From: Chiloscyllium plagiosum
Lineage: Eukaryota
DNA: 64,000 nucleotides
Direction of reading: 5' to 3'
NCBI RefSeq assembly: GCF_004010195.1
Contig: NC_057736.1
Coordinates: 5,853,376-5,917,375 of the forward strand
Part shown: piece by piece, positions 1-64,000 of the stretch
How the letters are laid out: each line of letters starts with the position of its first letter
Position numbering within the stretch: position 1 is the first letter of the stretch
Translations under genes and position numbers: made by a program
The notes under the pieces: generated by a model
Told to the model about the DNA's origin: nothing
The model's database searches: none
The model's input: the letters and a program-made list of their open reading frames with translations, nothing else

Positions 1-792
1 AGTGGCAGATGGAGTTTAATTGAGATAAATGTGACAAGTGGAACTTTAGTAAGGCAAACCAGGACAGGAAGTATACAGTTAATGGCAGGGTCCTGGGGAG
101 TGTTGCTGAACAAAGAGACCTAGAGGTGCAGGTGTATATTTCCTTGGAAGTGTAGTTGCAGGATAATGAAGAAGGTGTTGGGCACATTTGGTTTAATTGG
201 TCAGTGCATTGAGTATAGGAGGTGGGAGGTCATGTTGTGGCTGTACAGGACATTGGTGAGGTTACATTTGTTCAATTCTGGTCTCTCTACAGGAAAGACT
301 TTGTTAAACTTCAATGGGTCAGAAATGATTTACAATGATGTTGCCAGGTTTGGAGAGATTGAGCTACAGGGAGAAGCTGAATAGATGGGGCTTTCTTCAC
401 TAGAGCATCAGAGGCTGAGGGGTGCCGTTATAGAAGTTTATAAAATCACAAGGGGCATAGATAGGATGAATACTCAAGGCATTTTCCCTGGGGTGGGGGG
501 AGTCTAGAGGGCATTGGTTTAGGGTTAGAGGGGAAAAATTTTAAAGAGATCTGATAAGCAACTATTTTACACAGAAGGTGGTGCGTGTATGGAATGAGCT
601 GCCAGAGGAAGTGGTGGAGGCTGGTACAGTTACAACATTTAAAGGGCATCTGAATGGGTATATGAATCGGAAGAGTTTAGAGGGATATGGGCCAAATGAT
701 GGCAAATGGGACTAGATTAGTTTAGGATATCTGGTCGGTGCAGATGGGTTGGGCTGAAGGGTTGTTTCTGTGCTGTATAACTCAATGACTAT
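1..792 (+). mobile_element. CR1/HER1-type LINE, 3' fragment (RT C-terminus and 3' tail)
   Basis: Degenerate ORF ...IEYRRWEVMLWLYRTLVR... matches the CR1 RT C-terminal region; ends in the family tail (ctgtataactcaatgactat). Near-identical copies at 27666-28418 and 37657-39123. Confidence 0.9.
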
Positions 793-796
793 TTAC

Positions 797-906
797 CTGT
801 AGGATATTCCTAACCAGCTTTTCATGTCTAACGGCCAACTATCACATACTTCATTCTCTGGCTTGGATTCTGAGACATTTGCAACATAATTATCTTCTCC
901 AAACCA
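797..906 (-). CDS. Candidate downstream exon of the minus-strand unidentified gene
   Basis: Acceptor tattttctattcag, donor CAG|gtaaat, 110 nt. Only one frame is open (WFGEDNYVANVSESKPENEVCDSWPLDMKSWLGISY). If entered in phase 1 it is instead a terminal exon (VVWRR*). Confidence 0.4.
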
Positions 907-959
907 CTGAATAGAAAATATCAATGTTGCTCTTGGTCATCAACTTGCTCAGAGATGCT

Positions 960-1085
960 TCCATAGAGGGCTACGGAGATAAGGCTGGGGAAATAGGATG
1001 AGCTGGATAGCTCTTTTTGGAGCGATGTCCGGACACGATAGGCTGAATGACTTCTCGCGGTTCTGTAAAATTTGCAGGTTCTATG
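960..1085 (+). mobile_element. Old CR1-type LINE 3' tail
   Basis: gagggctacgg...ggctgaatgacttctc...ttctatg resembles the other CR1 tails in the window. Confidence 0.55.
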
Positions 1086-1332
1086 TTATTACACGGCTCT
1101 TGAACACAAGCTTCATAGTTCAGAGGTAGGGACACTACCACTGTGCTACAATAGCAACATCCAGGAGATCAGCTCATGGTTAACATATGCTGCCCCTCAT
1201 TATATCCACTTGTGGAAACAACTTAATGCAGTGCCTTTATCACAAACGTAGCCAAGTTTGCTCAAGTCTGCGTGATCTGACAATGACAAGCAGAGTCTGC
1301 AAGTTAATGTTGATGTTCGTGCCCAAGATTAC

Positions 1333-1405
1333 CTTCCTTTGTTGTGATATTTTCTTCTTTGACAGAAATATCATTCTGTTCTCCCAGGCTGATGACTTCA
1401 CTGAC
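1333..1405 (-). CDS. Candidate internal exon of the minus-strand unidentified gene
   Basis: Strong acceptor ttttttgtgttttag, donor AAG|gtaatc, 73 nt of non-repeat sequence. Reads VSEVISLGEQNDISVKEENITTKE (phase 0 entry) or SVKSSAWENRMIFLSKKKISQQRK (phase 2 entry). Confidence 0.55.
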
Positions 1406-1799
1406 CTAAAACACAAAAAATATTTGTATTTAATCCAAATCATCCATTTCCCAAAGAGATGATGGGGTGGAAGCTATATAAATTTGTGCTTTTGTTGCAG
1501 AATAAATATTGTGGGGATACATTAAGACTTAGTATCAGAGATGGGTGAGTTGTCAATTTTGATCTCATAAATTTACAAGATGGACTATATTGTTGAGTGC
1601 AACATCTGAATGCACGTGTGTGCTTCCACCACGCAGAACTCTATGGAGGGACCGATAAATTTGTAGAAGCTACTCTGGTATATCTTGCAGCTCTCAAAAA
1701 TACCAAACTCAATAACTTTCATTAAACGTTTGTTGTCTCGTTCTTCCTCAAATAAGTTAGATAACTGTGACAAGATGGTTAGGAATGACTTTGTCCAGG

Positions 1800-2410
1800 T
1801 GTCCTACATTACCAAAGTGGTCAAATCACTAAAAGCACAAGCCAGTACCAATGCAAAACAGTCCCAACCTTATTAGGAAACGAGTTGTAATAGCTTTTAC
1901 TACAACACAATACAATCTCTAATCCTATTTTGTCCCTTAAGCTGACAATACTTCCCGAGTCTCTTGTAAATTCGCACAGCTGCACTCTCTCTCTTTCTCT
2001 ATGGGATTGTGAAGCTGCTTTCTCTCTCTCTCTCTAGACAGTAAGGGGATCCCTGCGTTTGACCATGCTGGTCTCCTCAGAAGGTCCAAGAGAGAATGGT
2101 CTGCAGATGAAGACTCTTTTATATATTTGGATGGTTTCCAGGAACCCTCTATAGTTCTGCCAATCAAGGAGATCCACTTAACAGTTAAAAAAAAACAATC
2201 ATTTGATTGGCTTGCAACTGTTTGTTTCTTTGTGTAGCAGGACCCAATGTCTTTCTGTCCCTTTTGTTGAGTGGATAATTGATTGAGGATATGTCTATCC
2301 AGGATAACTGATGCCTTTTACATTATGCTAATATCACTAGCACCTGGTTTCTATGTTTGCACCATATCTGGTATCTGTGTTTTGTGACTTCACAGTTTTA
2401 CGTGGTCAAC
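1800..2410 (-). mobile_element. Possible solo LTR
   Basis: Minus strand starts TGTTGACC, has CCAAT boxes, a TATATAAAA box (~2117-2125) and a downstream AGTAAA. No second copy seen; boundaries uncertain. Confidence 0.35.
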
Positions 2411-2514
2411 ATACCCACCATCCCTTGCTGTTCGGCCAAGTTAGTAAACCATGTTTTAGCAGCTGCTAAATACTCCACTTAATATTTTCCCAATCTTTAC
2501 TTTAGTAGGAAGCG

Positions 2515-3055
2515 CATTGCATTTGTGCTCCAATATGTTATGTTGGAAAGAAGTAAGAATTGGGTCCAGAGGAGATTCTCCAGGATGTTGCCTCGATTGG
2601 AACATTTTAATGAGGAAGAAAGGCTGGGTAGGTTTGGGTTGTTTTCTTTCGAGCAGTGAAGGCTGAGGTTGGGGGTAGGGGGGAAAGGTGGGGAGGGGTG
2701 ACCTGACAGATGTGTATAAAATTATGAGGGGTTTGGACAGGGTAAATAGAAAGCATTATTTGAAATTTCCCATTATTTGAAAGTTCAGTTATAAGGATGG
2801 CATTATTTTAAGATGAAGGGCAAAAGGTTTAGAGGAGACTTGAAGAAAGGCATTTTCATCCAGAGGGTGTTGGGAATCTGGAATGTACAGCCGAGGAAGA
2901 TAGTATTTTTATGATCTTTACAATCTTTACAAAGTATGTGGAAGAGCATCTGAAATGTCATAACATTCAAGGCTATGGGCTAACTGCTGGAAAGTGGAAT
3001 TAACGTAGACTTGATGGGCCAAAAGGCCACTTTGGTGCTGTGTGAATCCATGAGG
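2515..3055 (+). mobile_element. Degraded CR1-type LINE 3' fragment
   Basis: gtccagaggagattctccaggatgttgcc ... gatgggccaaaaggcc, homologous to other CR1 copies. Confidence 0.8.
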
Positions 3056-3687
3056 TGGGGAAGGTCATTGTTTTCTATTAAATAAATTCTAGTTTCAGTT
3101 TCCAGGGAGCAAGGTCAGAATGTCACCAAAGGGAAGAAAATGCCAATATGCCCTGAGTCACACTGTTTGACATCCGTTCCACTCACTCACCACCTTCCAC
3201 ATAAAGCAAGCTAACTATCCTCTTCAGAGCTTGTCCAATCTGCAACTATGTGAAACCATTGGCATGATATTCCCAGACCTGGTTGAAGATCCATGGGGTG
3301 GAATACTTATGTTGAGTGTTCACTGCTAGAGAGAAATACAAGAAGCAACTTTCACACAGTAAGCTTTCACAAACAACGCTGACAAGGTAGTCAGTTTTAG
3401 TGATGCTCATTAAGGAAAGAGATTGGCTGTATATTGCGGAAGTATCCATGTCTGTTCCTCTTTAAAGTGTGCAAGGAATCTTTGCATCAATTTGAAAGTT
3501 CACAGCAGGGCTGTAAGTTAACATTACATCAAAATTATGCAGCACCCCTCACCAACGCACTGAAATGTCATCCCACGTTGCTCCTGGGTGCCCTACACTC
3601 AACGGCGACCTTTTCTTCGGCTTCTCTGCCAAAGGCCATCCTAATCTGACCCACCGTAAACTGACCCACTGCAGGTTGAGGCAGGCC

Positions 3688-3785
3688 ATTCCTGATGAAG
3701 GGTCTTATCCGAAATGTCGATTCTCCTGTTCCTCAGCTGCTGCCTGACCTGCTGTGCTTTTCCAGCACTACACTCTTGACTCTGA
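3688..3785 (+). mobile_element. PLE terminal-repeat fragment (family A) with hammerhead core
   Basis: ctgatgaagggtcttatccgaaatgtcga followed by the same sequence that ends the GIY-YIG element at 53330-54203. Confidence 0.8.
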
Positions 3786-4071
3786 GGCAGGTCCCTAATC
3801 CAACCCAGCAGGAACAGGTTCGAGTCCAGTTTTGTTGGTACAAATCTGATTCACACCGTACATCCAGCAAACCGAGCCATTTGTTCCCACCTCCCTTCCC
3901 ATGCCCCACTCCCAACCCACCATCACTGCCACCACCCAGGAATTGGAGTTGCTGTGGCAAGGTGCACTTCTGCATTTATTGTCTTGACGGGAGCAACGGA
4001 CCATCTGGTAAAGGTCCAAATACTTTCCAATGCATAGCTGACCTGGAATCTATTTCAGTCTTACTGCCTAC

Positions 4072-4450
4072 TTTTTTTAATTTCAAAAATATACTTTATT
4101 TATAAAATTATTTGGATCTCTTTACAACTGGTCATGCCATTCTTGTGCACATATTACATTTCTTTACATACAGACATCAAAATTTATTTTTCCTATATAC
4201 AAGTCTGTACATTTACTATCCAGCTCTTCTGGTGAGGCGTCAGTGGAGCCCAAATAACTGCGCGGGCCCCCTGTTCTTCTTAGGCGGGCAGATGTTACAT
4301 GGTGGTCTTTCCCCACCGTGCCTTGGCGGCAGCTGCCCCAACACGTAGTCCTGGACCTTGGAGTGTGCCAGTCTGCAACACTCAGTTGGGGTCAACTCCT
4401 TCAGCTGGAAGATCACCAGGTTTCGGACCGCCCAGAGAGCGTCCTTCACC
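4072..4450 (-). mobile_element. L1/Tx1-like LINE 3' end
   Basis: Minus ORF VKDALWAVRNLVIFQLKELTPTECCRLAHSKVQDYVL resembles the Tx1 ORF2 C-terminus; AATAAA and A-rich tail; degenerate TSD cttactgcctac/cttactacttac. Confidence 0.7.
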
Positions 4451-5434
4451 TTACTACTTACTATTAGCATTGGGTTGGAAAGGTTTGCAGGCTGATACTA
4501 ACCTGTTTTGGCTACATAATGATTGCACCTATGTCTGCCAAACAGCTCCTTGAAGTAACAGTGAGTACACCTCAAAAACATTGAATTCCCCCTAATGTAC
4601 CTTGGATATCTTGAGTTTGTGACAGCAGCTATGCATATGCAAATTTCTTTGCTATTACGCTTTTAAATCATTGGATTAGGACATGAGCTCAACACCTGCA
4701 AGATAAGAACATTACCATAGATCCAAGACAACTGGAAGAGAAACTATATAATAAAGGAGACAGATTAGCAACTCAAATGGCTCTTTTGATGCGACACTGA
4801 ATGAATATAATTAGTGTGTACAGAAAAACAGCAGTAGGTCATTTAGAACCTTAAACTTGTTCTATTTGTAATGCAATTCATTATTAGCTCACCAGGAATG
4901 AATATTAGAATGAGACCACCGCTGGTGCTAGGTAAATTTACCTTGATGTGATCTGATAATTGGAACAGTGTTTCAAAGGCCAATTATGGTGGCCTAATTG
5001 GTGCATGGATGGAGGTGAATAAAGATTTGTATCGGTCATGTATTTTTAAATAGGATGCACTGACAAGAGTTTGTATATGAGACCACTTTCATCTGCCTGT
5101 CTCAATTTCACACTAAGATGTCTATAATTGTCAATTCTGTCATTGCAGGAGTTACTTATAACCCTAGCTTTAATTCTGTACAGTTTTAGGATTCTGCTAG
5201 AGCTTATCAGAACTACTCAACTAATCCATCTTTCAATCTCACTTCTAACTCGACACCACCCATCATACATCTCTCGCTGTTCAACCTATCCGCAATAATT
5301 GCAGGTTCAATGCAGGAACCATCATTGGAAATAGACATGGCTTAGAATTCTCTTGGTATATAAACTGGTTTATAAACTGAAAAATCATGAACTTATACTG
5401 GGAGGCCTTAGACAGTACTGATCTCAGATGGATA

Positions 5435-5645
5435 GGTAAAAACAAGGACTGCAGATGCTGGAAACCAGATTCTAGATTAGAGTGATGCTGGAAAAGCACA
5501 GCAGGTCAGGCAGCATCTGAGGAGCAGGAAAATCGACGTTTCGGGCAAAAGCCCTTCCTGATGAAGGGCTTTTGCCCAAAACGTTGATTTTCCTGCTCTT
5601 CAATGCTGCCTGAACTGCTGTGCTTTTCCAGCACCACTCTGATCT
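5435..5645. mobile_element. Fold-back (palindromic) PLE-derived element, family A, with hammerhead core
   Basis: Inverted arms centred near 5558; core ctgatga-agggc tttt gccc-aaaacgtt; direct repeat ctgatctcagatgga at 5418-5432 and 5639-5653. Confidence 0.9.
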
Positions 5646-6055
5646 CAGATGGAGTATTAATACTCACATTGTGAAAATTAGGGTAAAACTTTACGGATTG
5701 AATAGCTGGAAGATAATATAAAGCCCAGGAACGTAAAATATTGGACGCCACTTCGGCATAGCAGCCCAAGAGCTCTGAGTAGCAATTATGGAAACCAATG
5801 TAATCTACTTCTCTCATCTTCCAAGTGAATTAAGGAAGTTCTCAATCGAGGGCACTTGAGCTTCATCGGTTGTACAATGATACAGAGTGTCTCACAGAAT
5901 GTGAAATCTGTGCTGTTTGATTTCAAATATACACATAACATGTAAACAAAAGCAAAACTCACAAATTAGCATCTACCAACCTCCAAAAGGATCAATTATT
6001 TTTCTCCCACTTGTGAGTTGGAGCAGCATGATGATAAGTGCTATGGTCTCTATGC

Positions 6056-6282
6056 GGAGAAAGTGAGGACTGCAGATGCTGGAGATCAGAGCTGAAAATG
6101 TGTTGCTGGAAAAGCGCAGCAGGTCAAGCAGCATCCAAGGAACAGGAGAATCAATGTTTCGGGCATAAGCCCAAGGTTTCGGGGATTCCTGAAGAAGGGC
6201 TTATGCCCGAAACGTCGATTGTCCTGTTCCTTGGATGCTGCCTGACCTGCTGCGCTTTTCCAGCAACACATTTTCAGCTCTG
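6056..6282. mobile_element. Fold-back PLE-derived element, family A
   Basis: ~85-bp inverted arms; TSD tggtctctatgc at 6044-6055 and 6281-6292. Confidence 0.9.
6186..6219 (+). ncRNA. Minimal type I hammerhead ribozyme motif (intact core)
   Basis: CUGAAGA-A-GGGC UUAU GCCC-GAAACGUC: conserved core, 4-bp stem II, palindromic ACGU stem III and GUC cleavage triplet. Confidence 0.75.
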
Positions 6283-7879
6283 GTCTCTATGCCCCAACTC
6301 CATCCCTGGCTAAAAGATCTGTTTGGGAAGGACAACTACCCTGTAGACATTTAATAGCTAATTGCTAGAGGCAGGATTTCCACCATTCATAAGTGCCACC
6401 TTAGAAAGCTGAGACAATCAGTGCCAGTAGCGCCAGTGGGAGCACTGGTCATTGCTGGTAATGCATTTGGATACCATATAGTTGATTTGCCATAGATCAA
6501 ACCAGTGCAACCCTTTGGAGGCTGGCAGAGTCTAGGTTCACTAGCGTCCTTTAGGGAAGGAGATCTGCTGTCTTTACCTACTCTAGCCTACATGTGACTC
6601 TAGATCTACAACAAGATAGGATTGGCTCTTAACTGCCCTCTGGGTATTTTTAGATGGGCAATAAAAGCTGGCCCAGTCAGCAGTACTCATCCCATGAATG
6701 AATGAAAAAATGAGTGCCATCAGTTCTGATAGCAGAACCTCCTCCAGAACCATTACCACAACTTCCACATGTCCAGTCTTCAGACTCTTGTATTTCCTGG
6801 GTGAGAGACCTCTCTCACTAACCTTGGGCTACATTCTACCCTTGATCTTTATTATTCAAAACAAAAATCTTCCTGCTTTAGCAATGGCATTGCCTCTTAT
6901 ATGAAGAAAATCAAGGTTAATCACAATTGATGCTGTAACTACACCATTTATGGGGAATCAGCAGGAAAATGGATGTGAAAAGTGTTGGATCAGCCATGGA
7001 TCCTATTGAATGGTGGAGCAGGCCCTAGGGGCTGAATGGCCTACTCCTGTTCCTCTTTCTTGTGATCCTAAAAATAAGACACAGCAGTTTGATGAATACA
7101 GGCAAATAAACAAAATGTAATTTATTGACAAGCCAACCTTGTTTAACTGGAATGCAAAAAAAGAATAATGACATTGAGGACAAAATGCAATGACAAATTG
7201 TATGCTGAATATTTGGGAAGGAGAGCATTATTTTAAAAATGAGGTGGAAAACAACTAACATGATCAGGAGATACAATAGCTAATTATTAATATTATTTAT
7301 GATAGGTTAAAATTAGACTTATATTTTTCTGTGAGAATTGCTGCATGAGATCAACTAGTTATTATTTATTGATTTGTTTCACTTAACACAGAAGGGCAAT
7401 GATTGAGGAACAATTATCTTCGTCCCAGCAGTGGCCTCATTACTTATTATAAAGGAACACAGAGATATAACAGTTATAAATGCAGAAAAAAATGTCAATT
7501 TCTTTCAATTTGCACAAGAGTTGTATTTTCATTTGATCTCAAAATATATTCAATCAAGAAAGCCCAGTTAAGTTTCATGTTTCATTTGCACTGAATCCTG
7601 TAAAGTCTACCAATAGGTGCATGAAAGAATAAATGCAAAAATGGTAATTATTTTAAATCTATTCATTCGATATTTTTCCATCCTAGAATTCCTGAGATAA
7701 ATCCATTTAATATTTCAGTGAAACATCATGTATAAAAAGAGGCATTGCTGCAGTTTGAGGATCTGATAAGCCTGAAGCAGAAAATGGTATGTGCAAAAGA
7801 GATGTCACATGTGTGCAATGCATGAGATTCTTTGAAGTTGGAGATGAAGGATGTTGTGAAGCAAAGGGAGCTTTATCAC

Positions 7880-8905
7880 AGAATTACAGGAATCCTGCTG
7901 CAAGGAAGGAGGCTATTCAAGCCATCATGCCTGCACACCACTCAAATGAACTACCTCTACGTTTTCCACTATATTCTTGCACATTGTTTGGGCAGAAACC
8001 ATCATCCAATACCCTCCTGAATGCCTCAGTTGAACCTGTCTCCACCATACTTCCAGGCAATGCATTCCACACACAAATTGCTCACTGAGCTAAAAGAGTT
8101 TTTATCTTATCGCCAATGCTTCTTTTGCATGTAAAAATCACTTTAAATCTGTGCCTCTTTTTGATCTTTTTAGAAGTGGGAACCGTTTCTCCCTATCCTC
8201 TCTATTAGCACACTCACGATTTTGAAAACTTCTAATAGATATTAAAACTTCCTTCTCTCCAAGGAGAACCATCCCAACCTTTCAATCTATCGTCATTAAC
8301 AGAAGCTCCTGTGGAACCAGTCTTGTAAGGCACTTCTGCACTCTCTCTCCAATGTGTTCACATCTTTCCAATGTGTTCACATTTCTCCTATATGACACCC
8401 AGGACTGTACACAATACTTCAACTGAGCTCTCACAAGTGTCTTATGCAAGTTCAATATCATCTCCTTGCTCTTCTACTCTATGCCCATATTAATAAAGCA
8501 GAGAACATTGTATGCTTTACTTACTGAACTCTCCACTTGTCCTTCCACCTTCAATGATCTGTGCACATATAGAACAGGTCCATGTACTCTGCATCCTGTT
8601 TTAGAATTGCATGCCTCATTTATATTGTCTTTCCACATTCTTCCGACCAAGTACATCACCTCATACATCTCTGCACTGAAACTTACCAATCACTTATATG
8701 CCCACTCCACCAACTTGTTTACGGACTTTTCAAAGTCAACACTGTTCTTCTTACAGTTCGCAAGTCTTCCAAGTTTCGTGTTATCTGCACACTTTGAAAT
8801 TGTCCCCTGCACATCGAGATCTAGGTGATTCATATATATCAGGAAAATGAAGGATCCCAATACTGACCCTCGCAAACTCCACTGCAATCCCTCCTCCAGC
8901 CCTAA
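7880..8905 (-). mobile_element. CR1-type LINE RT/3' fragment
   Basis: ORF remnants GSVLGSFIFLIYMNHLD...TISKCADNTKLG (RT FADD-motif region) and VHRSLKVEGQV. Confidence 0.88.
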
Positions 8906-8929
8906 CAGAACAGAGTCTTATGTGTTAAT

Positions 8930-9090
8930 AAAGACACAAAGTGCTGGAAATATTCTGCAGGCCTCGGAGCATCTGTGGAGAGAGAAACCCTACTGAAGAA
9001 GAGACATACCAGACTTGAAATGTGAACTGTTTCTCAGTCCATGAATTCTGCCAGAACTGCTGAGTTCCTCCAGCACTTTCTATTTTTAAT
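8930..9090. mobile_element. Older fold-back PLE-derived element, family C
   Basis: aaagtgctgga...gcatctgtggagagagaaac / ctgaagaagag...gacttgaaa...ctgctgagttcctccagcacttt: inverted arms around a decayed hammerhead core. Confidence 0.65.
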
Positions 9091-9128
9091 ATCGAGATCT
9101 AACGATAGCAGTTATTTTGTTTTACTTA

Positions 9129-10621
9129 TAGAACATAGAACAGTGCAGCGCAGTACAGGCCCTTTGGCCCTTGATGTTGTGGCGACCTGTGAAACTAATC
9201 TGAAGCCCATCCCACCTACACTATTCCATTTTCATCCACACGTCAATCCAATGACCATTTAAATGCCCTTAAAGTTGGCGAGTCTATTACGGTTGTCGGC
9301 AGCGTGTTCCACATCCCTACTACTCTCTGAGTAAAGAAACTACCTCTGACATCTGTCCTATGTCTATCACCCCTCAATTTAAAGCTATGCCCTCTCATGC
9401 TAGCCATCATCATCTGAAGAAAAAGGCTTTCACTGTCCACCCTATCTAAACCTCTGATTATCTTATATGTTTCAATTAAGTCACCTCACAACCTTCTTCT
9501 CTCCAACGAAAGCAGCCTCAAATTCCTCAGCCTTTCCTCGTAAGACCTTCCCTCCATACCAGGCAACATCCTATTAAATCTCCTCTGAACCCTTTCCAAA
9601 TCTTCTACATCTTTTCATAATGAGGTGACCAAAACTGTATGCAATACTTTGAGTGCGGCCGCACCAGAGTTTTGTACAGCTGCAGCATGACTTCATGGTT
9701 TTGAAACTCAATCCCTCTACTAATAAAAGCTAACACACTGTAAGCCTTCTGATGAAGGGCTTTTGCCCAAAACGTTGATTCTCCTGCTCCTTGGATGCTG
9801 CCTGACTGCTGTGTTTCTCCAGCACCACACTCTTGACTCTGATCTCCAGCATCTGCAATCCTCACTTTCTCCTTCTTAACAACCCTATCAAACTGGGTGG
9901 CAACTTTCAGGGATCTATGTACAGGGACACCAAGATCCCTCTGCACATCCACAGTACCAAGAATCCTACTATTTGCCCAGTACTCTGCATTCCTGGTACT
10001 CCTTCCAAAGTGAATGACCTCACATTTTTCTGCATTAAACTCCATTTACCATCTCTCAGCCCAGGTCTGCAGCTTAGCTATGTCCCTCTGTAAACTACAA
10101 CATCCTTTGGCACTATCCACGACTCTACCGACCTTAGTGTCGTCCGCAAATTTACTAACCGAACCTTCTATGCCCTCATCCAGGTCATTTATAAAAATGA
10201 CAAATAGCAATGGACCCAAAACAGATCCTTGTGGTATCCCACTAGTAATTAAACTCAAGGATGAACATTTCCCATCAACCACCACCCTCTGTCTTCTTTC
10301 AACTAGCCAATTTCTGATCCAAACCGCTAAATCACCCTTAATCCCATGCCTCCATATTTTGTGCAATAGTCTACCATGGGGAACCTTATCAAACGCCTTA
10401 CTGAAATCTATATACACTACATCAACTGCTTTACTCTCATTCACTTGTTTGGGCACCTTCTCAAAGTATTCAGTAAGGTTTGTGAGGCATGACCTACCCT
10501 TCTCAAAACCGTGTTGACTATCCCCAATCAACTTATTCCTTTCTCAATGAGTATAAATTCTATCTCATATAACCTTTCCAACACTTTACCCATAACCGAA
10601 GTAAGGCTCACTGGTCTATAA
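9129..10621 (-). mobile_element. Young CR1-type LINE, 5'-truncated, with reverse transcriptase domain
   Basis: ORF 10046-10531: QHGF..GRSCLTNL, DFSKAFDKVPH, GIPQGSVLGPLLF, FADDTK. Tail atagaacatagaac at ~9129. Interrupted at 9748-9872. Confidence 0.95.
9748..9872 (+). mobile_element. PLE family A terminal repeat with hammerhead core, nested in the CR1
   Basis: ctgatgaagggcttttgcccaaaacg...cctcactttctcc; the CR1 sequence rejoins across it with a short ccttct duplication. Confidence 0.88.
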
Positions 10622-10649
10622 TTTATTATCCACCTTCAATGTCAAACAT

Positions 10650-11050
10650 TATCTGTGAATGCTTGATATTGAAGATGCATTCCAAATGTGGTAAGTGTTC
10701 AAGGTTCCACAAAACAAAGACGCAGATCAGAAAGCAAAGTTTTCACAAAAATTTTTGAATTAAATTTGATGACATTAAATTGAGACACAGTGTTCATAAA
10801 CAGGAAAAAGATAATCATGAAAAAGATATTTTAAAAAAACTTCAAAGTATAAGAAAAAAATTGCACCTTACAACAGCTGGGTAAACCAGCAGATGCTGTC
10901 ATTGTAGATCTGAAACACCCTGAGGACTTTGACTATCTGCTCAGCTTGTTTGATCCTCCAGACAGGGACAACAGTATCCAGAGGGAATTGTGAATCTCTC
11001 TCTCAATTAGTACGGCAATGGAAAAAGATGAAAGAATATTCAAGATGAAA
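10650..11050 (+). mobile_element. Probable Gypsy-type gag remnant
   Basis: Frameshifted NCTLQQLGKPADAVIVDLKHPEDFDY resembles the gag motif FN.R.Q.PGESVD.FITDL..LA..C.Y. Confidence 0.4.
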
Positions 11051-11639
11051 CCTCAGACTGACACTTACTAGTGACTGACTCCTTGGTCTGTGATCCCACT
11101 TAAAACAAGAAAGTGTCTTTACCTGTGGTTTGCTTCTGTACTGCACTGTCTATTTTGATTGTAGTTTTACTGTTCAAGTTGAGGGGATGCCAGAATTGAA
11201 CACTCTTTTCATTCTTTGGATGAGTGACCAACTCCCAATTAGATATTTTTCCAATTTCCTTTTGGAATTATCAAACTTGTTTCACCTGCTGTCTCTATCC
11301 ATTCCTCAGTTGGATTTTTGTTAACACTAAACCTCAGTTTAAATTGGAATTTGAAACCTGAATCACTGTGTCACTGATGTTGATAACTAAATTTATTCAG
11401 CAAATAACTGGATCATTGCTCTTCTCATAATCATTACCTTTTCAAAGGGAATAAATTGAAAGTAGCTCCACAGAACACAGAGTCTAAAACTTGGTGTGAT
11501 CTATTAGCATCTCTGCTCCACATATCCTCCCTTACACATTTATACATATATCACACACATTCTATCACAGAAAATATTACTTTCTAATTTTTAATTGACT
11601 TTTTTAAATGTAAGTATCATTTAAAATATTGTTTTGAAG

Positions 11640-13100
11640 TATATAGAAATCTATCAATCTCTGCCTTGAATGTACTCAAAGACGGAGCCTCCATATCCCT
11701 CTGGGACAGAGAAATCCTAAGACTGACCAACCTCTGAATGAACAAATCAGTACTAAATGACCGACCCCTTAAACTGAAACAGTCTGATTTAGAATCCCCA
11801 AGCCAGGGGAGGTAGCCCTCCTACGTCTGAGCTGTTAAGCTCTGAAATAATTCTGTATGCTTGAGTGGGATCACCTCTCACTGAGAATGGAGAGAACAAA
11901 GCCCCAGGCTACTCGGATGCTGCCTGGATTGCTGTGCTCTTCCAGCACCACTGATCCAGAATCTGGTTTCCAGCATCTGCAGTCATTGTTTTTACCTTTT
12001 CATCATAGGACATTATCCCAGGAATTACTTCAGTGAACGTCTGTTCACTCTGTCTACCGCTAATCAGACCATTGATATTTTCATCCAAATCATATATATA
12101 TATATTGCAAACAACAAAGATTCCAGCACTGATCCTTGCAGTCCACCACTAGTCACAGACTTATAGTCAGAAAGCACCGCTCCACAATTAATTCTCTGTT
12201 TTCTATGACCAAGCCAATTTTGTGTTGAACTTACAATTTACTGTGGATCCCATGTGACTTAATCTTCTGGACTCGGCCTACCATGAGGTACATTGTCAAA
12301 TGCTTTAGTTAAGTCCATGTAGGCCATGTCCAATGCCCTACTCTCATCAATCAGCTTCATCACTTCCTCAAAAAACGTTTTAAAAATTTGGGGGACAAGA
12401 TCTTTGCTGCACAAAGCTATGCTGACCATTCCTACTAAGTTCATTATTTTCCAAATGCAAGTAAATCCTATCCCTAAGTAATTTCTCCAATAATTTTGTG
12501 ACCACTCATCAGCCTATAATTTTCTAGAATAATATCCCAGTTACCCTTCTTAAACAAAAGAACATCATTGGCTACTCTCCAGTCATCCAGCACCTTGCTT
12601 ATGGCGAAAGAGAATCCACAGATCTCTGTCAAGACCTCAGCAATCTCCTCTCTTCCCTCCCCCATTATCCTGGGATAGATCCCATGGGGTGTTACCTATC
12701 TTAATGTTTTTCAAGACACGCAACACCTCCTCCTTCTTAATATTGACATGTTTTAGAATATCAACATATCCCTCTTACCATCATCAACATCCTTCTCTCT
12801 GGTGAATACCAATGCAAAGTACTCATTAAGGACTTCACATACTTCCACTGGCTCCAGGCATATTTTCCCTCTTTTGTCCTTGACTGGACCTACCTTTTCC
12901 CTAGCTACCCTCTTGCTCTCAATATATGTATAACCTGCAAACTCCTACTTGCCAAGAACATTTCATGGTCCCTTCTACCTCTCCTAATTCCTTGTTTAAT
13001 TTCTTTCCTGTTTCCTAAACCATACATATGCTTCCCTTTGCTTTTTTTTTTGACTAAACTTTAAATATTTCTTGTCATCAAGGGCTCCCGAAACTTGCCA
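11640..13100 (-). mobile_element. Degraded CR1-type LINE fragments with a PLE family A fragment at ~11910-11997
   Basis: ORF remnants MDLTKAFDNVPHG and DDWRVANDVLLFKKG. Confidence 0.82.
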
Positions 13101-13209
13101 TCATTCTATGATAGTAAATTTGAGCTTGTATCACTTTTCACTGACCTTGGATTTCCTCCATAACTAAAGAATGTCCACAGCCCATACATTCCAAACCAAC
13201 ATTCCTGAG

Positions 13210-13712
13210 AGTCTGGTCACCCTGCTATAGGAAGGATTTTATTAGACTGGAGAGGGTGCAGAAAAGATTTACTAGGATATTACTGAGACTGGATAAGCTG
13301 GGGCATTCTTCACTGGGGTGTGGAAGGTTGACGGTTAACCTGATAGAGATTTATAAAAACATGAGGGGGAATGGATAAGGTGAATAGCAAAAATCTTTTC
13401 TCTAAGGTGGGGGAGTTCAAAACTAGGGGGCATATTTTTAAAGTGAGAGAAGAAAGATTTATAAGGGTCCTGAGCAACAACTTTTTCACATAGAGGGTGG
13501 TTTGTGTGTGGGATGAACTGCCAGAGGAAGTGACAGACGCAGGTACAGTTACAACATTTAAAAAAGATTTGGACAGGTACATGAATAGGAAAGGTTCAGA
13601 GGGATATGGGCCAAATACAGAAAAATGGGACTTATTTTAGTTTGGGAACTTTGGTCAGCATAGACAAGTTAGACGGAAGGGTCTGATTCCTTGTTGTATG
13701 ATTCTATGACTC
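13210..13712 (+). mobile_element. CR1/HER1-type LINE 3' fragment
   Basis: ggagagggtgcagaaaagatttac... ending in the tctatgactct tail. Confidence 0.88.
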
Positions 13713-14559
13713 TGGGAGGTTGGCCTTATTCTCCATGGGTTACATAATTTCTTATTGAACATATAAACAAAGACAGCAGCAGGCTATTTGGTCCCATGTG
13801 AATGTATTTAATAAGATCATGGTGGTTATGATTTGATGTTTGTTCTCTTGAATGTGCCAGTTTATGTAATCACGCTCTGTATGCAGCCATGTGGTATAGC
13901 TACTGAAGCATCTTGAGGCTGGAGCATCAATGGTGAACCGGGGTGTGTGCATGCGTGCGTGTGTCTGTATATATATTAGTGTGCAGTAATCCAACAATGT
14001 TTCTTGTCCAGTCTTTAGATTTATCAAATATAATTTCCCACCTTACAATGGAGGGATAAACTCTCAACATTTAGTGATGCCAGTCCAATGCCATTACCAT
14101 GCTGTCACTTGATCCACATTAGCAAAGAGAATATCACCCCAACTGCAATCAAGTAACTCTTGGTTTCCATGACACAATACCTCACAATATGATGCATTTA
14201 CCCAAAAATCAAATAATTTTTCCTTCGCAAGGGAAATGGTGCAAAAACACCAATAGTTTCACTTGTTCTTAAATTTGAGTGCTGGTTTAACACAAGTGAG
14301 CCAGTGAAGGAATATTCTCAACTATGGAATGGGTAGATTAGTTGACCCAATAGCTAGTTTGCAATTCAGAGTAATACTAACAACTCGGGTTCAATTGCCA
14401 CACTGACTGAGATTACCATGAAGGTCCAACATTTTTCCCTTGCCTGAAGAGTGCTGACCCATCAGGGTTAAACCCCGGCCAATTGTCTGTCTTTAATGGA
14501 AGAGCACCCCTGCAGTCTGGGCAACTTTATCTTCTTTATTCTCAATTAGAAACACTTAC

Positions 14560-14661
14560 AGGAATTTCAACTTCTTGTTTAACCTCTGTGTTGACTGCTG
14601 CACCATCCTTTGCTGGACATGTTTGTAACGTTTCTCCCAGCAACTCGTCCTTTATGATTAT
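14560..14661 (-). CDS. Internal exon of the minus-strand unidentified gene
   Basis: Acceptor tttactgtttttgtgtcag, donor CCT|gtaagt, 102 nt, phase 0-0, single open frame IIIKDELLGETLQTCPAKDGAAVNTEVKQEVEIP. Confidence 0.68.
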
Positions 14662-14744
14662 CTGACACAAAAACAGTAAAGTAAAGAATTGTTAAATAGA
14701 AGAAAAATGTCAGATCTTGTGGTGCGTTTCATTCCCTCTCTTAC

Positions 14745-14810
14745 CTTGTAGCATGATCCACGAATGATAGCTTTAGAGCAATCACATATCCGCCATGCAG
14801 AATGGAGAGC
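14745..14810 (-). CDS. Internal exon of the minus-strand unidentified gene
   Basis: Acceptor cacttatagccag (an in-frame alternative lies 45 nt upstream), donor AAG|gtaaga, 66 nt, ALHSAWRICDCSKAIIRGSCYK; joins the next exon in frame across an 83-nt intron. Confidence 0.6.
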
Positions 14811-14867
14811 CTGGCTATAAGTGATCAAGATTAATTTCATATAACCTCTGATTTTCTGGAAGTATAG

Positions 14868-15130
14868 CATAGAACATAGGTGTAGGAGTAGGCCATTTGG
14901 CCCTTCAATATGATCATGGCTGATCAGGCAAGCTTAGTATCCCATTCCCGTTTTCTCTCCATATCCAATGGTCCCTTTAGCTACAAGGGCCACGTCCAAC
15001 TGCCTCTTGAATATATCCAACAAACTGGCCCCAACAGCTTCCTGTGGGAAAGAATTCCACAGGTTCACAACTCTGAGTGAAGAAATTCTTCCTCATCTCA
15101 GTCCTGAATGGCGTACCCCTTATTCTTGAC
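14868..15130 (-). mobile_element. CR1-type LINE 3' tail
   Basis: atagaacatagg...ggagtaggccatttggccc...ttcttcctcatctcagtcct. Confidence 0.8.
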
Positions 15131-15194
15131 TGCTTCTAATCCTGCTATAATCAGGAAGCACTGATGCAGTTTCAGTCATAAGTTCAGTTCCAGA

Positions 15195-15510
15195 GGTAGC
15201 ACGGTGGCTATTGGTGTGAGGGACCTGCGTTCAATTCCATGCTTGGGTGACTGTGTGTGTAGAGTTTGCGCATTCTCCCCGTGACTGCTTGGGTTTCCTC
15301 TGGTGCTCTGGTTTCCCCCCACAGTCACAAAGATGTGCAGGTTAGGTGGATTGGACATGCTGTATTGTCCAGGGATGTATAGGCTAGGTGGCTTAGTTAT
15401 GGGAATTGTAGGGTCAAAGCAATGGGGTGGATCTTGGTGGGATGCTCTTCAGAGAGTCGGTGTGGACTTGATCGGCTGAATGACCTGCTTCCACATTGTA
15501 AGGATTCTGT
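15195..15510 (+). mobile_element. HE1-like V-SINE
   Basis: tRNA-like head, V-domain (tttgcgcattctccccgtg...ggtttcccccc) and CR1-derived tail. Confidence 0.82.
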
Positions 15511-16009
15511 GTTTGCTTGGGTTGATTCTCCTTTTTAAGTCGACTGTGTGCTGCTTAAACAGACTCTGCCAAGTTAATAAATGACTTGCTTTCAGTCATG
15601 TCTTAGCTGCTACTTCACCCCAAGCTCCTTGGTGGAAATGAACCCTGTCTATTTACTAGTTGGCCTGTGGTAAGATACCAATCACCTTGGAGTTGACGAT
15701 GAAATCTGTTGTTCCTATACTTGATTGCACAATGCTAGACATTAGAAGATCAGATCAGACATGTCACCCTGACTTATATAGACTATACTGTTGTTTCATT
15801 GCTGCTGCTAGATCATGGTCTTGGATCTCTGCTCAGATTGGCATTGTGGCTGCAATAGTTCAGGAAGGAGTCTCGGCATCACCTTCTCAGAAACAGTTAG
15901 GGCTAAACAATGAATGTTGGCCAAGCCAGGGATGCCCACATCCCATGAATAACTCATCCTGGCCTGTCCCCTCCATGACACAAAGCTGGGTGGATAGATG
16001 ATCTATGAG

Positions 16010-16740
16010 GAAGGTAAAGAGAAGCTTTAGTTGAGCTTGTGGACAAATGCATGTAGACACAGTATAATGTGGGTAACCATGAGATTATCTACTTTGGTAG
16101 TAAAAACAGGAAGGCTGATTATTACCTGAATCTGATTGAGAAAGACAGAAGTTGAACAAAACCTGAGTGCCCTTGTGCATCAACCGCTGAAAGTAAGCCT
16201 TCAGATGCAACAGCTGGTAAAGAAGGCAAATGGTACGTTGGCTTCCCAGTGACAGGATTGGAGTATAGGGGCAGGGATGTCTTGCTGCAAATGTGCAGGG
16301 CCTTGGAGAGACCACACCTGGAGTACTCTGTGCATTTTTGGTCTCCAAGAGGCCTGGCAATGGAGGGAATGCAACACAGGTTTACCAGACTGATTCCTGG
16401 GATGTCAGGACTGATGTATGAAGAGAGATTGGATCGGTTAGAACTGTATTCAATGTACGTTTGAAGAATAAGGAGGGATCTCATAGAAAACTATAAAATG
16501 CTGTAAACGTCAGATGTTCCTGATGGTGGCAGAGTCCAACCAAGCTTCATAGTTTAAGGATACAGGGTAGGCCATTTAAAATTGAGATGAGGAGAAAATT
16601 CTCCACCCAGAGAGTGGTGAGCCTGTGGAATTCTCTGTCACCGAAAGTGTTGAGACCAAAACTCTGAATGCTTCAAGGAGGAGTTGGATATAGGTCCCAG
16701 GGCCAAAGAGATCAAAAGGTATGAGGAGAAAATTGGAACG
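16010..16740 (+). mobile_element. CR1-type LINE 3' fragment
   Basis: ORF remnant LEYRGRDVLLQMCRALERPHLEYSVHFWSP. Confidence 0.85.
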
Positions 16741-17129
16741 ATGGTGGGGGGAGGAGTGGTTTTGGTGTGGTTGAAATTCCAAAATATGCACATTGGGACA
16801 TTGTTCACCTAATCCTCCATATCAGCCCACCCATCCACTTCCCTCTCCCTGGCATTGCTCCATTACTATGATTCATTTCTTTGTCGTGGAATGGCTGGAA
16901 TTCTATTTATACAAAAGCGGCATTAAATCATGTAAGGATTTGTTACTCTTGAAACCTAAAACTGTAAATTACAAAGGCAGCTGCTGCGAAGAGTAATTAG
17001 CAGAAATTATTTGATTTTCTTGCCTCATGAAGTATTTTCCAGATGCTAATTTCCTCTCATAAATGAGACATCATGGACTGGTAACATTAAAGGGGGGAAA
17101 GGAAGCTCAGGAGGAAGAAGTAATCTCAG

Positions 17130-17567
17130 AACATCTTGAGGAATAACATCTCATCTTCAGACTTGGCACTTTATAGTCTCTGGACTTAACATTAAGTTCA
17201 ACAGACTGCGAACCAACTCCCATCCCTTCCCTTTTGTTTAGCTTTACTTGTTCCATTCTCTGTTACCATACCTTCTCTCCCTTCCCCCCACCCGAGTGGG
17301 TCTGTCTGCTCTTCCGAGTTGGGCAGTTAGACACACCATTGTTCTGCCATTCTCACATTCTCATCACTTAATCCAAAATATCAACATCCTTTGTTCCCCA
17401 GCACTCCAAATGCCACCACCCCCAAACCCCACCCTTCTTCTCGCAACTATGAATACTGCCCCCTCCACACTTCACTTCAGCTCTGATGAACAGTCATGTC
17501 GACTTGAAACGTCTTTCTCCATGGATGCTGTCTGACCCGCTGTGATCTCCAGCATTTGTTGTTTTCC
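17130..17567 (+). mobile_element. PLE 3' end (family C) with hammerhead core
   Basis: Remnant E.HLIFRLGTL (compare 53790 region); ctgatgaacagtcatgtcgacttgaaacgtc at ~17483-17513. Confidence 0.72.
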
Positions 17568-18044
17568 GGATTAGCCTCATTCGATTTCAATTTGGTTTGA
17601 CTCAGCAAGTGCAAAGATTTTTCAGAATCCAATCAACCCTAGCTACTTCAGAAAGCTGATCTTATTTATGTGTTATAACTGCATTTCCCCTACCAAATTC
17701 CGTAGATGCCATGGAATTACGAAAATGAACTAACAGCCTTAAAAGCTGCCTGCGAGAAATAAGTTTGACTTCAGTTTACAAAATTTGCTAAGCACACCAG
17801 GAGATTTTGTTCAACCGATACAAATCTAACATGGTTGAACTCTTATTCAACTTGCTTATCTCAAGGGAAAACTTACAACAGCCAAGTAACAAAAAATTTA
17901 ATTGAAAAGCATTGAGTTTAAAATTAAGTCTTAAGTAGATGTATACAAATGCCTGTAAATTTGCATATATTAACCTCTTTGACAAGAATTCTTCGCTGCA
18001 TCTAGCTAGCACCCTGTGGTGTCTATGGCAGTCCTTTCTTCTCA

Positions 18045-18368
18045 GATTCACAGAATCCCTATTGTGTGGAAGCAGGCCATTTGGCCCATTGAGTCCACAA
18101 CGATCCTCCAACGAGCATCCCACCCATTTCCCATGGCCAATCCAAATAACCTACACAACCCTGGACACTATGGCCATTTCCCATGATTAATACACCAAAC
18201 CTGCACATCTTTGGACTGTGGGAGGAAACCAGTGCACCCGGAGGAAATCCACACAGACACGGGAAGAATGTGCAAACTCCACACAGACAATCACCTGAGG
18301 CTGGAATTGAACCTGGGTTCCTGGTGCTGTGAGGCATCAGTGCTAACCACTGAGCCACAGTGCTGCCC
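18045..18368 (-). mobile_element. HE1-like V-SINE
   Basis: Reverse complement of gcagcactgtggctcagtggttagcactg; A/B boxes, V-domain and tail present. Confidence 0.9.
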
Positions 18369-18629
18369 CACTCTTAATCATTGAAAATCGACAATATGGT
18401 AATTCTTTACATTGTCACTTAATAGGGAAACCGTCTTTGTCTTCTCTTGGAGAACAATAAGGGAGCACAGTATGGTGAGTAATCAATTTCTTTATTGCAT
18501 AGGCATTCTGTCAAGGTCTCTAGAACTACTTTTTATGCACCAAAGTTAAATAAGATAACCACTGCGAGGGAGTGCTGGTTAGGATGAAGTCACCACCAGA
18601 ATAATATTCCCATTAGTCTATTCAAAACA

Positions 18630-18830
18630 GGAGTTAAAATGTGTGGCACTGGAAAATCACAAAAGGTCAGGCAGCATCTGAGGAGCATGAAAGTTGATGA
18701 TTCGAGCATAAGCTCTTCATCAAGAATGTCGACTCTCCTGCTCCTGGGGTGCTACCTGAGCTGCTGTGCTTTTCCAGCGCCACTTTTTTTTGACTCTGAC
18801 TATCCAACATCAGCAGTCCTCACTTTCTCC
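18630..18830. mobile_element. Fold-back PLE-derived element, family A (decayed)
   Basis: Inverted arms; ctattcaaa duplicated on both sides. Confidence 0.8.
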
Positions 18831-19344
18831 TATTCAAACAAGGTATCAACAAACTGCAACAACACTAATTTGTTACTGGGCTGCTTCATATACTGAGATC
18901 CCACAGGTTGCGAAAGATCTTTAGCAGTCTGATAGATGTCATGGGCTCCATCTCCAGATTGACCCAGGTGCAAGCAAAACAGCAAAGGAGAGGCAAGGGG
19001 CCCAAACCAATATCCTCAACAGTCTCACACACACTGCTCATGTTGATGTCAGTATTAAGAGATCCACGTTGTGCCCCATCTTTTGGTAAGCTGGGTGACT
19101 GAAGGTCAGAAAACCTAAAAAAGGAGAAGAGCCAAATATTTAGGAGTAATCCTTGGTTAAAAGAAAAGGGTTGAATCTTCTCACTTCAAATACGTACAAC
19201 TCAGTATCCTCCCACAATTTCAAGAAGAGTTGTGGCTCAAATAATTCTAATCCAGAATTGAACAGGGAGATGGATCCTACAAAAACTTGGCACACCCTAA
19301 ATATGAGTACCACAGTTATGCATTCTAACATAATGTCAATATCA

Positions 19345-19565
19345 TCAAATGGGAATACTACCATCGACAAAGTCCCTTTCCAAGTCACACATCATCCTGA
19401 CTTGGAAATATTTCAATGTTCCTTCACAGTTAGTGAGTCATAATGCTGGAAGCCCCCACCCCCTTCCTTCCAGCACTGTGAGTACATGTAAAATACATGG
19501 ACTGCAGAGCTTCAAAACAGCTGCTGAACATCACCTTCTCAAGATCAAATCAATAAACTCTGCTG
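19345..19565 (+). mobile_element. CR1/L2-like LINE 3' fragment (second LINE family)
   Basis: caagtcacacatcatcctgacttggaaata...catcaccttctcaag, homologous to 34070-34530. Confidence 0.7.
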
Positions 19566-19587
19566 GTTAGCTGATTGTTAATATGGA

Positions 19588-20160
19588 GGAGAAAGTGAGG
19601 ACTGCAGATGCTGGAGATCAGAGTAAAAAAAGTGTGGTGCTGGAAAAGCACAGCAGGTCAGGTAGCATCCAAGGAGCAGAAGAATCGACGTTTCAGGCAT
19701 AAGCCCTTCTTCTCTCACTGAGATCCTTGTAGAGGGAGGAGGAGAGCTTCTTCAAGGTAGGCATCCTTGCAAGTGGATTCGCAGTAGGTTAAGATCAACT
19801 AGGAGAAAGTGAGGACTGCAGATGTTGGAGACCAGAGTTGAAAAGTGTGGTGCTGGAAAAACACAGCAGGCCAGGCCAGAGTTCTCCTGCTCCTCGGATG
19901 CTGCCTGGCCTGCTGCGCTTTTCCAGCACCACACTTTTCAACTCTGGTCTCCAGCATCTGCAGTCCTCACTTTCTCCTAGTTGATCTTAACCTACTGCGA
20001 ATCCACTTGCAAGGATGCCTACCTTGAAGAAGCACTCCTCCTCCCTCTACAAGGATCTCAGTGAGAGAAGAAGGGCTTATGCCTGAAACGTCGATTCTTC
20101 TGCTCCTTGGATGCTGCCTGGCCTGCTGTGTTTTTCCAGCACCACACTTTTCAACTCTGA
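19588..20160. mobile_element. Large fold-back PLE family A insertion (~570 bp) with tandem terminal repeats
   Basis: 19615-19877 is the reverse complement of ~19900-20160; degenerate TSD ctgattgttaatatg/ctgattatcaatgtg. Confidence 0.9.
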
Positions 20161-20177
20161 TTATCAATGTGCCCCAC

Positions 20178-20410
20178 ATTCCCGCCTCAGGCGACTGACT
20201 GTGTGGATTTGCACGTTCTCCCCGTGTCTGCGTGGGTTTCCTCCCACAGTCCAAAGATGTACAGGTCAGGTGAATTGGCCATGCTAAATTGCCCGTAGTG
20301 TTAGGTAAGGGGTAAATGTAGGGGTATGGGTGGGTTGCGCTTCGGCGGGGCGGTGTGGACTTGTTGGGTCGAAGGGCCTGTTTCCATACTGTAATGTAAT
20401 CTAATCTAAT
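20178..20410 (+). mobile_element. 5'-truncated HE1-like V-SINE
   Basis: V-domain plus (taatc)n tail. Confidence 0.88.
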
Positions 20411-20479
20411 TCAAAGGGATAGGAATGCTAGACATTGAATTGTTTGGGAAAAAGATCTAAAGACCTTGGAGTCATAACA

Positions 20480-21465
20480 CTGTGCTCTCAACTTCCACTT
20501 CAGAGACCTGAGCATGAAATCTAATTTGGAACTTCACTTCAGTACTCAGTGTACTGCACTGTCAGAGGTACTGTCATCCAGGTGTGACATCAATCATATT
20601 GATGTTGGTGCATCGATGTGGACTTGTTGGGTCGAAGGGCCTGTTTCCACACAGTAGGGATTCTAATTCTAATAAAATTCAAATGCCACATCAGCGTGGA
20701 AGTAAGATATTCCGCATCAATATTTGAAGAACGGGAGTTCATTGAATGGTCGGGCCAAAACTATCCTACAACTGTGTGCCCAATTTAGAAGTGGAATCCA
20801 AAACTGAGAGTTTAAAGACAACCACAAAGCAATTGACAATGTATTGCCCAGACTGCTCTCAAGGGGTCTCCTTGAAGATAAAGTATGAATGCATGGCCGC
20901 TGTGCAGCTGTCAAAAGAAATTTAAATATAGCTCATCTTGCAACAAATATATTGGTCATAAATGCACTTGAGGAGGCGCTTGTTCAGCACAGGAGAGAAA
21001 AGAAATAGAAAGATATGCTGATGATGTGAGATAAAATGGGATGAAGCTCCTATGGAACATAACAAGCTGGGCAAGTTGACCATAAGTCCATCAGATGTCA
21101 GAGTTAAAGCAGGCCATTCAGCCCATTGAGTCTCCTGCCACCATTCAATGTGATTACGGGTGATCTGAATAAACGTCAACTCCACTTTTCTGCCTTTTCC
21201 CTATAACTGAATACGGGAATCACTTATTGATTAAAAATCTGTCTATCTCAGCCTTGAATAAACAACACTCTACAGCCTGTCTGTACGTAAATTCAATCTA
21301 GCTAATAAGAAATATCTGGTCATATATTTAATTGCTCTTTGTAGGATGTGGCCACATTCAGATTGACTGGTACATTTCTTATATTACACCTAGATTCATT
21401 GAAAAGTATTTCACTGCTCCAAAAGCACTTGTGACCTCATGGGAAATATATAAATGCACATTATT
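20480..21465 (+). mobile_element. Fragmented Deu-domain-type SINE with inserted CR1/SINE tails
   Basis: tactgcactgtcagagg..., tatctggtcat...attgct...aaagcactt...atataaatgca; same family as 55430-56000. CR1 tail at ~21100-21270 (-). Confidence 0.5.
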
Positions 21466-22954
21466 TCCTTCCTAGTTTGATAGTTTTCATGTATAAATCA
21501 CAAATGGTTGTGCAACTTTGAACCTCCCTGCCTCACAAGACAATAGGGATGGAATCATGGAATATTTTTAAGACAAAGGTCAATGGTGGATATCTCTTGC
21601 TAGGCAGGGGAAGTGATAGTTATACGGGTGGATGGGAATGTGGAATTCAAAACACAAAAAGATCATCCATGATCTTAGCAAATAGTGCCAGAGGCTCAAA
21701 ATGAATGAAGTAATCTGCCTCTGCTCCTATTTTGTATGCGAGTAACATTTTCACTGATAATTGCACTTTCATCCCTCGGATTTAGGTTTGAATTTGATCG
21801 GGATGTACAAGATGAAAGTTTCCGTGCCACTTATTAATCCCCACATAAAATCTTTTTGGTCAGAGTTGACCCATTTCTTCCTGAGCACAGATGTGCTCTT
21901 TAAGATCTATCTATAGTTCAGGGTAATTGTCAATCTCAACCAGAGAGCTCGAAATAGAGAAAAATAATAGAATCACACTTCCTGAAAGGAGTTAGGCACT
22001 TCAAAAGCCGAAGCCAAACCATATTGTTGGAGCAGTTGGAGTTTTACTCTGAAGTTGGCTGTTCTATATTTGATCTGAACGTACTTGATCCTGACACTGA
22101 ATGGTAAATGGTAAAAATAGAAATGTTCCATTCTTCCAGACTGATATCCTTTACCTTGATGAGCATGAAATCAATTTGCATTATTTTGCACTCTTTCTTT
22201 CCTGGATTCCCTTCACCCATTGAAATAACTGGTCAATCTGAGGCAAATACGCCCTCTTCACTCCAGTTAAAATAGATCTCCCATCAGGACCCTCCATTGA
22301 TTTGGCTCCTTTACTGAAATGAACAAATTGCACTGAGTTTGCTCGTTAATTCCTCAAATAGCAAGGTTATAAGGAAGAGGAGCAGGAGTAGGCTAATCAG
22401 CCCATCAAGCCTGCTCCATCATTCACTAAGATCGTGGTTGCTCTGATTGTAATTTTCACCCCATTTTGCTGCCTCCCCTCATCATCCTCAATTCCTTGAA
22501 GATCAAAAATCTGTTGAGCTCAGGCTTGAGTGCATGCAATGACTCAGCATCCACAGCTGTCTATGGAAGAGAATTCTAATGATACTCGGGAAAAGAAATG
22601 TCTCCTGGCCTAAACCGAACGGATGGGTAATTTTACACAACTTTAATGAGAGTTCAGCCATTGCCGTGCAGAGTAAAGTAGCCCCACTTCCATGTACCAA
22701 AGCTATTGTAGTCTGTGCAGCCATAATCTTGTTCTGCCTGGGTTTCTGCCTCAGCCCATTGTATTTGCTGTTGCTAAGTCCCTGTGGGTAGTCGGGCCCA
22801 GGATGCTAAGCCATGAAATATAAAGGCTGCAAAGTGACACAAAGAGAGCATTTGCCTGAGATAATGTAGAAAGAGGACCAGCAGAAATTCTCTTGATGAT
22901 GAGATAATTTACAACAAATGTATTAAATAGCATAAATGGCAATGCAATCAAGTT

Positions 22955-23075
22955 GGGAGAAAGTGAGGACTGCAGAGGCTGGAGATCACAGTCGAAGAGC
23001 GTAGTGTTGGAAAGGCACAGCTGGTCAGGCAGCATCCAAGGAGCAGGAGAGGTTTGGCATAAGCTCGTCATCAGT
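22955..23075 (-). mobile_element. PLE family A terminal repeat, decayed hammerhead core
   Basis: ggagaaagtgaggactgcag...ggcataagctcgtcatcag (minus strand ctgatgacgagcttatgcc). Confidence 0.8.
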
Positions 23076-24649
23076 TGACTAACTGAGAAGATGATGGAGT
23101 ATTAAATTGGACAAATAACTTTTTTTGGAATTACGTACAATGCACAGTGTGGGCAGAGGTCGTTTAGCACATTATGGCCCCTTCTGGTAATATGCTCCAT
23201 TCAACATTTATTACATTAAAGGCAACAGCTACCAACAGGAAGTGATGCCACATCATGTGACAATGTGGAGCAGGATTTACTGCACAGGTGTTATGCAGGG
23301 ATCTCCCCACTCTTTACATCATTCAGTAAACAGTTCTGCTTATCAAGATGTGCTCCATGCCCATTTCCAATCATATTTACAATGTATTTTTAGCTTTCTT
23401 TTCCCTTTAAAAGCATCAATGCTGTGTACCTCAAATACTCACTCTGGTACAAGTGGGGACAGGAGCTAGATCAGAGTCTAATAACCTGGGCCCAGGGTTG
23501 TAGGATTCAGCTTTCAGTATGGGGACAAAGAGTGAGGGCTCACAGCGCATTGAACAGGGACTTGTGACAGGAGAAGCAAGGGTGACCATGACTTCTGTCC
23601 CTGGCAACAAGTTCCACATCCTAACAATTCTTTGGGTGAAAGAGGTTTCTCTTGCATTCCCTGTTGAATTTATCAGTGAGCATTTTATATTTATGGTCCT
23701 TAAATCAATAAACTGGGAAAAAGAAACTTATAATGAGGCAGGATTTGGTGATGATGTAGGGAGCTATCATTTCCAGGAGATGTCCATGTGCCATGAGTTG
23801 CTAGTCAAAGTCCAAATGATGTAATTTGGTGTAGCCATTAATTTTGCCCACATTAAGACTCCGCAGACATCAACTGAATGAACCACCAGACTGTCTATTT
23901 TTGCTGATGTTATTTGTGAAAGGAACTCTGCCAAGGACACAGTTAAAGTTCCTGGTTAAATGGAGCCCATGAAATAGATAGAAAATTGTTCTGTCTACTG
24001 CAATATCCAATCTGCTTATTGTGTTCCAGTGCTCTAACCCTGGGCTTCTTTCAGATGATGGTGGTGGAGAGGAGGTCAGACAATTATATATTTCTCTGAA
24101 TAAATAGCGAAGCAATGATAGAGACAGAGAAAAAAGCTTTAGCCAAGTTTGCAATCACTGGCTTCCCAAAAAGTGCCTTTAAATAAGTTAGTGAAAAGCA
24201 CAAAGAATCTTAAAGCAGCAATTTAATTTTAGAATCGTAGTATCCCTACAGTGTGGAAACAGGCCATTTGGCCCAACAAGTCCACTTTGACCCTCCTTTA
24301 AGCATTAAGAATGCCTGCAGAACAAGAGAAACTGGCATTATAATGGGCCAAGCATTAACTTCTTTTAGCACACTAAGTTAGTGAAACAATGAATGTTACA
24401 GATGGGAATCCTACAGGGGTCTCAGTGAAGTTAGTGATTGTGAGATTTCTGGCAGAATTGGGTGAGAGGGCCAACGATGCCCATCTTGACATTGGGAGGA
24501 AGCTGATGCATTTGCCAAGGAGCACGGTGATTTTCTCGAGAGGCAGTAGTGAGTTGCCAATTAAAAGGAAATACACTGCAACTCACCTCATTAATATTCC
24601 GCTGATAGAGCAACTACATGAAGTCTGGGTCTGCAAACTTCAGCTCCAT

Positions 24650-25850
24650 TTCATTTGCAAACATTTCTTTGACCAAATACAATGCATTCAGAGTGATTGC
24701 GCTGACGTATCAAATGCTGGTCAAAGGTGATTTGCACCATGCCATTTGTACTTGCAAATCAAACATTGCTACTAACCTCCACATCACTGAGGTGACAAAG
24801 GCATGAAAAGAAGTGAATGTTGGTTGAAAAGGTCCCATCACATGTAGAACTTGCAGGGGTGCTGTAGGACAAATGAAAACTGCTTAATTTTTATGTGATG
24901 ATGGTCTGTACTGAACGCAGATGACAGGTTTGTTAGGGGATTGGGTCCAGGTTGGAAGTGGGGTTAGAGCACAGCAGGCATGCCCTGTATTGGTCACTCG
25001 ACTGATATGGCATACTCGCCAAGCAGGTGAATATGGTGTGACTTGGGACCATGGTGGAGCAAAAAATATGTGTGCTGAACATCCAGTTCCACAGCTTAGA
25101 ACTCTCCAGTCCAATCCAGACAATGTGTCTCATGCCATCCTAACTCACTCTGCTCTGCACAGGAACCAGGTGACATGATAGATGCTGAGGAGTTGGGGGA
25201 ACGAGAGAAGTCATCTGAGTAGGAGGAGGAAGAAGCTCTCCTTGTCCATGATAGAGCTCAGTAGTACCAGGCACTTCTAGCCAGACAAGACCTGATTGAC
25301 ATTCAGTTCCAGTTGGTGAGAACTAGGAGACCATCATGGACTGTAGAATAGTTGTTGGTCATGATGCCAGCATTTTGTTTGCATTCCAAAGGTGAACTGC
25401 AGTCTATAATGGTTTTGTTTGTGTTCACTTTAGGTGGTTGCCAATAAAAGGTCATATTTAGAATGGTTTGATTACTTGCCTGTGTGTGAGGTTCCCTGAG
25501 TGGACATCAATTGCGTATGGGTCTCCTGCGGAGCCACAGGCAGCATTGACCTGGAGAGGCTGTTTAGACAGGAAGCAAGTCAGGGCAGGTAAAGTGTGTG
25601 CATGTGTGGTTAAACAATGACAAGGGTGAGAGAATTGGGCGGTACATAACAGGGAGTGTCAGACATGCTGGCTATGTGCAGTGAGCAGTGAGTGGCAATG
25701 CTGGATTGCCAACGATTTGTCCAGGTGCACACTGGCCTTTTGAAAATGATGTGTAACAAGCGCTGGTCTTTTGGTGAATATCCAGTGAGTGCCAAGTGTA
25801 TACAGACAGAGTCAGATGTGAGAGATGCTATAAGGTTGGGCCAGGTAGTA
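24650..25850 (+). mobile_element. Probable degraded PIF/Harbinger transposase remnant
   Basis: Scattered peptides GDLHHAI...HITEVTKA, VLNIQ and TGLLKM in the order expected for HARBI1-like transposases; many stops and frameshifts. Confidence 0.35.
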
Positions 25851-27665
25851 AATAAGGTACTTTTGATACGATGTGGTAAACAATATTGCTGGGCCTTGTG
25901 GTGTGAATCCTTCCAAAAAAAACGCACACTTAGCCAAAAGAGCTTAAAAGCCTCTATAGCTTAAATTCTGTGTTACATTTCACTGCAGTTGGCATCGGGT
26001 ATTTTCACTGGCAACAGTGTTACAATAGCTGCCATTTTATAATCATTGTGCATCACCATGAGCATTGACAATCTGGCCACTGCTATTCCATTCGTTTTAT
26101 AATATCTCCTGAATGTCTTCACCTTCCCATCTGTCATTTTCTCTCAATCCTGAAATTTATAATATCAAAATAAAAGGGTTTAACCCTTTAAGCCTTGCCT
26201 GGGTATTGTTGACTGAGGAAGTATTTATATTCATTGTCAGCCAGTTTCTGAGACTGGCAGCAACTCTGGGAGATTATGCAGATGAAGAAAATCTCAAAGT
26301 CACTGTGTGTGACTCCACACTCCTCTGCTGGATGCATTGTTGAGGTGCCTTGGAGTGTAATACTGAAGAAAGCAGTAAATTCATGAAATCTCAACTTTTA
26401 AGCTGCTAGTTTAATGTAAAAACATCATTGGATGAGATGTAACAGGGGCTACAATAGCATACTGCCTTCAGAATTATAACCAAACATCCTTACTGGCCTT
26501 GAAAAGCAATTTATGTATTTGCAAAATATTAAATTTCTCCATTATGATAAACTCCAAAGGTTTACTGTAATAATATTTTTAATATTGTTGATTTAGCTTT
26601 CATATAAAGCCAAACATAATAGTTTATTTCGTTAACTGAATTTTCTTCACTTCTAGGCTAAATTAAGTACTTCAGGCTTTGTTTTTTGGTCAGTGAGCGT
26701 ATGTCGATATGATTGGCTGCTTACCCTATGTACTGATATCGCTACTGTTATGTGCCTGGAGATACCCTTGACTTGGTTTAGCATTAAACTGTCATTGGGA
26801 AAGTGAAACTCTGCAACCAGAGGGATTGCTCAATCTTTGTGCAGAGCTTCCTTTGTCCTTATATTTCTACAAAGTTTCAGCTGAGATTATTTGGTCAATA
26901 TATTTAAAGTGAAGTTGCAACAGATGATCATATTTTTAAAAATATTGTATATCCTTTAATTAACCATTATTATTAGGAATGCCTCAACCTCTCTCTAAAG
27001 CCTGTAGTTGGACTGATTTTTTTTTTCCCCTGAAATCTTGGCACGATGCAATGAATTTGAGTTGTGCAATCTGGCTATGCAAGGCTTATTTAATTTCTCA
27101 GGATGTGTTACATTCAGTCAGTTGTACTGGTGGGATATCATTCTTTGCCTTCCAAAACTTCATGCTTCAGAGCTTTTATTTAAGTAATTTTGAAAAACAA
27201 CAGGACAAATTTTAAACAGCTTTAGGGAGTTAAAATTGATGTTATTTTTAAAACAGAAAAGGAAGAGAGTTGTGTGTGAATGAACTCAAGAGCAAGATAA
27301 CAATGTGGATGCTCTGAAAATCTGTCCACTGCAGCATTTTTTATGTTCATTAAAATCCAGAGAGTACTAAAACAGAAAAGGAGGCCTAAGGTCAGAAAGG
27401 AAGAAATGGGCAAGAGAAACTAGATTCCTTAAAAAAAACCTGTTCAGAGATAAAAAATCTAACAGGACTAGACAGGATAAATGCAAGAAGGATGTTCCCA
27501 ATAACTGAGGAGCCCAGAATCAGGGGTCACAGTTTGAAGATATGGGTCAGCCATTAAGGACTGAGGTAAAGGGAAACTTGTTCACCCAAAGAGTGGTGAG
27601 CCTGTGACGATGTCACAGCAAGTGGTTAAAGCCAAAACATTGAATGTTTTCAAGAAGGTGTTAGA

Positions 27666-28418
27666 GGACTTATACACTTAATGGTAAGGTCCTAGGGAGT
27701 GTTGCTGAACAAAAAGACCTTGAAGTGCAGGTTCATAGCTCCTTGAAAGTGGAGTCACAGGTAGATAGGATAGTGAAGAAGGTGTTTGGTATGCTTTCCT
27801 TTATTGGTCAGAGTATTGAGTACAGGAGTTGGGAGGTCATGTTGTGGCTGTACAGGACATTGGTTAGGCCACTGTTGGAATATTGTGTGCAATTCTGGTC
27901 TCCTTCCTATTGGAAAGATGTTGTGAAACTTGAAAGGGTTCAGAAAAGATTTATAAGGATGTTGTCAAGGTTGCAGGATTTGAACAGGCTGGGGCTGAAC
28001 AGGCTGGGGCTGTTTTCCCTGGAGTGTCGGAGGTTGAGCGGTGACCTTACAGAGGTTTACAAAATTATGAGGGGTATGGAAAGGGTAAATAGGCAAAGTC
28101 TTTTCCCTAGGGTCGGGGAGCCTTGAACTAGAGGGCATAGGATTAGGGTGAGATTGGAAAGATATAAAAGAGATCTATGGGGCAACTTTTTCACAAAGAG
28201 AGTGGTACGTGTATGGAATGAGCTGCTAGAGGAAGTGGTGGAGGCTGGTACAATTGCAACATTTAAGAGGCATTTGGATGGGTATATGAATAGGAAGAGT
28301 TTGGAGGGATATGGGCTGGGTGCTGGCAGATGGGACTAGATTGGGTTGGGATATCTGGTCAGCGTGAAGGGTTGGACCGAAGGATCTGTTTCCATGCTGT
28401 ACATCTCTATGACTCTAT
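27666..28418 (+). mobile_element. Young CR1/HER1-type LINE 3' fragment inserted in an older CR1 (27450-28535)
   Basis: ORF 27725-28126 ...RPLLEYCVQFWSP...LERVQKRF; tail catctctatgactct; the older CR1 resumes at 28419. Confidence 0.92.
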
Positions 28419-29022
28419 ATAATTCTTAGAGCTAAAGGGATCAAAGGGTATGAGAAGAAGGTGAGTTGGGTAATAAGCCATGATCATATTAGATGGGAGA
28501 GTAGGCCCAAAGGGCCAAATGGCCTACCCCGATGCTATTTATGCTATTGGCCACCCCTGCAATAGGAGCAAGTTGAATTCAGGCCTCCTAAACCAAAAGT
28601 AGGAACAATACCATTGTAGCACAAAGGCCTGTCTGGTTGGGACAAATTGGTAGACATTACTTCCCAATGTAAAGGAATAGCAGATGAGGAATTTGATCCA
28701 TTGACCACTTGTATGGTCAGAAAGTACATATGTGCATTTATTTGTATAAATGTCATTTTCATTTTCAAAAGAGTTAAATGGTAAAGCCAACCTCATTATT
28801 GGAATTTGGTAAAGGTCACTGAGTTCTGATTATGAAATGTTTTAATTTCTTAGACCTATGAGGCAGGGAGAATGTCAAAGAGAAGTGTTTAAAACAACTG
28901 ATTCCTGGTGAGACAGTATTTAGCTTCTCAAGATCCACTCTTGTGGAAGTGGGTGGAAGCTAATGGTAGAGGGAAGAGTGGGTAGGGAGCTAATAACAGG
29001 ATGATGGACAATGTACCAAGTA

Positions 29023-29502
29023 GGAGAAAGTGAGGACTGCAGATGCTGGAGATCAGAGCTGAAAATGTGTTGCTGGAAAAGCGCAGCAGGTCAGACAGCA
29101 CCCAAGGAGCAGGAGAATCGACGTTTCTGGCATAAGCCCTTCTTCAGGAATGAGGAAAGTGTGCCAAGCAGGCTAATATAAAAGGTAGGGAGGAGGGACT
29201 TGGGGGAGGGGTGTTGGAAATGCGATAGGTCGAAGGAGGTTAAGGTGAGGGTGATACAGTGAGGGTGAAAGGCCGGAGTGGGGGTGGGGGCGGAGAGGTC
29301 AGGAAGATGACTGCAGGTTAGGAAGGTGGTGCTGACCTCCCCGCCCCCACCCCCACTCCGGTGGTTGGTCCGGGTGTCCCAGAGGTGTTCTCTGAAACGT
29401 TCCGCAAGTAGGCGGCCTGTCTCCCCAATATAGAGGAGGCCACATCGGGTGCAGCGGATGCAGTAAATGATGTGTGCGGAGGTGCAGGTGAATTTGTGGC
29501 GG
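29023..29502 (-). mobile_element. Penelope-like element, 5'-truncated and internally deleted, with GIY-YIG endonuclease remnant
   Basis: HIIYCIRCTRCGLLYIGETGRLLAERFREHL; family A terminal repeat with hammerhead core at 29119-29147; TSD accaagta at 29015-29022 and 29503-29510. Confidence 0.92.
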
Positions 29503-31475
29503 ACCAAGTAGGCAAGAAAGTTAGTGATGGTAGAGAAGGGAATTTTTCATACGAAGGTAAAATGGTAAGGAACATATTTGGAATGATGGGGCAGGGGTAA
29601 CATGATGGGGAAAACCACTCAAGTCCACATTTTTTTGCAATCTTCCATCTCATTGCAAGTCAGATCACCACTAAAAGGTAAATCAGGACAAAGCCAAAAC
29701 AGCAAAATAATTAAAGCAGTGATGCAGAGCAGGAAGAAATACACTGGAGCACAACAGGAAATTGACATCACACAAACATCAGATAGAGCAAATGGGCAAG
29801 GTAAGGATCCAATCTCTTTGAATCACAAAACTCACATCATCTTGGTAGTCTTCTTCCAAATCTGTTTCTAAGTCCACAATGTCTACAATGTCGAAAACTA
29901 CTTGTTTAGTACTTTTGACAGGTGGCTCAGTTGGTATGACAGATAGATCTGTTTGTATAACTGTTAGACCAGTCTCTGAGAGAGGTTCTTCATCATTTTC
30001 TGGTGTTTCTTCTTCTTCTGGTACCTTATAACAATAAGAAAATGTGGGGAGAAAAAATGATTCCAGCTGCTAAATTAAAGGGCAGAGATCAAACCATGAT
30101 TATGCCTGTCTGGTTTTAAGATCTGGCTTTTCAATATAATATATATGTACCCAATATATAAATATATATTTTAATAATATTGCTTTGACCTGCTATGTCA
30201 CATATATTCATGGCAATCATAAACATCAGTGAGATTAGAGGGTAGCAGCCATATGGAAGTCTGAGGTAAGTTTCCCTCCAAGTCACAAACCATTCTGAAT
30301 GAATCATCATTCCTTCACTGTGACTGAGACAAAATCCTGGAATGCTCCCCGCCTCCGAGCTGAGCTCACGACTCAAGGGCAATTTGGGATGTGAAATACA
30401 CCCAGACACTGTGAAGTGCTGATTGAGGAAGGAATAATGACCAGGAAAATTGGAGAATTTCCTGTTCTACAAATGGAGCCACAAAATCTTTAACATTCAC
30501 TGTTAATATCCCGGATCTTGAGGACTGCAATTCCAACATTACAGGACTCACAATTCTACGTTGTTCATCTGGTTAGAATCAATACTAAAATATTGAAATG
30601 GGGTTTATTCCAGAAACTTCTTTCTCAGCTGGCCCAATATTGCACACTAGTAGGCTATATAAATATTTGGGATCTTGGTTTCATTGTTTTTCCAAGGTCA
30701 AACGAAAAATATCAGGACCAGCTTTCTGGAGCTTAAGTAGTCCATCATTGACTTGTGCTCAAACTGTGTCAATATTGACACCCAATTACATAATTTCAGA
30801 TCCATTTTGTGGCAGCATTTAGCCAGATTGAGCTTCTGGAAATTATTGCTGTGTAGAATGAATAACACAGTCTATGTTATTGATGAAACTTAGAAAACGA
30901 CATTGCTTAATGCAAGAATTAATGATTCTTCAAATCTGAAAATGCAGCATCAACCAGACCATTTTGAACTTTACCACAACTCAATAACAAATTTGATGTA
31001 AATCCGGGCTTAAGATGTTCCATTGTTACTTTATCAGGCTCCACCAAATTCAATTCTATTGATTGATCAGTCTCCTTGGCCACTTACTGCTCACCTCATA
31101 GTTAGCTGTTAATTTCCATGATTGGACTTTGTCAAGCTAATCTACAGCTTTGGAATCACTGATTAACTGAAGGAACCAAATCATCATTTTAAGTGACTAT
31201 CTTTATTGGCTTTACAGCTGGAGCAGTTAATAGAGACTTTATTGTAAAGATTTTCTCAGTTACCAATGATTTCTATTTGCACATTTCCATTCAGAGGTAT
31301 TGCAAGACTAAAAGAATGAACTGATTGTAGAAATATCACAGACAGAACTGCAAAATGGTTTCAGTTGCATTACTTCTGTGAATATTAAAAGGGCAATTCT
31401 TTAGTAAAAGAAGTTGAGCTACTGGATGTGAAACTCATTATAGTCACAGATGGCTGGAACCTGCTCTCTCTTTGG

Positions 31476-31520
31476 AGAGAGAGATAGAGAGAGAAAAAGA
31501 GAGAGAGAGAGAAAGAGAGT
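31476..31520. repeat. (GA)n microsatellite
   Basis: Imperfect GA run seen directly. Confidence 0.85.
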
Positions 31521-31859
31521 GCTTGTACTAGTAGTAAGATTAATGAGAAGGTCACCTTGCCTCAGTTGTATATTGAGATTGATAAGGCAAGGACGTCATG
31601 TTGACCTCAGCCAGAATGGGAATTGGACATGCACTGTTGGTGTCATGCTATCACAAACCAGCCATCCATCCACCTGAGCTAACCAAACCCCTGATGTCTT
31701 TGTCCTGGACGACAGCTGGAATTGGGCCAGGTGAGACTCCCTCCTTCTTCCCCCGATCAACTCAATGTTGTGGCCCCAGTGCTCCCACTTTGAGAAGGAG
31801 GCAGGTGGCCTGGGCCAACAGGAATAGAGCAATTGCTCTCAAGACTATTGTCTTGGGTA

Positions 31860-32000
31860 GAAGCAAAATATTGCAGATGCGGAAACCTGAAACAAAGTGC
31901 TGGAGAAACTCAGCAGGTTTGGCAACATCTGTGCAGAGAGGAACCAAGTTAATGTTTCATGTGCTATATGTCTCTTCTTCTGAACTTTGAAGAAGAGTCA
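31860..32000 (-). mobile_element. PLE family C terminal repeat, partial fold-back
   Basis: acaaagtgctggagaaactcagcagg...tctcttcttc/gaagaagag. Confidence 0.6.
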
Positions 32001-32589
32001 ATTCGCACCTTAACAGAATTATGGGCTTACCTACAGCACATGGACGGTTCAAACAGGCAGCTCATCACCACCTTCTCAAGGGCAACTAGGGAGGGAGCAA
32101 TAAACGTTAGCCCAGCCAGTGACACCCACATTGCACATAGAAACATAGAAGATAGGAGCAGAACGAGGCCATTCACTGCCATTTATCACGGTCACGGCTG
32201 ATCGTCCGACTCAATTGGCCTAATCCTACTTTCTCCCCATAACCTTTGATCCCGTTCCCCCCAAGTACTCTATCCAGCCGCCCCTTTTGGCATCAACTAC
32301 TTCCGGTGGTAATGAATTCCACTCTTTGGATCTCTGTCCTAAATGGTCTAGCCCAAATCCTCACTAGTGAATAAAAGTAATATGGGATTTAGTTCTTACT
32401 CTCTCCCTTTAGTTTTTTTTTCACATAAGCATTGTCCTTATCAGGCTTTGATTGTTAATGTTTCAGTAGCCACATGGTTGCTTTCCCGGTAGTGGAAATT
32501 ATAAAGTTTTAGCATCATGTTGTCTTTTTACCGTGTCACTTCACGTACAGACCACACGGGTGGTGCGGGGAAAAGAAATAATCACTACT

Positions 32590-32780
32590 GCTTGATCCCC
32601 CTTTGAGTGCAGTGGCAGTGTGGGGGAAATTAAGAGAGAAAAACAAATAAATTGGAGATTCAAGAGGTCTCCTTAGCATATGGTCTGGCTTTGATCTGAC
32701 TGGTCACAGCCCATATACAGTGCATAAGTAAATAAAGGGTGATTTGGTGACAGAAAAGCAGCCTCTGTGCAGTTAGTTCA
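32590..32780 (+). mobile_element. Solo LTR-like repeat
   Basis: gtaaataaagggtgatttggtga...ctctgtgcagtta is shared, in reverse orientation, with 47310-47530. Confidence 0.5.
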
Positions 32781-33224
32781 AGTATACTTTACTCAAGTGA
32801 TTATAACTAAACTAAATCTATCATAAATGAAGAGAAAGGTCATATGGAGACTTGACACGTTAACTCTTTCTCTCTACACATGATGTGGAGGTGTCAGTGT
32901 TGGACTGGGGTGGACAAAGTTTTAAAAAATGACACAACACGAGGTTATAATGGTGTCCTCTGATTTTTAACTCTCTCTACCCTGATGCCGCCAGTGCTGC
33001 AGAGTTGTTCCAGCATGCGCTTATTGGCGGGATCTTGCTGTGCGCAAACTGTTTGCAGTGTTCTTTCCCCACACCCAAGTGGCCGCAGTTGCTGTGTAAC
33101 AGCCTTGAAAGCGACTTCTACTGAAATCGGTGAAACTGTCGGATGGATGCAAATGAAATTCGTGTCACAATCGTTCCTTTTCAACACTCTCCCGAACCAA
33201 GAAAAAAATCGACTTGACACTTAC

Positions 33225-33479
33225 TTCAAACTGAATTTCAATTGACTGTTTAGCAGGCAGCAAGGCAGTGAAGGGCTGGTGGAGTTTGAACTCGGGAGAG
33301 CTAATGGAATCCAGGCTCTTGGGAGTGACCCAGTTTCCGGAGGGAGGGTATAGTGGATCCAAGAAAGAGCTCTTGGGAATAGCATCATCCGTGGGCTCAG
33401 TGACAAACAAGTCGTGGTACAGCACATTCAGTGAGAACGCTGTCGTTACCGCAACCAAAACTCCACACCAGAACGACAT
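33225..33479 (-). CDS. First coding exon of an unidentified gene with an N-terminal signal/anchor
   Basis: ATG at 33479, 85 codons (MSFWCGVLVAVTTAFSLNVLYHDLF...SIEIQFE), donor GAA|gtaagt in phase 0, in CpG-enriched non-repetitive sequence. Confidence 0.68.
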
Positions 33480-33900
33480 TGGTGATGGTTAATCTCAGCT
33501 CAGAAGCCGGCCATGGTCCTCTTTCACCACCCCACACACACACACACACACTTTTGGTGTTGTGTTGAAAGATGTTTCGATCTGAGCGACAGCCCCTTTC
33601 TGGAGAGTCACAGAATTATCACCGTTCTAGAATCCCGGAACAAAAAGCTAAAGAACTTGGTGTGGAACTTCCCGAGATCAGCTGTTTCGGAAGATTCCCC
33701 ACTGGGCTCAGCGCCAAACCTGCTACCTTTTCGTTTCATCTTCCTCTTCATGAGTGCAAAGGCCTCCCAAATTTCCACCAGTGGCTGGTGTATATTTCCA
33801 ATTTGCTGCAGAAACAATAATCTCGTGGGGAGTCAGTCCTTTGAAAATGGACACAACGCATTTAGGAGTTTACCCTCTTTAAGTATCTCAGAGATCAATT
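33480..33900 (-). promoter_or_regulatory. CpG-enriched 5' UTR/promoter of the minus-strand gene, including uORF MAGF* (33500-33514)
   Basis: CpG density visibly above the flanks over ~32980-33900; accATGG Kozak context at 33514. Confidence 0.5.
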
Positions 33901-34069
33901 TAAGATCAAATAACATGATTTATACAAGGATTTTCACCTTCTCTGCGGCTGTAACATTGTACTGTATTCTTTGCTCTGTTGTCTTACCGTTATGCATTTT
34001 GAATGGTATGATCTGCTTGTACTGCACACAACAAAACTTTTCACTGTACCTTTTTTAAAATTAATTTGT

Positions 34070-34530
34070 GGGACTTGGGCATCACTGGCTGGCTAGCATT
34101 GATAGCCCATCTCTACTTGCCCTTAAGAAAGTGGTGGTGAGCTGCCTTTGCGAATCTCTGCAGTCCACTTGCTGCTAGTTGGCCCACAATGCCGATAGGG
34201 AGGTAATTCCAGGACCTTGACCCAACCACTGTGAAGGAATGGCAGTTTATTTCCAAGTCAGGGTAGTGAGTGGCTTGGAGGGGAACTTGCAGATGGTGGT
34301 GTTCCCAAGTACCTGCTGCCCTTGTCCTTCTAGATGGAAGTGCTCGTGGGTTTGGAAGGTGCTGTCTAAGGATCTTTGGTGAATTTCTGCAGTGCGTCTT
34401 GTAGATCGTACACACTGCTGCTATTGAGTGCCAGTGGTGGAGGGATTGGATGTTTGTGGTGCCAATCAAGCGAGTTGCTTTGTCATGGATAGTGTCAAGC
34501 TTCTTGAGTGTTATTGGAGCTGCACCCATC
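34070..34530 (-). mobile_element. CR1/L2-like LINE 3' end (second LINE family)
   Basis: ORF TLKKLDTIHDKATRLIG...SLHH...LQRFAKAAHHHFLKG. Related pieces at 19345, ~30265, ~32025 and 56720-57330. Confidence 0.8.
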
Positions 34531-34711
34531 CCCATTCAGAGTACATCTGACAATAATAAATCAAATCAAATTATTGCACGCTCTTTAGACTCACAATTGG
34601 AAATCAGGCAATTAACACAAGCAAACTGAATCAATGACTACAGAATTTTGAGTTTCTGTTGGGGCTTTTGTGCCACAGTGGTAGTGTCCCAACCTCTGAA
34701 CCAGGAAACAG

Positions 34712-35046
34712 GGTCGCACAGTGGCTCAGTGGTTAGCACTGCTGCTTCACCACGCCAGGAACCTGGGTTTGATTCCAGCCTCGGGTGACTGTCTTTGTGG
34801 AGTTTGCACATTCTCCCCGTGTCTGCATGGGTTCCCTCCGGGTGCTCCGGTTTCCTCCCACAGTCCAAAGATGTGCAGTTTAGGTGGATTGACCATGCTA
34901 AAAATTGCCCATAGTGTTAGGTGCATTAGTCAGGGGAAATGTAGAATAATATGGCAATGGGTCTGGGTGGGATACTCTTCAGAGAGTCAGTGTGGACTTG
35001 CTGGGTTGAAGGGCCTGTTTTCACACTGTAGGAATTCTACATTCTA
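34712..35046 (+). mobile_element. HE1-like V-SINE, inserted in an older tRNA-like SINE head
   Basis: gcacagtggctcagtggttagcactgctg, V-domain and tail; aggaaac is duplicated at both ends. Confidence 0.9.
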
Positions 35047-35229
35047 GGAAACCTGGGTTCAAATCCCACCTGCTCCAGAGGTGTTTAATAACATCTCTGA
35101 ACTGATTGGTTTGGAAAATATCTGTTGAGTTTCTGTTTTACCTTACAGTTTGGGATCATTTTGTTTAAGATAAATGCCAATGAATTCCATTGTTGTTGTG
35201 GTGCTATTCAAATGTTTTGGGAGGAAAAG

Positions 35230-36620
35230 GAGATGTAGACTATTTTCTAAATGTAGAAAGGCTTCAGAAATCTGAAGCACAAAGAGACTTCGGAGTCTTA
35301 GCTCAGTGTTCTTTTAAGGTTTACATTTAGTTGGCACTTAGGAAGGTAAATGTAATGTTAGCATTCACTTTAAGAGGGCTGATAGGTAAGAGCAGAGCTG
35401 TACTGCTGAAGCTGTATAAGGCTCTGGTCAGACTGTATTAAGAATATTGTGAGCAGATTTGGGTCCCATATCTAAGAAAACATGTGATGGTGTTGGAAGG
35501 AGTCCAGAGGAGGTTTACAAGGATAACTCTGGGGATGAAGGGCTTGTCATATGAGGAATGGTTGAGGGTTGAAGCTTTGTTCTCGATGGAGTTTAGAAGG
35601 GTAAGGGTGATCTGCTTGAAGCATACAGAATACTGAGAGGCCTGGATAGTGTGGACATGAAGAAGATGCTTCAACCAGTAGGAGAGATTAGGACCTGAGG
35701 GCACCTGAAGGGTTGACTCTGAGATGATGAGGAATTTCTTCAGCAAGAGATTGGTGACTGTATTGAACTAATTGCCACAGGGTTGTGTGGAGACCAAGTC
35801 ATTGAGTGTAATTAAGACAGAGATAGATAGGTTCTTGACTGGAAAAGGGATGAAGGGTTACAGGGAGAAGGCAGGAGAATGGACTTGAGGAACATATAAA
35901 CCACGACCAAATGGCAGAGTAGACTTGATGGGCCGAATGGCCGAATTCTGCTCCTACATCTTATGCTTTTATGGAATTAAATGAGGAATGCAATCTTGGC
36001 TAGAGATGAGAAAGATAAAGTTAAGAAGTTGCTAGTAGATGTGGTGCACAGGCCCCTAACATACCTATGCAGTAAGATAAAGTACAGAGAGAGCAATAAC
36101 AGGTTTAATAGAAAGATATGGCGGTAATCATGGGGTACTTTTACTTGCATAGATTGGGAAAATCAGATGAGCGAAGGAGTCTAGTTAAATTCTTAGAATG
36201 TTTTTCAGATAGTTTCTTAGAACAGCAACCAGAGAGCAGATTACAGTACAATTAGGCATACTATCGTGCAACAAGATAGGAATAATGCTGTCATAGTGAA
36301 GATGGCCCTAAGTAGCAACAGCCGTAATGTGATTGAATTTTGTATTCAGTTTGACAGAGAAAAGAGTGGTTCCAAGACTAATATTTTAAATTTAAATAAG
36401 AGAATTATGAGCGCATGAAAATACAGCTAGTTAAAATGAACTGGCAAGTTAGTTAAGGTTTAGGCCAAAAGATGTATGGCAGCAGATACTTCAGGGGATA
36501 CTTTGGAATGCACATGATTGATACATTGTAATGAAAAAGAAAATGAGTCCAAGAGGGAGGACCCATCATCGGTGGTTTACTAAAAAGGTTATGGCTAGTA
36601 TCAAACCTACAGGAAAAGCA
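35230..36620 (+). mobile_element. Old CR1-type LINE fragments
   Basis: RT C-terminus and tail at 35230-35975; a more 5' ORF2 segment at 36040-36620 continues at 39560. Confidence 0.78.
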
Positions 36621-37656
36621 TGTATTATGGACTATACCAAACCCCCTCAAAATATATGAAGAAGATATCTTGACCCTAACTTTTCCTTACGTGTAAGACC
36701 TTATGTGCCAAATACTTGACTTTAAGCAAAACCTACTTTATTTTTACACTGCAGTCGAAGTACAGACAAAATAAAAAGAAAAGAATTAGTTTAATGGTTA
36801 ATTCTTTACAAATTCATTACGAACTTCAGATGAAACCATTCAATCCCAGGAATCAAAGTATTTCCCTCTTTGTCAATGGTATGGGAAACTCCCCAATAAC
36901 CTTTGTTTTCACATCCTGTGGGGCCATTTGCAAAGTCAAGCCTGCCTCCCAAAGTCAATTGAAAAATTCCCATAGATGTTCCAAATGTTACTTCCATGTT
37001 TGACTAAAAATCACCAGATCATTGATGAACACCACACAATTAGGTAATCCCAAAGTTATGAATTTATCTTTGAAATGTGATCGGTGTATTTTTTCATACC
37101 AAATGGTATGACTTTAAACTGGTACGGTATATTCGGTATCACAAAAGCAGAAATTTCCTTCGTTCTTTGGAAAAAGGCACCTGTCAGTATCCTCTGGGTA
37201 AGTCCAATTTAGAAACATAAGTCCTTTGCCCCAGCTTCTCAACACAGTTTTTCAAATGTAGAATAGGATATGAATCAGATCTTGTAACAGCATTGACTTT
37301 GTGATAGTTGACACATCATCATTGGGTACCATTCGGTTTTGACATCATTACCATGGGTGAGCTCTATTTGCTGCAAATCACATTGATTATATAGTCTTTG
37401 AGCATTCATCCAATCTCTTCTTGAAGCTGCACCAACTTTGCAGGAGTAAGTCCGTAAGGATGTTACTTATTTGGAACAGCATTTCCTGTATCTACATCAT
37501 GTGTAATTAGATTAGTTCTTCCCAGTTTATTCCCACGTTATTTCCCCATGTGACTGTGTTATGAATCAGATCAAACCACTCCAAAATATGTTAAGAAGAT
37601 AGTCCAGATCCTAACATTTTCTGATTTTAAAAGAAAGTGTAAAGTGTTGTGTGATA

Positions 37657-39123
37657 AGTAGAGTCATAGAGATGTACAGCATGGAAACAGACTCTTCGGT
37701 CCAACCTGTCCACACCGACCAGATATCCCAACCCAAACTAGTCCCACTTGCCAGCATCCGGCCCAGATCCCTCCAAACCCTTCCTATTCATGTACCCATC
37801 CAAATGCATCCTAAATGTTGCAATTGTACCTGCCTCCATCACTTCCTCTGGCAGCTCATTCCATACACGTACCACCCTCTACGTGAAAAGGTTGCCCCTT
37901 AGGTCTCTTTTATATCTTTCCCCTGTCACCCTAAACCTATGACCTCTAGTTCTGGACTCCCCATCCCAGGGAAAAGACTTTGTCTATTTATCCTACCCAT
38001 GCCCCTCATAATTTTGTAAACCTCGATAAGGTCACCCCTCAGCCTCCGACGCTCCAGGGAAAACAGCCCCAGCCTGTTCAACCTCTCCCTGTAGCTCAGA
38101 TCCTCCAAACCTGGCAACATCCTTGCAAATCTTTTCTGAACCCTTTCACAACATCTTTCCAATAGGAAGGAGACCAGAATTGCATGCAATATTCCAACAG
38201 TGGCCTAACCAATGTCCTGTACAGCTGCAACATGACCTCCCAACTCCTGTACTCAGTACTCTGACCAATAAAGGAATGCATTCCAAATGCCTTCTTCACT
38301 ATCCTATCTACCTGCGACTCCACTTTCAAGGAGCTATGAACCTGCACTCCAAGGCCTCTTTGTTCAGCAACACTCCCTAGGACCTCACCATTAAGTGTAT
38401 AGGTCCTGCTAAGATTTGCTTTCCCAAAATGCNNNNNNNNNNNNNNNNNNNNNNNNNNNNNNNNNNNNNNNNNNNNNNNNNNNNNNNNNNNNNNNNNNNN
38501 NNNNNNNNNNNNNNNNNNNNNNNNNNNNNNNNNNNNNNNNNNNNNNNNNNNNNNNNNNNNNNNNNNNNNNNNNNNNNNNNNNNNNNNNNNNNNNNNNNNN
38601 NNNNNNNNNNNNNNGCTCTGTCCTCATCAATCTTCTTTGTTACTTCTTCAAAAAACTTGATCAAATGTGTGAGACATGATTTCCCACGCACAAAGCCATG
38701 TTGACTATCCCTAATAAGTCCTTGCCTTTCCAAATTCTTGTACATCCTGTCCCTCAGGATTCCCTCCAACAACTTGCCCACCACCGAGGTCAGGCTCTCC
38801 GGTCTATAGTTTCCTGGCTTGTCTTCACCACCCTTCTTAAACCATGGCACCATGTTAGCCAACCTCCAGTCTTCTGGCGCCTCACCTGTGACTATTGATG
38901 ATACAAATATCTCAGCAAGAGGCCCAGTAATCACTTCTCTAGCTTCCCACAGAGTCCTCAGATACACCTGATCAGGTCCTGGGGATTTATCCACCTTTAA
39001 CCATTTCAAGACATCCAGCACTTCCTCCTCTATAATCTGGACATTTTGCAAGATGTCACCATCTATTTCCCTACAGTCTATATCTTCCATATCCTTTTCC
39101 ACAGCAAATACTGATGCAAAATA
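37657..39123 (-). mobile_element. Young CR1/HER1-type LINE with RT, spanning the assembly gap
   Basis: ORF KSPGPDQVY...PGNYRP.SLTSVVGKLLE...SQHGFVRGKSCLT; tail agagtcatagag. Confidence 0.95.
38433..38614. other. Assembly gap (182 N)
   Basis: Run of N inside a CR1 copy. Confidence 1.
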
Positions 39124-39559
39124 TAAAATACAGACAAAAAAAATTGCCTTAACTGTAACTCTATCAAAATGCCTAACAAAATAATAGATATATAAACTAC
39201 TAATTAACTGTTCTAATATAGTAACAGCCTATAAACACACCCTTGACAAAGGCAGATTGTCTCACATGCAATTCTAACAGCAGGAAGAGATTCCCAGCTT
39301 TTAGCTAGAGCAGAGAGAGGAATCAGAGCTTCCACAGGCAGCTGCAAGACCCCAGCAAATGCAGAAAGCTAAAGCTAAATATTTTTGTTTTGTGGAAGCT
39401 TGCCCCCACCCATTCAGGCTGCTTCTGTTGTTACAACTTTTAAAAAAGGCCTTATAACATGTTTACCTCTTTGGCTTTGGAGCAAAAATGCTCATTGTCT
39501 CTTTTTTCAACAAAAGAACCAGGACAAAATACACATCTTAAAGTCATAGTATCATCATG

Positions 39560-40960
39560 TATGTAATTGCACAATATAGATGACATGTCAGAACATTGGG
39601 TAGAATATAAAAGAAGTAACAAATGACAAAAATATTAATGGAGGAATTGACGACCAAAGAAAGCTAGCTAGATATATAAAACAGGTAAGAGTTTCTGTAG
39701 ATATTTAAAAATTAAAAAGAGATGAAGTGAACCTTGGCCTAAGAAAGTGAACCTGGAAGTTAATAAGAGAAAACAAGTACCTGGTAGATAAATTGAGTAG
39801 GTATTTCTATTGTTCTTTGCTCTAGAAGATACCATGATCATCTTAGAAATAGCTGTAATTCTGGAAATAGAACAAAGAGAGGTACTATGTTGTGAAGAGG
39901 ATACAAGAAGGCTATAATGGGATGAAGATAGATTGTGTATGATAGGAAAAAAATCAGACAAATAGGGTATAATATGGGGAAAAATGAGAATGCTTTTTAT
40001 GGTGGAAAGAATCAACTAGATACATATTATTAAAATTACAAGAGATTGCAAAGCTTTTGGTGCTGGGTGTGCTAACGTGTGAATTGTAAAAGCAAAGTAT
40101 GCAAATACAGCAAGTAATCAGGAAGGCAAATAGAATGTTATTATGATGTGGAGGTGCCAGTGTTGGACTGGGGTGGACAAAGTTAGAAATCACACAGCAC
40201 CATGTTATAGTCCAACAGGTTTATTTCACAGGTATGCTCCACAACCACCTGATGAAGGAGCAGCGCTCCGAAAGCAAGTGCTCCCAAATAAACCTATTGG
40301 ACTATAACCTAGAGTTGTGTGGTTTTTAAGAAGGAGAAAGTGAGTTCTGCAGATGCTGGAGATCAGAGTTTTTAAGAATGTTATTATTTATTGTGAGGAG
40401 TTGAATACAAAAGCACAGAGGTTATATTTCCATCATACACTGTATTAGGGAGATTTCATCTGGCGTACTGTGTATAGTGTCAGTTACCTTATTTAAGGAA
40501 GGATGGAAATACATTGGAAGAGTTCAGGGACTTTTAACCACAGCAGTACTTGGAATGGCCTATTTGTCTTACGAGGGAAAGAAGGACAGTCTGTTCATTT
40601 GTGTTCACTGGGATTTAGAGAAGTAAGAGGTGAATTGTTTGAAACACACAAAATCCTGAGCAGCTTTGACAGAGTGGATATGAAAAGGATGTTTCTTCTT
40701 GCAGGAGAAGCTAAAATCTGGCGTCACTGTTTATAAGGAAGGAGTTGGCCATTTCAGAGCGAGATGAAGAGAAAACTTTTTTTCACAGAGGGTGATGAGT
40801 CTTTTGAAACCCTTTCTCAAAACAATGAAAGCAGAGTCCTTGAATATTTTAAAGGCAGAGAGATCCTAAATAAAGTCATAGGAGCTGAAAGTCTTTCTGG
40901 AGGAGATGGGAATGTGAACAGATCAGCCATGACTTAATTGACTGGGAGAACAGGCCAGGG
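39560..40960 (+). mobile_element. Old CR1-type LINE (continuation of 36040-36620)
   Basis: Decayed ORF2 and tail (gatcagccatgacttaattg). Confidence 0.72.
40143..40368. mobile_element. Fold-back element family B with hammerhead core, plus a nested 36-bp family A end
   Basis: cac-ctgatga-aggagc agc gctcc-gaaagc at 40246-40275; agaatgttatt duplicated around the insertion; family A stub 40333-40368 flanked by gtttttaagaa. Confidence 0.85.
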
Positions 40961-41040
40961 CCTAGTGACCTACCTGAACCATTGGGATGTTTTTATTATG
41001 TGTTTTTAACATGAAAATGAGCAGACTGGATAACTGGTAT

Positions 41041-41577
41041 AGAGTCACAGAGTCATAGAGATATACAGCACGGAAACAGACCCTTCGGTCCAACCCGTCC
41101 ATGCCGACCAGATATCCCAACCCAATCTCGTCCCACCTGCCTGCACCCAGCCCATATCCCTCTAAACCCTTCCTATTCATATACCCATCCAGATGCCTTT
41201 TAAATGTTGCAATTGTACCAGCCTCCACCACTTCCTCTGGCAGCTTATTCCATACATGCACTACCCTCTGCAGGAAAAAATTGCCCCCCCTCACGCAGGT
41301 CTCTTATATCTTTCCCTTCTCACTCTACACGTATGCCCTCTTGTTCTGGACTCTCCCACCCCAGATAGATTTTGTTTATTATCCTATCCATGCCCCTTAT
41401 GATTTTATTAACCTCTATAAGGTCACCTCTCAGCCCCCAATGCTCCAGGGAAAATAGCCCCAGCTTATTCAGCCCCTCCCTATACCCTGGCAACATCCTT
41501 GTAAATCTTTTCTGAATCCTTTCAAGTTTCACAATATCCTCCCGATAGGAAGATCAGAATTGCGCGCAATATTCCAA
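41041..41577 (-). mobile_element. CR1/HER1-type LINE 3' fragment
   Basis: agagtcacagagtcatagag tail; KLERIQKRFTRMLPG. Confidence 0.9.
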
Positions 41578-41749
41578 ATTTTTGGCTTGAGTTTTCCTTA
41601 ATTCTAACTGACCTTCCATCATTAATACAACTTGATGAACTTCTGCCCAATTCTCATCCGCCTGTATATGTGATGGTCTATTCATTTTTTTAAAAAAGAG
41701 AGTAACATTGTGGGATACTCTGAGAGGGAGCTGGAGTTGAACTTGCTCA

Positions 41750-42810
41750 CTAGGGGTCAGCAATCACTGCAACAGGAATCCACATAGTCCGCTGGAAGCC
41801 GCGGGGAACCAACAACAAACATTTCCAATGACAATTTACAGGCTCCTCGTTTTGTCTTAACAGAGAACAAAGATCGCAGGGCGAGTCGCTTTTGTTTTAT
41901 TAAATTAGGAACCGTAGCCAGCCGCGCGAAAACAAAAATCCCCTCCACCAAAACAAAAGCCAAGCGGAGAAACCCAGTGAAAGAAAGACTGATGAGGGCG
42001 GCGGTTGGGAAACAATGTAATTAGGGGCGAAGGATATAGACGGGATGAAAATGCAAATAAAATGTCAAACATAAAACAGAAGCGGATTCAAAATGTGGGG
42101 CTGGGAAATGAGACAAACTGGATGGGGCAACTTAAATGGTTTGGGTGTGAGTTGGACAGTGAATGTCTGAGTGACTGGGAGGGAGAATGAAATAGAGGAG
42201 CTGCTGAGGGGGGAATATAAAATCAGACACCCACCCCATGGAAAGAATTGATGATAATATTACTCCCACCACACCCAGAGCCACGTGGTTTGATCTTTTG
42301 ACTGCAGAACCTGTGTTCTGTGTTTGAACAAGCGGGTGCCCAGTTAAAAGGAGCAGGGAAAGGATATTATGCACAGCCCAGCGGCTGCAGACTGAACCTC
42401 TTGTCTTCATTCTGTTGGAGGAAGGGCTATGGACTCGCTCAATTTCAGCAACACCCGTGTTTAGATTTCCAGCATCACAGATCCGCTGTCGGAGAGAGAG
42501 AGAATGGACAGTAACATCTGAAGGTGTGGCAGACCGTAAGAGGCAAAGTCTAAACATCAGGACTATGAGAAGGAAATGAGAAGCGGACTAGAAAGGGACC
42601 CCTCCAGGTCTGCCTAGGGTCCCCCCCCCCCCCCCCCTCTCCTCCCCAGAATCTCTGACCTTGCCGTTGTGTGAATGGTGCACGGAGTATGCTGACCAGC
42701 AGCAGGAGGTGCTTGGTGTGAGTCAGTTTCAACTCAGCCTTTACCTCCTCCAGTGTTAAACCCATTCCAGGTTGATCCTTCCTGCTGCCACTGACTTCGA
42801 GCTCGGTACC
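41750..42810 (+). promoter_or_regulatory. CpG-enriched promoter/5' UTR of NKAIN1
   Basis: CpG clusters (ccgcgg, gccgcgcg, gggcggcgg) at 41780-42010 and a poly-C tract at ~42621-42637, upstream of the ATG. Confidence 0.55.
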
Positions 42811-42864
42811 ATGGGGAGATGCAATGGGCGCTGCACGTTAATCGTACTCTGCAGTTTACAGCTG
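42811..42864 (+). CDS. NKAIN1: Na+/K+-transporting ATPase interacting protein, coding exon 1
   Basis: accATGG Kozak; MGRCNGRCTLIVLCSLQL then gtaagt. NKAIN genes have this 54-nt first exon (human NKAIN1 MGKCSGRCTLVAFCCLQL). The family call is secure; the paralogue call rests on 18 aa. Exon 2 was not found in the window. Confidence 0.85.
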
Positions 42865-43989
42865 GTAAGTTGGGTTTAAAAAAGGATCTATTTTTGTACA
42901 GTGATTGTGTGGTTTTGGGAATAAACGCGGGTTGTTGTTGTCTGCTATTGTCCCCCAGGGAGGAATACAGTTAAACCCGTGGACATGAGATTCAAGCTGT
43001 GTCCACTTTGCTGTGTATTTGTGCTGAGGTTCAGGATCTCTTCTCGAAAAGGACCTGGATTATTTTCCAGTCTGTGAAAATCTCTTTTTATGATCAATAA
43101 TAGCGGTGAGAATAATTTGATATGGTCAATGTACCTATTTTTTAAAAAAAGTATGGTACTCCAGTTCTCAACGAAACCATTCCGTCTGTCAATTTCAAAG
43201 TGACAGGGACATGGCATTGTAGGATAATAGTTTTACACACTTACACACTTTACAATACGGTTCAGTGCTGCACAGGATAACGAGCTGCTTTATTTTTTTT
43301 AAGTCCATGCTACTCTGGTTACCTTACAGCAGTTGCCTGTTGGGTCTGCCGCGAGACTTGTCAGATTATTGAAGGCTTTATGAAATGTTTCCGTGACGAG
43401 GGGGTTAAGTCTGTGCTGTAAAGCGGGTGGCATTATTACAGTCTGGCACTGCCATTCATACTTCCGATCAACTGTGAATTTTGTGCGTTTGTGATGTTTG
43501 AAATGTGCAAGTACAGGAACCAATCTCTTGTCTCAAGATAGACCAGATTGGGGTAGGTGAGATGTAATCAATTATTCCTGTTGATGCGAAAATGTTGAGA
43601 CGGGTGGACGTGCAGCCCGAAATGGTTACAGGTTGTCAGACTGCACTTTTAAAATTCTGAATGTCTCCCTAATTAAAACTGGGAGGCAAATGTTTCATCA
43701 AGAAAACTCCACTGTGTTCAAAATGTGCTCTCTGTCTTCTCTCATTCACACACACAGTACTAATCACCAATTATAACAAATTAACAATGATTTAATCTTA
43801 ACTAATAGGGCAAGGGTATTACCGCATGTCGTCTTTATAATAATGAACCATTAGATCTTATTGGATTCACCAAGACATCTAGACCATGGCAAATCATTCA
43901 GGTACTGTCAAAAACTTTGGTCTCTGAGTCAGTGTCCCCATGACAAGGCTGTTTCAGCCTGGATAAGGGAGACCTACATAATACTCTGC

Positions 43990-44870
43990 ATTGAGATTAG
44001 TGCTATGGAAGAATGCTAGGTTCAATTCCCATTCTCTAGGGATGCTGATGAAGATACCTGTATTCATACAAGCAAGTCGCGTGTCTGGCCAGTTCCACGA
44101 TTGTGTGGAAGCAGCTCAGCATTTAAAGCTGAAAACTAAAGTCAAACCCTACAAGCCTTTGACCTAACCACTGTGATGTATGGCGTAGACTCAGGGATTT
44201 ACTATAGGCACCACTCAAAGCTCTGCAATTCTACCAAATGCACCATTATAAGAAAATGTGTTGAGATGGTGATATCACCAGCAATATGCTTGGGCACTTC
44301 TAGTGCAGTGGTAGTGTCGGTATTTCTGGGCTAGAAGAGCCAGATTCAAGTCCCACTTGCTTTAGACTGTGTCATGACCAGTCTGAAGAGATTGATTGAT
44401 TCAAAAATATCCAAAAGTGATATGGACTGTGGGCTCCTCAGCATGGAGATCTTCTTTCAGAAATATCACCATGAGTGGGCAGGCTATGCTTCCTGCCTAG
44501 CTGATTACAGAATTCTCCAGTGAAAAATGTTTGGACCTTTCTTTCTGGGCATACGATTTCAAGGTGGTCAGTACAAATAATATTGGATGGAACAACTGTG
44601 GCCGACCATTCTCCATCTTGGGGGAACACTGCAATCAACTGGAGGCAAGCACTGATATTTGGTTCAGCACATTTCGAGAGTCATTTTAGACCAAACCCTC
44701 AACATCTGAGGCAGCTAGATGAAGGTTAAATATCAGTGCCACAATTATACTGATGTTGCCCAGAAGTTGTGAACTACCAGGCAATGTCTGTGCCAATCTC
44801 ACAACAAACTCTTCAATCATGAGAGGATCCGCAAGATGATGCAATCGTTTCTAATCTAAAGCAATGAGGA
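43990..44870 (+). mobile_element. Probable degraded RTE-type LINE remnant with an inserted SINE head (~44300-44410)
   Basis: Peptides LKTKVKPYK and LTTVMYG resemble the RTE post-RT region. Confidence 0.35.
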
Positions 44871-45519
44871 ATCTACCAGTCTCTCTTTCATGGTGACAGA
44901 ATATGATTCCAATCAGGTGTTGGCTAGGATGAAGTTGGCTTTCTATTCCAAGAGTGCTTTTCCCAAAGACATGTCCTTAGCTCATTGTCTGCTGTTGCTT
45001 AGTTCTGGGCCTGTAATTATTTTCCTCCCTTTGGTAGGTTTTTGTCTGTGGTTTACCATTGCCTTTCACTCTTGGAGATAGACAACAAGTCTATCTCAGC
45101 CAGTGTGGGAATTGAACCCATGCCTTTGGTGATTGTGAATCTGAACCACACAATAGCCATCCAGCCAACTGAGCTGGCCAGCATCTCCTCCCTGCCTCGC
45201 CCGCTCCTTTTCTGTTTTTTAAGGTGGTTAAAAGTTTGGGAAATCTAGCTGGAATTTATTGTCGCTTGAGGTGAGTATTGATTTGACTACAAAATATTTT
45301 AAAAATGCAGCCAAGCTTGAGATGTGACTTCTATTTGGAGTTATTGCAGAAGCTTATATTCATCATGAACCAATTGCAGGAGATTCAGGCCAGATGCACT
45401 GTGTGATATTGCAGTGCTTGGACATGTGAAAGAACATTTGAGTTACAACTTGAGTACAAAAATGTCTGATTCAGAATAAGGGGAAAATTGAGTAAGGATT
45501 GATTTGAAAGCACTCTCAC

Positions 45520-45730
45520 TCATGCTGGAGAAACTCAGCAGATATGGCAACATCTGTAGAGAGAAAGAAAGATTCACTATCATGAGTCCAATATGATCTT
45601 TCAGTGGAGAATTCTAAAGAGGATTCATTCTAGTCTCAACATTAACTCTGTTTGTCTTTCAGCAGATGTTGATGGACCTGCTGTGTTTCTCTCACACTTT
45701 GTACTTCAAATCTCCAGCAGCCCCAATATC
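45520..45730. mobile_element. Decayed fold-back PLE family C element
   Basis: tgctggagaaactcagcag...catctg / cagatg...cctgctgtgtttctc inverted arms. Confidence 0.65.
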
Positions 45731-46109
45731 CTTTTTTTCTTTGTTCCTATTTTCCCCTCCTTCATAAATTCTGCTGCTCATGTGTAGATCCTTTTTAGCA
45801 ATGCTACATTCCTCCATCAGTGCTGACTTTCACAGGTTCCTCCATCATTCAGGTTATTTTGTTTTGGGTCTTGTTTATGGATCTGTCCATCAATTCTGAC
45901 CCCAATATCTACAGTCCTGGCTCCACTTCAAGTGTTGCTTCTCTTGAGACCAATCTGGAACTCTCCTACCAATTTGTGCTTTTGCTTTTTTGCTTTTTTG
46001 TCATTTTGTTTGTTGGACATGGATTCTGCAAGTTATAAACCAAGGTGGGGTGATAGAAGTTAGATACAGATCCACCATGAAGTACCTAAATGGTGGAACA
46101 GGTTTAAGA

Positions 46110-46430
46110 GATTAGATTAGATTAGATTACTTTACAGTGTGGAAACAGGCCCTTCGGCCCAACAAGTCCACACCGACCCGCCGAAGCGTAACCCACCCAT
46201 ACCCCTACATTTACCCCTTACCCAACTCTACGGGCAATTTAGCATGGCCAATTCACCTGACCTGCACATCTTTGGACTGTGGGAGGAAACCGGAGGACCC
46301 GGAGGAAACCCACGCAGACACGGGGAGAACGTGCAAACTCCACACAGTCAATCGCCTGAGGCGGGAATTGAACCCGGATCTCTGGCGCTGCGAGGCAGCA
46401 GTGCTAACCACTGTGCCACCGTGCCGCCCA
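46110..46430 (-). mobile_element. Full-length young HE1-like V-SINE
   Basis: gggcggcacggtggcacagtggttagc head, B box ggttcaattccc, V-domain, (taatc)n tail; CpGs retained. Confidence 0.95.
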
Positions 46431-47309
46431 CTGAATGAGGCTGAATGGCCTCCTGTGCATCCCTTTCCTTCATTGCATTGTTGTTGAATAGTGTCTTCAA
46501 TCAACCCCTATTGGAAATTCAAGAAGTTGCATTTGCAACAAAACATTTGAACAATGCAGAAGAGTTCTTGTGTAGAATGCTTGCCTTCCTCTGTCTCAGT
46601 CACTCATCCAGATAATCTGTATTATGACATGAATGCCCATCCATGTCTATTGAACAAAATGTTGAAATGTTTGAGAATGTTATAACATGTGATGTCTCCA
46701 ATGCTGTGTGGCTGAGGGAAGTGATGAAATAAAGCTGTTCCACAAATAGATTCTTCAATTACATAATAGTGGCTTTGTTGAACTATTTGCATGTGTGCAG
46801 GTATGCGTAAAATCTATTTTTAAGTAATTTGTCTTTGCACAGTGCCCATAGTGATTCTGTGCCAATGCATGTCTTTTTCCACATAAATGTAGAAGATCCA
46901 TTTGAAGTCTGCAAGTTGGTTCTTAAATTATCCACATTAAATATAATTTGAGAATTATAACTGAGCTCAGTCATCCAATTTGGAGGGGTCTTTGTGCATT
47001 GGGACATCAGTAAACCATTCCTTCCAACTTACTTGCCTGTCATCAAAGTTTCACAGTAAGGCTTTTACTCAATGTTTTTTTTGCTGTATTTTAGTTGTGA
47101 GCTTTGCCTGTTTGCTTGTTTATGGTTGGTTTGGCTTTCCCTGACTGACTTCAGGAGCTCTTGGATCTAAGTCCAGTCCAGCATATAGATGTGAAATCCT
47201 TAGGTGATTGATCAGTGCTGTAGTGTCAGATTGGCAAACTTAATAGATGTTGAATCAAAATAATGTTTAGGTCAACCTACAATTTAAAACAAAAAATCCC
47301 AATGATACA

Positions 47310-47530
47310 TTTTTAATAACTTCACAGAGCCTGGTATCCTTTCACCAAGTCACCTTTCATTTACATCTGCGCAGTACTTGACACTTGTCCGGCTTCCTCA
47401 GAGTGAGCAGAACCTCCAACACTGCTGTTTAAATCTGTCAGCCAGGGCTCCATGATTGGGCTGTTAACCTGGTCAAATGAGGGAGCTCATTCTGAGGTCC
47501 CACCTGGCTGACCTCATTACAATCACAAAA
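47310..47530 (-). mobile_element. Solo LTR-like repeat
   Basis: Homologous to 32590-32780 in the opposite orientation. Confidence 0.5.
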
Positions 47531-47544
47531 CATGTTTGTTTAGG

Positions 47545-48160
47545 AGTTGAGGAACAGAATTAAACCATTCAGTATCTCAAACCTACTCTGCCATTTTAAT
47601 GAGATCATGGCTGACCTATGGCCTAACTCCATATAAAATCTTTGGTCCATATCCCTTTTGCTTCACAAAACAATGATCTATCTCAGTTTTTAAATCTACC
47701 AACTGATCATCTGTCATTTATGGAAGAGAATTCCAAATATCTAACAACCCTTTGTGTATAAAAGTGCTTCCTAACATCTCTCCTGAACAATGTGGCACTA
47801 ATTCTCAGACTATGCCCCTGGTTCTGGAATCCCCAACCAGTGTAAAAAGTTTATCTTCATCCACTCTTTCTTTTTCTTTGAAGGCTTTAATCTGATCACC
47901 GCTTAACCTTCCAAATGCCAGAGAAAACTAGGGCTAATTTATGTCAGCTGTCCTCACAACTTCTGAAGTTCAGGCATCATTCTTGTAAACCTATATTGTA
48001 CTCCCTCCAAGACCAGTATATCCTATCTAATGTGTGGTTCATAGATGTGCTCACAGTACTCCAAAAATTTGAAGTTCTGCATAGCTGACACATAAAGTCT
48101 AAATCCTTATACTTAAGTGCTTTAGTTATATATGCCAATATTCCATTAGTTTTCTTGATT
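47545..48160 (-). mobile_element. Old CR1-type LINE 3' fragment
   Basis: gagatcatggctgacc...tgtaaacctatattgtactccctccaa. Confidence 0.75.
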
Positions 48161-49094
48161 ACATGAGGCGAGGGATGAAGTAGACAATTTGCTTATTTAT
48201 CTCTTCGCTGTTTTGTGGAATCTTGTGTGAAAAGTAACAAGTGACTGCACTTTAATAAGTAATTCATTTTGGCTGTAAAATCTGGCTCGTACTGCAACCT
48301 CAGAATGTAGAACTTTCTGAACCATAATGATATTTTCTTTGGCAGAAAAATCAAGTGAAACACAGAAAAATATAATCCTGCCTTTTCTTTTCTTTTGATT
48401 TCTTTTCTGCAGGAGGATTCTTCATGCCTCCAGCAAGATTAATTTTTTTGTTAGACTTTGACTTCATTTTTGTAATCGCATAAAGAAACTAGCATTCACT
48501 ATATCCATATGTAACAGTCATTTGAAGCATATCCTCCAACTTCGTACATCAAGTGTTTCTGATGTTGTAAAATATTATGTATCTTGTCATGTCTTTAGAG
48601 ACTTAAACTGATGGGTCCAATTAAGAATACTTGAATAGATTCAGAAAGATTGGAAGTTGTTGTAAATTAGCGTCGTGGTTGTAACCATCAAGGTTGGACA
48701 ATGTTAGGGTGGGGAAATTCTGTGTACTCTTTTCACATATCTCTATTCATCTCTTCCATCCCCATTACATCAGGAAAATGTAATTTAAAAATATGAGCAG
48801 GGCAATGGGATTAGAGTAATTTGTTCTGCTGTGGAGAAACCACTGTTGTGAACCGCCTTCTCTTAATCAAGTCTTTATAGGTTCTGAAATTCAACACCCA
48901 GAATGTAAAACGTGTGATAATGATTTGGCTGTTTGTTTATACTCACCAAGTGACTGTGTCCATTCATTGCTTCACTCTAATCTGTTTCTATGCATGTGTT
49001 GAAGATATTGTTTACCATCTGTGACGCTCTAAGGCGAGGTCATTGACTACATTTTGGACTACTTGGCTTTTTGAGCCCTGGTCCATCATTCAGT

Positions 49095-49510
49095 AGTAGA
49101 CAGTAGGTGCAGGAGTAGGCCATTCTGCCCTTCGAGCCAGCACCACCATTCATTATAATCATGGCTGATCATCCTCAATCAGTATCCTGTTCCTGCCTTA
49201 TCCCCATAACCCTTGATTCCACTATCCTTAGGGTGAGAGGAGAAAGATATAAAAGAGACCTAAGGGGCAACCTTTTCACACAGAGATGGTACGTGTATGG
49301 AATGAGCTGCCAGAGGATTTGGTGGAGGCTGGTACAATGGCAACATTTAATCAGCATTTGGATGGGTATATGAATAGGAAGGGTTTGGAGGGATATGGGT
49401 CGAGTGCTGGCAGGTGTGACGAGATTGGGTTGGGATATTTGGTCGGCATGGATGTGTTGGACCGAAGGGTCTGTTTCCATGCTGTACATCTCTATGACTC
49501 TCTGACTCTA
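49095..49510. mobile_element. Two CR1 3' ends joined in opposite orientation (49095-49228 minus; 49229-49510 plus)
   Basis: ggagtaggccattctgccc tail on the left, tctatgactctctgactct tail on the right. Confidence 0.8.
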
Positions 49511-49725
49511 CTGTTGAATAGGAAAATGAATCTAATTTCTTCTTTCTTTTGTTGTATTTTAACTATAGTGTATGAATAAAGCATATTTTGCTTCAAATCT
49601 GGAAGTTTGACCAATTAAATTGCATCCAGAATGCAACGCCTGGCTCTTGCCTTTGAAATAAGAAAATGTTAGGGTCTAGGCTATACTCTTAATATGTATT
49701 GAGGGGGTTTGGTCTGGTCCATAAC
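49511..49725 (+). mobile_element. Partial LTR of the same Gypsy family as 36622-39557
   Basis: aataaa...gttagggtctagg...gagggggtttggtctggtccataaca matches the reverse complement of 36622-36690. Confidence 0.7.
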
Positions 49726-50300
49726 AGGAGATGTATTTTGATGTAGGGGGTAGGGTCATCTATAATTGTGTGATAGCCAATTTCTAGATGAGCAAACTGA
49801 AATCTTTTTCAACACATGAAGGCTCAGACAGATTATGCTCACAAAGCCAATTATTATCTGTGAATCCTCTGACCTGCAGGACCTTTTGATATGCATTTTC
49901 AGGCTTGACACTATCTCTACTCAACGGCTGCCAAAAGTTAGCTTCTTGACACTGTCTTCAATTTGTTTTTTATATGCCTTTGACTTTCTAACTGAGTGTT
50001 ACCTTTAACCACACTTGGAACCTGATGTAGATTATAATGAGTGTAGAGTGAGAAGGTGAATCTCTTCAGAATTGCAACTGAGACTGATGAACAATGAACT
50101 ATGCATTTTTGATGTTGCTTTGTATTACATTGAAATCAGTAGTGTCTTGATTGGCACTTACAGGGGTGCAGATGCTAATAGACAGAGAGACCCATTGGCA
50201 TTCAATTAGCCAAAACAGGTTTGCTTTCTGTTGCTGCCATGGCAATACTTCAGAGTTAGATTTTTACATTAAATTGAAATAACAATACCTGAATATTTTA

Positions 50301-50504
50301 AGTTAAAAATCACACAACACCAGGTTATAGTCCAACAGGTTTAATTGGAAGCACACTAGCTTTCGGATGAAGGAGCATCACCTGATGAAGGAGCGTCGCT
50401 CCAAAAGCTAGTGTGCTTCCAATTAAACCTGTTGGACGATAACTTAGTGTTGTGTGATTTTTAACTTTGTACACCCCAGTCCAACACCGGCATCTCCAAA
50501 TCAT
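50301..50504. mobile_element. Fold-back element family B with hammerhead core
   Basis: ~65-bp near-perfect inverted arms; ctgatga-aggagc gtc gctcc-aaaagcta at 50382-50410; TSD tgaatattttaagtt at 50290-50304 and 50504-50518. Confidence 0.9.
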
Positions 50505-51189
50505 GAATATTTTAAGTTGACCTTGATTGTTATAAAAGCAGGGTTCACCTGATGCCTCTCTTAATAATGATAATCTGCCATTCTTACCCAGTCTGGCTGT
50601 CACATGACTCCAGTCCCATAACATGTTTGGTTCTTTAACTACTCACTGACATGGCCTAGCATGTATTAAAGGGCAGTTTGAGGTGGGCAGCAAATACTGA
50701 TCTTCCCAAAGGTGTTCTCATCCCACAAATAGTAGGAGAAACCCACAATTCACCAGGAAAGAACCACCCTCAACATGCGGGATTGTTGCTGATGATTTCA
50801 GTTTTGCTTTTCCTGTCTCGGGCAGCCTTCTCAGACCCAAAATCAGTTTGAACACTGAATTTGATTGAGGAAGAGGAGAAGGACAACGTACACCAAAAAG
50901 CATGGCTGTTTCTTTTTAATCGATGAATCCACAACATCTCCCTCTGAGAAGCATCCAGTTGTCTTCAGGGCACTTACTCTGGTGCTGGTGAGCTCTGGTA
51001 GCTTGGTCTACACACTCTTTAATTTGTTCATGGGAAATGGGAATTGTTGACTAGGCCAGATTTTGCTTTATTGCCTAGTGGCCATTTGAGAGCCTGGAAT
51101 CACATGTGGACCAGACCAGGTAAGGATGGCAGATTTCCTTGCCTAAAGTACATTAATAAACCTGATAGGTTTTCATGACTGTTTTTGAG

Positions 51190-51383
51190 ATCAGAAATCA
51201 TATGGCACCAGGTTATAGTCCAACAGGTTCATTTGAAATCACAAGCTTTCAGAATACTTCTCCTTCATCAGGAGCAGTGCTCCAAAAGCTTGTGATTTCA
51301 AATTAACCTGTTGGACTTTACCTGGTGTCATATGACGTTTGACCTTGTCCACCCCAGTCCAACACCAATACCTTCACAACATG
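51190..51383. mobile_element. Fold-back element family B (variant)
   Basis: Inverted arms around ccttcatcagg; catgactgtt on both flanks. Confidence 0.8.
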
Positions 51384-52499
51384 ACTGTTGTTATGACTAC
51401 AATTACTTTGACATTAGGTTGGCTTTTATTTCAGATTTTTTTTAATTCACCTGGTGATGGGTCTGTGGAGAGATTCGACCGCATGTTCACAGAACTCCAG
51501 TCTGAGGCTCTGGATTATTAACACAGTGATATTCCTGCCATTTGTTAGCTTTGGAATAGAAAGTGATTTTTGATTTCCAACTTCTAAATTTATCTTACAC
51601 CCATTTATTATTTAATCTCCTTTCATCACGGCAAACAATTTGCCTGGATTGATTTTGTAATTGCACTTTTTCAAAACTTCAATTACATCGCCCCAAGTCT
51701 CCACTTCAGCAAGTGCTGTGGGTATTTGATTTTGTTCAGATCCCTCTCTAATCGTGAAGGGTTATTACATTGTCGACAAATCCCTGATTTCCAGATGAAG
51801 GATTTCTGCTTATTCCACTCCAATTGAGTCAGAACACAATCTTTGGTCAGACCTGACCTGAAGGCAGTGTTCAAACTACTTGATTGAATTTTTGAGTTCA
51901 ATTTCTCAATTACCTTTTATGACTTTTTTTAAAAAAAAAAGAAAAATCAGCACTAAATTACCACGTTGTCAAGTTCAAATATTTTGCTTTTTAATTCTAT
52001 TCACTTTCCGACTGAAATGATAGCAGTTGACAGCCTGGGTTTATATACCAAACAAGGGGCAATTTGCATTGCTGAATTGAATGAACATCAAACAAAATAG
52101 ATACATCAATCCATTAAGAGGGCAGGACAGAAAGCCACCTAGACTTTTTCCTTCCCTGATTGTGATTAAAAGTGCCATCAATAAGTGGGGCCAAGAGAAT
52201 AGTGAAGTTTTAAGACTCTTTAGTAGCCTCTTGAGTGCAATATTAGCTTAGTCCCGATAGATTTCCAGGCATTTCAAATCCTGTAGTTGCTGGGAATGCA
52301 AGAATACTGTTTTGATAAAATAACAGTGATAAATTGGCTTGCAGTTGTCGCCATCCCTCGGTCAATAGACCAATCCAGAGATGGATTTGTGTTTTCCACT
52401 TCTTTTTCTCCCTTCAGCAGGAAGGAAGAAAGCAAATATTCCTAAATCTCCTGTGTATGTTGCTCAAGGTGAGACCAAGAATAAAACCAAAAAATGACA

Positions 52500-52627
52500 T
52501 GGTTAAAAATCACACAACACCAGGTTATAGTCCAACAGATTTATTTGGAAGCACTAACTTTCAGAGCACTGCTCTTTCCTCAGGCGCTTTAATTTTGTCC
52601 ACCCCAGTCCAACACCGGCACCTCCAG
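52500..52627. mobile_element. Family B partial copy
   Basis: aaatcacacaacaccaggttatagtccaac...ccccagtccaacaccggcacctcc. Confidence 0.75.
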
Positions 52628-53329
52628 TAGTCTTTCCTGTTTCTTTTCCCAGCACATACTAGTTTTCAGCACGAAGGCAACTGTGAAAAGTAACCCTCTA
52701 CCTGTGAATAGAAACTTTATTTTGTATGTGAAGTGACTGAAGTAGCAGATTGTTTAGTTGCATTAATTTATACTTTTGAAGCTTTCATATAGACCAAAAC
52801 CAATGTAGCTTTCCACTGTGCGTTTGGAACTTTCTGGTTGGTGGACGGCCGGCATGCTGACAAACTGTTTGTGTATTTCAGTAAATTGCAAATGCTGTTT
52901 TTATTGAAATGTGAAATTCATACTGAAATAACAGGCTTTCTTAGTGAAATATAAACCAAACAGTTCTGAACTCTGCTGAGGTGAAATTAACAAAACTAAG
53001 GTGCTGTTCCTGACGGTGGATTGGAATTGACTGTCACTCCTACTCAGGATAGGAACCATCACGTGCCCAATTTCGATGTAAATCTTGGGGACACAGGATC
53101 AGATCTTGCAAACAATGGGCACTACCTTATAGGCCATAACCTATTTCCATTTGGACCCATCCATTCCCTCCGTGACCCAAAACATGTCAATTGGTGTCTG
53201 TCCCATTGCTGTTCAAGTCCTGAACCACCATTCTCCTTCCAACTCATCCCAACTCATCATTGCCACTACTGGTTACCTAGCTTCTCCTGCTTTCCTCCCT
53301 TGTGACATCGAGTTAGACAAACAAAACCT

Positions 53330-54203
53330 TCGTCATTTTTGTCATCTCCAAACAGACCCCACCACCAAGGATATATTTCCCTCCCCTCCCTTATCAGCAT
53401 TCTGGAAAGATCACTCCCTCCGCGACTCCCTTGTCAGGTCCACACCCCCTCCAATCCCAGCACCTTCCCCTGCAACCGCAAGAAATGCAAAACTTGCGCC
53501 CAGACCTCCCCCCCTCACTTCCCTCCAAGGCCCCAAGGGATCCTTCCATCTCACCTGCAACTCCACACACATCATTTACTGCATCCGCTGCAGCCGATGT
53601 GGCCTCCCCTACTTTGGGGAGACAGGCCGCCTACTTGCGAAACATTTCAGAGAACACCTCTGGGACACCCGCACCAACCAACCCAACCACTCCGTGGCTG
53701 AACACTCTAACTCCCCCTCCCACTCCGCCAAGGACATGCAGGTCCTTGGCTTCCTCCATCGCCAGACCATGGCAACATGACGCCTGGAGGAAGAGCACCT
53801 CATCTTCCGCCTAGGAACCCTCCAACCACAAGGGATGAATGCAGATTTCTCCAGCTTCCTCATTTCCCCTCCCCCCACCTTATCTCAGTCCCAACCCTCG
53901 GACTCAGCACCGCCTTCTTGACCTGCAATCTTCTTCCCGACCTCTCCACCCCCACCCCCTCTCCGGCCTATCACCCTCACCTTAACCTCCTTCCACCTAT
54001 CGCATTCCCAATGCCCCTCCCCCAAGTCCCTCCTCCCTACCTTTTATCTTAACCTGCTTGGCACACCCTCCTCATTCCTGAAGAAAGGCTAATGCCCAAA
54101 ACGTCAATTCTCCTGGTCCTTGGATGCTGCCTGACCTGCTGCGCTTTTCCAGTAACACATTTTTCAGCTCTGATCTCCAGCATCTGCAGTCCTCACTTTC
54201 TCC
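53330..54203 (+). mobile_element. Penelope-like element 3' half: GIY-YIG endonuclease remnant plus family A terminal repeat
   Basis: FPCNRKKCKTC Zn-linker, HIIYCIRCSRCGLPYFGETGR...FREHL, EEHLIFRLGTLQPQGMN; hammerhead core at 54078-54105; TSD caaacaaaacct at 53318-53329 and 54203-54214. Confidence 0.93.
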
Positions 54204-55429
54204 AAACAAAACCTCCAGTCAGATCCATAGATTAAAGAATCTTGCCTGGTGAACACACCTTTATTTGTGCCTTCAGGAGATGTGAGTGCCCAAGTATTGC
54301 CCAGTTAATTTGAAACCTCCTTTCAAGATTTTGAAATGCTCTCCGTTGTGTGTTCCTCATATGCAGATGGATGGAGAATAAGTATCTGCTATTGGATGGT
54401 AAATGATGGATCCACCACTGGTTGCCAAGTTTATCCCAAGGGATGTCATCCTGACATCACGAAAATGAACTTTGGTTTCAATCCTGGTTTCCTGAACTGA
54501 GACCCCATCCAATTCTGTTCTGGCTTTCAGTCCCTGTCCCCTTTTGCAGCATCTCCATCCGGCTCCTGTCATGCTTGGCCACCAGTGCCCACTTCACCTA
54601 GGCCTTTGGATAGTAATGGCAGTTATGTGCTCACATAATGCCAATGGTATTTCATCTGAATACATAACGGACTCTTCCAACTTGAGATGAAGGTCTTTGT
54701 CACCTGCCATGTAAAATGTTTAGAGTTAGTCAGGGCAGTGAAGGACTGGATATGTCCCCACCTCCTCTTTTAATTACTACCTGCTCTGAAATCAAGACCA
54801 ATGTACCAGCCCTCAAAACCAGGGAAGAACAGAACACTCAAATTGAGGCATGCAGTTTGTTTAGTGTTTAAAAACAACAAATCAGTAAGTTAAGAATATG
54901 AAGTATTTTGTCACAATGAATTAAAAATGCACTGATATACATTTTAAGGATGGAGTGAATTCACAAAGATATCCGGGATAAATGTGAATTTTTAATCATT
55001 AATTAACTACTTTGCATAAAGTTTTGCGTGAAAAGAGGGGCAAAAATATTCTGTTGAGAAATGCCTTCAGTTCATATTTTTGTTGTCCATTTGTGACTGT
55101 TGGTTGCTTAGCATAACAGAAGTAGACATAGCTTTGTCTATTCAAAGTGTGTAAACAATACAATGATAACTGAGTGAAGACTGCAATGTTTATCCTGAAT
55201 ACAAGACTATGAAAGTTCATGAACAATACTCCCACATAATGATCATTCTGGAAAGAGTCAAACCAGGGAACAGTTACAACAGTGACCCCTTGAAGTCTAA
55301 TGCACGTCTTTGAGTTAGCTTTAGAATTCTGTGTGCAGCCTGTTGTTAATTCCAGTGAGTGATGATTGTCAAATGTACATTTATATTTTTCAATGACTAG
55401 TGTTTTATAAGTATGGAAGTATAAGCTGT

Positions 55430-56000
55430 GACTCATTGGGTAGCATTCATCTCTGCAATAGACGTTTGTGGATTCATTCGTACTACAGAATTTGAGCTCA
55501 AAGCTCTGGGCTGAAACTTCAATGTTGGTGCTGTCTTACAAATGAGGCATTAAAGCAACATAATGTCTGCCTGAATGCAGGTGGATGCAAAAAATCCAGT
55601 AGTTTGATTACAAAGAAAAATAGAGAAATTCTCCTTGGTGCCAATAATTATTCTTCAGTTGATGTTACAAAAAGAGATTACCAGTCAATATCAACCGCTG
55701 TTTGAGGGAGCTTAGAACATAGAACATAGAACAATACAGCACAGAACAGGCCTTTCGGCCCACGATGTTGTGCCGAACATTTGTCCTAGCTTAAGCACCC
55801 ATCCATGTATCTATCCAATTGCCGCTTAAAGGTCACCAAAGATTCTGACTCTACCACTCCTTGTTATGAGCAAATTGGCTGCAGCACGTCCTACATCGTA
55901 ACAGTGACTACACTTCTTCAAAAGTTTTCGGTTGACTCTAAAGCACTTTGGCATGTCCTGAGGTGGTGAAAGGCCGTGTGTAAATGCAGTTTATTTTCAA
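55430..56000 (+). mobile_element. Deu-domain-type SINE split by a CR1 tail (55714-55860, minus)
   Basis: caggtggatgcaaaaaatcc...gcaaattggctgc...gtgactacacttc...aaagcactttgg...gtgaaaggc...taaatgca; insert begins agaacatagaacatag. Confidence 0.65.
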
Positions 56001-57391
56001 ATGAATGCTGCCTCTTTCCTGGCAACACGTATTTCATAACTCTGCCTGAAGCTACAAGTATTCTGTCACTTAAATTGAGATTATCTGTCTGTCTGTCTAT
56101 CTGTGTCTACTGGGCAAACTGTAGAATTGAAGCATTTGTTGTGAAGAACTAGCAGACAATTTCTGTGCTTCTCTTGGATCTATCCTAATGCCTGCAGATA
56201 GCACCCGCCAGAAATCAAAGCAGTTACTTCTGGTCGATTTCTTGTTTTATTCGGTGTCCTGTATAACTACACTTGAATTACCATAGTAACTTCACAGTCC
56301 CTTTTTACTCTGGTTTGTCTGATACCAGTCAGAGCATTGGGTGGCAGCACCATGGTAGGCAGTGTAGAATTTCAAGATGATGTATTGAAATAGTTGAGAC
56401 TGTTATGCTGAGATTTGATGCCTTGTTTTGTCTTTGAGACACCATAGAAAATGCCAGGCTTATACACTGAGCAGCTGCTGAGAAACAAGCGCAAACCAGT
56501 GTTCCTCTACGCCAGCTGGATAAATTTCACTGAAACCCTACTGTTAATTGAATCCAAGCTTTACAGTGAAGAACAAAACTAGATTCTTTTTTTCCCTCCT
56601 CTAGTAGATTTATTCATCAGATGCAGCTTTGCAAATCTTTGCCTGCTAACTACCCACCCAGTGTCCCAGCTGACTCCCTCTCTATTCTTTTGCATTTGTC
56701 AAATCAACTAATTAACTACTTAATTCGCTGGGTTGGTTTTTCCTGCTTTTTCTGCTCTGTGTGTATCTGGGCAATTTTCCACTTTGTCAGGGCAGATGGC
56801 AGGTTTGTAGCTGCACTGGAACAGCTTGGCTAGGGGCGTGGCAAGTTGTGGAGCACAAGTCTTCAGTACTATTGTCAGAGCCCAGGACCTATTGCAATCT
56901 TCAATATCCTCAGTCGTTTTTTGACATCATGTGGAATGGAGTGAATTGGCTGAACACTGGTACCTGTAACACAGGGGACCACTGGAAGAGGCAGAGGTGG
57001 ATGGTCCACTTGCTACTTCTGGCTGAAGATTGTTGAGAATGCTTCTGCCTTATTTGTTACATTCACGTACTGGACTCTCCCAACATTGAGGATGGAGCTA
57101 TTTGTGGAGCCTCTTCCCTCTGTTAGTTGTTTCCAATTATCCATCACTATTCATGATGGAATGTGATGGAACTGCAGATTGGGCCTGTTAGTTGTGTAAT
57201 TGCTGCCTATCACTTGCTGCCTATCACTTGCTGCTTATGCTGTTTTATATCAATGTATGTAGTCCTGTAGGGGTTCACCAAGTTACTAACTCCATTTTGC
57301 AGCAGGTATGCTCTCCTACACTCTTCTTCCTTACATTTGGACATTGAAAAATAATGCTTTGCTCACACAACCCTTAGTTAGACTGTGTTCA

Positions 57392-57705
57392 TTAGATTAG
57401 ATTCCCTACAGTATGGAAACAGGCCCTTCGGCCCAACAAGTCCACACCGACCCTCTGAAGAGTAACTCACCCAGACCCATTCCCTCTGACTAATGCACCT
57501 AACACTATAGGCAATTTACCATGGCCAATTCACCTGGCCTGCACGTCTTTGGTGAGTGGGAGGAAACCGGAGCGCCTGGAGGAAACCCCGTAGACACAAG
57601 GAGAACATGCAAACTGCACACAAACTGTTGCCAGAGGCAGGCATCTAACCCGGGTCCCTGGCGGTGTGAGGCAGCAGTACTAACCACTGAGCCACCGTGC
57701 CACCC
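57392..57705 (-). mobile_element. HE1-like V-SINE
   Basis: Same structure as 46110-46430. Confidence 0.9.
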
Positions 57706-58075
57706 ATGTTATGTGATTCACTAATATGATGATTGAGCTTTAATAATCACCATTGTAACATTTGCCAGAGACTCCATGTGCTTCACATGACACTTGTGTA
57801 ATCCACTATATCAATTACTTTCATCTCATTGTGGTTTTGACTCTTGTCCTTTCCAACATTTTTGGGTGGAGAGTCATCATATTTCAGTTCAGTTAGACCC
57901 ATAACACCATAAGATGTAGGAGTGGAAGTAAGGCACATCGAGTCCACTCCGCCATTTAATCATAGCTGATGGGCATTTCAATTCTAGTTACACAGCAGAG
58001 ATTTGAACATTTTTAATGACAACAAAGCTAAGGAAACCCCTTCACCCCCCGCCCTTTTCCACCTTCCACAGGGAC

Positions 58076-58190
58076 AAAGGAGCTCTGAAAGCTTGTGACT
58101 CCATATAAACCTGTTGGACTATAACCTGGTGTCATATGACTTCTGACTTTGTCCACATCAGTCCAACACTGCCACCTTCACATTATGACC
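58076..58190 (+). mobile_element. Family B partial copy
   Basis: gaaagcttgtga...cctgttggactataacctggtg...cagtccaacac. Confidence 0.72.
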
Positions 58191-58387
58191 ATAGGGATAA
58201 TCAGATACACTTTGGATGGTTGCTTTGGAGAGCAGAAAAGCACATTAAAAAAAACTCCAAACTATGAAATGTAAATGTGTGATATGTGAAACTTCCCATA
58301 TAGGGAAAATAGAAAAGGAAATGAGGGCAGTTTCATGTTTGACTGGATAGATGAGTTTCCTCATTGTTTGATTAAAATTTTGATATT

Positions 58388-58686
58388 AGTTTAGATTACT
58401 TACAGTGTGGAAACAGGCCCTTTGGCCCAACAAGTCCACACCGACCCTCTGAAGAGCGGCCCACCCAGACCCATTCCCCTACATTTACTCCTTCACCTAA
58501 TACTACGGGCAATTTAGCATGGCCAATTCACCTAACCTGCACATCTTTGGACTGTGGGAGGAAACCAGAGCACCCAGAGGAAACCCACGCAGACACGGGG
58601 AGAATGTGCAAACTCCACACACAGTTGTCCGAGGTGGGAATTGAACCCAGGTCTCTGGCACTGTGAGGCAGCAGTGCTAACCACTG
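58388..58686 (-). mobile_element. HE1-like V-SINE
   Basis: Same structure as 46110-46430. Confidence 0.9.
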
Positions 58687-59217
58687 TTCAGAAGTTTCAT
58701 TAATTCCACTTTTGTTAACCAGTATGGTCAAACTAATTGCGGTCCTTTTCAAGGAATGGGTTTTAAAAAGGAAAGAGAATTTCCATTCATGAAGGTCCCA
58801 GGTATTAAAATCAGATTGCATTCAAAAGGATATTTGTCAATATTTTATCATTATGGTGACAAATATGTATTGAAAAACTTAAGGTTCATTAAAATGCAGC
58901 CAAAGTGCTCAATGGATTCTGCAGCTAACTGTCTAGTGAAGAGGTATCTGTCTTCAGGAGATAGCACTTACCTCCACTTTAGAAGGTATAGTGAAGGTTT
59001 CGAGATACACAACCAAAAAAAAATTTCACAGGTATCACAAAGAGACCGCCACTGATCAACTAGAATTTGAACTGTCAATGATTGATTTTAAATATTATAT
59101 CTAACTGTATTCACACTGAGCTGTGCACTCCTCTCTTAACCAATAAACTGGTTGCTGCAGGTGGCCTACGGAAGGATTAGGGATGCTGTCTTCTAGTTTC
59201 CTTCAGGTTTGAGTGTG

Positions 59218-59720
59218 AGTTTTGAGAAGATTTGTAGCTCAAGTTGAGGTTATGGATGTAGGGTTGCTCACTGAGCTGGAAGGTTCATTTCCAGACGCTT
59301 CGTCACCCTACTAGGTCACATCTTCAGTGGGCCTCAGGCGAAGTACTGCTGATAACTCCTGCTTACTATTTATATGTTTGGGTTTCTTTCAGTTGGTGAT
59401 GTCATTTCTTGTGGTGAAGTCACTTGTTGTTCTTTTTCTCGGGGGTGGTAGATAGGGTCTGACTCGATGTGTTTGTTGATAGAGTTCTGGTTGGAATGCC
59501 ATGCTTCTAGGAATTCTCATGCATGTCTTTGTTTGGCTTGACCTAGGATTAATGTGTTGTCCCAGTCGAAGTGGTGTCCTTTCTCATCCGTATGTAATGA
59601 TACTAGTGAGAGAGGATCATGTCTTTCTGTGGCTAGTTGGTGTTCGTGTATCCTAGTGGCTAGTTTTCTGTCTGTTTGTCCAATGTAGTGTTTTTTACAA
59701 TTCTCGCATGGTATTTTGAG
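59218..59720 (-). mobile_element. Penelope-like element family D, 3' end (GIY-YIG remnant plus hammerhead)
   Basis: KIPCENCKKHYIGQTDRKLATRIHEH; CCA-CUGAAGA...GAAGCGUC-UGG at 59291-59330. Confidence 0.85.
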
Positions 59721-61567
59721 TGTGACCTTGGATGAAACTGTCAGACGGGTTTAGGCAGTGCATTCTATTGCTCATTTATGCATCTTTATCCACCCATCAC
59801 ATCTTTCTGCTGGAAAGAATGCATTCAATTAACATCAGCAACAACTCACATTCTGTACAAAGGATGCTGGGACAGAAAGGGAATATGGTACCATCACTGC
59901 TTAAACTTAGGCTGTCTGAGCATGGCTTGACAAAAAGGGTGAAGATGTGTGTGTGTGTGTGTATACACACGTACGTACAAGCTGGTCATATTTGATATTT
60001 CCTGGTAGCAGTGTTCTACTAACTAAATTGACAGCTGAGCGGCAATGTAATTTCAGATTATTTCAATGGCAATGCTGATGAAGCAATCATGCATGTTAAA
60101 AATTATAGAGTAAGGGCTAAGGGAAATTATTTATCCTGTCCAGTTTCAATCTAGTAAAGATAGGTTCACTGCATTCTATTAGTTTCAAACTAAGGACAAG
60201 AAAGATTGCATTTGTAATGCTTTCAAAAATAGTTTGAACATGTGGACCATGAGAAATAATATCTACCTTATTAGAAATGTTGTGTATTTCTTATTTACCT
60301 TGATAGACACAAGTGGGAAGTGAACTGAGGTATAGAATCTGCATATGAACAATAAGTAGCAATAAAAAAGGATTAGGATCAGTCTTAGTTGGCCAGAGTG
60401 CCTGTTCTTGTATTGTATTTCCTTTTCTATTTGTTGAATGATGGAGCCCAATAAAAATGGAAAAGTATTACAGAGACACTGCTTTGTATCGACAGACTGA
60501 TGGTTAGCATTAGTTTCTTCTTGATAATGCTTTTTTATTGTTGAATAGCTTCATTTGCATGCCGTTTTCACTTTTTATTTTGCTTGTGGTGCTTTGGTTG
60601 TAGTGCTAAATAATTTTTTCCATAATTTCTTCCTGTGTTGGCCAAATAAATGTCAAGTTATTGGCTGCAAGTTTATCCAGCCAAAGAGCTTCATTTAAGA
60701 ACCAGCGCTGATTCTGGTTTAATAAGTTGAATGAATTTTTGTGTTGGAGTTTCTCTGACATTGTCCTTTAATGCAGGAAACTTTATATAAAATTTAAATT
60801 GTTGTAGGCCATTTGTTGGGAATCCAATCCTTAGTACCATCAGATCCTGTGATCGTGGTTCTCCTTTTGTAAGCTGTTTGCTTTTGTTTCGAACAACCTG
60901 TCAAACTGAAGTAGCCTCTGCTCCCTATAATTTTAATGCCTGCTTCTGCCAGTTTCCTTTACACTTTTTCACAAGAACAGAGAAGTCCGTCGGTTTTTTT
61001 GTACCGTGGAGTCATATTTCAGAGAAGGTGAATGCTAGGCAGCCAGAACTTGTTTCACTCGTGGTTCTGAACATTTCATCTGAGGTATGTTCCACAGATT
61101 TTATTTGTCTGGATTTAAACCCAAACCTACAAACAGTTACTGAATAATATCTGAACATTCTGCGCAAACTATTTCCTTTCTGATGTGGTGCCAAAACCTT
61201 TTTAAGCAATTGGATTCAGTGTCCATTGTTCTGAATTGGGGACCCAGAAAATTAAGACTTTTCATGTGCACTGACTATTGTTGTCCTTTTTAGTTGTGGA
61301 AGTCATGGGTTTGGAAGGTGCTGTCAAGTTAACATTATGTTTGCATGTTTGAGGTATTTGTTCTGTTTGTAATAGGGATGACTTGGAAATTGTCCACCAC
61401 ACATGAATCAAGCAGGTAATACATTGGCGCAATAAACAGATATTTTGATTGCATGTTTTAATATTCTGTATATTGTACTGATCTACTGAGTAACTGGATG
61501 AGAGATTGGGAATATTGATCAGAGATCGTTGACGTGAGGCCCATTTTTGCACAAATAAAGAGTTCAA

Positions 61568-62042
61568 AGTTTGTGCGAAGATTTGTAGCTCGGGTGCTCG
61601 TTGTTGTGGTTCTGTTCGCCGAGCTGGAAGTTTTTGTTGCAAACGTTTCGTCCCCTGGCTAGGCGACATCATCAGTGCTTGGGAGCCTCCTGCAAAGCGC
61701 TTCTTTGATGTTTCCTCCGGTGTTTATAGTGGTCTGTCCCTGCCGCTTCCGGTTGTCAGTTTCAGCTGTCCGCTGTAGTGGTTGGTATATTGGGTCCAGG
61801 TCGATGTGTTTGTTGATGGAGTTTGTGGATGAATGCCATGCCTGTAGGAATTCCCTGGCTGTTCTCTGTCTGGCTTGCCCTATGATAGTAGTGTTGTCCC
61901 AGTCGAATTCATGTTGCTTGTTGTCTGCGTGTGTGGCTACTAAGGATAGCTGGTCGTGTCGTTTCGTGGCTAGTTGATGTTCATGTGTGCGGATTGTTAG
62001 CTGTCTTCCTGTTTGTCCTATATAGTGTTTAGTGCAGTCCTT
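61568..62042 (-). mobile_element. Penelope-like element family D, 3' end (young copy)
   Basis: KDCTKHYIGQTGRQLTIRTHEHQ...AREFLQAWHS...INK, a GIY-YIG C-terminal region. Confidence 0.9.
61639..61678 (-). ncRNA. Minimal type I hammerhead ribozyme motif (intact core)
   Basis: GCA-CUGAUGA-U-GUCGCC UAGCCA GGGGAC-GAAACGUU-UGC: stem I GCA/UGC, stem II, palindromic ACGU stem III. Confidence 0.8.
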
Positions 62043-64000
62043 GTTGGAGTTGTTGGAGAAGGAAATCAATCCAAGAGTTGATTCCATTGGTAGCACTCTT
62101 CTTTCTGAGTTAGAAAATTGAGTTCAATTTCAAGGAATGGGATTTGAAAACACAGTCCAGGCTGACAGTGCAGCAGCCTCACAGTACTGCACTGACAGGC
62201 ACCAGCTTCCAAATGAAACATTGAAAGTAGTCACAGAGATGGTAAAATGTGCCGTATAAAGTAATGCATTTAAATGTTTCCATTGTTTCAGATTTTCTTT
62301 GCTCAGCAGCTTTGCCTTTGTCTTATGGGAGCATTCAGTATTCTGTTTTAGTTTTAAATTTGAATATTTTAAGGAGTTTATTGCTAGAATGTTCATCATT
62401 GCTGTTCATTTCTCATACAATCTATTGCTGAAAATGATTCCTACTTGCATTCTTGCGTACCCTGGATCATCTGAAAAGCATGAAGATGATTACTCTCTTG
62501 TAGAAGCACCACAAGTGAAATATTACATTAAAATAAGTTAACTCCACTCAAATGAAGTCTGCGCAGTTATTAGTGGAGTGCAATGTATTGGAAACTTTGT
62601 GTGTTTTGTTAACATATTATGTCACATTTTAGCATTGTTTAAAAAATTAGCAGCATTAAATCAAATGGCCTTTGATGACCTTGGAATGTTCATTTTGGAA
62701 AAGTTAATTGTGGCTGCAGTGGAATGGAGTCCAGGCAGGACTGACAGTAAAACTGACAGAACATTCCTTTTTATATCATACTTACTAGGTTCTTCAGTTA
62801 GTAATATTTTATTTTATGGTTGTAAATTTTCATCTCTTAAATGAACCACATAATTTATGTCTGCCGAGTAATTAATGACTTATTTGTATTGCCTTTTTGA
62901 AATGAATATCTTAATTATAGCACTTACCATAACAAATAATTCATTCCATCTAGTGCTGTACTTTCCCTTCAGATGCACTTGAGTTATGCAAGTTTACTAC
63001 TGTCTAATGAAAGATTTGACAATGTATTGAATTTATTTTCAATGGAGAACAAAGCAAAAGTACTGTTGATGGAGGGAACTAGTGTTATGCATCACATTCA
63101 CATCACCTCAGAAATAAGGTTTTGAAAGTGGATAGCTGCTTTCAAGATGGATAGTGGTACCTGCATCATGAAACAATGGAATCCCTTCAAGATATGATGA
63201 ACTGAACATAAAGAACAGCAAAGAATTGTGGATTTAAAAACCAGAGCAAAATTATGCTTCTGAGTATTTACTCTTCACCAATCCAAGGCAATTTCATTTC
63301 CTTTTTTTTTTACACGGCTGCCCACAACAACATGGCTTCCCACAGTTGAGTTAATTTTCCAATTATCTTTTTATGGTACACTTTGTTTTTACTATAAGGC
63401 TTTGCATTCAACCATTTCTTTTATATGCTCACAGTGCTCGGATCTTCAAACTAAAGGAAAGCAATGCCTGAAGGATTTGCCAGGATCACTGCTACATTTG
63501 CTACATCCCAACCCTAGTCCAGCAGTCAGATTTATTGTTTATCTTATGATCTACATGTACTTTTCTTTAACTCAAGCTAACCCCTGATGAAATGGGCCTC
63601 CTGTTACAATGGCATTTAGTTAAGTTAAACAAGTCTTCATTATTGAAGATTCTGTGTAATATAAATATCACATTGCTGAATGCATTGACTTAATAAGCCT
63701 GTTGTGTTTAATCTTAATGGGCTGAGGACTAGATGGCTGTGACTAAACATGTTTCATGACAACTTGAAGCATGTTTCTGTCAGATTGAAACAGCCAAAGG
63801 CCTTGGTGTAGATGCTTGCTTCTTTGGGATAGATGGATTCCTTTGTTATACACTGTGAAGTGTGGTAATGTGAAATTACTCTCCTGACTACATATTAGGT
63901 TAAGGACTGCTTGAAGGGAAAACCTCTTAAGTGTCAGAATTTGCAAAATGAACAGCTGCAAGTGACTCGTTCATCTTTATAACAGTCTAGTTGGTTTTTA

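Follow-up and report, generated by a model that had tools for sequence, protein, structure and literature searches.

A 64,000-nucleotide stretch of the Chiloscyllium plagiosum genome (the window) contains many short hammerhead-like motifs, raising the questions of what carries them, how their copies arose and whether they amount to an active ribozyme load. The original prediction placed twelve hammerheads of Penelope-like elements (PLEs) here. All twelve sites are genuine pLTR copies of endonuclease (EN)-bearing PLEs with the published minimal type I hammerhead, a sequence check finding a family copy at each listed coordinate; for one D-type copy, given at 8992, the copy is present but its core lies at 8993. 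Both the motif and its Penelope link are already known, and the window is ordinary for this genome. Cores occur above chance, with 4 in the window (mean 0.025, maximum 1, in 200 shuffles) and 45 across 60 arbitrary 10-kb genome stretches (0–2 in 20 shuffles).

The majority sequences of families A, B and C have the CUGANGA and GAAA boxes, a G10.1–C11.1 pair and one extra base after A9. This extra base, between A9 and 10.1, is present in all copies and was absent from the original description; a descriptor lacking it misses genuine motifs. Stem III is, as predicted, palindromic and loop-less (ACGU in A and C, AGCU in B), and is followed by UH, the next base being C, U or A. Judged by eye, rather than by a formal statistic, families A, B, C and a variant of C differ in their pairs yet keep stems I and II; stem I comprises merely 2–4 bp, with a U–U pair in most A copies. 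The metazoan PLE hammerheads of Cervera and De la Peña (2014, PMC4209133) are described as sharing the extra base at 9/10.1, G10.1–C11.1, the palindromic 15.2–16.2 and a short helix I, and likewise as forming several consensus families per genome, mostly as single dispersed copies with some close opposite-strand pairs. An Rfam covariance-model search of the window gave no hammerhead family among 40 matches with E up to 10.

Single window copies are frequently mutated relative to the family majority sequences. The CUGANGA and GAAA boxes with some stem II pairing, claimed throughout, are present at six of the twelve sites (3692, 6189, 8993, 17483, 40249 and 61675) but not at the other six, four of which have lost G12 by a G-to-A change at a CpG, the remaining two being altered elsewhere in the core (Table 1). 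The originally given stems hold for A, for B and for C at 61675, but are imperfect at 59327, 8993 and 17483. A strict descriptor (core, stem II of at least 3 bp, palindromic stem III, U16.1 and a base other than G at 17) is passed by only two of the listed sites, 6189(+) and 61675(−), together with one of two unlisted family B copies (cores at 51271 and 52583, both on the minus strand), the former being the one that passes. Most of the other listed sites have CpG-type mutations.

Table 1. Copies in the window, in window coordinates, with core positions and main features
Feature	Position	Strand	Details
Family A solo stub	3687..3783	+	Starts 5 nt before core, C3 = 3692; 15.2 mutated; 11-nt flanking duplication, one mismatch
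Family A head-to-head pair	5438..5640	.	Core 5558(+), G12 lost; 15-nt target-site duplication
Family A head-to-head pair	6056..6287	.	Intact minimal hammerhead 6189(+); arm start −4, preceded by non-reference G; ~16-nt duplication; folds as one long hairpin
D-type copy with inverted arm	8925..9085 (ends approximate)	.	Core 8993(+); G at 17, weak stem II; not cleavable as is
Family A solo stub with tail	9749..9873	+	Starts at core; G12 lost
D-type copy	17478..17580 (ends approximate)	+	Core 17483; 10.1 is C, not G
Decayed family A inverted pair	18587..18832 (ends approximate)	.	Absent from the original list
Nested family A palindrome	19588..20161	.	pLTR, tail, first ~90 nt of element body; cores truncated
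Family A 3' end	29023..29491	−	GIY-YIG fragment, pLTR, tail; core 29147, 10.1–11.1 pair broken
Family B inverted pair	40139..40330	.	Core 40249(+), U16.1 altered
Family B inverted pair	50300..50506	.	Core 50382(+), G12 lost; ~17-nt duplication
Family B inverted pair, unlisted	51195..51384	.	Core 51271(−) passes strict core descriptor; own stem I 5' strand lost
Family B copy with inverted piece, unlisted	52502..52626	−	Core 52583(−), stem III mutated
Family A 3' ~1.1 kb	53133..54203	+	Cys linker, endonuclease remnant, pLTR, tail; core 54078, G12 and 10.1 lost
Diverged family C copy	59218..59329	−	Core 59327, A15.1 altered
Family C (Poseidon-type) 3' end	61560..62123	−	Endonuclease remnant, TATA-like box, intact minimal hammerhead 61675, tail

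The families are not all unrelated, as had been proposed for four of them, because A and D have a common downstream pLTR (82–85% identity over 33–39 nt) and A and B a common Neptune-type Cys linker. The CX2-5CXXC linker between RT and EN is present in A and B and absent in C; by this sequence criterion, A and B are Neptune-type and C is Poseidon-type (Penelope/Poseidon clade). The EN+ architecture (RT, C-terminal GIY-YIG and a hammerhead in the 3' repeat) was found for family A, with an RVT_1 match below cut-off, a GIY-YIG domain above the Pfam cut-off at 29091–29546 (E 1.8e-05) and a same-strand hammerhead 0.9–1.6 kb downstream of 26 of 30 RT loci. In family C the RT is above the Pfam cut-off and GIY-YIG below it, and in family B a GIY-YIG-like frame is recognizable by motif only, the Pfam search being without a match. 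Linkage to an EN+ ORF covers A, B and C, D-type copies having no linked ORF. Two pLTR–ORF–pLTR tandems (L301 and L308, cores 3,480 and 3,383 nt apart, respectively), the former with an inverted pLTR in front, have the partial tandem pLTRs, inverted copy and 30–40-bp tail of EN+ PLEs; two pLTR 3' ends ~35 nt apart, i.e. defining the tail, are seen in A, B and C. Inverted arms, target-site duplications and linked RT and GIY-YIG frames also accompany the pLTRs.

Reported EN+ PLE insertions (PMC3846280, PMC8557442, PMC2377424) are alike in the pLTR, an adjacent inverted 5'-truncated copy, the optional 30–40-bp tail, target-site duplications, a TATA/Inr-like pLTR promoter and the Neptune Cys linker; 5' ends at the front of the ribozyme, an extra G and cut-site ends are not described in the portions of those reports available. 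The Anolis carolinensis Poseidon element PAc (PMC11167929) likewise has two 3' ends defining its tail, and its ORF ATG is at the start of stem II, as in family C, where stem II of the copy at 61675 begins at an ATG. Families A and B differ from PAc: they are Neptune-type, and their ATG lies beyond the tail (observed for A).

Most of the short copies (stubs) of A and B start 4–8 nt ahead of the core, ~31 nt past a TATA-like box and often with an extra G. Among 226 downstream-anchored A-type units, starts with flank or an inverted arm upstream number 57 at −10 to −1 versus 4 at −49 to −11; for 56 such B units the values are 21 and 4. A purine directly precedes A(−4) in 24,847 genome copies, whereas long copies have C or T there, and none of 30 inspected A copies with this purine has upstream element sequence. 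At position −9 of B there are 85 G versus 15 A among the matches listed (100 of 3,214; expected G 41%), the upstream element again being absent in 30/30 inspected copies. By hand count, the distance from the beginning of the TATA box to the B start is 30–32 nt, and that from the beginning of an A/T-rich hexamer to the A start is 31–32 nt. In copies bordered by flank only, G exceeds A in B (6 versus 1, p 0.02), the excess in A not being significant (11 versus 8, p 0.11); many of the Gs beside inverted arms may be arm-templated. Overall, the start pattern is as expected of capped RNA copied up to its start.

Reads from one run of a fragmented poly(A) single-cell library contain the repeats in both orientations and drop ~tenfold across −4; in that library neither read starts nor read ends pile up at −4 or at the cut site. 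Family C has no end pile-up near its core (0/39 within 30 nt upstream), and the two full tandems inspected start at about −830 and −19, not at −4. Ends seemed to cluster at −77 when one reference was used, an artefact that disappeared with 11 references, and a pile-up at +33 to +46 comprises largely other families bearing their own core.

A second, smaller class of ends coincides with the predicted cut site, a peak seen in family A only and derived from hand tallies. In subfamily A2, 39 of 65 ends in +25 to +31 fall at +28 (neighbours average 4.3), and in A1, 23 of 81 (neighbours average 9.7), each among the matches listed (100); at one locus (L342) two joined units both start at +28. Just before +28, base composition is close to background (G13, A9, T17, C4; p 0.07). 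A two-pattern genome count in A1, in which one class of arm microhomology is a confounder, showed no surplus at +28 (574, versus 678 at +30). At the examined loci, which are biased toward core-bearing copies, only 6/437 A units start at +28, and 0/171 B and 0/48 C units start at their own cut sites. A single short motif stands at the beginning of both end-points in A and is similar to the ATT at which the anole enzyme is reported to prefer to nick. Judged from the sequences, copy starts likely record the capped-RNA start and, in a small minority, the predicted ribozyme cut site.

We put at roughly 70% the probability that several EN-bearing PLE families carry these motifs as minimal type I hammerheads in their terminal repeats, and that the stubs were reverse-transcribed from the front end of the element RNA and are mostly decaying. 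A promoter in the upstream pLTR would initiate a capped RNA that starts 4 nt ahead of the core in A and 8 nt ahead in B, which would put the ribozyme right at the RNA's 5' end. Internal priming by the element protein, at the pLTR end or the tail and on one side of the break or both, would be followed by copying that usually reaches the cap, giving ~90–130-bp stubs or head-to-head pairs. Occasionally, prior cutting by the ribozyme, as a dimer or with help from protein, would remove the capped ~32-nt leader and the whole core, and the cut RNA might also be copied, leaving ends at the cut site; cleavage by dispersed monomers within host RNAs would be rare. In vitro work on PAc (PMC11167929) reported priming at internal sites, extension on both strands, cleavage aided by protein and uncut RNA as the main template, and a cap-derived G is known in L1 and SVA (PMC3287187).

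The both-strand extension of PAc fits the head-to-head pairs seen here, as its use of uncut RNA as main template fits the proposed copying. An antisense template has been suggested for such pairs (PMC3846280), a suggestion that a sense-strand cap-type G would not fit. Another proposal, of a cut and circularized RNA template (PMC4209133), contrasts with the present case, where the core is retained in most stubs. What PLE hammerheads do is described as unclear (PMC8557442), and in vivo cutting is reported as undetected for the sole biochemically studied element, for which, in the available account, none of the RNA-seq reads ended at the cut site and insertion 5' ends were left unmapped (PMC11167929). 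Hundreds of thousands of copies permit end-mapping at single-base resolution, which both gives exact positions and separates the proposed templates, i.e. capped uncut sense RNA, cut or circular RNA, and antisense RNA. More tentatively, and with the odds somewhat against it, the stubs may be a fossil map of Penelope RNA 5' ends, in which the Neptune ribozyme would be transcribed first, would cut in the germ line at the predicted site and would serve for self-decapping rather than to free the element from longer RNA; since a cut would remove the cap and the whole core, the ribozyme might on this proposal be a switch between capped, translatable RNA and uncapped RNA.

The ends might instead arise when EN nicks the element's own repeat at a site resembling ATT, or when RT stalls at the ribozyme fold, with end-joining microhomology favouring G. 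The ATT-containing motif beginning both A end-points, the nicking of ATT by the anole enzyme in its own pLTR (PMC11167929) and the 1–2 nt of microhomology at many inverted-arm junctions would be explained in this way. We nevertheless consider it improbable. The B end-point, although just as sharp and G-rich, lacks such a motif; both starts are separated from an A/T box by the spacing of a core promoter; and those stubs that have unique flank and carry a duplication at each side did not insert into an older copy. The near-background base before +28 also counts against it.

It is slightly less credible that the stubs derive from short, self-spreading non-autonomous masters, retrozyme- or SINE-like, starting just before the hammerhead, even though these would account for fixed 5' ends, very high copy number and target-site duplications. 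Non-LTR retrozymes (bioRxiv 10.64898/2026.07.22.740005) do have PLE-derived type I hammerheads and occur in tandem in one chondrichthyan genome, but they are defined as tandem repeats of head-to-tail hammerhead units, whereas the copies here are solo or inverted, such an array is absent from the window and an intact same-strand partner lies within 1 kb of only 2/68 sampled intact motifs. Moreover, stubs and ORF-bearing copies belong to the same subfamilies, and some stubs extend beyond the tail and include part of the element body (post-tail sequence has 1,288 matches in the genome; at 19948 in the window).

Returning to element-derived, mostly decaying stubs, the predicted very large number of motifs is borne out, two estimates giving ~205,000–208,000 intact cores genome-wide. 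The expected spacing of one motif per 5 kb is right if every pLTR copy is counted, decayed ones among them (295 units in 1.23 Mb, ~240 per Mb), but not for intact cores (one per 17 kb). So large a number of motifs does not by itself imply a ribozyme burden on host genes, however, and an active load is not supported because catalytic positions carry mutations in most window copies, catalytic CpGs decay faster than their neighbours (72–91% conserved at CpG positions in 105 A copies versus 95–99% at core positions outside CpGs, N7 excepted), partners on the same strand are rare and inverted partners, present within 1 kb in intact form for 13/68 sampled intact motifs, bury the motif inside a long hairpin. 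The ~200,000 core-intact copies, mostly lone, are thus probably not an active load. That they form a functional, host-relevant load cleaving intronic RNA is very unlikely despite ~205,000 intact cores and repeats in RNA reads of both orientations, given the CpG-rate decay of catalytic positions, a stem I of 3 bp or less in 62/68 intact motifs, the rarity of dimer partners and the very low in vitro rates reported even for dimers (PMC4209133). The three-way junction is missing in 5/5 predicted monomer folds.

The host genes in whose introns copies were said to lie yielded a few candidate exons only, with none of the 150 longest of 453 unique-sequence window frames reaching the Pfam cut-off; core strands are balanced genome-wide, which is uninformative on introns. 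A literature search found no paper on shark hammerhead counts or stub ends, though the supplements of PMC4209133 and the 2026 preprint may hold chondrichthyan counts. The count here is far higher than the per-genome maxima given in PMC4209133, ~4,000 in coelacanth and ~9,000 in Xenopus, though those were obtained with another descriptor.

At each of the 12 coordinates listed in the original prediction there is a member of a motif family, and the motif shares the traits that PMC4209133 gives for minimal hammerheads of Penelope-like elements (PLEs), i.e. an extra base after A9, G10.1-C11.1, a palindromic stem III and a short stem I, in agreement with the proposed identity. Intactness holds for only some of the listed copies: both catalytic boxes are kept in six, the other six being mutated, with loss of G12 (which lies within a CpG) in four of the 12, disruption of the first stem II pair in one and an altered A15.1 in one. 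Only two of the 12 pass the strict descriptor, as does one copy that had not been listed (see table). The window motif count of 4 greatly exceeds the shuffle mean of 0.025, and 60 arbitrary 10-kb stretches hold 45 motifs versus 0-2 in shuffles. An Rfam search gave no hammerhead model matching the window motifs.

The motif-bearing repeats are ~90-130 bp long with two alternative 3' ends ~35 nt apart, the interval between which is the PLE tail. A same-strand hammerhead lies 0.9-1.6 kb downstream of 26 of the 30 best family A reverse transcriptase (RT) loci, a GIY-YIG frame precedes one window copy, and tandems in which two terminal repeats (pLTRs) enclose an ORF were found at L301 and L308, among 20 longer stretches examined. 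The Cys linker, a trait of Neptune-type elements according to PMC8557442, is present in families A and B and absent from C; in family C, stem II begins with an ATG, which is also true of the anole Poseidon element. The idea of about four unrelated families stands in that there are several, but their diversity is lower than implied, D having a downstream repeat in common with A. Flanking duplications of 11-17 nt are clear at 5 of the 16 window stubs (short copies with a pLTR) tried, using approximate ends. For the element sequence beyond the tail there are 1,288 matches in the genome; it frequently abuts the upstream side of a second pLTR unit, as would follow from template switching by the RT. 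Loci L096 and L190 represent a C-related subfamily in which stems I and II are changed yet still pair, and are useful for covariation tests.

Two core patterns, which fix the boxes and not stem pairing, gave 171,304 and 36,954 matches in the 3.56 Gb genome (reversed controls, 1,392 and 1,442), i.e. about 205,000 intact cores or one per 17 kb; separately, 68 strict motifs in 1.164 Mb (120 arbitrary stretches) correspond to about 208,000 genome-wide. Both estimates bear out the very large number originally proposed. For family A, a single 31-nt pattern that leaves two positions free has 45,146 genome matches, and a family C pattern 12,137; there are about 240 units per Mb once decayed copies are included, which makes the window a typical stretch. 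The per-genome counts of about 4,000 and 9,000 published in PMC4209133 were obtained with another descriptor, one that takes in stem I, and are therefore not directly comparable. The ribozyme and the type of element carrying it are both known; the motifs are real and highly abundant, and less intact and less diverse than had been implied.

Copy ends were mapped from anchors in the sequence 3' of the ribozyme, without requiring the core, and with C3 numbered 0, such that the predicted cut in family A makes the G at +28 the new 5' end. Among 226 A-type units, 57 begin at -10 to -1 and are preceded by unique flank or by an inverted arm (a head-to-head partner copy), versus 4 at -49 to -11, a further 4 at -10 to -1 with element-like upstream sequence being excluded from the 57; likewise, 21 of 56 B units begin near the core (-10 to -1), versus 4 farther upstream (-49 to -11). 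Family C has no 5'-end peak in front of the core. In long copies, position -5 of A is C or T and position -9 of B is C. Copies with a purine there number 24,847 genome-wide for A (66 G and 34 A among the first 100, by hand count) and 3,214 for B (85 G and 15 A among the first 100), and upstream element sequence was absent from 30 of 30 inspected loci in each family (28 G versus 2 A for B); the expected G share before the start is 0.37-0.41. In the small flank-only subsets, G:A is 11:8 for A, which is not significant, and 6:1 for B (p 0.02); roughly half of the Gs adjoining inverted arms could be templated. Untemplated G at full-length L1 and SVA 5' ends is ascribed to cap copying in PMC3287187. 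By hand count, A(-8) in B is preceded at 30-32 nt by a TATA box, and A(-4) in A at 31-32 nt by a conserved A/T-rich hexamer. With 1,860 reads placed from a single poly(A) single-cell run, possibly from the identical species, read depth drops roughly tenfold across -4, where loose ends are seen; the run gave no pile-up of molecule ends at any position. Family A pLTR reads at L008:1398-1541 are skewed ~1.6:1 toward one orientation (element sense by tool convention), which could be library bias.

In the most probable mechanism, transcription of a capped RNA would begin immediately ahead of the hammerhead, driven by the upstream pLTR in a tandem element. The element protein would prime at the pLTR end or tail, as demonstrated in vitro for PAc (the Poseidon element of Anolis carolinensis), and copy to the cap, giving stubs; priming from both ends of a break with joining of the cDNAs may give the head-to-head pairs. 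Fewer of the results fit two rivals, namely that the stubs are short master elements with autonomous ends, and that DNA-level nicking or stalling of the RT produces the fixed ends. The end map offers a lead, amenable to testing, on a question that is still unsettled; literature searches found no description of such a map, and supplementary data outside them may bear on the copy-number claim.

Ends at the predicted cut site were sought with +23 and +24 forced to differ from the element and +25 to +31 free. Hand tallies of the first 100 matches gave, from +25 to +31, 5, 1, 4, 39, 5, 4 and 7 for subfamily A2 (of 360; 35 rows excluded, comprising 10 at +32 or beyond, 10 internal deletions and 15 intact copies carrying an additional T) and 11, 7, 5, 23, 8, 24 and 3 for A1 (of 1,621; 19 rows excluded), half of the A1 +30 class being one microhomology join. 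The +28 excess over a flat expectation has p 2e-17 (A2) and 7e-4 (A1), treating rows as independent, even though in a few cases a palindrome contributes both of its strands. In A2, base composition just before +28 is close to background, and the class therefore has no clear extra-G mark. At L342, two joined units both begin at +28. A cruder A1 count gave no +28 excess (574 versus 678), and family A as a whole gave no clear cut-site peak in the sampled loci, nor was there a peak in B or C. Roughly 400-1,000 copies per pattern begin at +28 versus about 50,000 at -4, an order-of-magnitude scale from patterns of unequal length. The main template would appear to be uncut RNA and, judging from family A, a small share would already have been cut. 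Since cleavage would take off the cap together with the entire core, an A or B ribozyme would act on the 5' end of its own mRNA.

Motif abundance probably does not amount to the ribozyme load originally envisaged, since partners are rare, stem I is short and catalytic CpGs decay. Among the 68 strict motifs, an intact partner within 1 kb is found on the same strand for 2 and on the opposite strand for 13, and 62 have at most 3 contiguous stem I pairs. None of five predicted monomer structures has the junction fold, and one window pair folds as a single hairpin (-183 kcal/mol, z -21). In 105 sampled A copies, conservation is 72-91% at CpG positions, G12 and stem III among them, and 95-99% at non-CpG fixed core positions, as expected for neutral decay. 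A functional host load fits fewer of the results. In the sampled loci, assembly gaps frequently interrupt the C-rich segment that precedes the family A hammerhead, which leaves long copies under-represented.

Positions of features in the window
Feature	Position (strand)	Remark
Copies passing strict descriptor	6189(+), 61675(-), 51271(-)	last one newly found
Copy preceded by GIY-YIG frame	29147	
Pair folding as single hairpin	6056-6287	
Palindrome	19588-20161	249-nt arms, nested in family A copies; holds first ~90 nt of element body past tail, including likely ORF start
G/C-rich hairpin	29273-29361	89 nt, near-perfect; local inversion inside family A copy; produces spurious Rfam miRNA matches
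LINE-type RT family fragments	9605-10543(-), 27665-28126(+), 38096-39228(-), 504-795, 41049-41484	several mutually inverted; presumably CR1-like
Assembly gap	38433-38614	182 nt, within LINE fragment
Abundant ~300-nt repeat	18044-18369, 46116-46430, 57391-57706, 58385-58703, 20235-20410	we take it to resemble an elasmobranch SINE or LINE 3' end
Candidate coding exons with splice signals	29836-30069(-), 25149-25214(-), 19029-19114(-), 42650-42717(+)	first is acidic
CpG-richer stretch	near 33,000-34,000	may be a promoter

Follow-up and report, generated by a model that had tools for sequence, protein, structure and literature searches.

The two insertions at 5418..6292 of the window (the whole 64,000-nucleotide stretch of Chiloscyllium plagiosum DNA analysed here) each consist of two arms set head to head, both derived from the hammerhead-bearing terminal repeat (pLTR) of Penelope-like elements (PLEs) that appear to be of Neptune type. 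Such pairs form anew at each insertion, likely by double priming on the RNA, probably capped, of one source. The original prediction had described each as a terminal repeat joined to its own inverted copy with target site duplications (TSDs), and this is borne out: self-BLAST against the inverted copies gave E = 7e-60 and 3e-70 for inserts 1 and 2, respectively, and the TSDs are 15–16 bp long. Positions in the pLTR are counted from the hammerhead core CTGANGA, its first C being 0; the predicted cut follows +27.

Pairs in the window and their parent elements

Insert 1 is flanked by 15-bp TSD copies at 5418..5432 and 5639..5653, the opening bases of the right copy matching the element too. Its tail-bearing arm (5434..5557), of family Ab, runs from +5 to the tail end and is without the CTGAT box of the core. 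The short arm (5555..5640) runs from −3 to ~45 nt before the tail end and contains a core that begins at 5558, with breaks at 5578 and 5585. At the joint the arms overlap by three nucleotides, TTC (5555–5557). Insert 2 lies between 16-bp TSD copies at 6040..6055 and 6277..6292 that differ by one mismatch (12 bp are exact), and the right copy shares up to 11 nt with element-like sequence. Its tail-bearing arm (6056..6172), of family Aa, extends from +8 to the tail end. It is followed by a 12-nt filler (6173..6184), which resembles 6153–6163 and ends in an extra G (6184), and by a short arm (6185..6276) that begins at −4, the putative transcription start. A motif scan places an intact minimal hammerhead core at 6189–6216 of this arm, with the predicted cut after 6216. 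In both inserts the tail-bearing arm is on the minus strand and the other features are on the plus strand, and the pLTR stretches of the two arms overlap over 84–91 nt. The turn, which had been placed at or beside the hammerhead, is at its 5′ edge and not at its cut. An Rfam search gave no matching hammerhead model; 21 of the 22 matches were microRNA models on hairpins, all below the gathering score. Contigs of four sequencing runs bridged neither insert. Inserts 1 and 2 are probably inert by-products.

Six further sites of the same architecture had been named (8930, 18630, 40143, 45520, 50301 and 51190), and all are inverted pairs. At five of them the inverted-pair score exceeds all 200 shuffles, the chance control for these sites; the pair at 50301 is supported by self-BLAST. 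The pairs at 8930..9080 and 45520..45700 are old and belong to family D, and no TSD was found at either. The pair at 18641..18831 is of family A, with its tail at the right and an imperfect TSD at 18630 recognized by eye. Family B pairs occupy 40143..40329 (13-bp TSD), 50300..50504 (15-bp TSD) and 51195..51366, all three with TSDs found by script; a family A tail stub (40332–40368) adjoins the short end of the first. The sites had been ascribed to three sequence-unrelated families. This holds for family B, but family D is related to A, scoring 41–46 against the family of inserts 1 and 2 versus shuffle maxima of 25–29. The window also contains a family B pair absent from the earlier list (52502..52626, with a 39-nt tail arm), a larger pair (19587..20161) in which each arm consists of a pLTR, ~87 nt of downstream RNA and another pLTR, and, on the plus strand, a 5′-truncated family Aa parent copy (53133..54204) with an endonuclease fragment, 3′ UTR, pLTR and tail.

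Family Aa pLTRs lie downstream of open reading frames with reverse transcriptase (RT; RVT_1) and GIY-YIG endonuclease (EN) domains in two of five scanned proteins (L138 and L141), RVT_1 being over the cut-off and GIY-YIG, at E 3e-4, just under it. The family Ab pLTR follows a frame homologous to the Aa parent (~70% identity, tblastn), and family B is tied to a parent by a single 24% RT match only. In three of four aligned proteins the RT and EN are separated by a linker with a Zn-finger-like motif, CxxxxCxxC. Such a linker is a Neptune feature that holds for Nematis as well, according to the clade description in PMC8557442; judged by this motif, the parent elements are Neptune-type. No full-length element was recovered, and the long frames are partly N gaps. 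The insertions have the marks of an EN+ PLE: a parent with RT and GIY-YIG, a predicted minimal hammerhead in the pLTR, head-to-head inversion, a one-sided tail and a TSD.

Pair abundance and outer ends

A census of 1.22 Mb of the genome yielded 88 head-to-head pairs and 162 unpaired arms. Pairs therefore account for roughly one arm in two and one insertion in three, and calling them the dominant insertion type was an overstatement. Among 315 arms, 79 head-to-head and no tail-to-tail arrangements occur within 60 nt, indicating that the pairing is not due to chance. The density is ~72 pairs per Mb, a rough extrapolation of which gives an estimated 256,000 hairpins genome-wide.

A tail arm is combined with a short arm in 75 of the 88 pairs, and both outer ends are fixed: the tail junction is at −3..+1 in 49 of 55, and the short junction at −38..−34, that is, 34–38 nt before the tail end, in 36 of 51. 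The remaining 13 pairs, which are tail plus tail or short plus short, count against double priming. Of 60 young pairs with a TSD of at least 12 bp, 53 have one of 14–16 bp. A TSD was detected in only 45 of the 88 sampled pairs, which also counts against the mechanism. No target-site motif was found in 60 TSDs apart from the junction bases. Microhomology to the target exceeds that in shuffled sequence at either end (2.06 versus 0.54 nt and 1.51 versus 0.49 nt), the values at both ends being inflated because the longest repeat was counted as the TSD.

Long inverted ends without an open reading frame resemble those of ordinary MITEs, and artefacts might be suspected in an assembly that has N gaps and, at one locus (L289), identical flanks on both sides. 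The original prediction expected TSDs of 2–3 bp and fixed TIR ends of a MITE. The pairs have instead the longer TSDs described above and ends that are unequal by 34–38 nt, and their sequence is identical to retroelement pLTRs. Their arms differ by ~3%, their flanks are unique, and raw reads contain opposite-strand joints at −4/+7 (13 reads, 11 starts). We therefore see next to no chance for either a MITE or an artefact, and for the class as a whole this reading is refuted.

Joints and the independence of the two arms

No two of the 88 sampled pairs have the same combination of ends and joint, and 63 distinct joints are present among 81 young ones. The joint of insert 2 occurs once genome-wide and is found in none of its nine best relatives. 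The joint of insert 1 has 199 exact copies; in 31 that were inspected, the tail is on the loop arm in 14 and on the other arm in 13, with 4 unclassified. Its presence in both polarities and in several subfamilies indicates that this joint formed recurrently and was not amplified, so the proposed test, in which shared breakpoints denote amplification, misleads here.

These joints bear on the suggestion that the hairpins are a self-propagating, retrozyme-like class, the palindrome being transcribed and retrotransposed as a unit. The recurrence of joints, including one tandem pLTR joint at two loci, is what such a class would produce. The recurrent joints are, however, defined by microhomology, and the filler joint of insert 2 is unique. 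Non-LTR retrozymes (bioRxiv 10.64898/2026.07.22.740005) are, like the inserts, protein-less, hammerhead-bearing and derived from PLE pLTRs, but those described there are head-to-tail repeats with a ribozyme per unit. Here the arms face each other head-to-head, most pairs contain a single core or no core, and only 2 same-strand neighbours occur among 315 arms. With joints that either differ or recur in both polarities, amplification as a unit is not supported, and we consider a self-propagating class very unlikely.

A second possibility is that one cDNA folds back at the hammerhead hairpin and serves as its own template, with asymmetry of the centre arising through subsequent deletions; a related self-priming idea, with an antisense template, is proposed in PMC3846280. 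Consistent with this, the two arms of a pair carry the same base at 551 of 557 diagnostic non-CpG sites, whereas for other pairs with that subfamily label 7.5% of sites disagree; the agreement also supports two arms copied from RNA of the same source. Sharing of rare variants is slightly above that in controls (5 versus a mean of 0.4 and a maximum of 4 in 200), the same jump joint is present in both arms at two loci, and the insert 1 joint can be drawn as a stem of 3 bp closed by a 5-nt loop. Against it, the short arm extends deeper inward in 29 of the 72 pairs compared, the tail arm in 20, and the two are equal in 23. Since the tail-less arm extends further in those 29 and the tail is on the other arm only, neither arm is fully contained in the other, which folding back of one strand does not account for. 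Moreover, short arms end at −4 as often as tail arms (28 and 29, respectively, of 57 such arms in pairs), short-end solos with TSDs exist, and at one locus (L249) one arm jumps at +31 whereas the other reads on past it. Of the two jump joints shared between arms, one is also present at a separate locus, suggesting that it was already in the RNA. Self-copying of the cDNA thus seems an unlikely origin.

Some copies continue from the inner-end peak at −8..−2, described below, into sequence downstream of the tail. At 20 of 30 loci with tail and downstream sequence a second pLTR is joined, in 15 of the 20 at +189..+204; in this jump analysis, positions upstream of 0 were taken from gaps in the printed alignment. 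The pair at 19587..20161 carries an identical jump joint in both arms, with no other exact occurrence of the 29-mer, and counts against double priming in that it needs either a lost or mutated source or the copying of one arm from the other.

The wall upstream of the hammerhead and double priming

The inner ends are not randomly placed. Mapped against the predicted cut, as the original prediction had proposed, they pile up at −8..−2 (92 of 306 arms), a wall ~30 nt upstream of the cut that leaves the whole ribozyme in the arm. The density is 0.086 ends per nt at the wall, 0.001 at −40..−16, and 0.004–0.008 at +13..+25 and +32..+45. A second, smaller peak at the ribozyme cut (+26..+31; 22 of 306 arms) is about twice its neighbours and counts against a capped start as the boundary, but the main peak is not where fold-back at the ribozyme had been expected. 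In family B (21 arms) the wall is broader, at −14..−1, and the presence of the G described below is not established there.

Genome-wide, 5,386 of 23,831 copies begin to diverge at −4, 5,033 of 18,445 at −5 and 2,616 of 13,412 at −6. Hand counts over the first 100 copies listed for each position gave an extra G in 68 at −5, compared with 15 at −4 and 20 at −6. The extra G is also present in 21 of 35 solo copies (26% expected; p = 2e-5), of which ~5 have upstream element-like sequence and may be misclassed. Both kinds of arm, tail-bearing and short, occur among the 35 solos (15 and 20). In 11 of 17 extra-G solos with a TSD the G is part of the target, as predicted if the target pairs with a terminal C of the cDNA. 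Untemplated C addition at any RNA end could be another source of the G. Raw RNA reads at −4 mirrored the genomic copies, with mixed flanks and no start site, thousands of copies being indistinguishable. As no RNA 5′ end was observed, we infer the start site and the cap from the genomic copies. The putative 5′ RNA, folded as a monomer, gave z = −0.70 and no hammerhead fold.

Alternatively, the ends might reflect self-cleavage of the hammerhead or stalling at the folded ribozyme. The peak at +26..+31, the coincidence of −4 with the 5′ edge of stem I and the intact core in the short arm of insert 2 would agree with this. The position of the main peak and a G bias confined to −5 do not, and in the in vitro experiments of PMC11167929 the cut is dispensable and no reads of the anole element ended there. 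We regard this explanation as quite unlikely. The ribozyme cut plays a minor part at most, and the joints likely mark the start of a capped RNA.

We propose that a staggered cut of 14–16 nt opens the target and that both ends serve as primers for reverse transcription of RNA from the same source, one at the tail end and the other 34–38 nt before it. The transcript would start, capped, at the A of TCATTCC (−4). If RT begins within the RNA at the 5′ pLTR, the 5′ end would be reached after ~95 or 130 nt, like strong-stop cDNA, and both cDNAs would run off it. Joining of the two cDNA ends through 1–4 nt of microhomology or filler would give a pair, joining of one cDNA to the other target end a solo, and a jump of the cDNA back onto the RNA a tandem pLTR. 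Either a single RNA serves twice as template, with strand displacement, or two RNAs from the same locus are used. The pairs thus fit the other origin first suggested for them, a stereotyped by-product of target-primed reverse transcription of PLEs, which is supported by the de novo joints, fixed outer ends and TSDs. We see an about even chance that the roughly quarter million stubs are an in vivo record of Penelope replication in its full form: one capped RNA with two priming sites ~36 nt apart, a trailing polymerase that displaces the leading cDNA, and arrival of both at a cap a short way upstream of the hammerhead. In this view the different fates of the strong-stop-like cDNAs would account for inverted and solo pLTRs, for a tail on one side only and for partial tandems, which can in turn become retrozymes.

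The pair architecture itself is already published. The EN+ PLE insertion units illustrated in PMC3846280 and PMC8557442 have a truncated inverted pLTR head to head, a one-sided tail of 30–40 nt, a TSD, a palindrome or overlap at the joint, and partial tandems. Here both arms are cut down to the pLTR, at the density given above, and the TSDs are 14–16 bp versus 8–10 bp in the rotifer examples shown. PMC8557442 names as an unsolved problem how tandem and inverted pLTRs and the tail arise. The joints here fall at the wall marked by an extra G, and two arms templated by RNA are better supported than the self-priming outlined in PMC3846280. The stub population thus favours another route and gives testable positions: −4, the tail end, 34–38 nt before it, and a stagger of ~14–16 nt. 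The mechanism would also explain the hairpins, estimated roughly at 256,000, that resemble MITEs and microRNA precursors. We found neither double priming nor capped-end stubs described for PLEs in the literature searched; subscription and older Penelope papers and supplements may bear on this. The hammerheads resemble the minimal ones of metazoan PLEs (PMC4209133), with a minimal core in the pLTR, a long helix II and a short helix I. In that survey most copies come from truncated PLEs and opposite-strand pairs 100–700 bp apart are noted; no account of their joints, TSDs or mechanism was found in the portion of it drawn on here.

For Poseidon of the green anole, the in vitro experiments described in PMC11167929 show a tail bounded by two internal start sites, as here, with both strands cut and extended; a dimer is predicted and the ribozyme cut is unnecessary. 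Poseidon belongs to another clade, whereas the linker here is Neptune-type. That study detected neither a difference between the strands in start site nor homology to the cut DNA, and both results count against our reading; here each end uses its own site in 75 of 88 pairs. The results drawn on from it include no head-to-head product and no 5′ wall. L1 twin priming, as characterized in PMC11702581, is similar in its mode of working: the second target end primes within the RNA by microhomology, TSDs are discrete, full-length 5′ ends carry an extra, cap-derived G, and the joint is sealed by end joining. The structure differs, as L1 cDNAs copy adjacent, non-overlapping stretches. Here both cDNAs copy the same 90–100 nt, and the product is a palindrome.

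Paired terminal repeats and their parent element

Both inserts in the window (5418-5653 and 6040-6292) are genuine head-to-head pairs of pLTRs, the hammerhead-bearing terminal repeats of Penelope-like elements (PLEs), with TSDs of 15 and 16 bp, in agreement with the original prediction of a terminal repeat joined to its own inverted copy. In each, the tail is on the left copy, or arm; the right one ends earlier, at target sequence resembling the element. At the turn of insert 1, the arms overlap by 3 nt (TTC) around a loop of 5 nt; the hammerhead core of this insert is disrupted at two CpG sites. The turn of insert 2 is a 12-nt filler with a terminal G, after which come ATTCC and an intact core. 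Positions are counted from the first C of the core CTGANGA (position 0), with the predicted cut after +27; the core numbering is that of PMC4209133, applied here.

The six further sites named in the prediction are inverted pairs as well. Of the three families said to be unrelated in sequence, B is indeed unrelated to A and D, but A and D are related to each other. A further family, C, shows no relationship in DNA to these three; it bears a hammerhead and lies on the minus strand (59218-59329 and 61560-62123) behind a GIY-YIG-like frame, for which Pfam gave no match. A longer family A copy (29022-29546) contains an 89-bp inverted repeat (29273-29361) at the junction of the 3' UTR with an endonuclease fragment, and a family B pair has at its short end an inserted 37-nt stub (40332-40368) that consists of a family A tail alone and has a short TSD of its own. 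A non-LTR reverse transcriptase frame, which we take to be CR1-like, is present in fragments at 9605-10543, 27665-28126 and 38096-39228. On the minus strand, an open frame with a hydrophobic stretch in GC-richer surroundings (42132-42587) may be a host exon.

The insert repeat is the 3' end of the copy at 53133-54204, in which an endonuclease fragment is encoded. A query with this fragment returned 133,914 first-look candidates, 150 of which were scored. Five proteins were scanned: two long frames matched RVT_1 and, just below its cut-off, GIY-YIG, and the other three gave no match. The linker of the parent proteins contains CxxxxCxxC, which passages of PMC8557442 give for Neptune and Nematis, and the family of insert 1 lies downstream of a homologous ORF. 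Together, the domains, the linker and this ORF identify both inserts as pLTR stubs of Neptune-type PLEs.

We sampled 120 stretches of 10 kb (20 adjoining the window, 100 across contigs C1-C36) in addition to the window, 1,221,607 non-N bases in all. Strict thresholds gave 315 arms, with 79 head-to-head versus 0 tail-to-tail pairs; relaxed thresholds gave 88 pairs and 162 unpaired arms, some of which have a distant partner (17 head-to-head versus 7 tail-to-tail within 1.5 kb). The median pair length is 193 bp. At a density of 72 pairs per Mb, the 3.56-Gb genome would hold about 256,000, the counts being those of families A and B. Passages of PMC3846280 and PMC8557442 already describe the architecture of such insertions, and one in PMC4209133 notes opposite-strand hammerhead pairs; the present data add a testable mechanistic lead. 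The pairs differ from retrozymes in their head-to-head orientation and de novo joints, and from MITEs in their long TSDs and unequal ends; an origin as MITEs or as an artefact appears exceedingly improbable.

Outer ends, inner ends and a proposed RNA start

Among the 88 pairs, 75 combine a tail arm, which reaches the tail end, with a short arm, which stops 34-38 nt earlier; 10 have two short arms and 3 have two tail arms. Sixty young pairs of family Aa, drawn from all loci, pattern-selected ones included, have TSDs of at least 12 bp; 53 of these TSDs measure 14-16 bp. When 5 tail and 9 short junctions with untemplated bases are excluded, 49 of 55 tail junctions lie at -3 to +1 relative to the tail end, and 36 of 51 short junctions at -38 to -34. 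The two outer ends resemble the tail-bounding start-site pair of an anole element in passages of PMC11167929. At the short end, microhomology with the target is 2.06 nt, and at the tail end it is 1.51 nt, versus about 0.5 when shuffled; the TSD definition inflates both values. At one locus beside an N gap (L289, G000:C2:96215), the arms end at the same base and have identical flanks, a probable assembly collapse.

Inner ends were placed for 306 family A arms, after removal of pattern-selected arms, the central elements of loci L002-L010 and arms beside gaps. Ninety-two end at -8 to -2 (0.086 per nt), 2 at -40 to -16 (0.001 per nt) and 22 at +26 to +31 (0.014 per nt, about twice the adjacent bins); 54 extend upstream beyond -15. 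Exact genome-wide counts show steps of 23% at -4, 27% at -5 and 20% at -6. When the first 30 loci that are intact to -5 are followed upstream, 9 stop at -5 to -12, none at -13 to -34, and 21 further on. Thus, what was predicted as a turn at or beside the hammerhead is a wall that coincides with the ribozyme's 5' edge, and a minor peak lies near the cut. We consider it quite unlikely that the ribozyme sets the inner ends.

Among arms that keep the element sequence as far as -4 and then depart from its C, the first 100 listed have G as the next base in 68 cases (hand count). The corresponding hand counts one position downstream and one position upstream are 15 and 20 of 100. The 89 of these loci that were inspected (one duplicate removed) hold 93 arms: 57 paired, 35 unpaired (solos) and one with a point change in a long copy. 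G adjoins -4 in 41 of the 57 paired arms and in 21 of the 35 solos, against 26% expected for the latter (p = 2e-5). In 17 G-bearing solos with a TSD, the G belongs to the target in 11 and is untemplated in 6. The A at -4 of family A falls within TCATTCC, which we take to be an initiator-like word; family B has TATAAA at -40. We infer that the element RNA starts at -4 and is capped. For L1, passages of PMC11702581 state that an additional G at the 5' joint mirrors the mRNA cap and may act as microhomology.

The tail is followed by downstream element sequence, which enters an ORF-like frame, at 212 places. In 20 of the first 30, this stretch is joined to a second pLTR, a structure we call a jump. 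The jump falls at +189 to +204 in 15 of the 20, and the second pLTR mostly starts at about -4, several with the G. Such a structure would be the expected remnant of a cDNA that reached the RNA 5' end and then jumped back onto the RNA. In the window, each arm of a 575-bp palindrome (19587-20161) consists of pLTR, downstream stub and pLTR. The two arms share a jump joint that occurs at no other place as an exact 29-mer.

Arms as probable copies of one source

The two arms within a pair match at 551 of 557 non-CpG diagnostic sites; different pairs that share a subfamily label disagree at 7.5% of such sites, and all pairs taken together at 22%. Rare variants are mostly unshared between arms (85 versus 5 shared), which rules out wholesale conversion. 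Because either arm may reach deeper inward (of 72 pairs, 29 have the deeper end in the short arm and 20 in the tail arm) and solos occur with either outer end, neither arm was copied from the other. Two loci with an identical jump joint in both arms speak for such copying; only one of the two joints recurs elsewhere, as a third copy. DNA fold-back, by which one arm would template the other, is in our view unlikely. In some pairs whose arms both pass the wall, the inner ends lie near each other (L137, -89/-80; L192, -71/-83; L196, -71/-67; L111, -53/-39), which would fit a single broken RNA as common template; L076 (-63/+34) is a counter-example.

Beside the directly observed parentage, geometry, de novo joints, matching arms, wall, G and jumps, we place a double-priming mechanism that is probable as a whole. 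The target cut would be staggered, both target ends would prime on the sense RNA at two sites, and the cDNAs would run off at the cap, their ends then being joined. The template may be one RNA or two, and the ribozyme may play a part, a minor one at most. Extension of both strands from two internal sites is shown in vitro in passages of PMC11167929. For PLEs, we found neither the 5' wall nor the G nor overlapping double priming described in the main texts of open papers.

Formation of the joints

Ends and joint differ among all 88 sampled pairs, and 63 distinct joints occur among 81 young Aa pairs, many of these pattern-selected. The joint of insert 2 has a single genomic occurrence; that of insert 1 has 199. 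In the first 30 loci and the window, the latter has the tail on the loop arm in 14 cases and on the opposite one in 13, 4 being left unclassified; by eye, no fewer than five subfamily variants are apparent. Since a master palindrome would fix polarity and subfamily, this recurrent joint is a microhomology hot spot. That the pairs form a self-propagating class is very improbable. Two independent insertions, L255/L276 (G000:C3:61.36 Mb) and L277 (G000:C24:33.12 Mb), share one tandem-pLTR joint, which leads from +204 to -27 with no visible microhomology, and it is therefore possible that a minority of elements is copied as units. The protein-less tandem may itself have been remobilised; if so, it would be a candidate first step towards a retrozyme.
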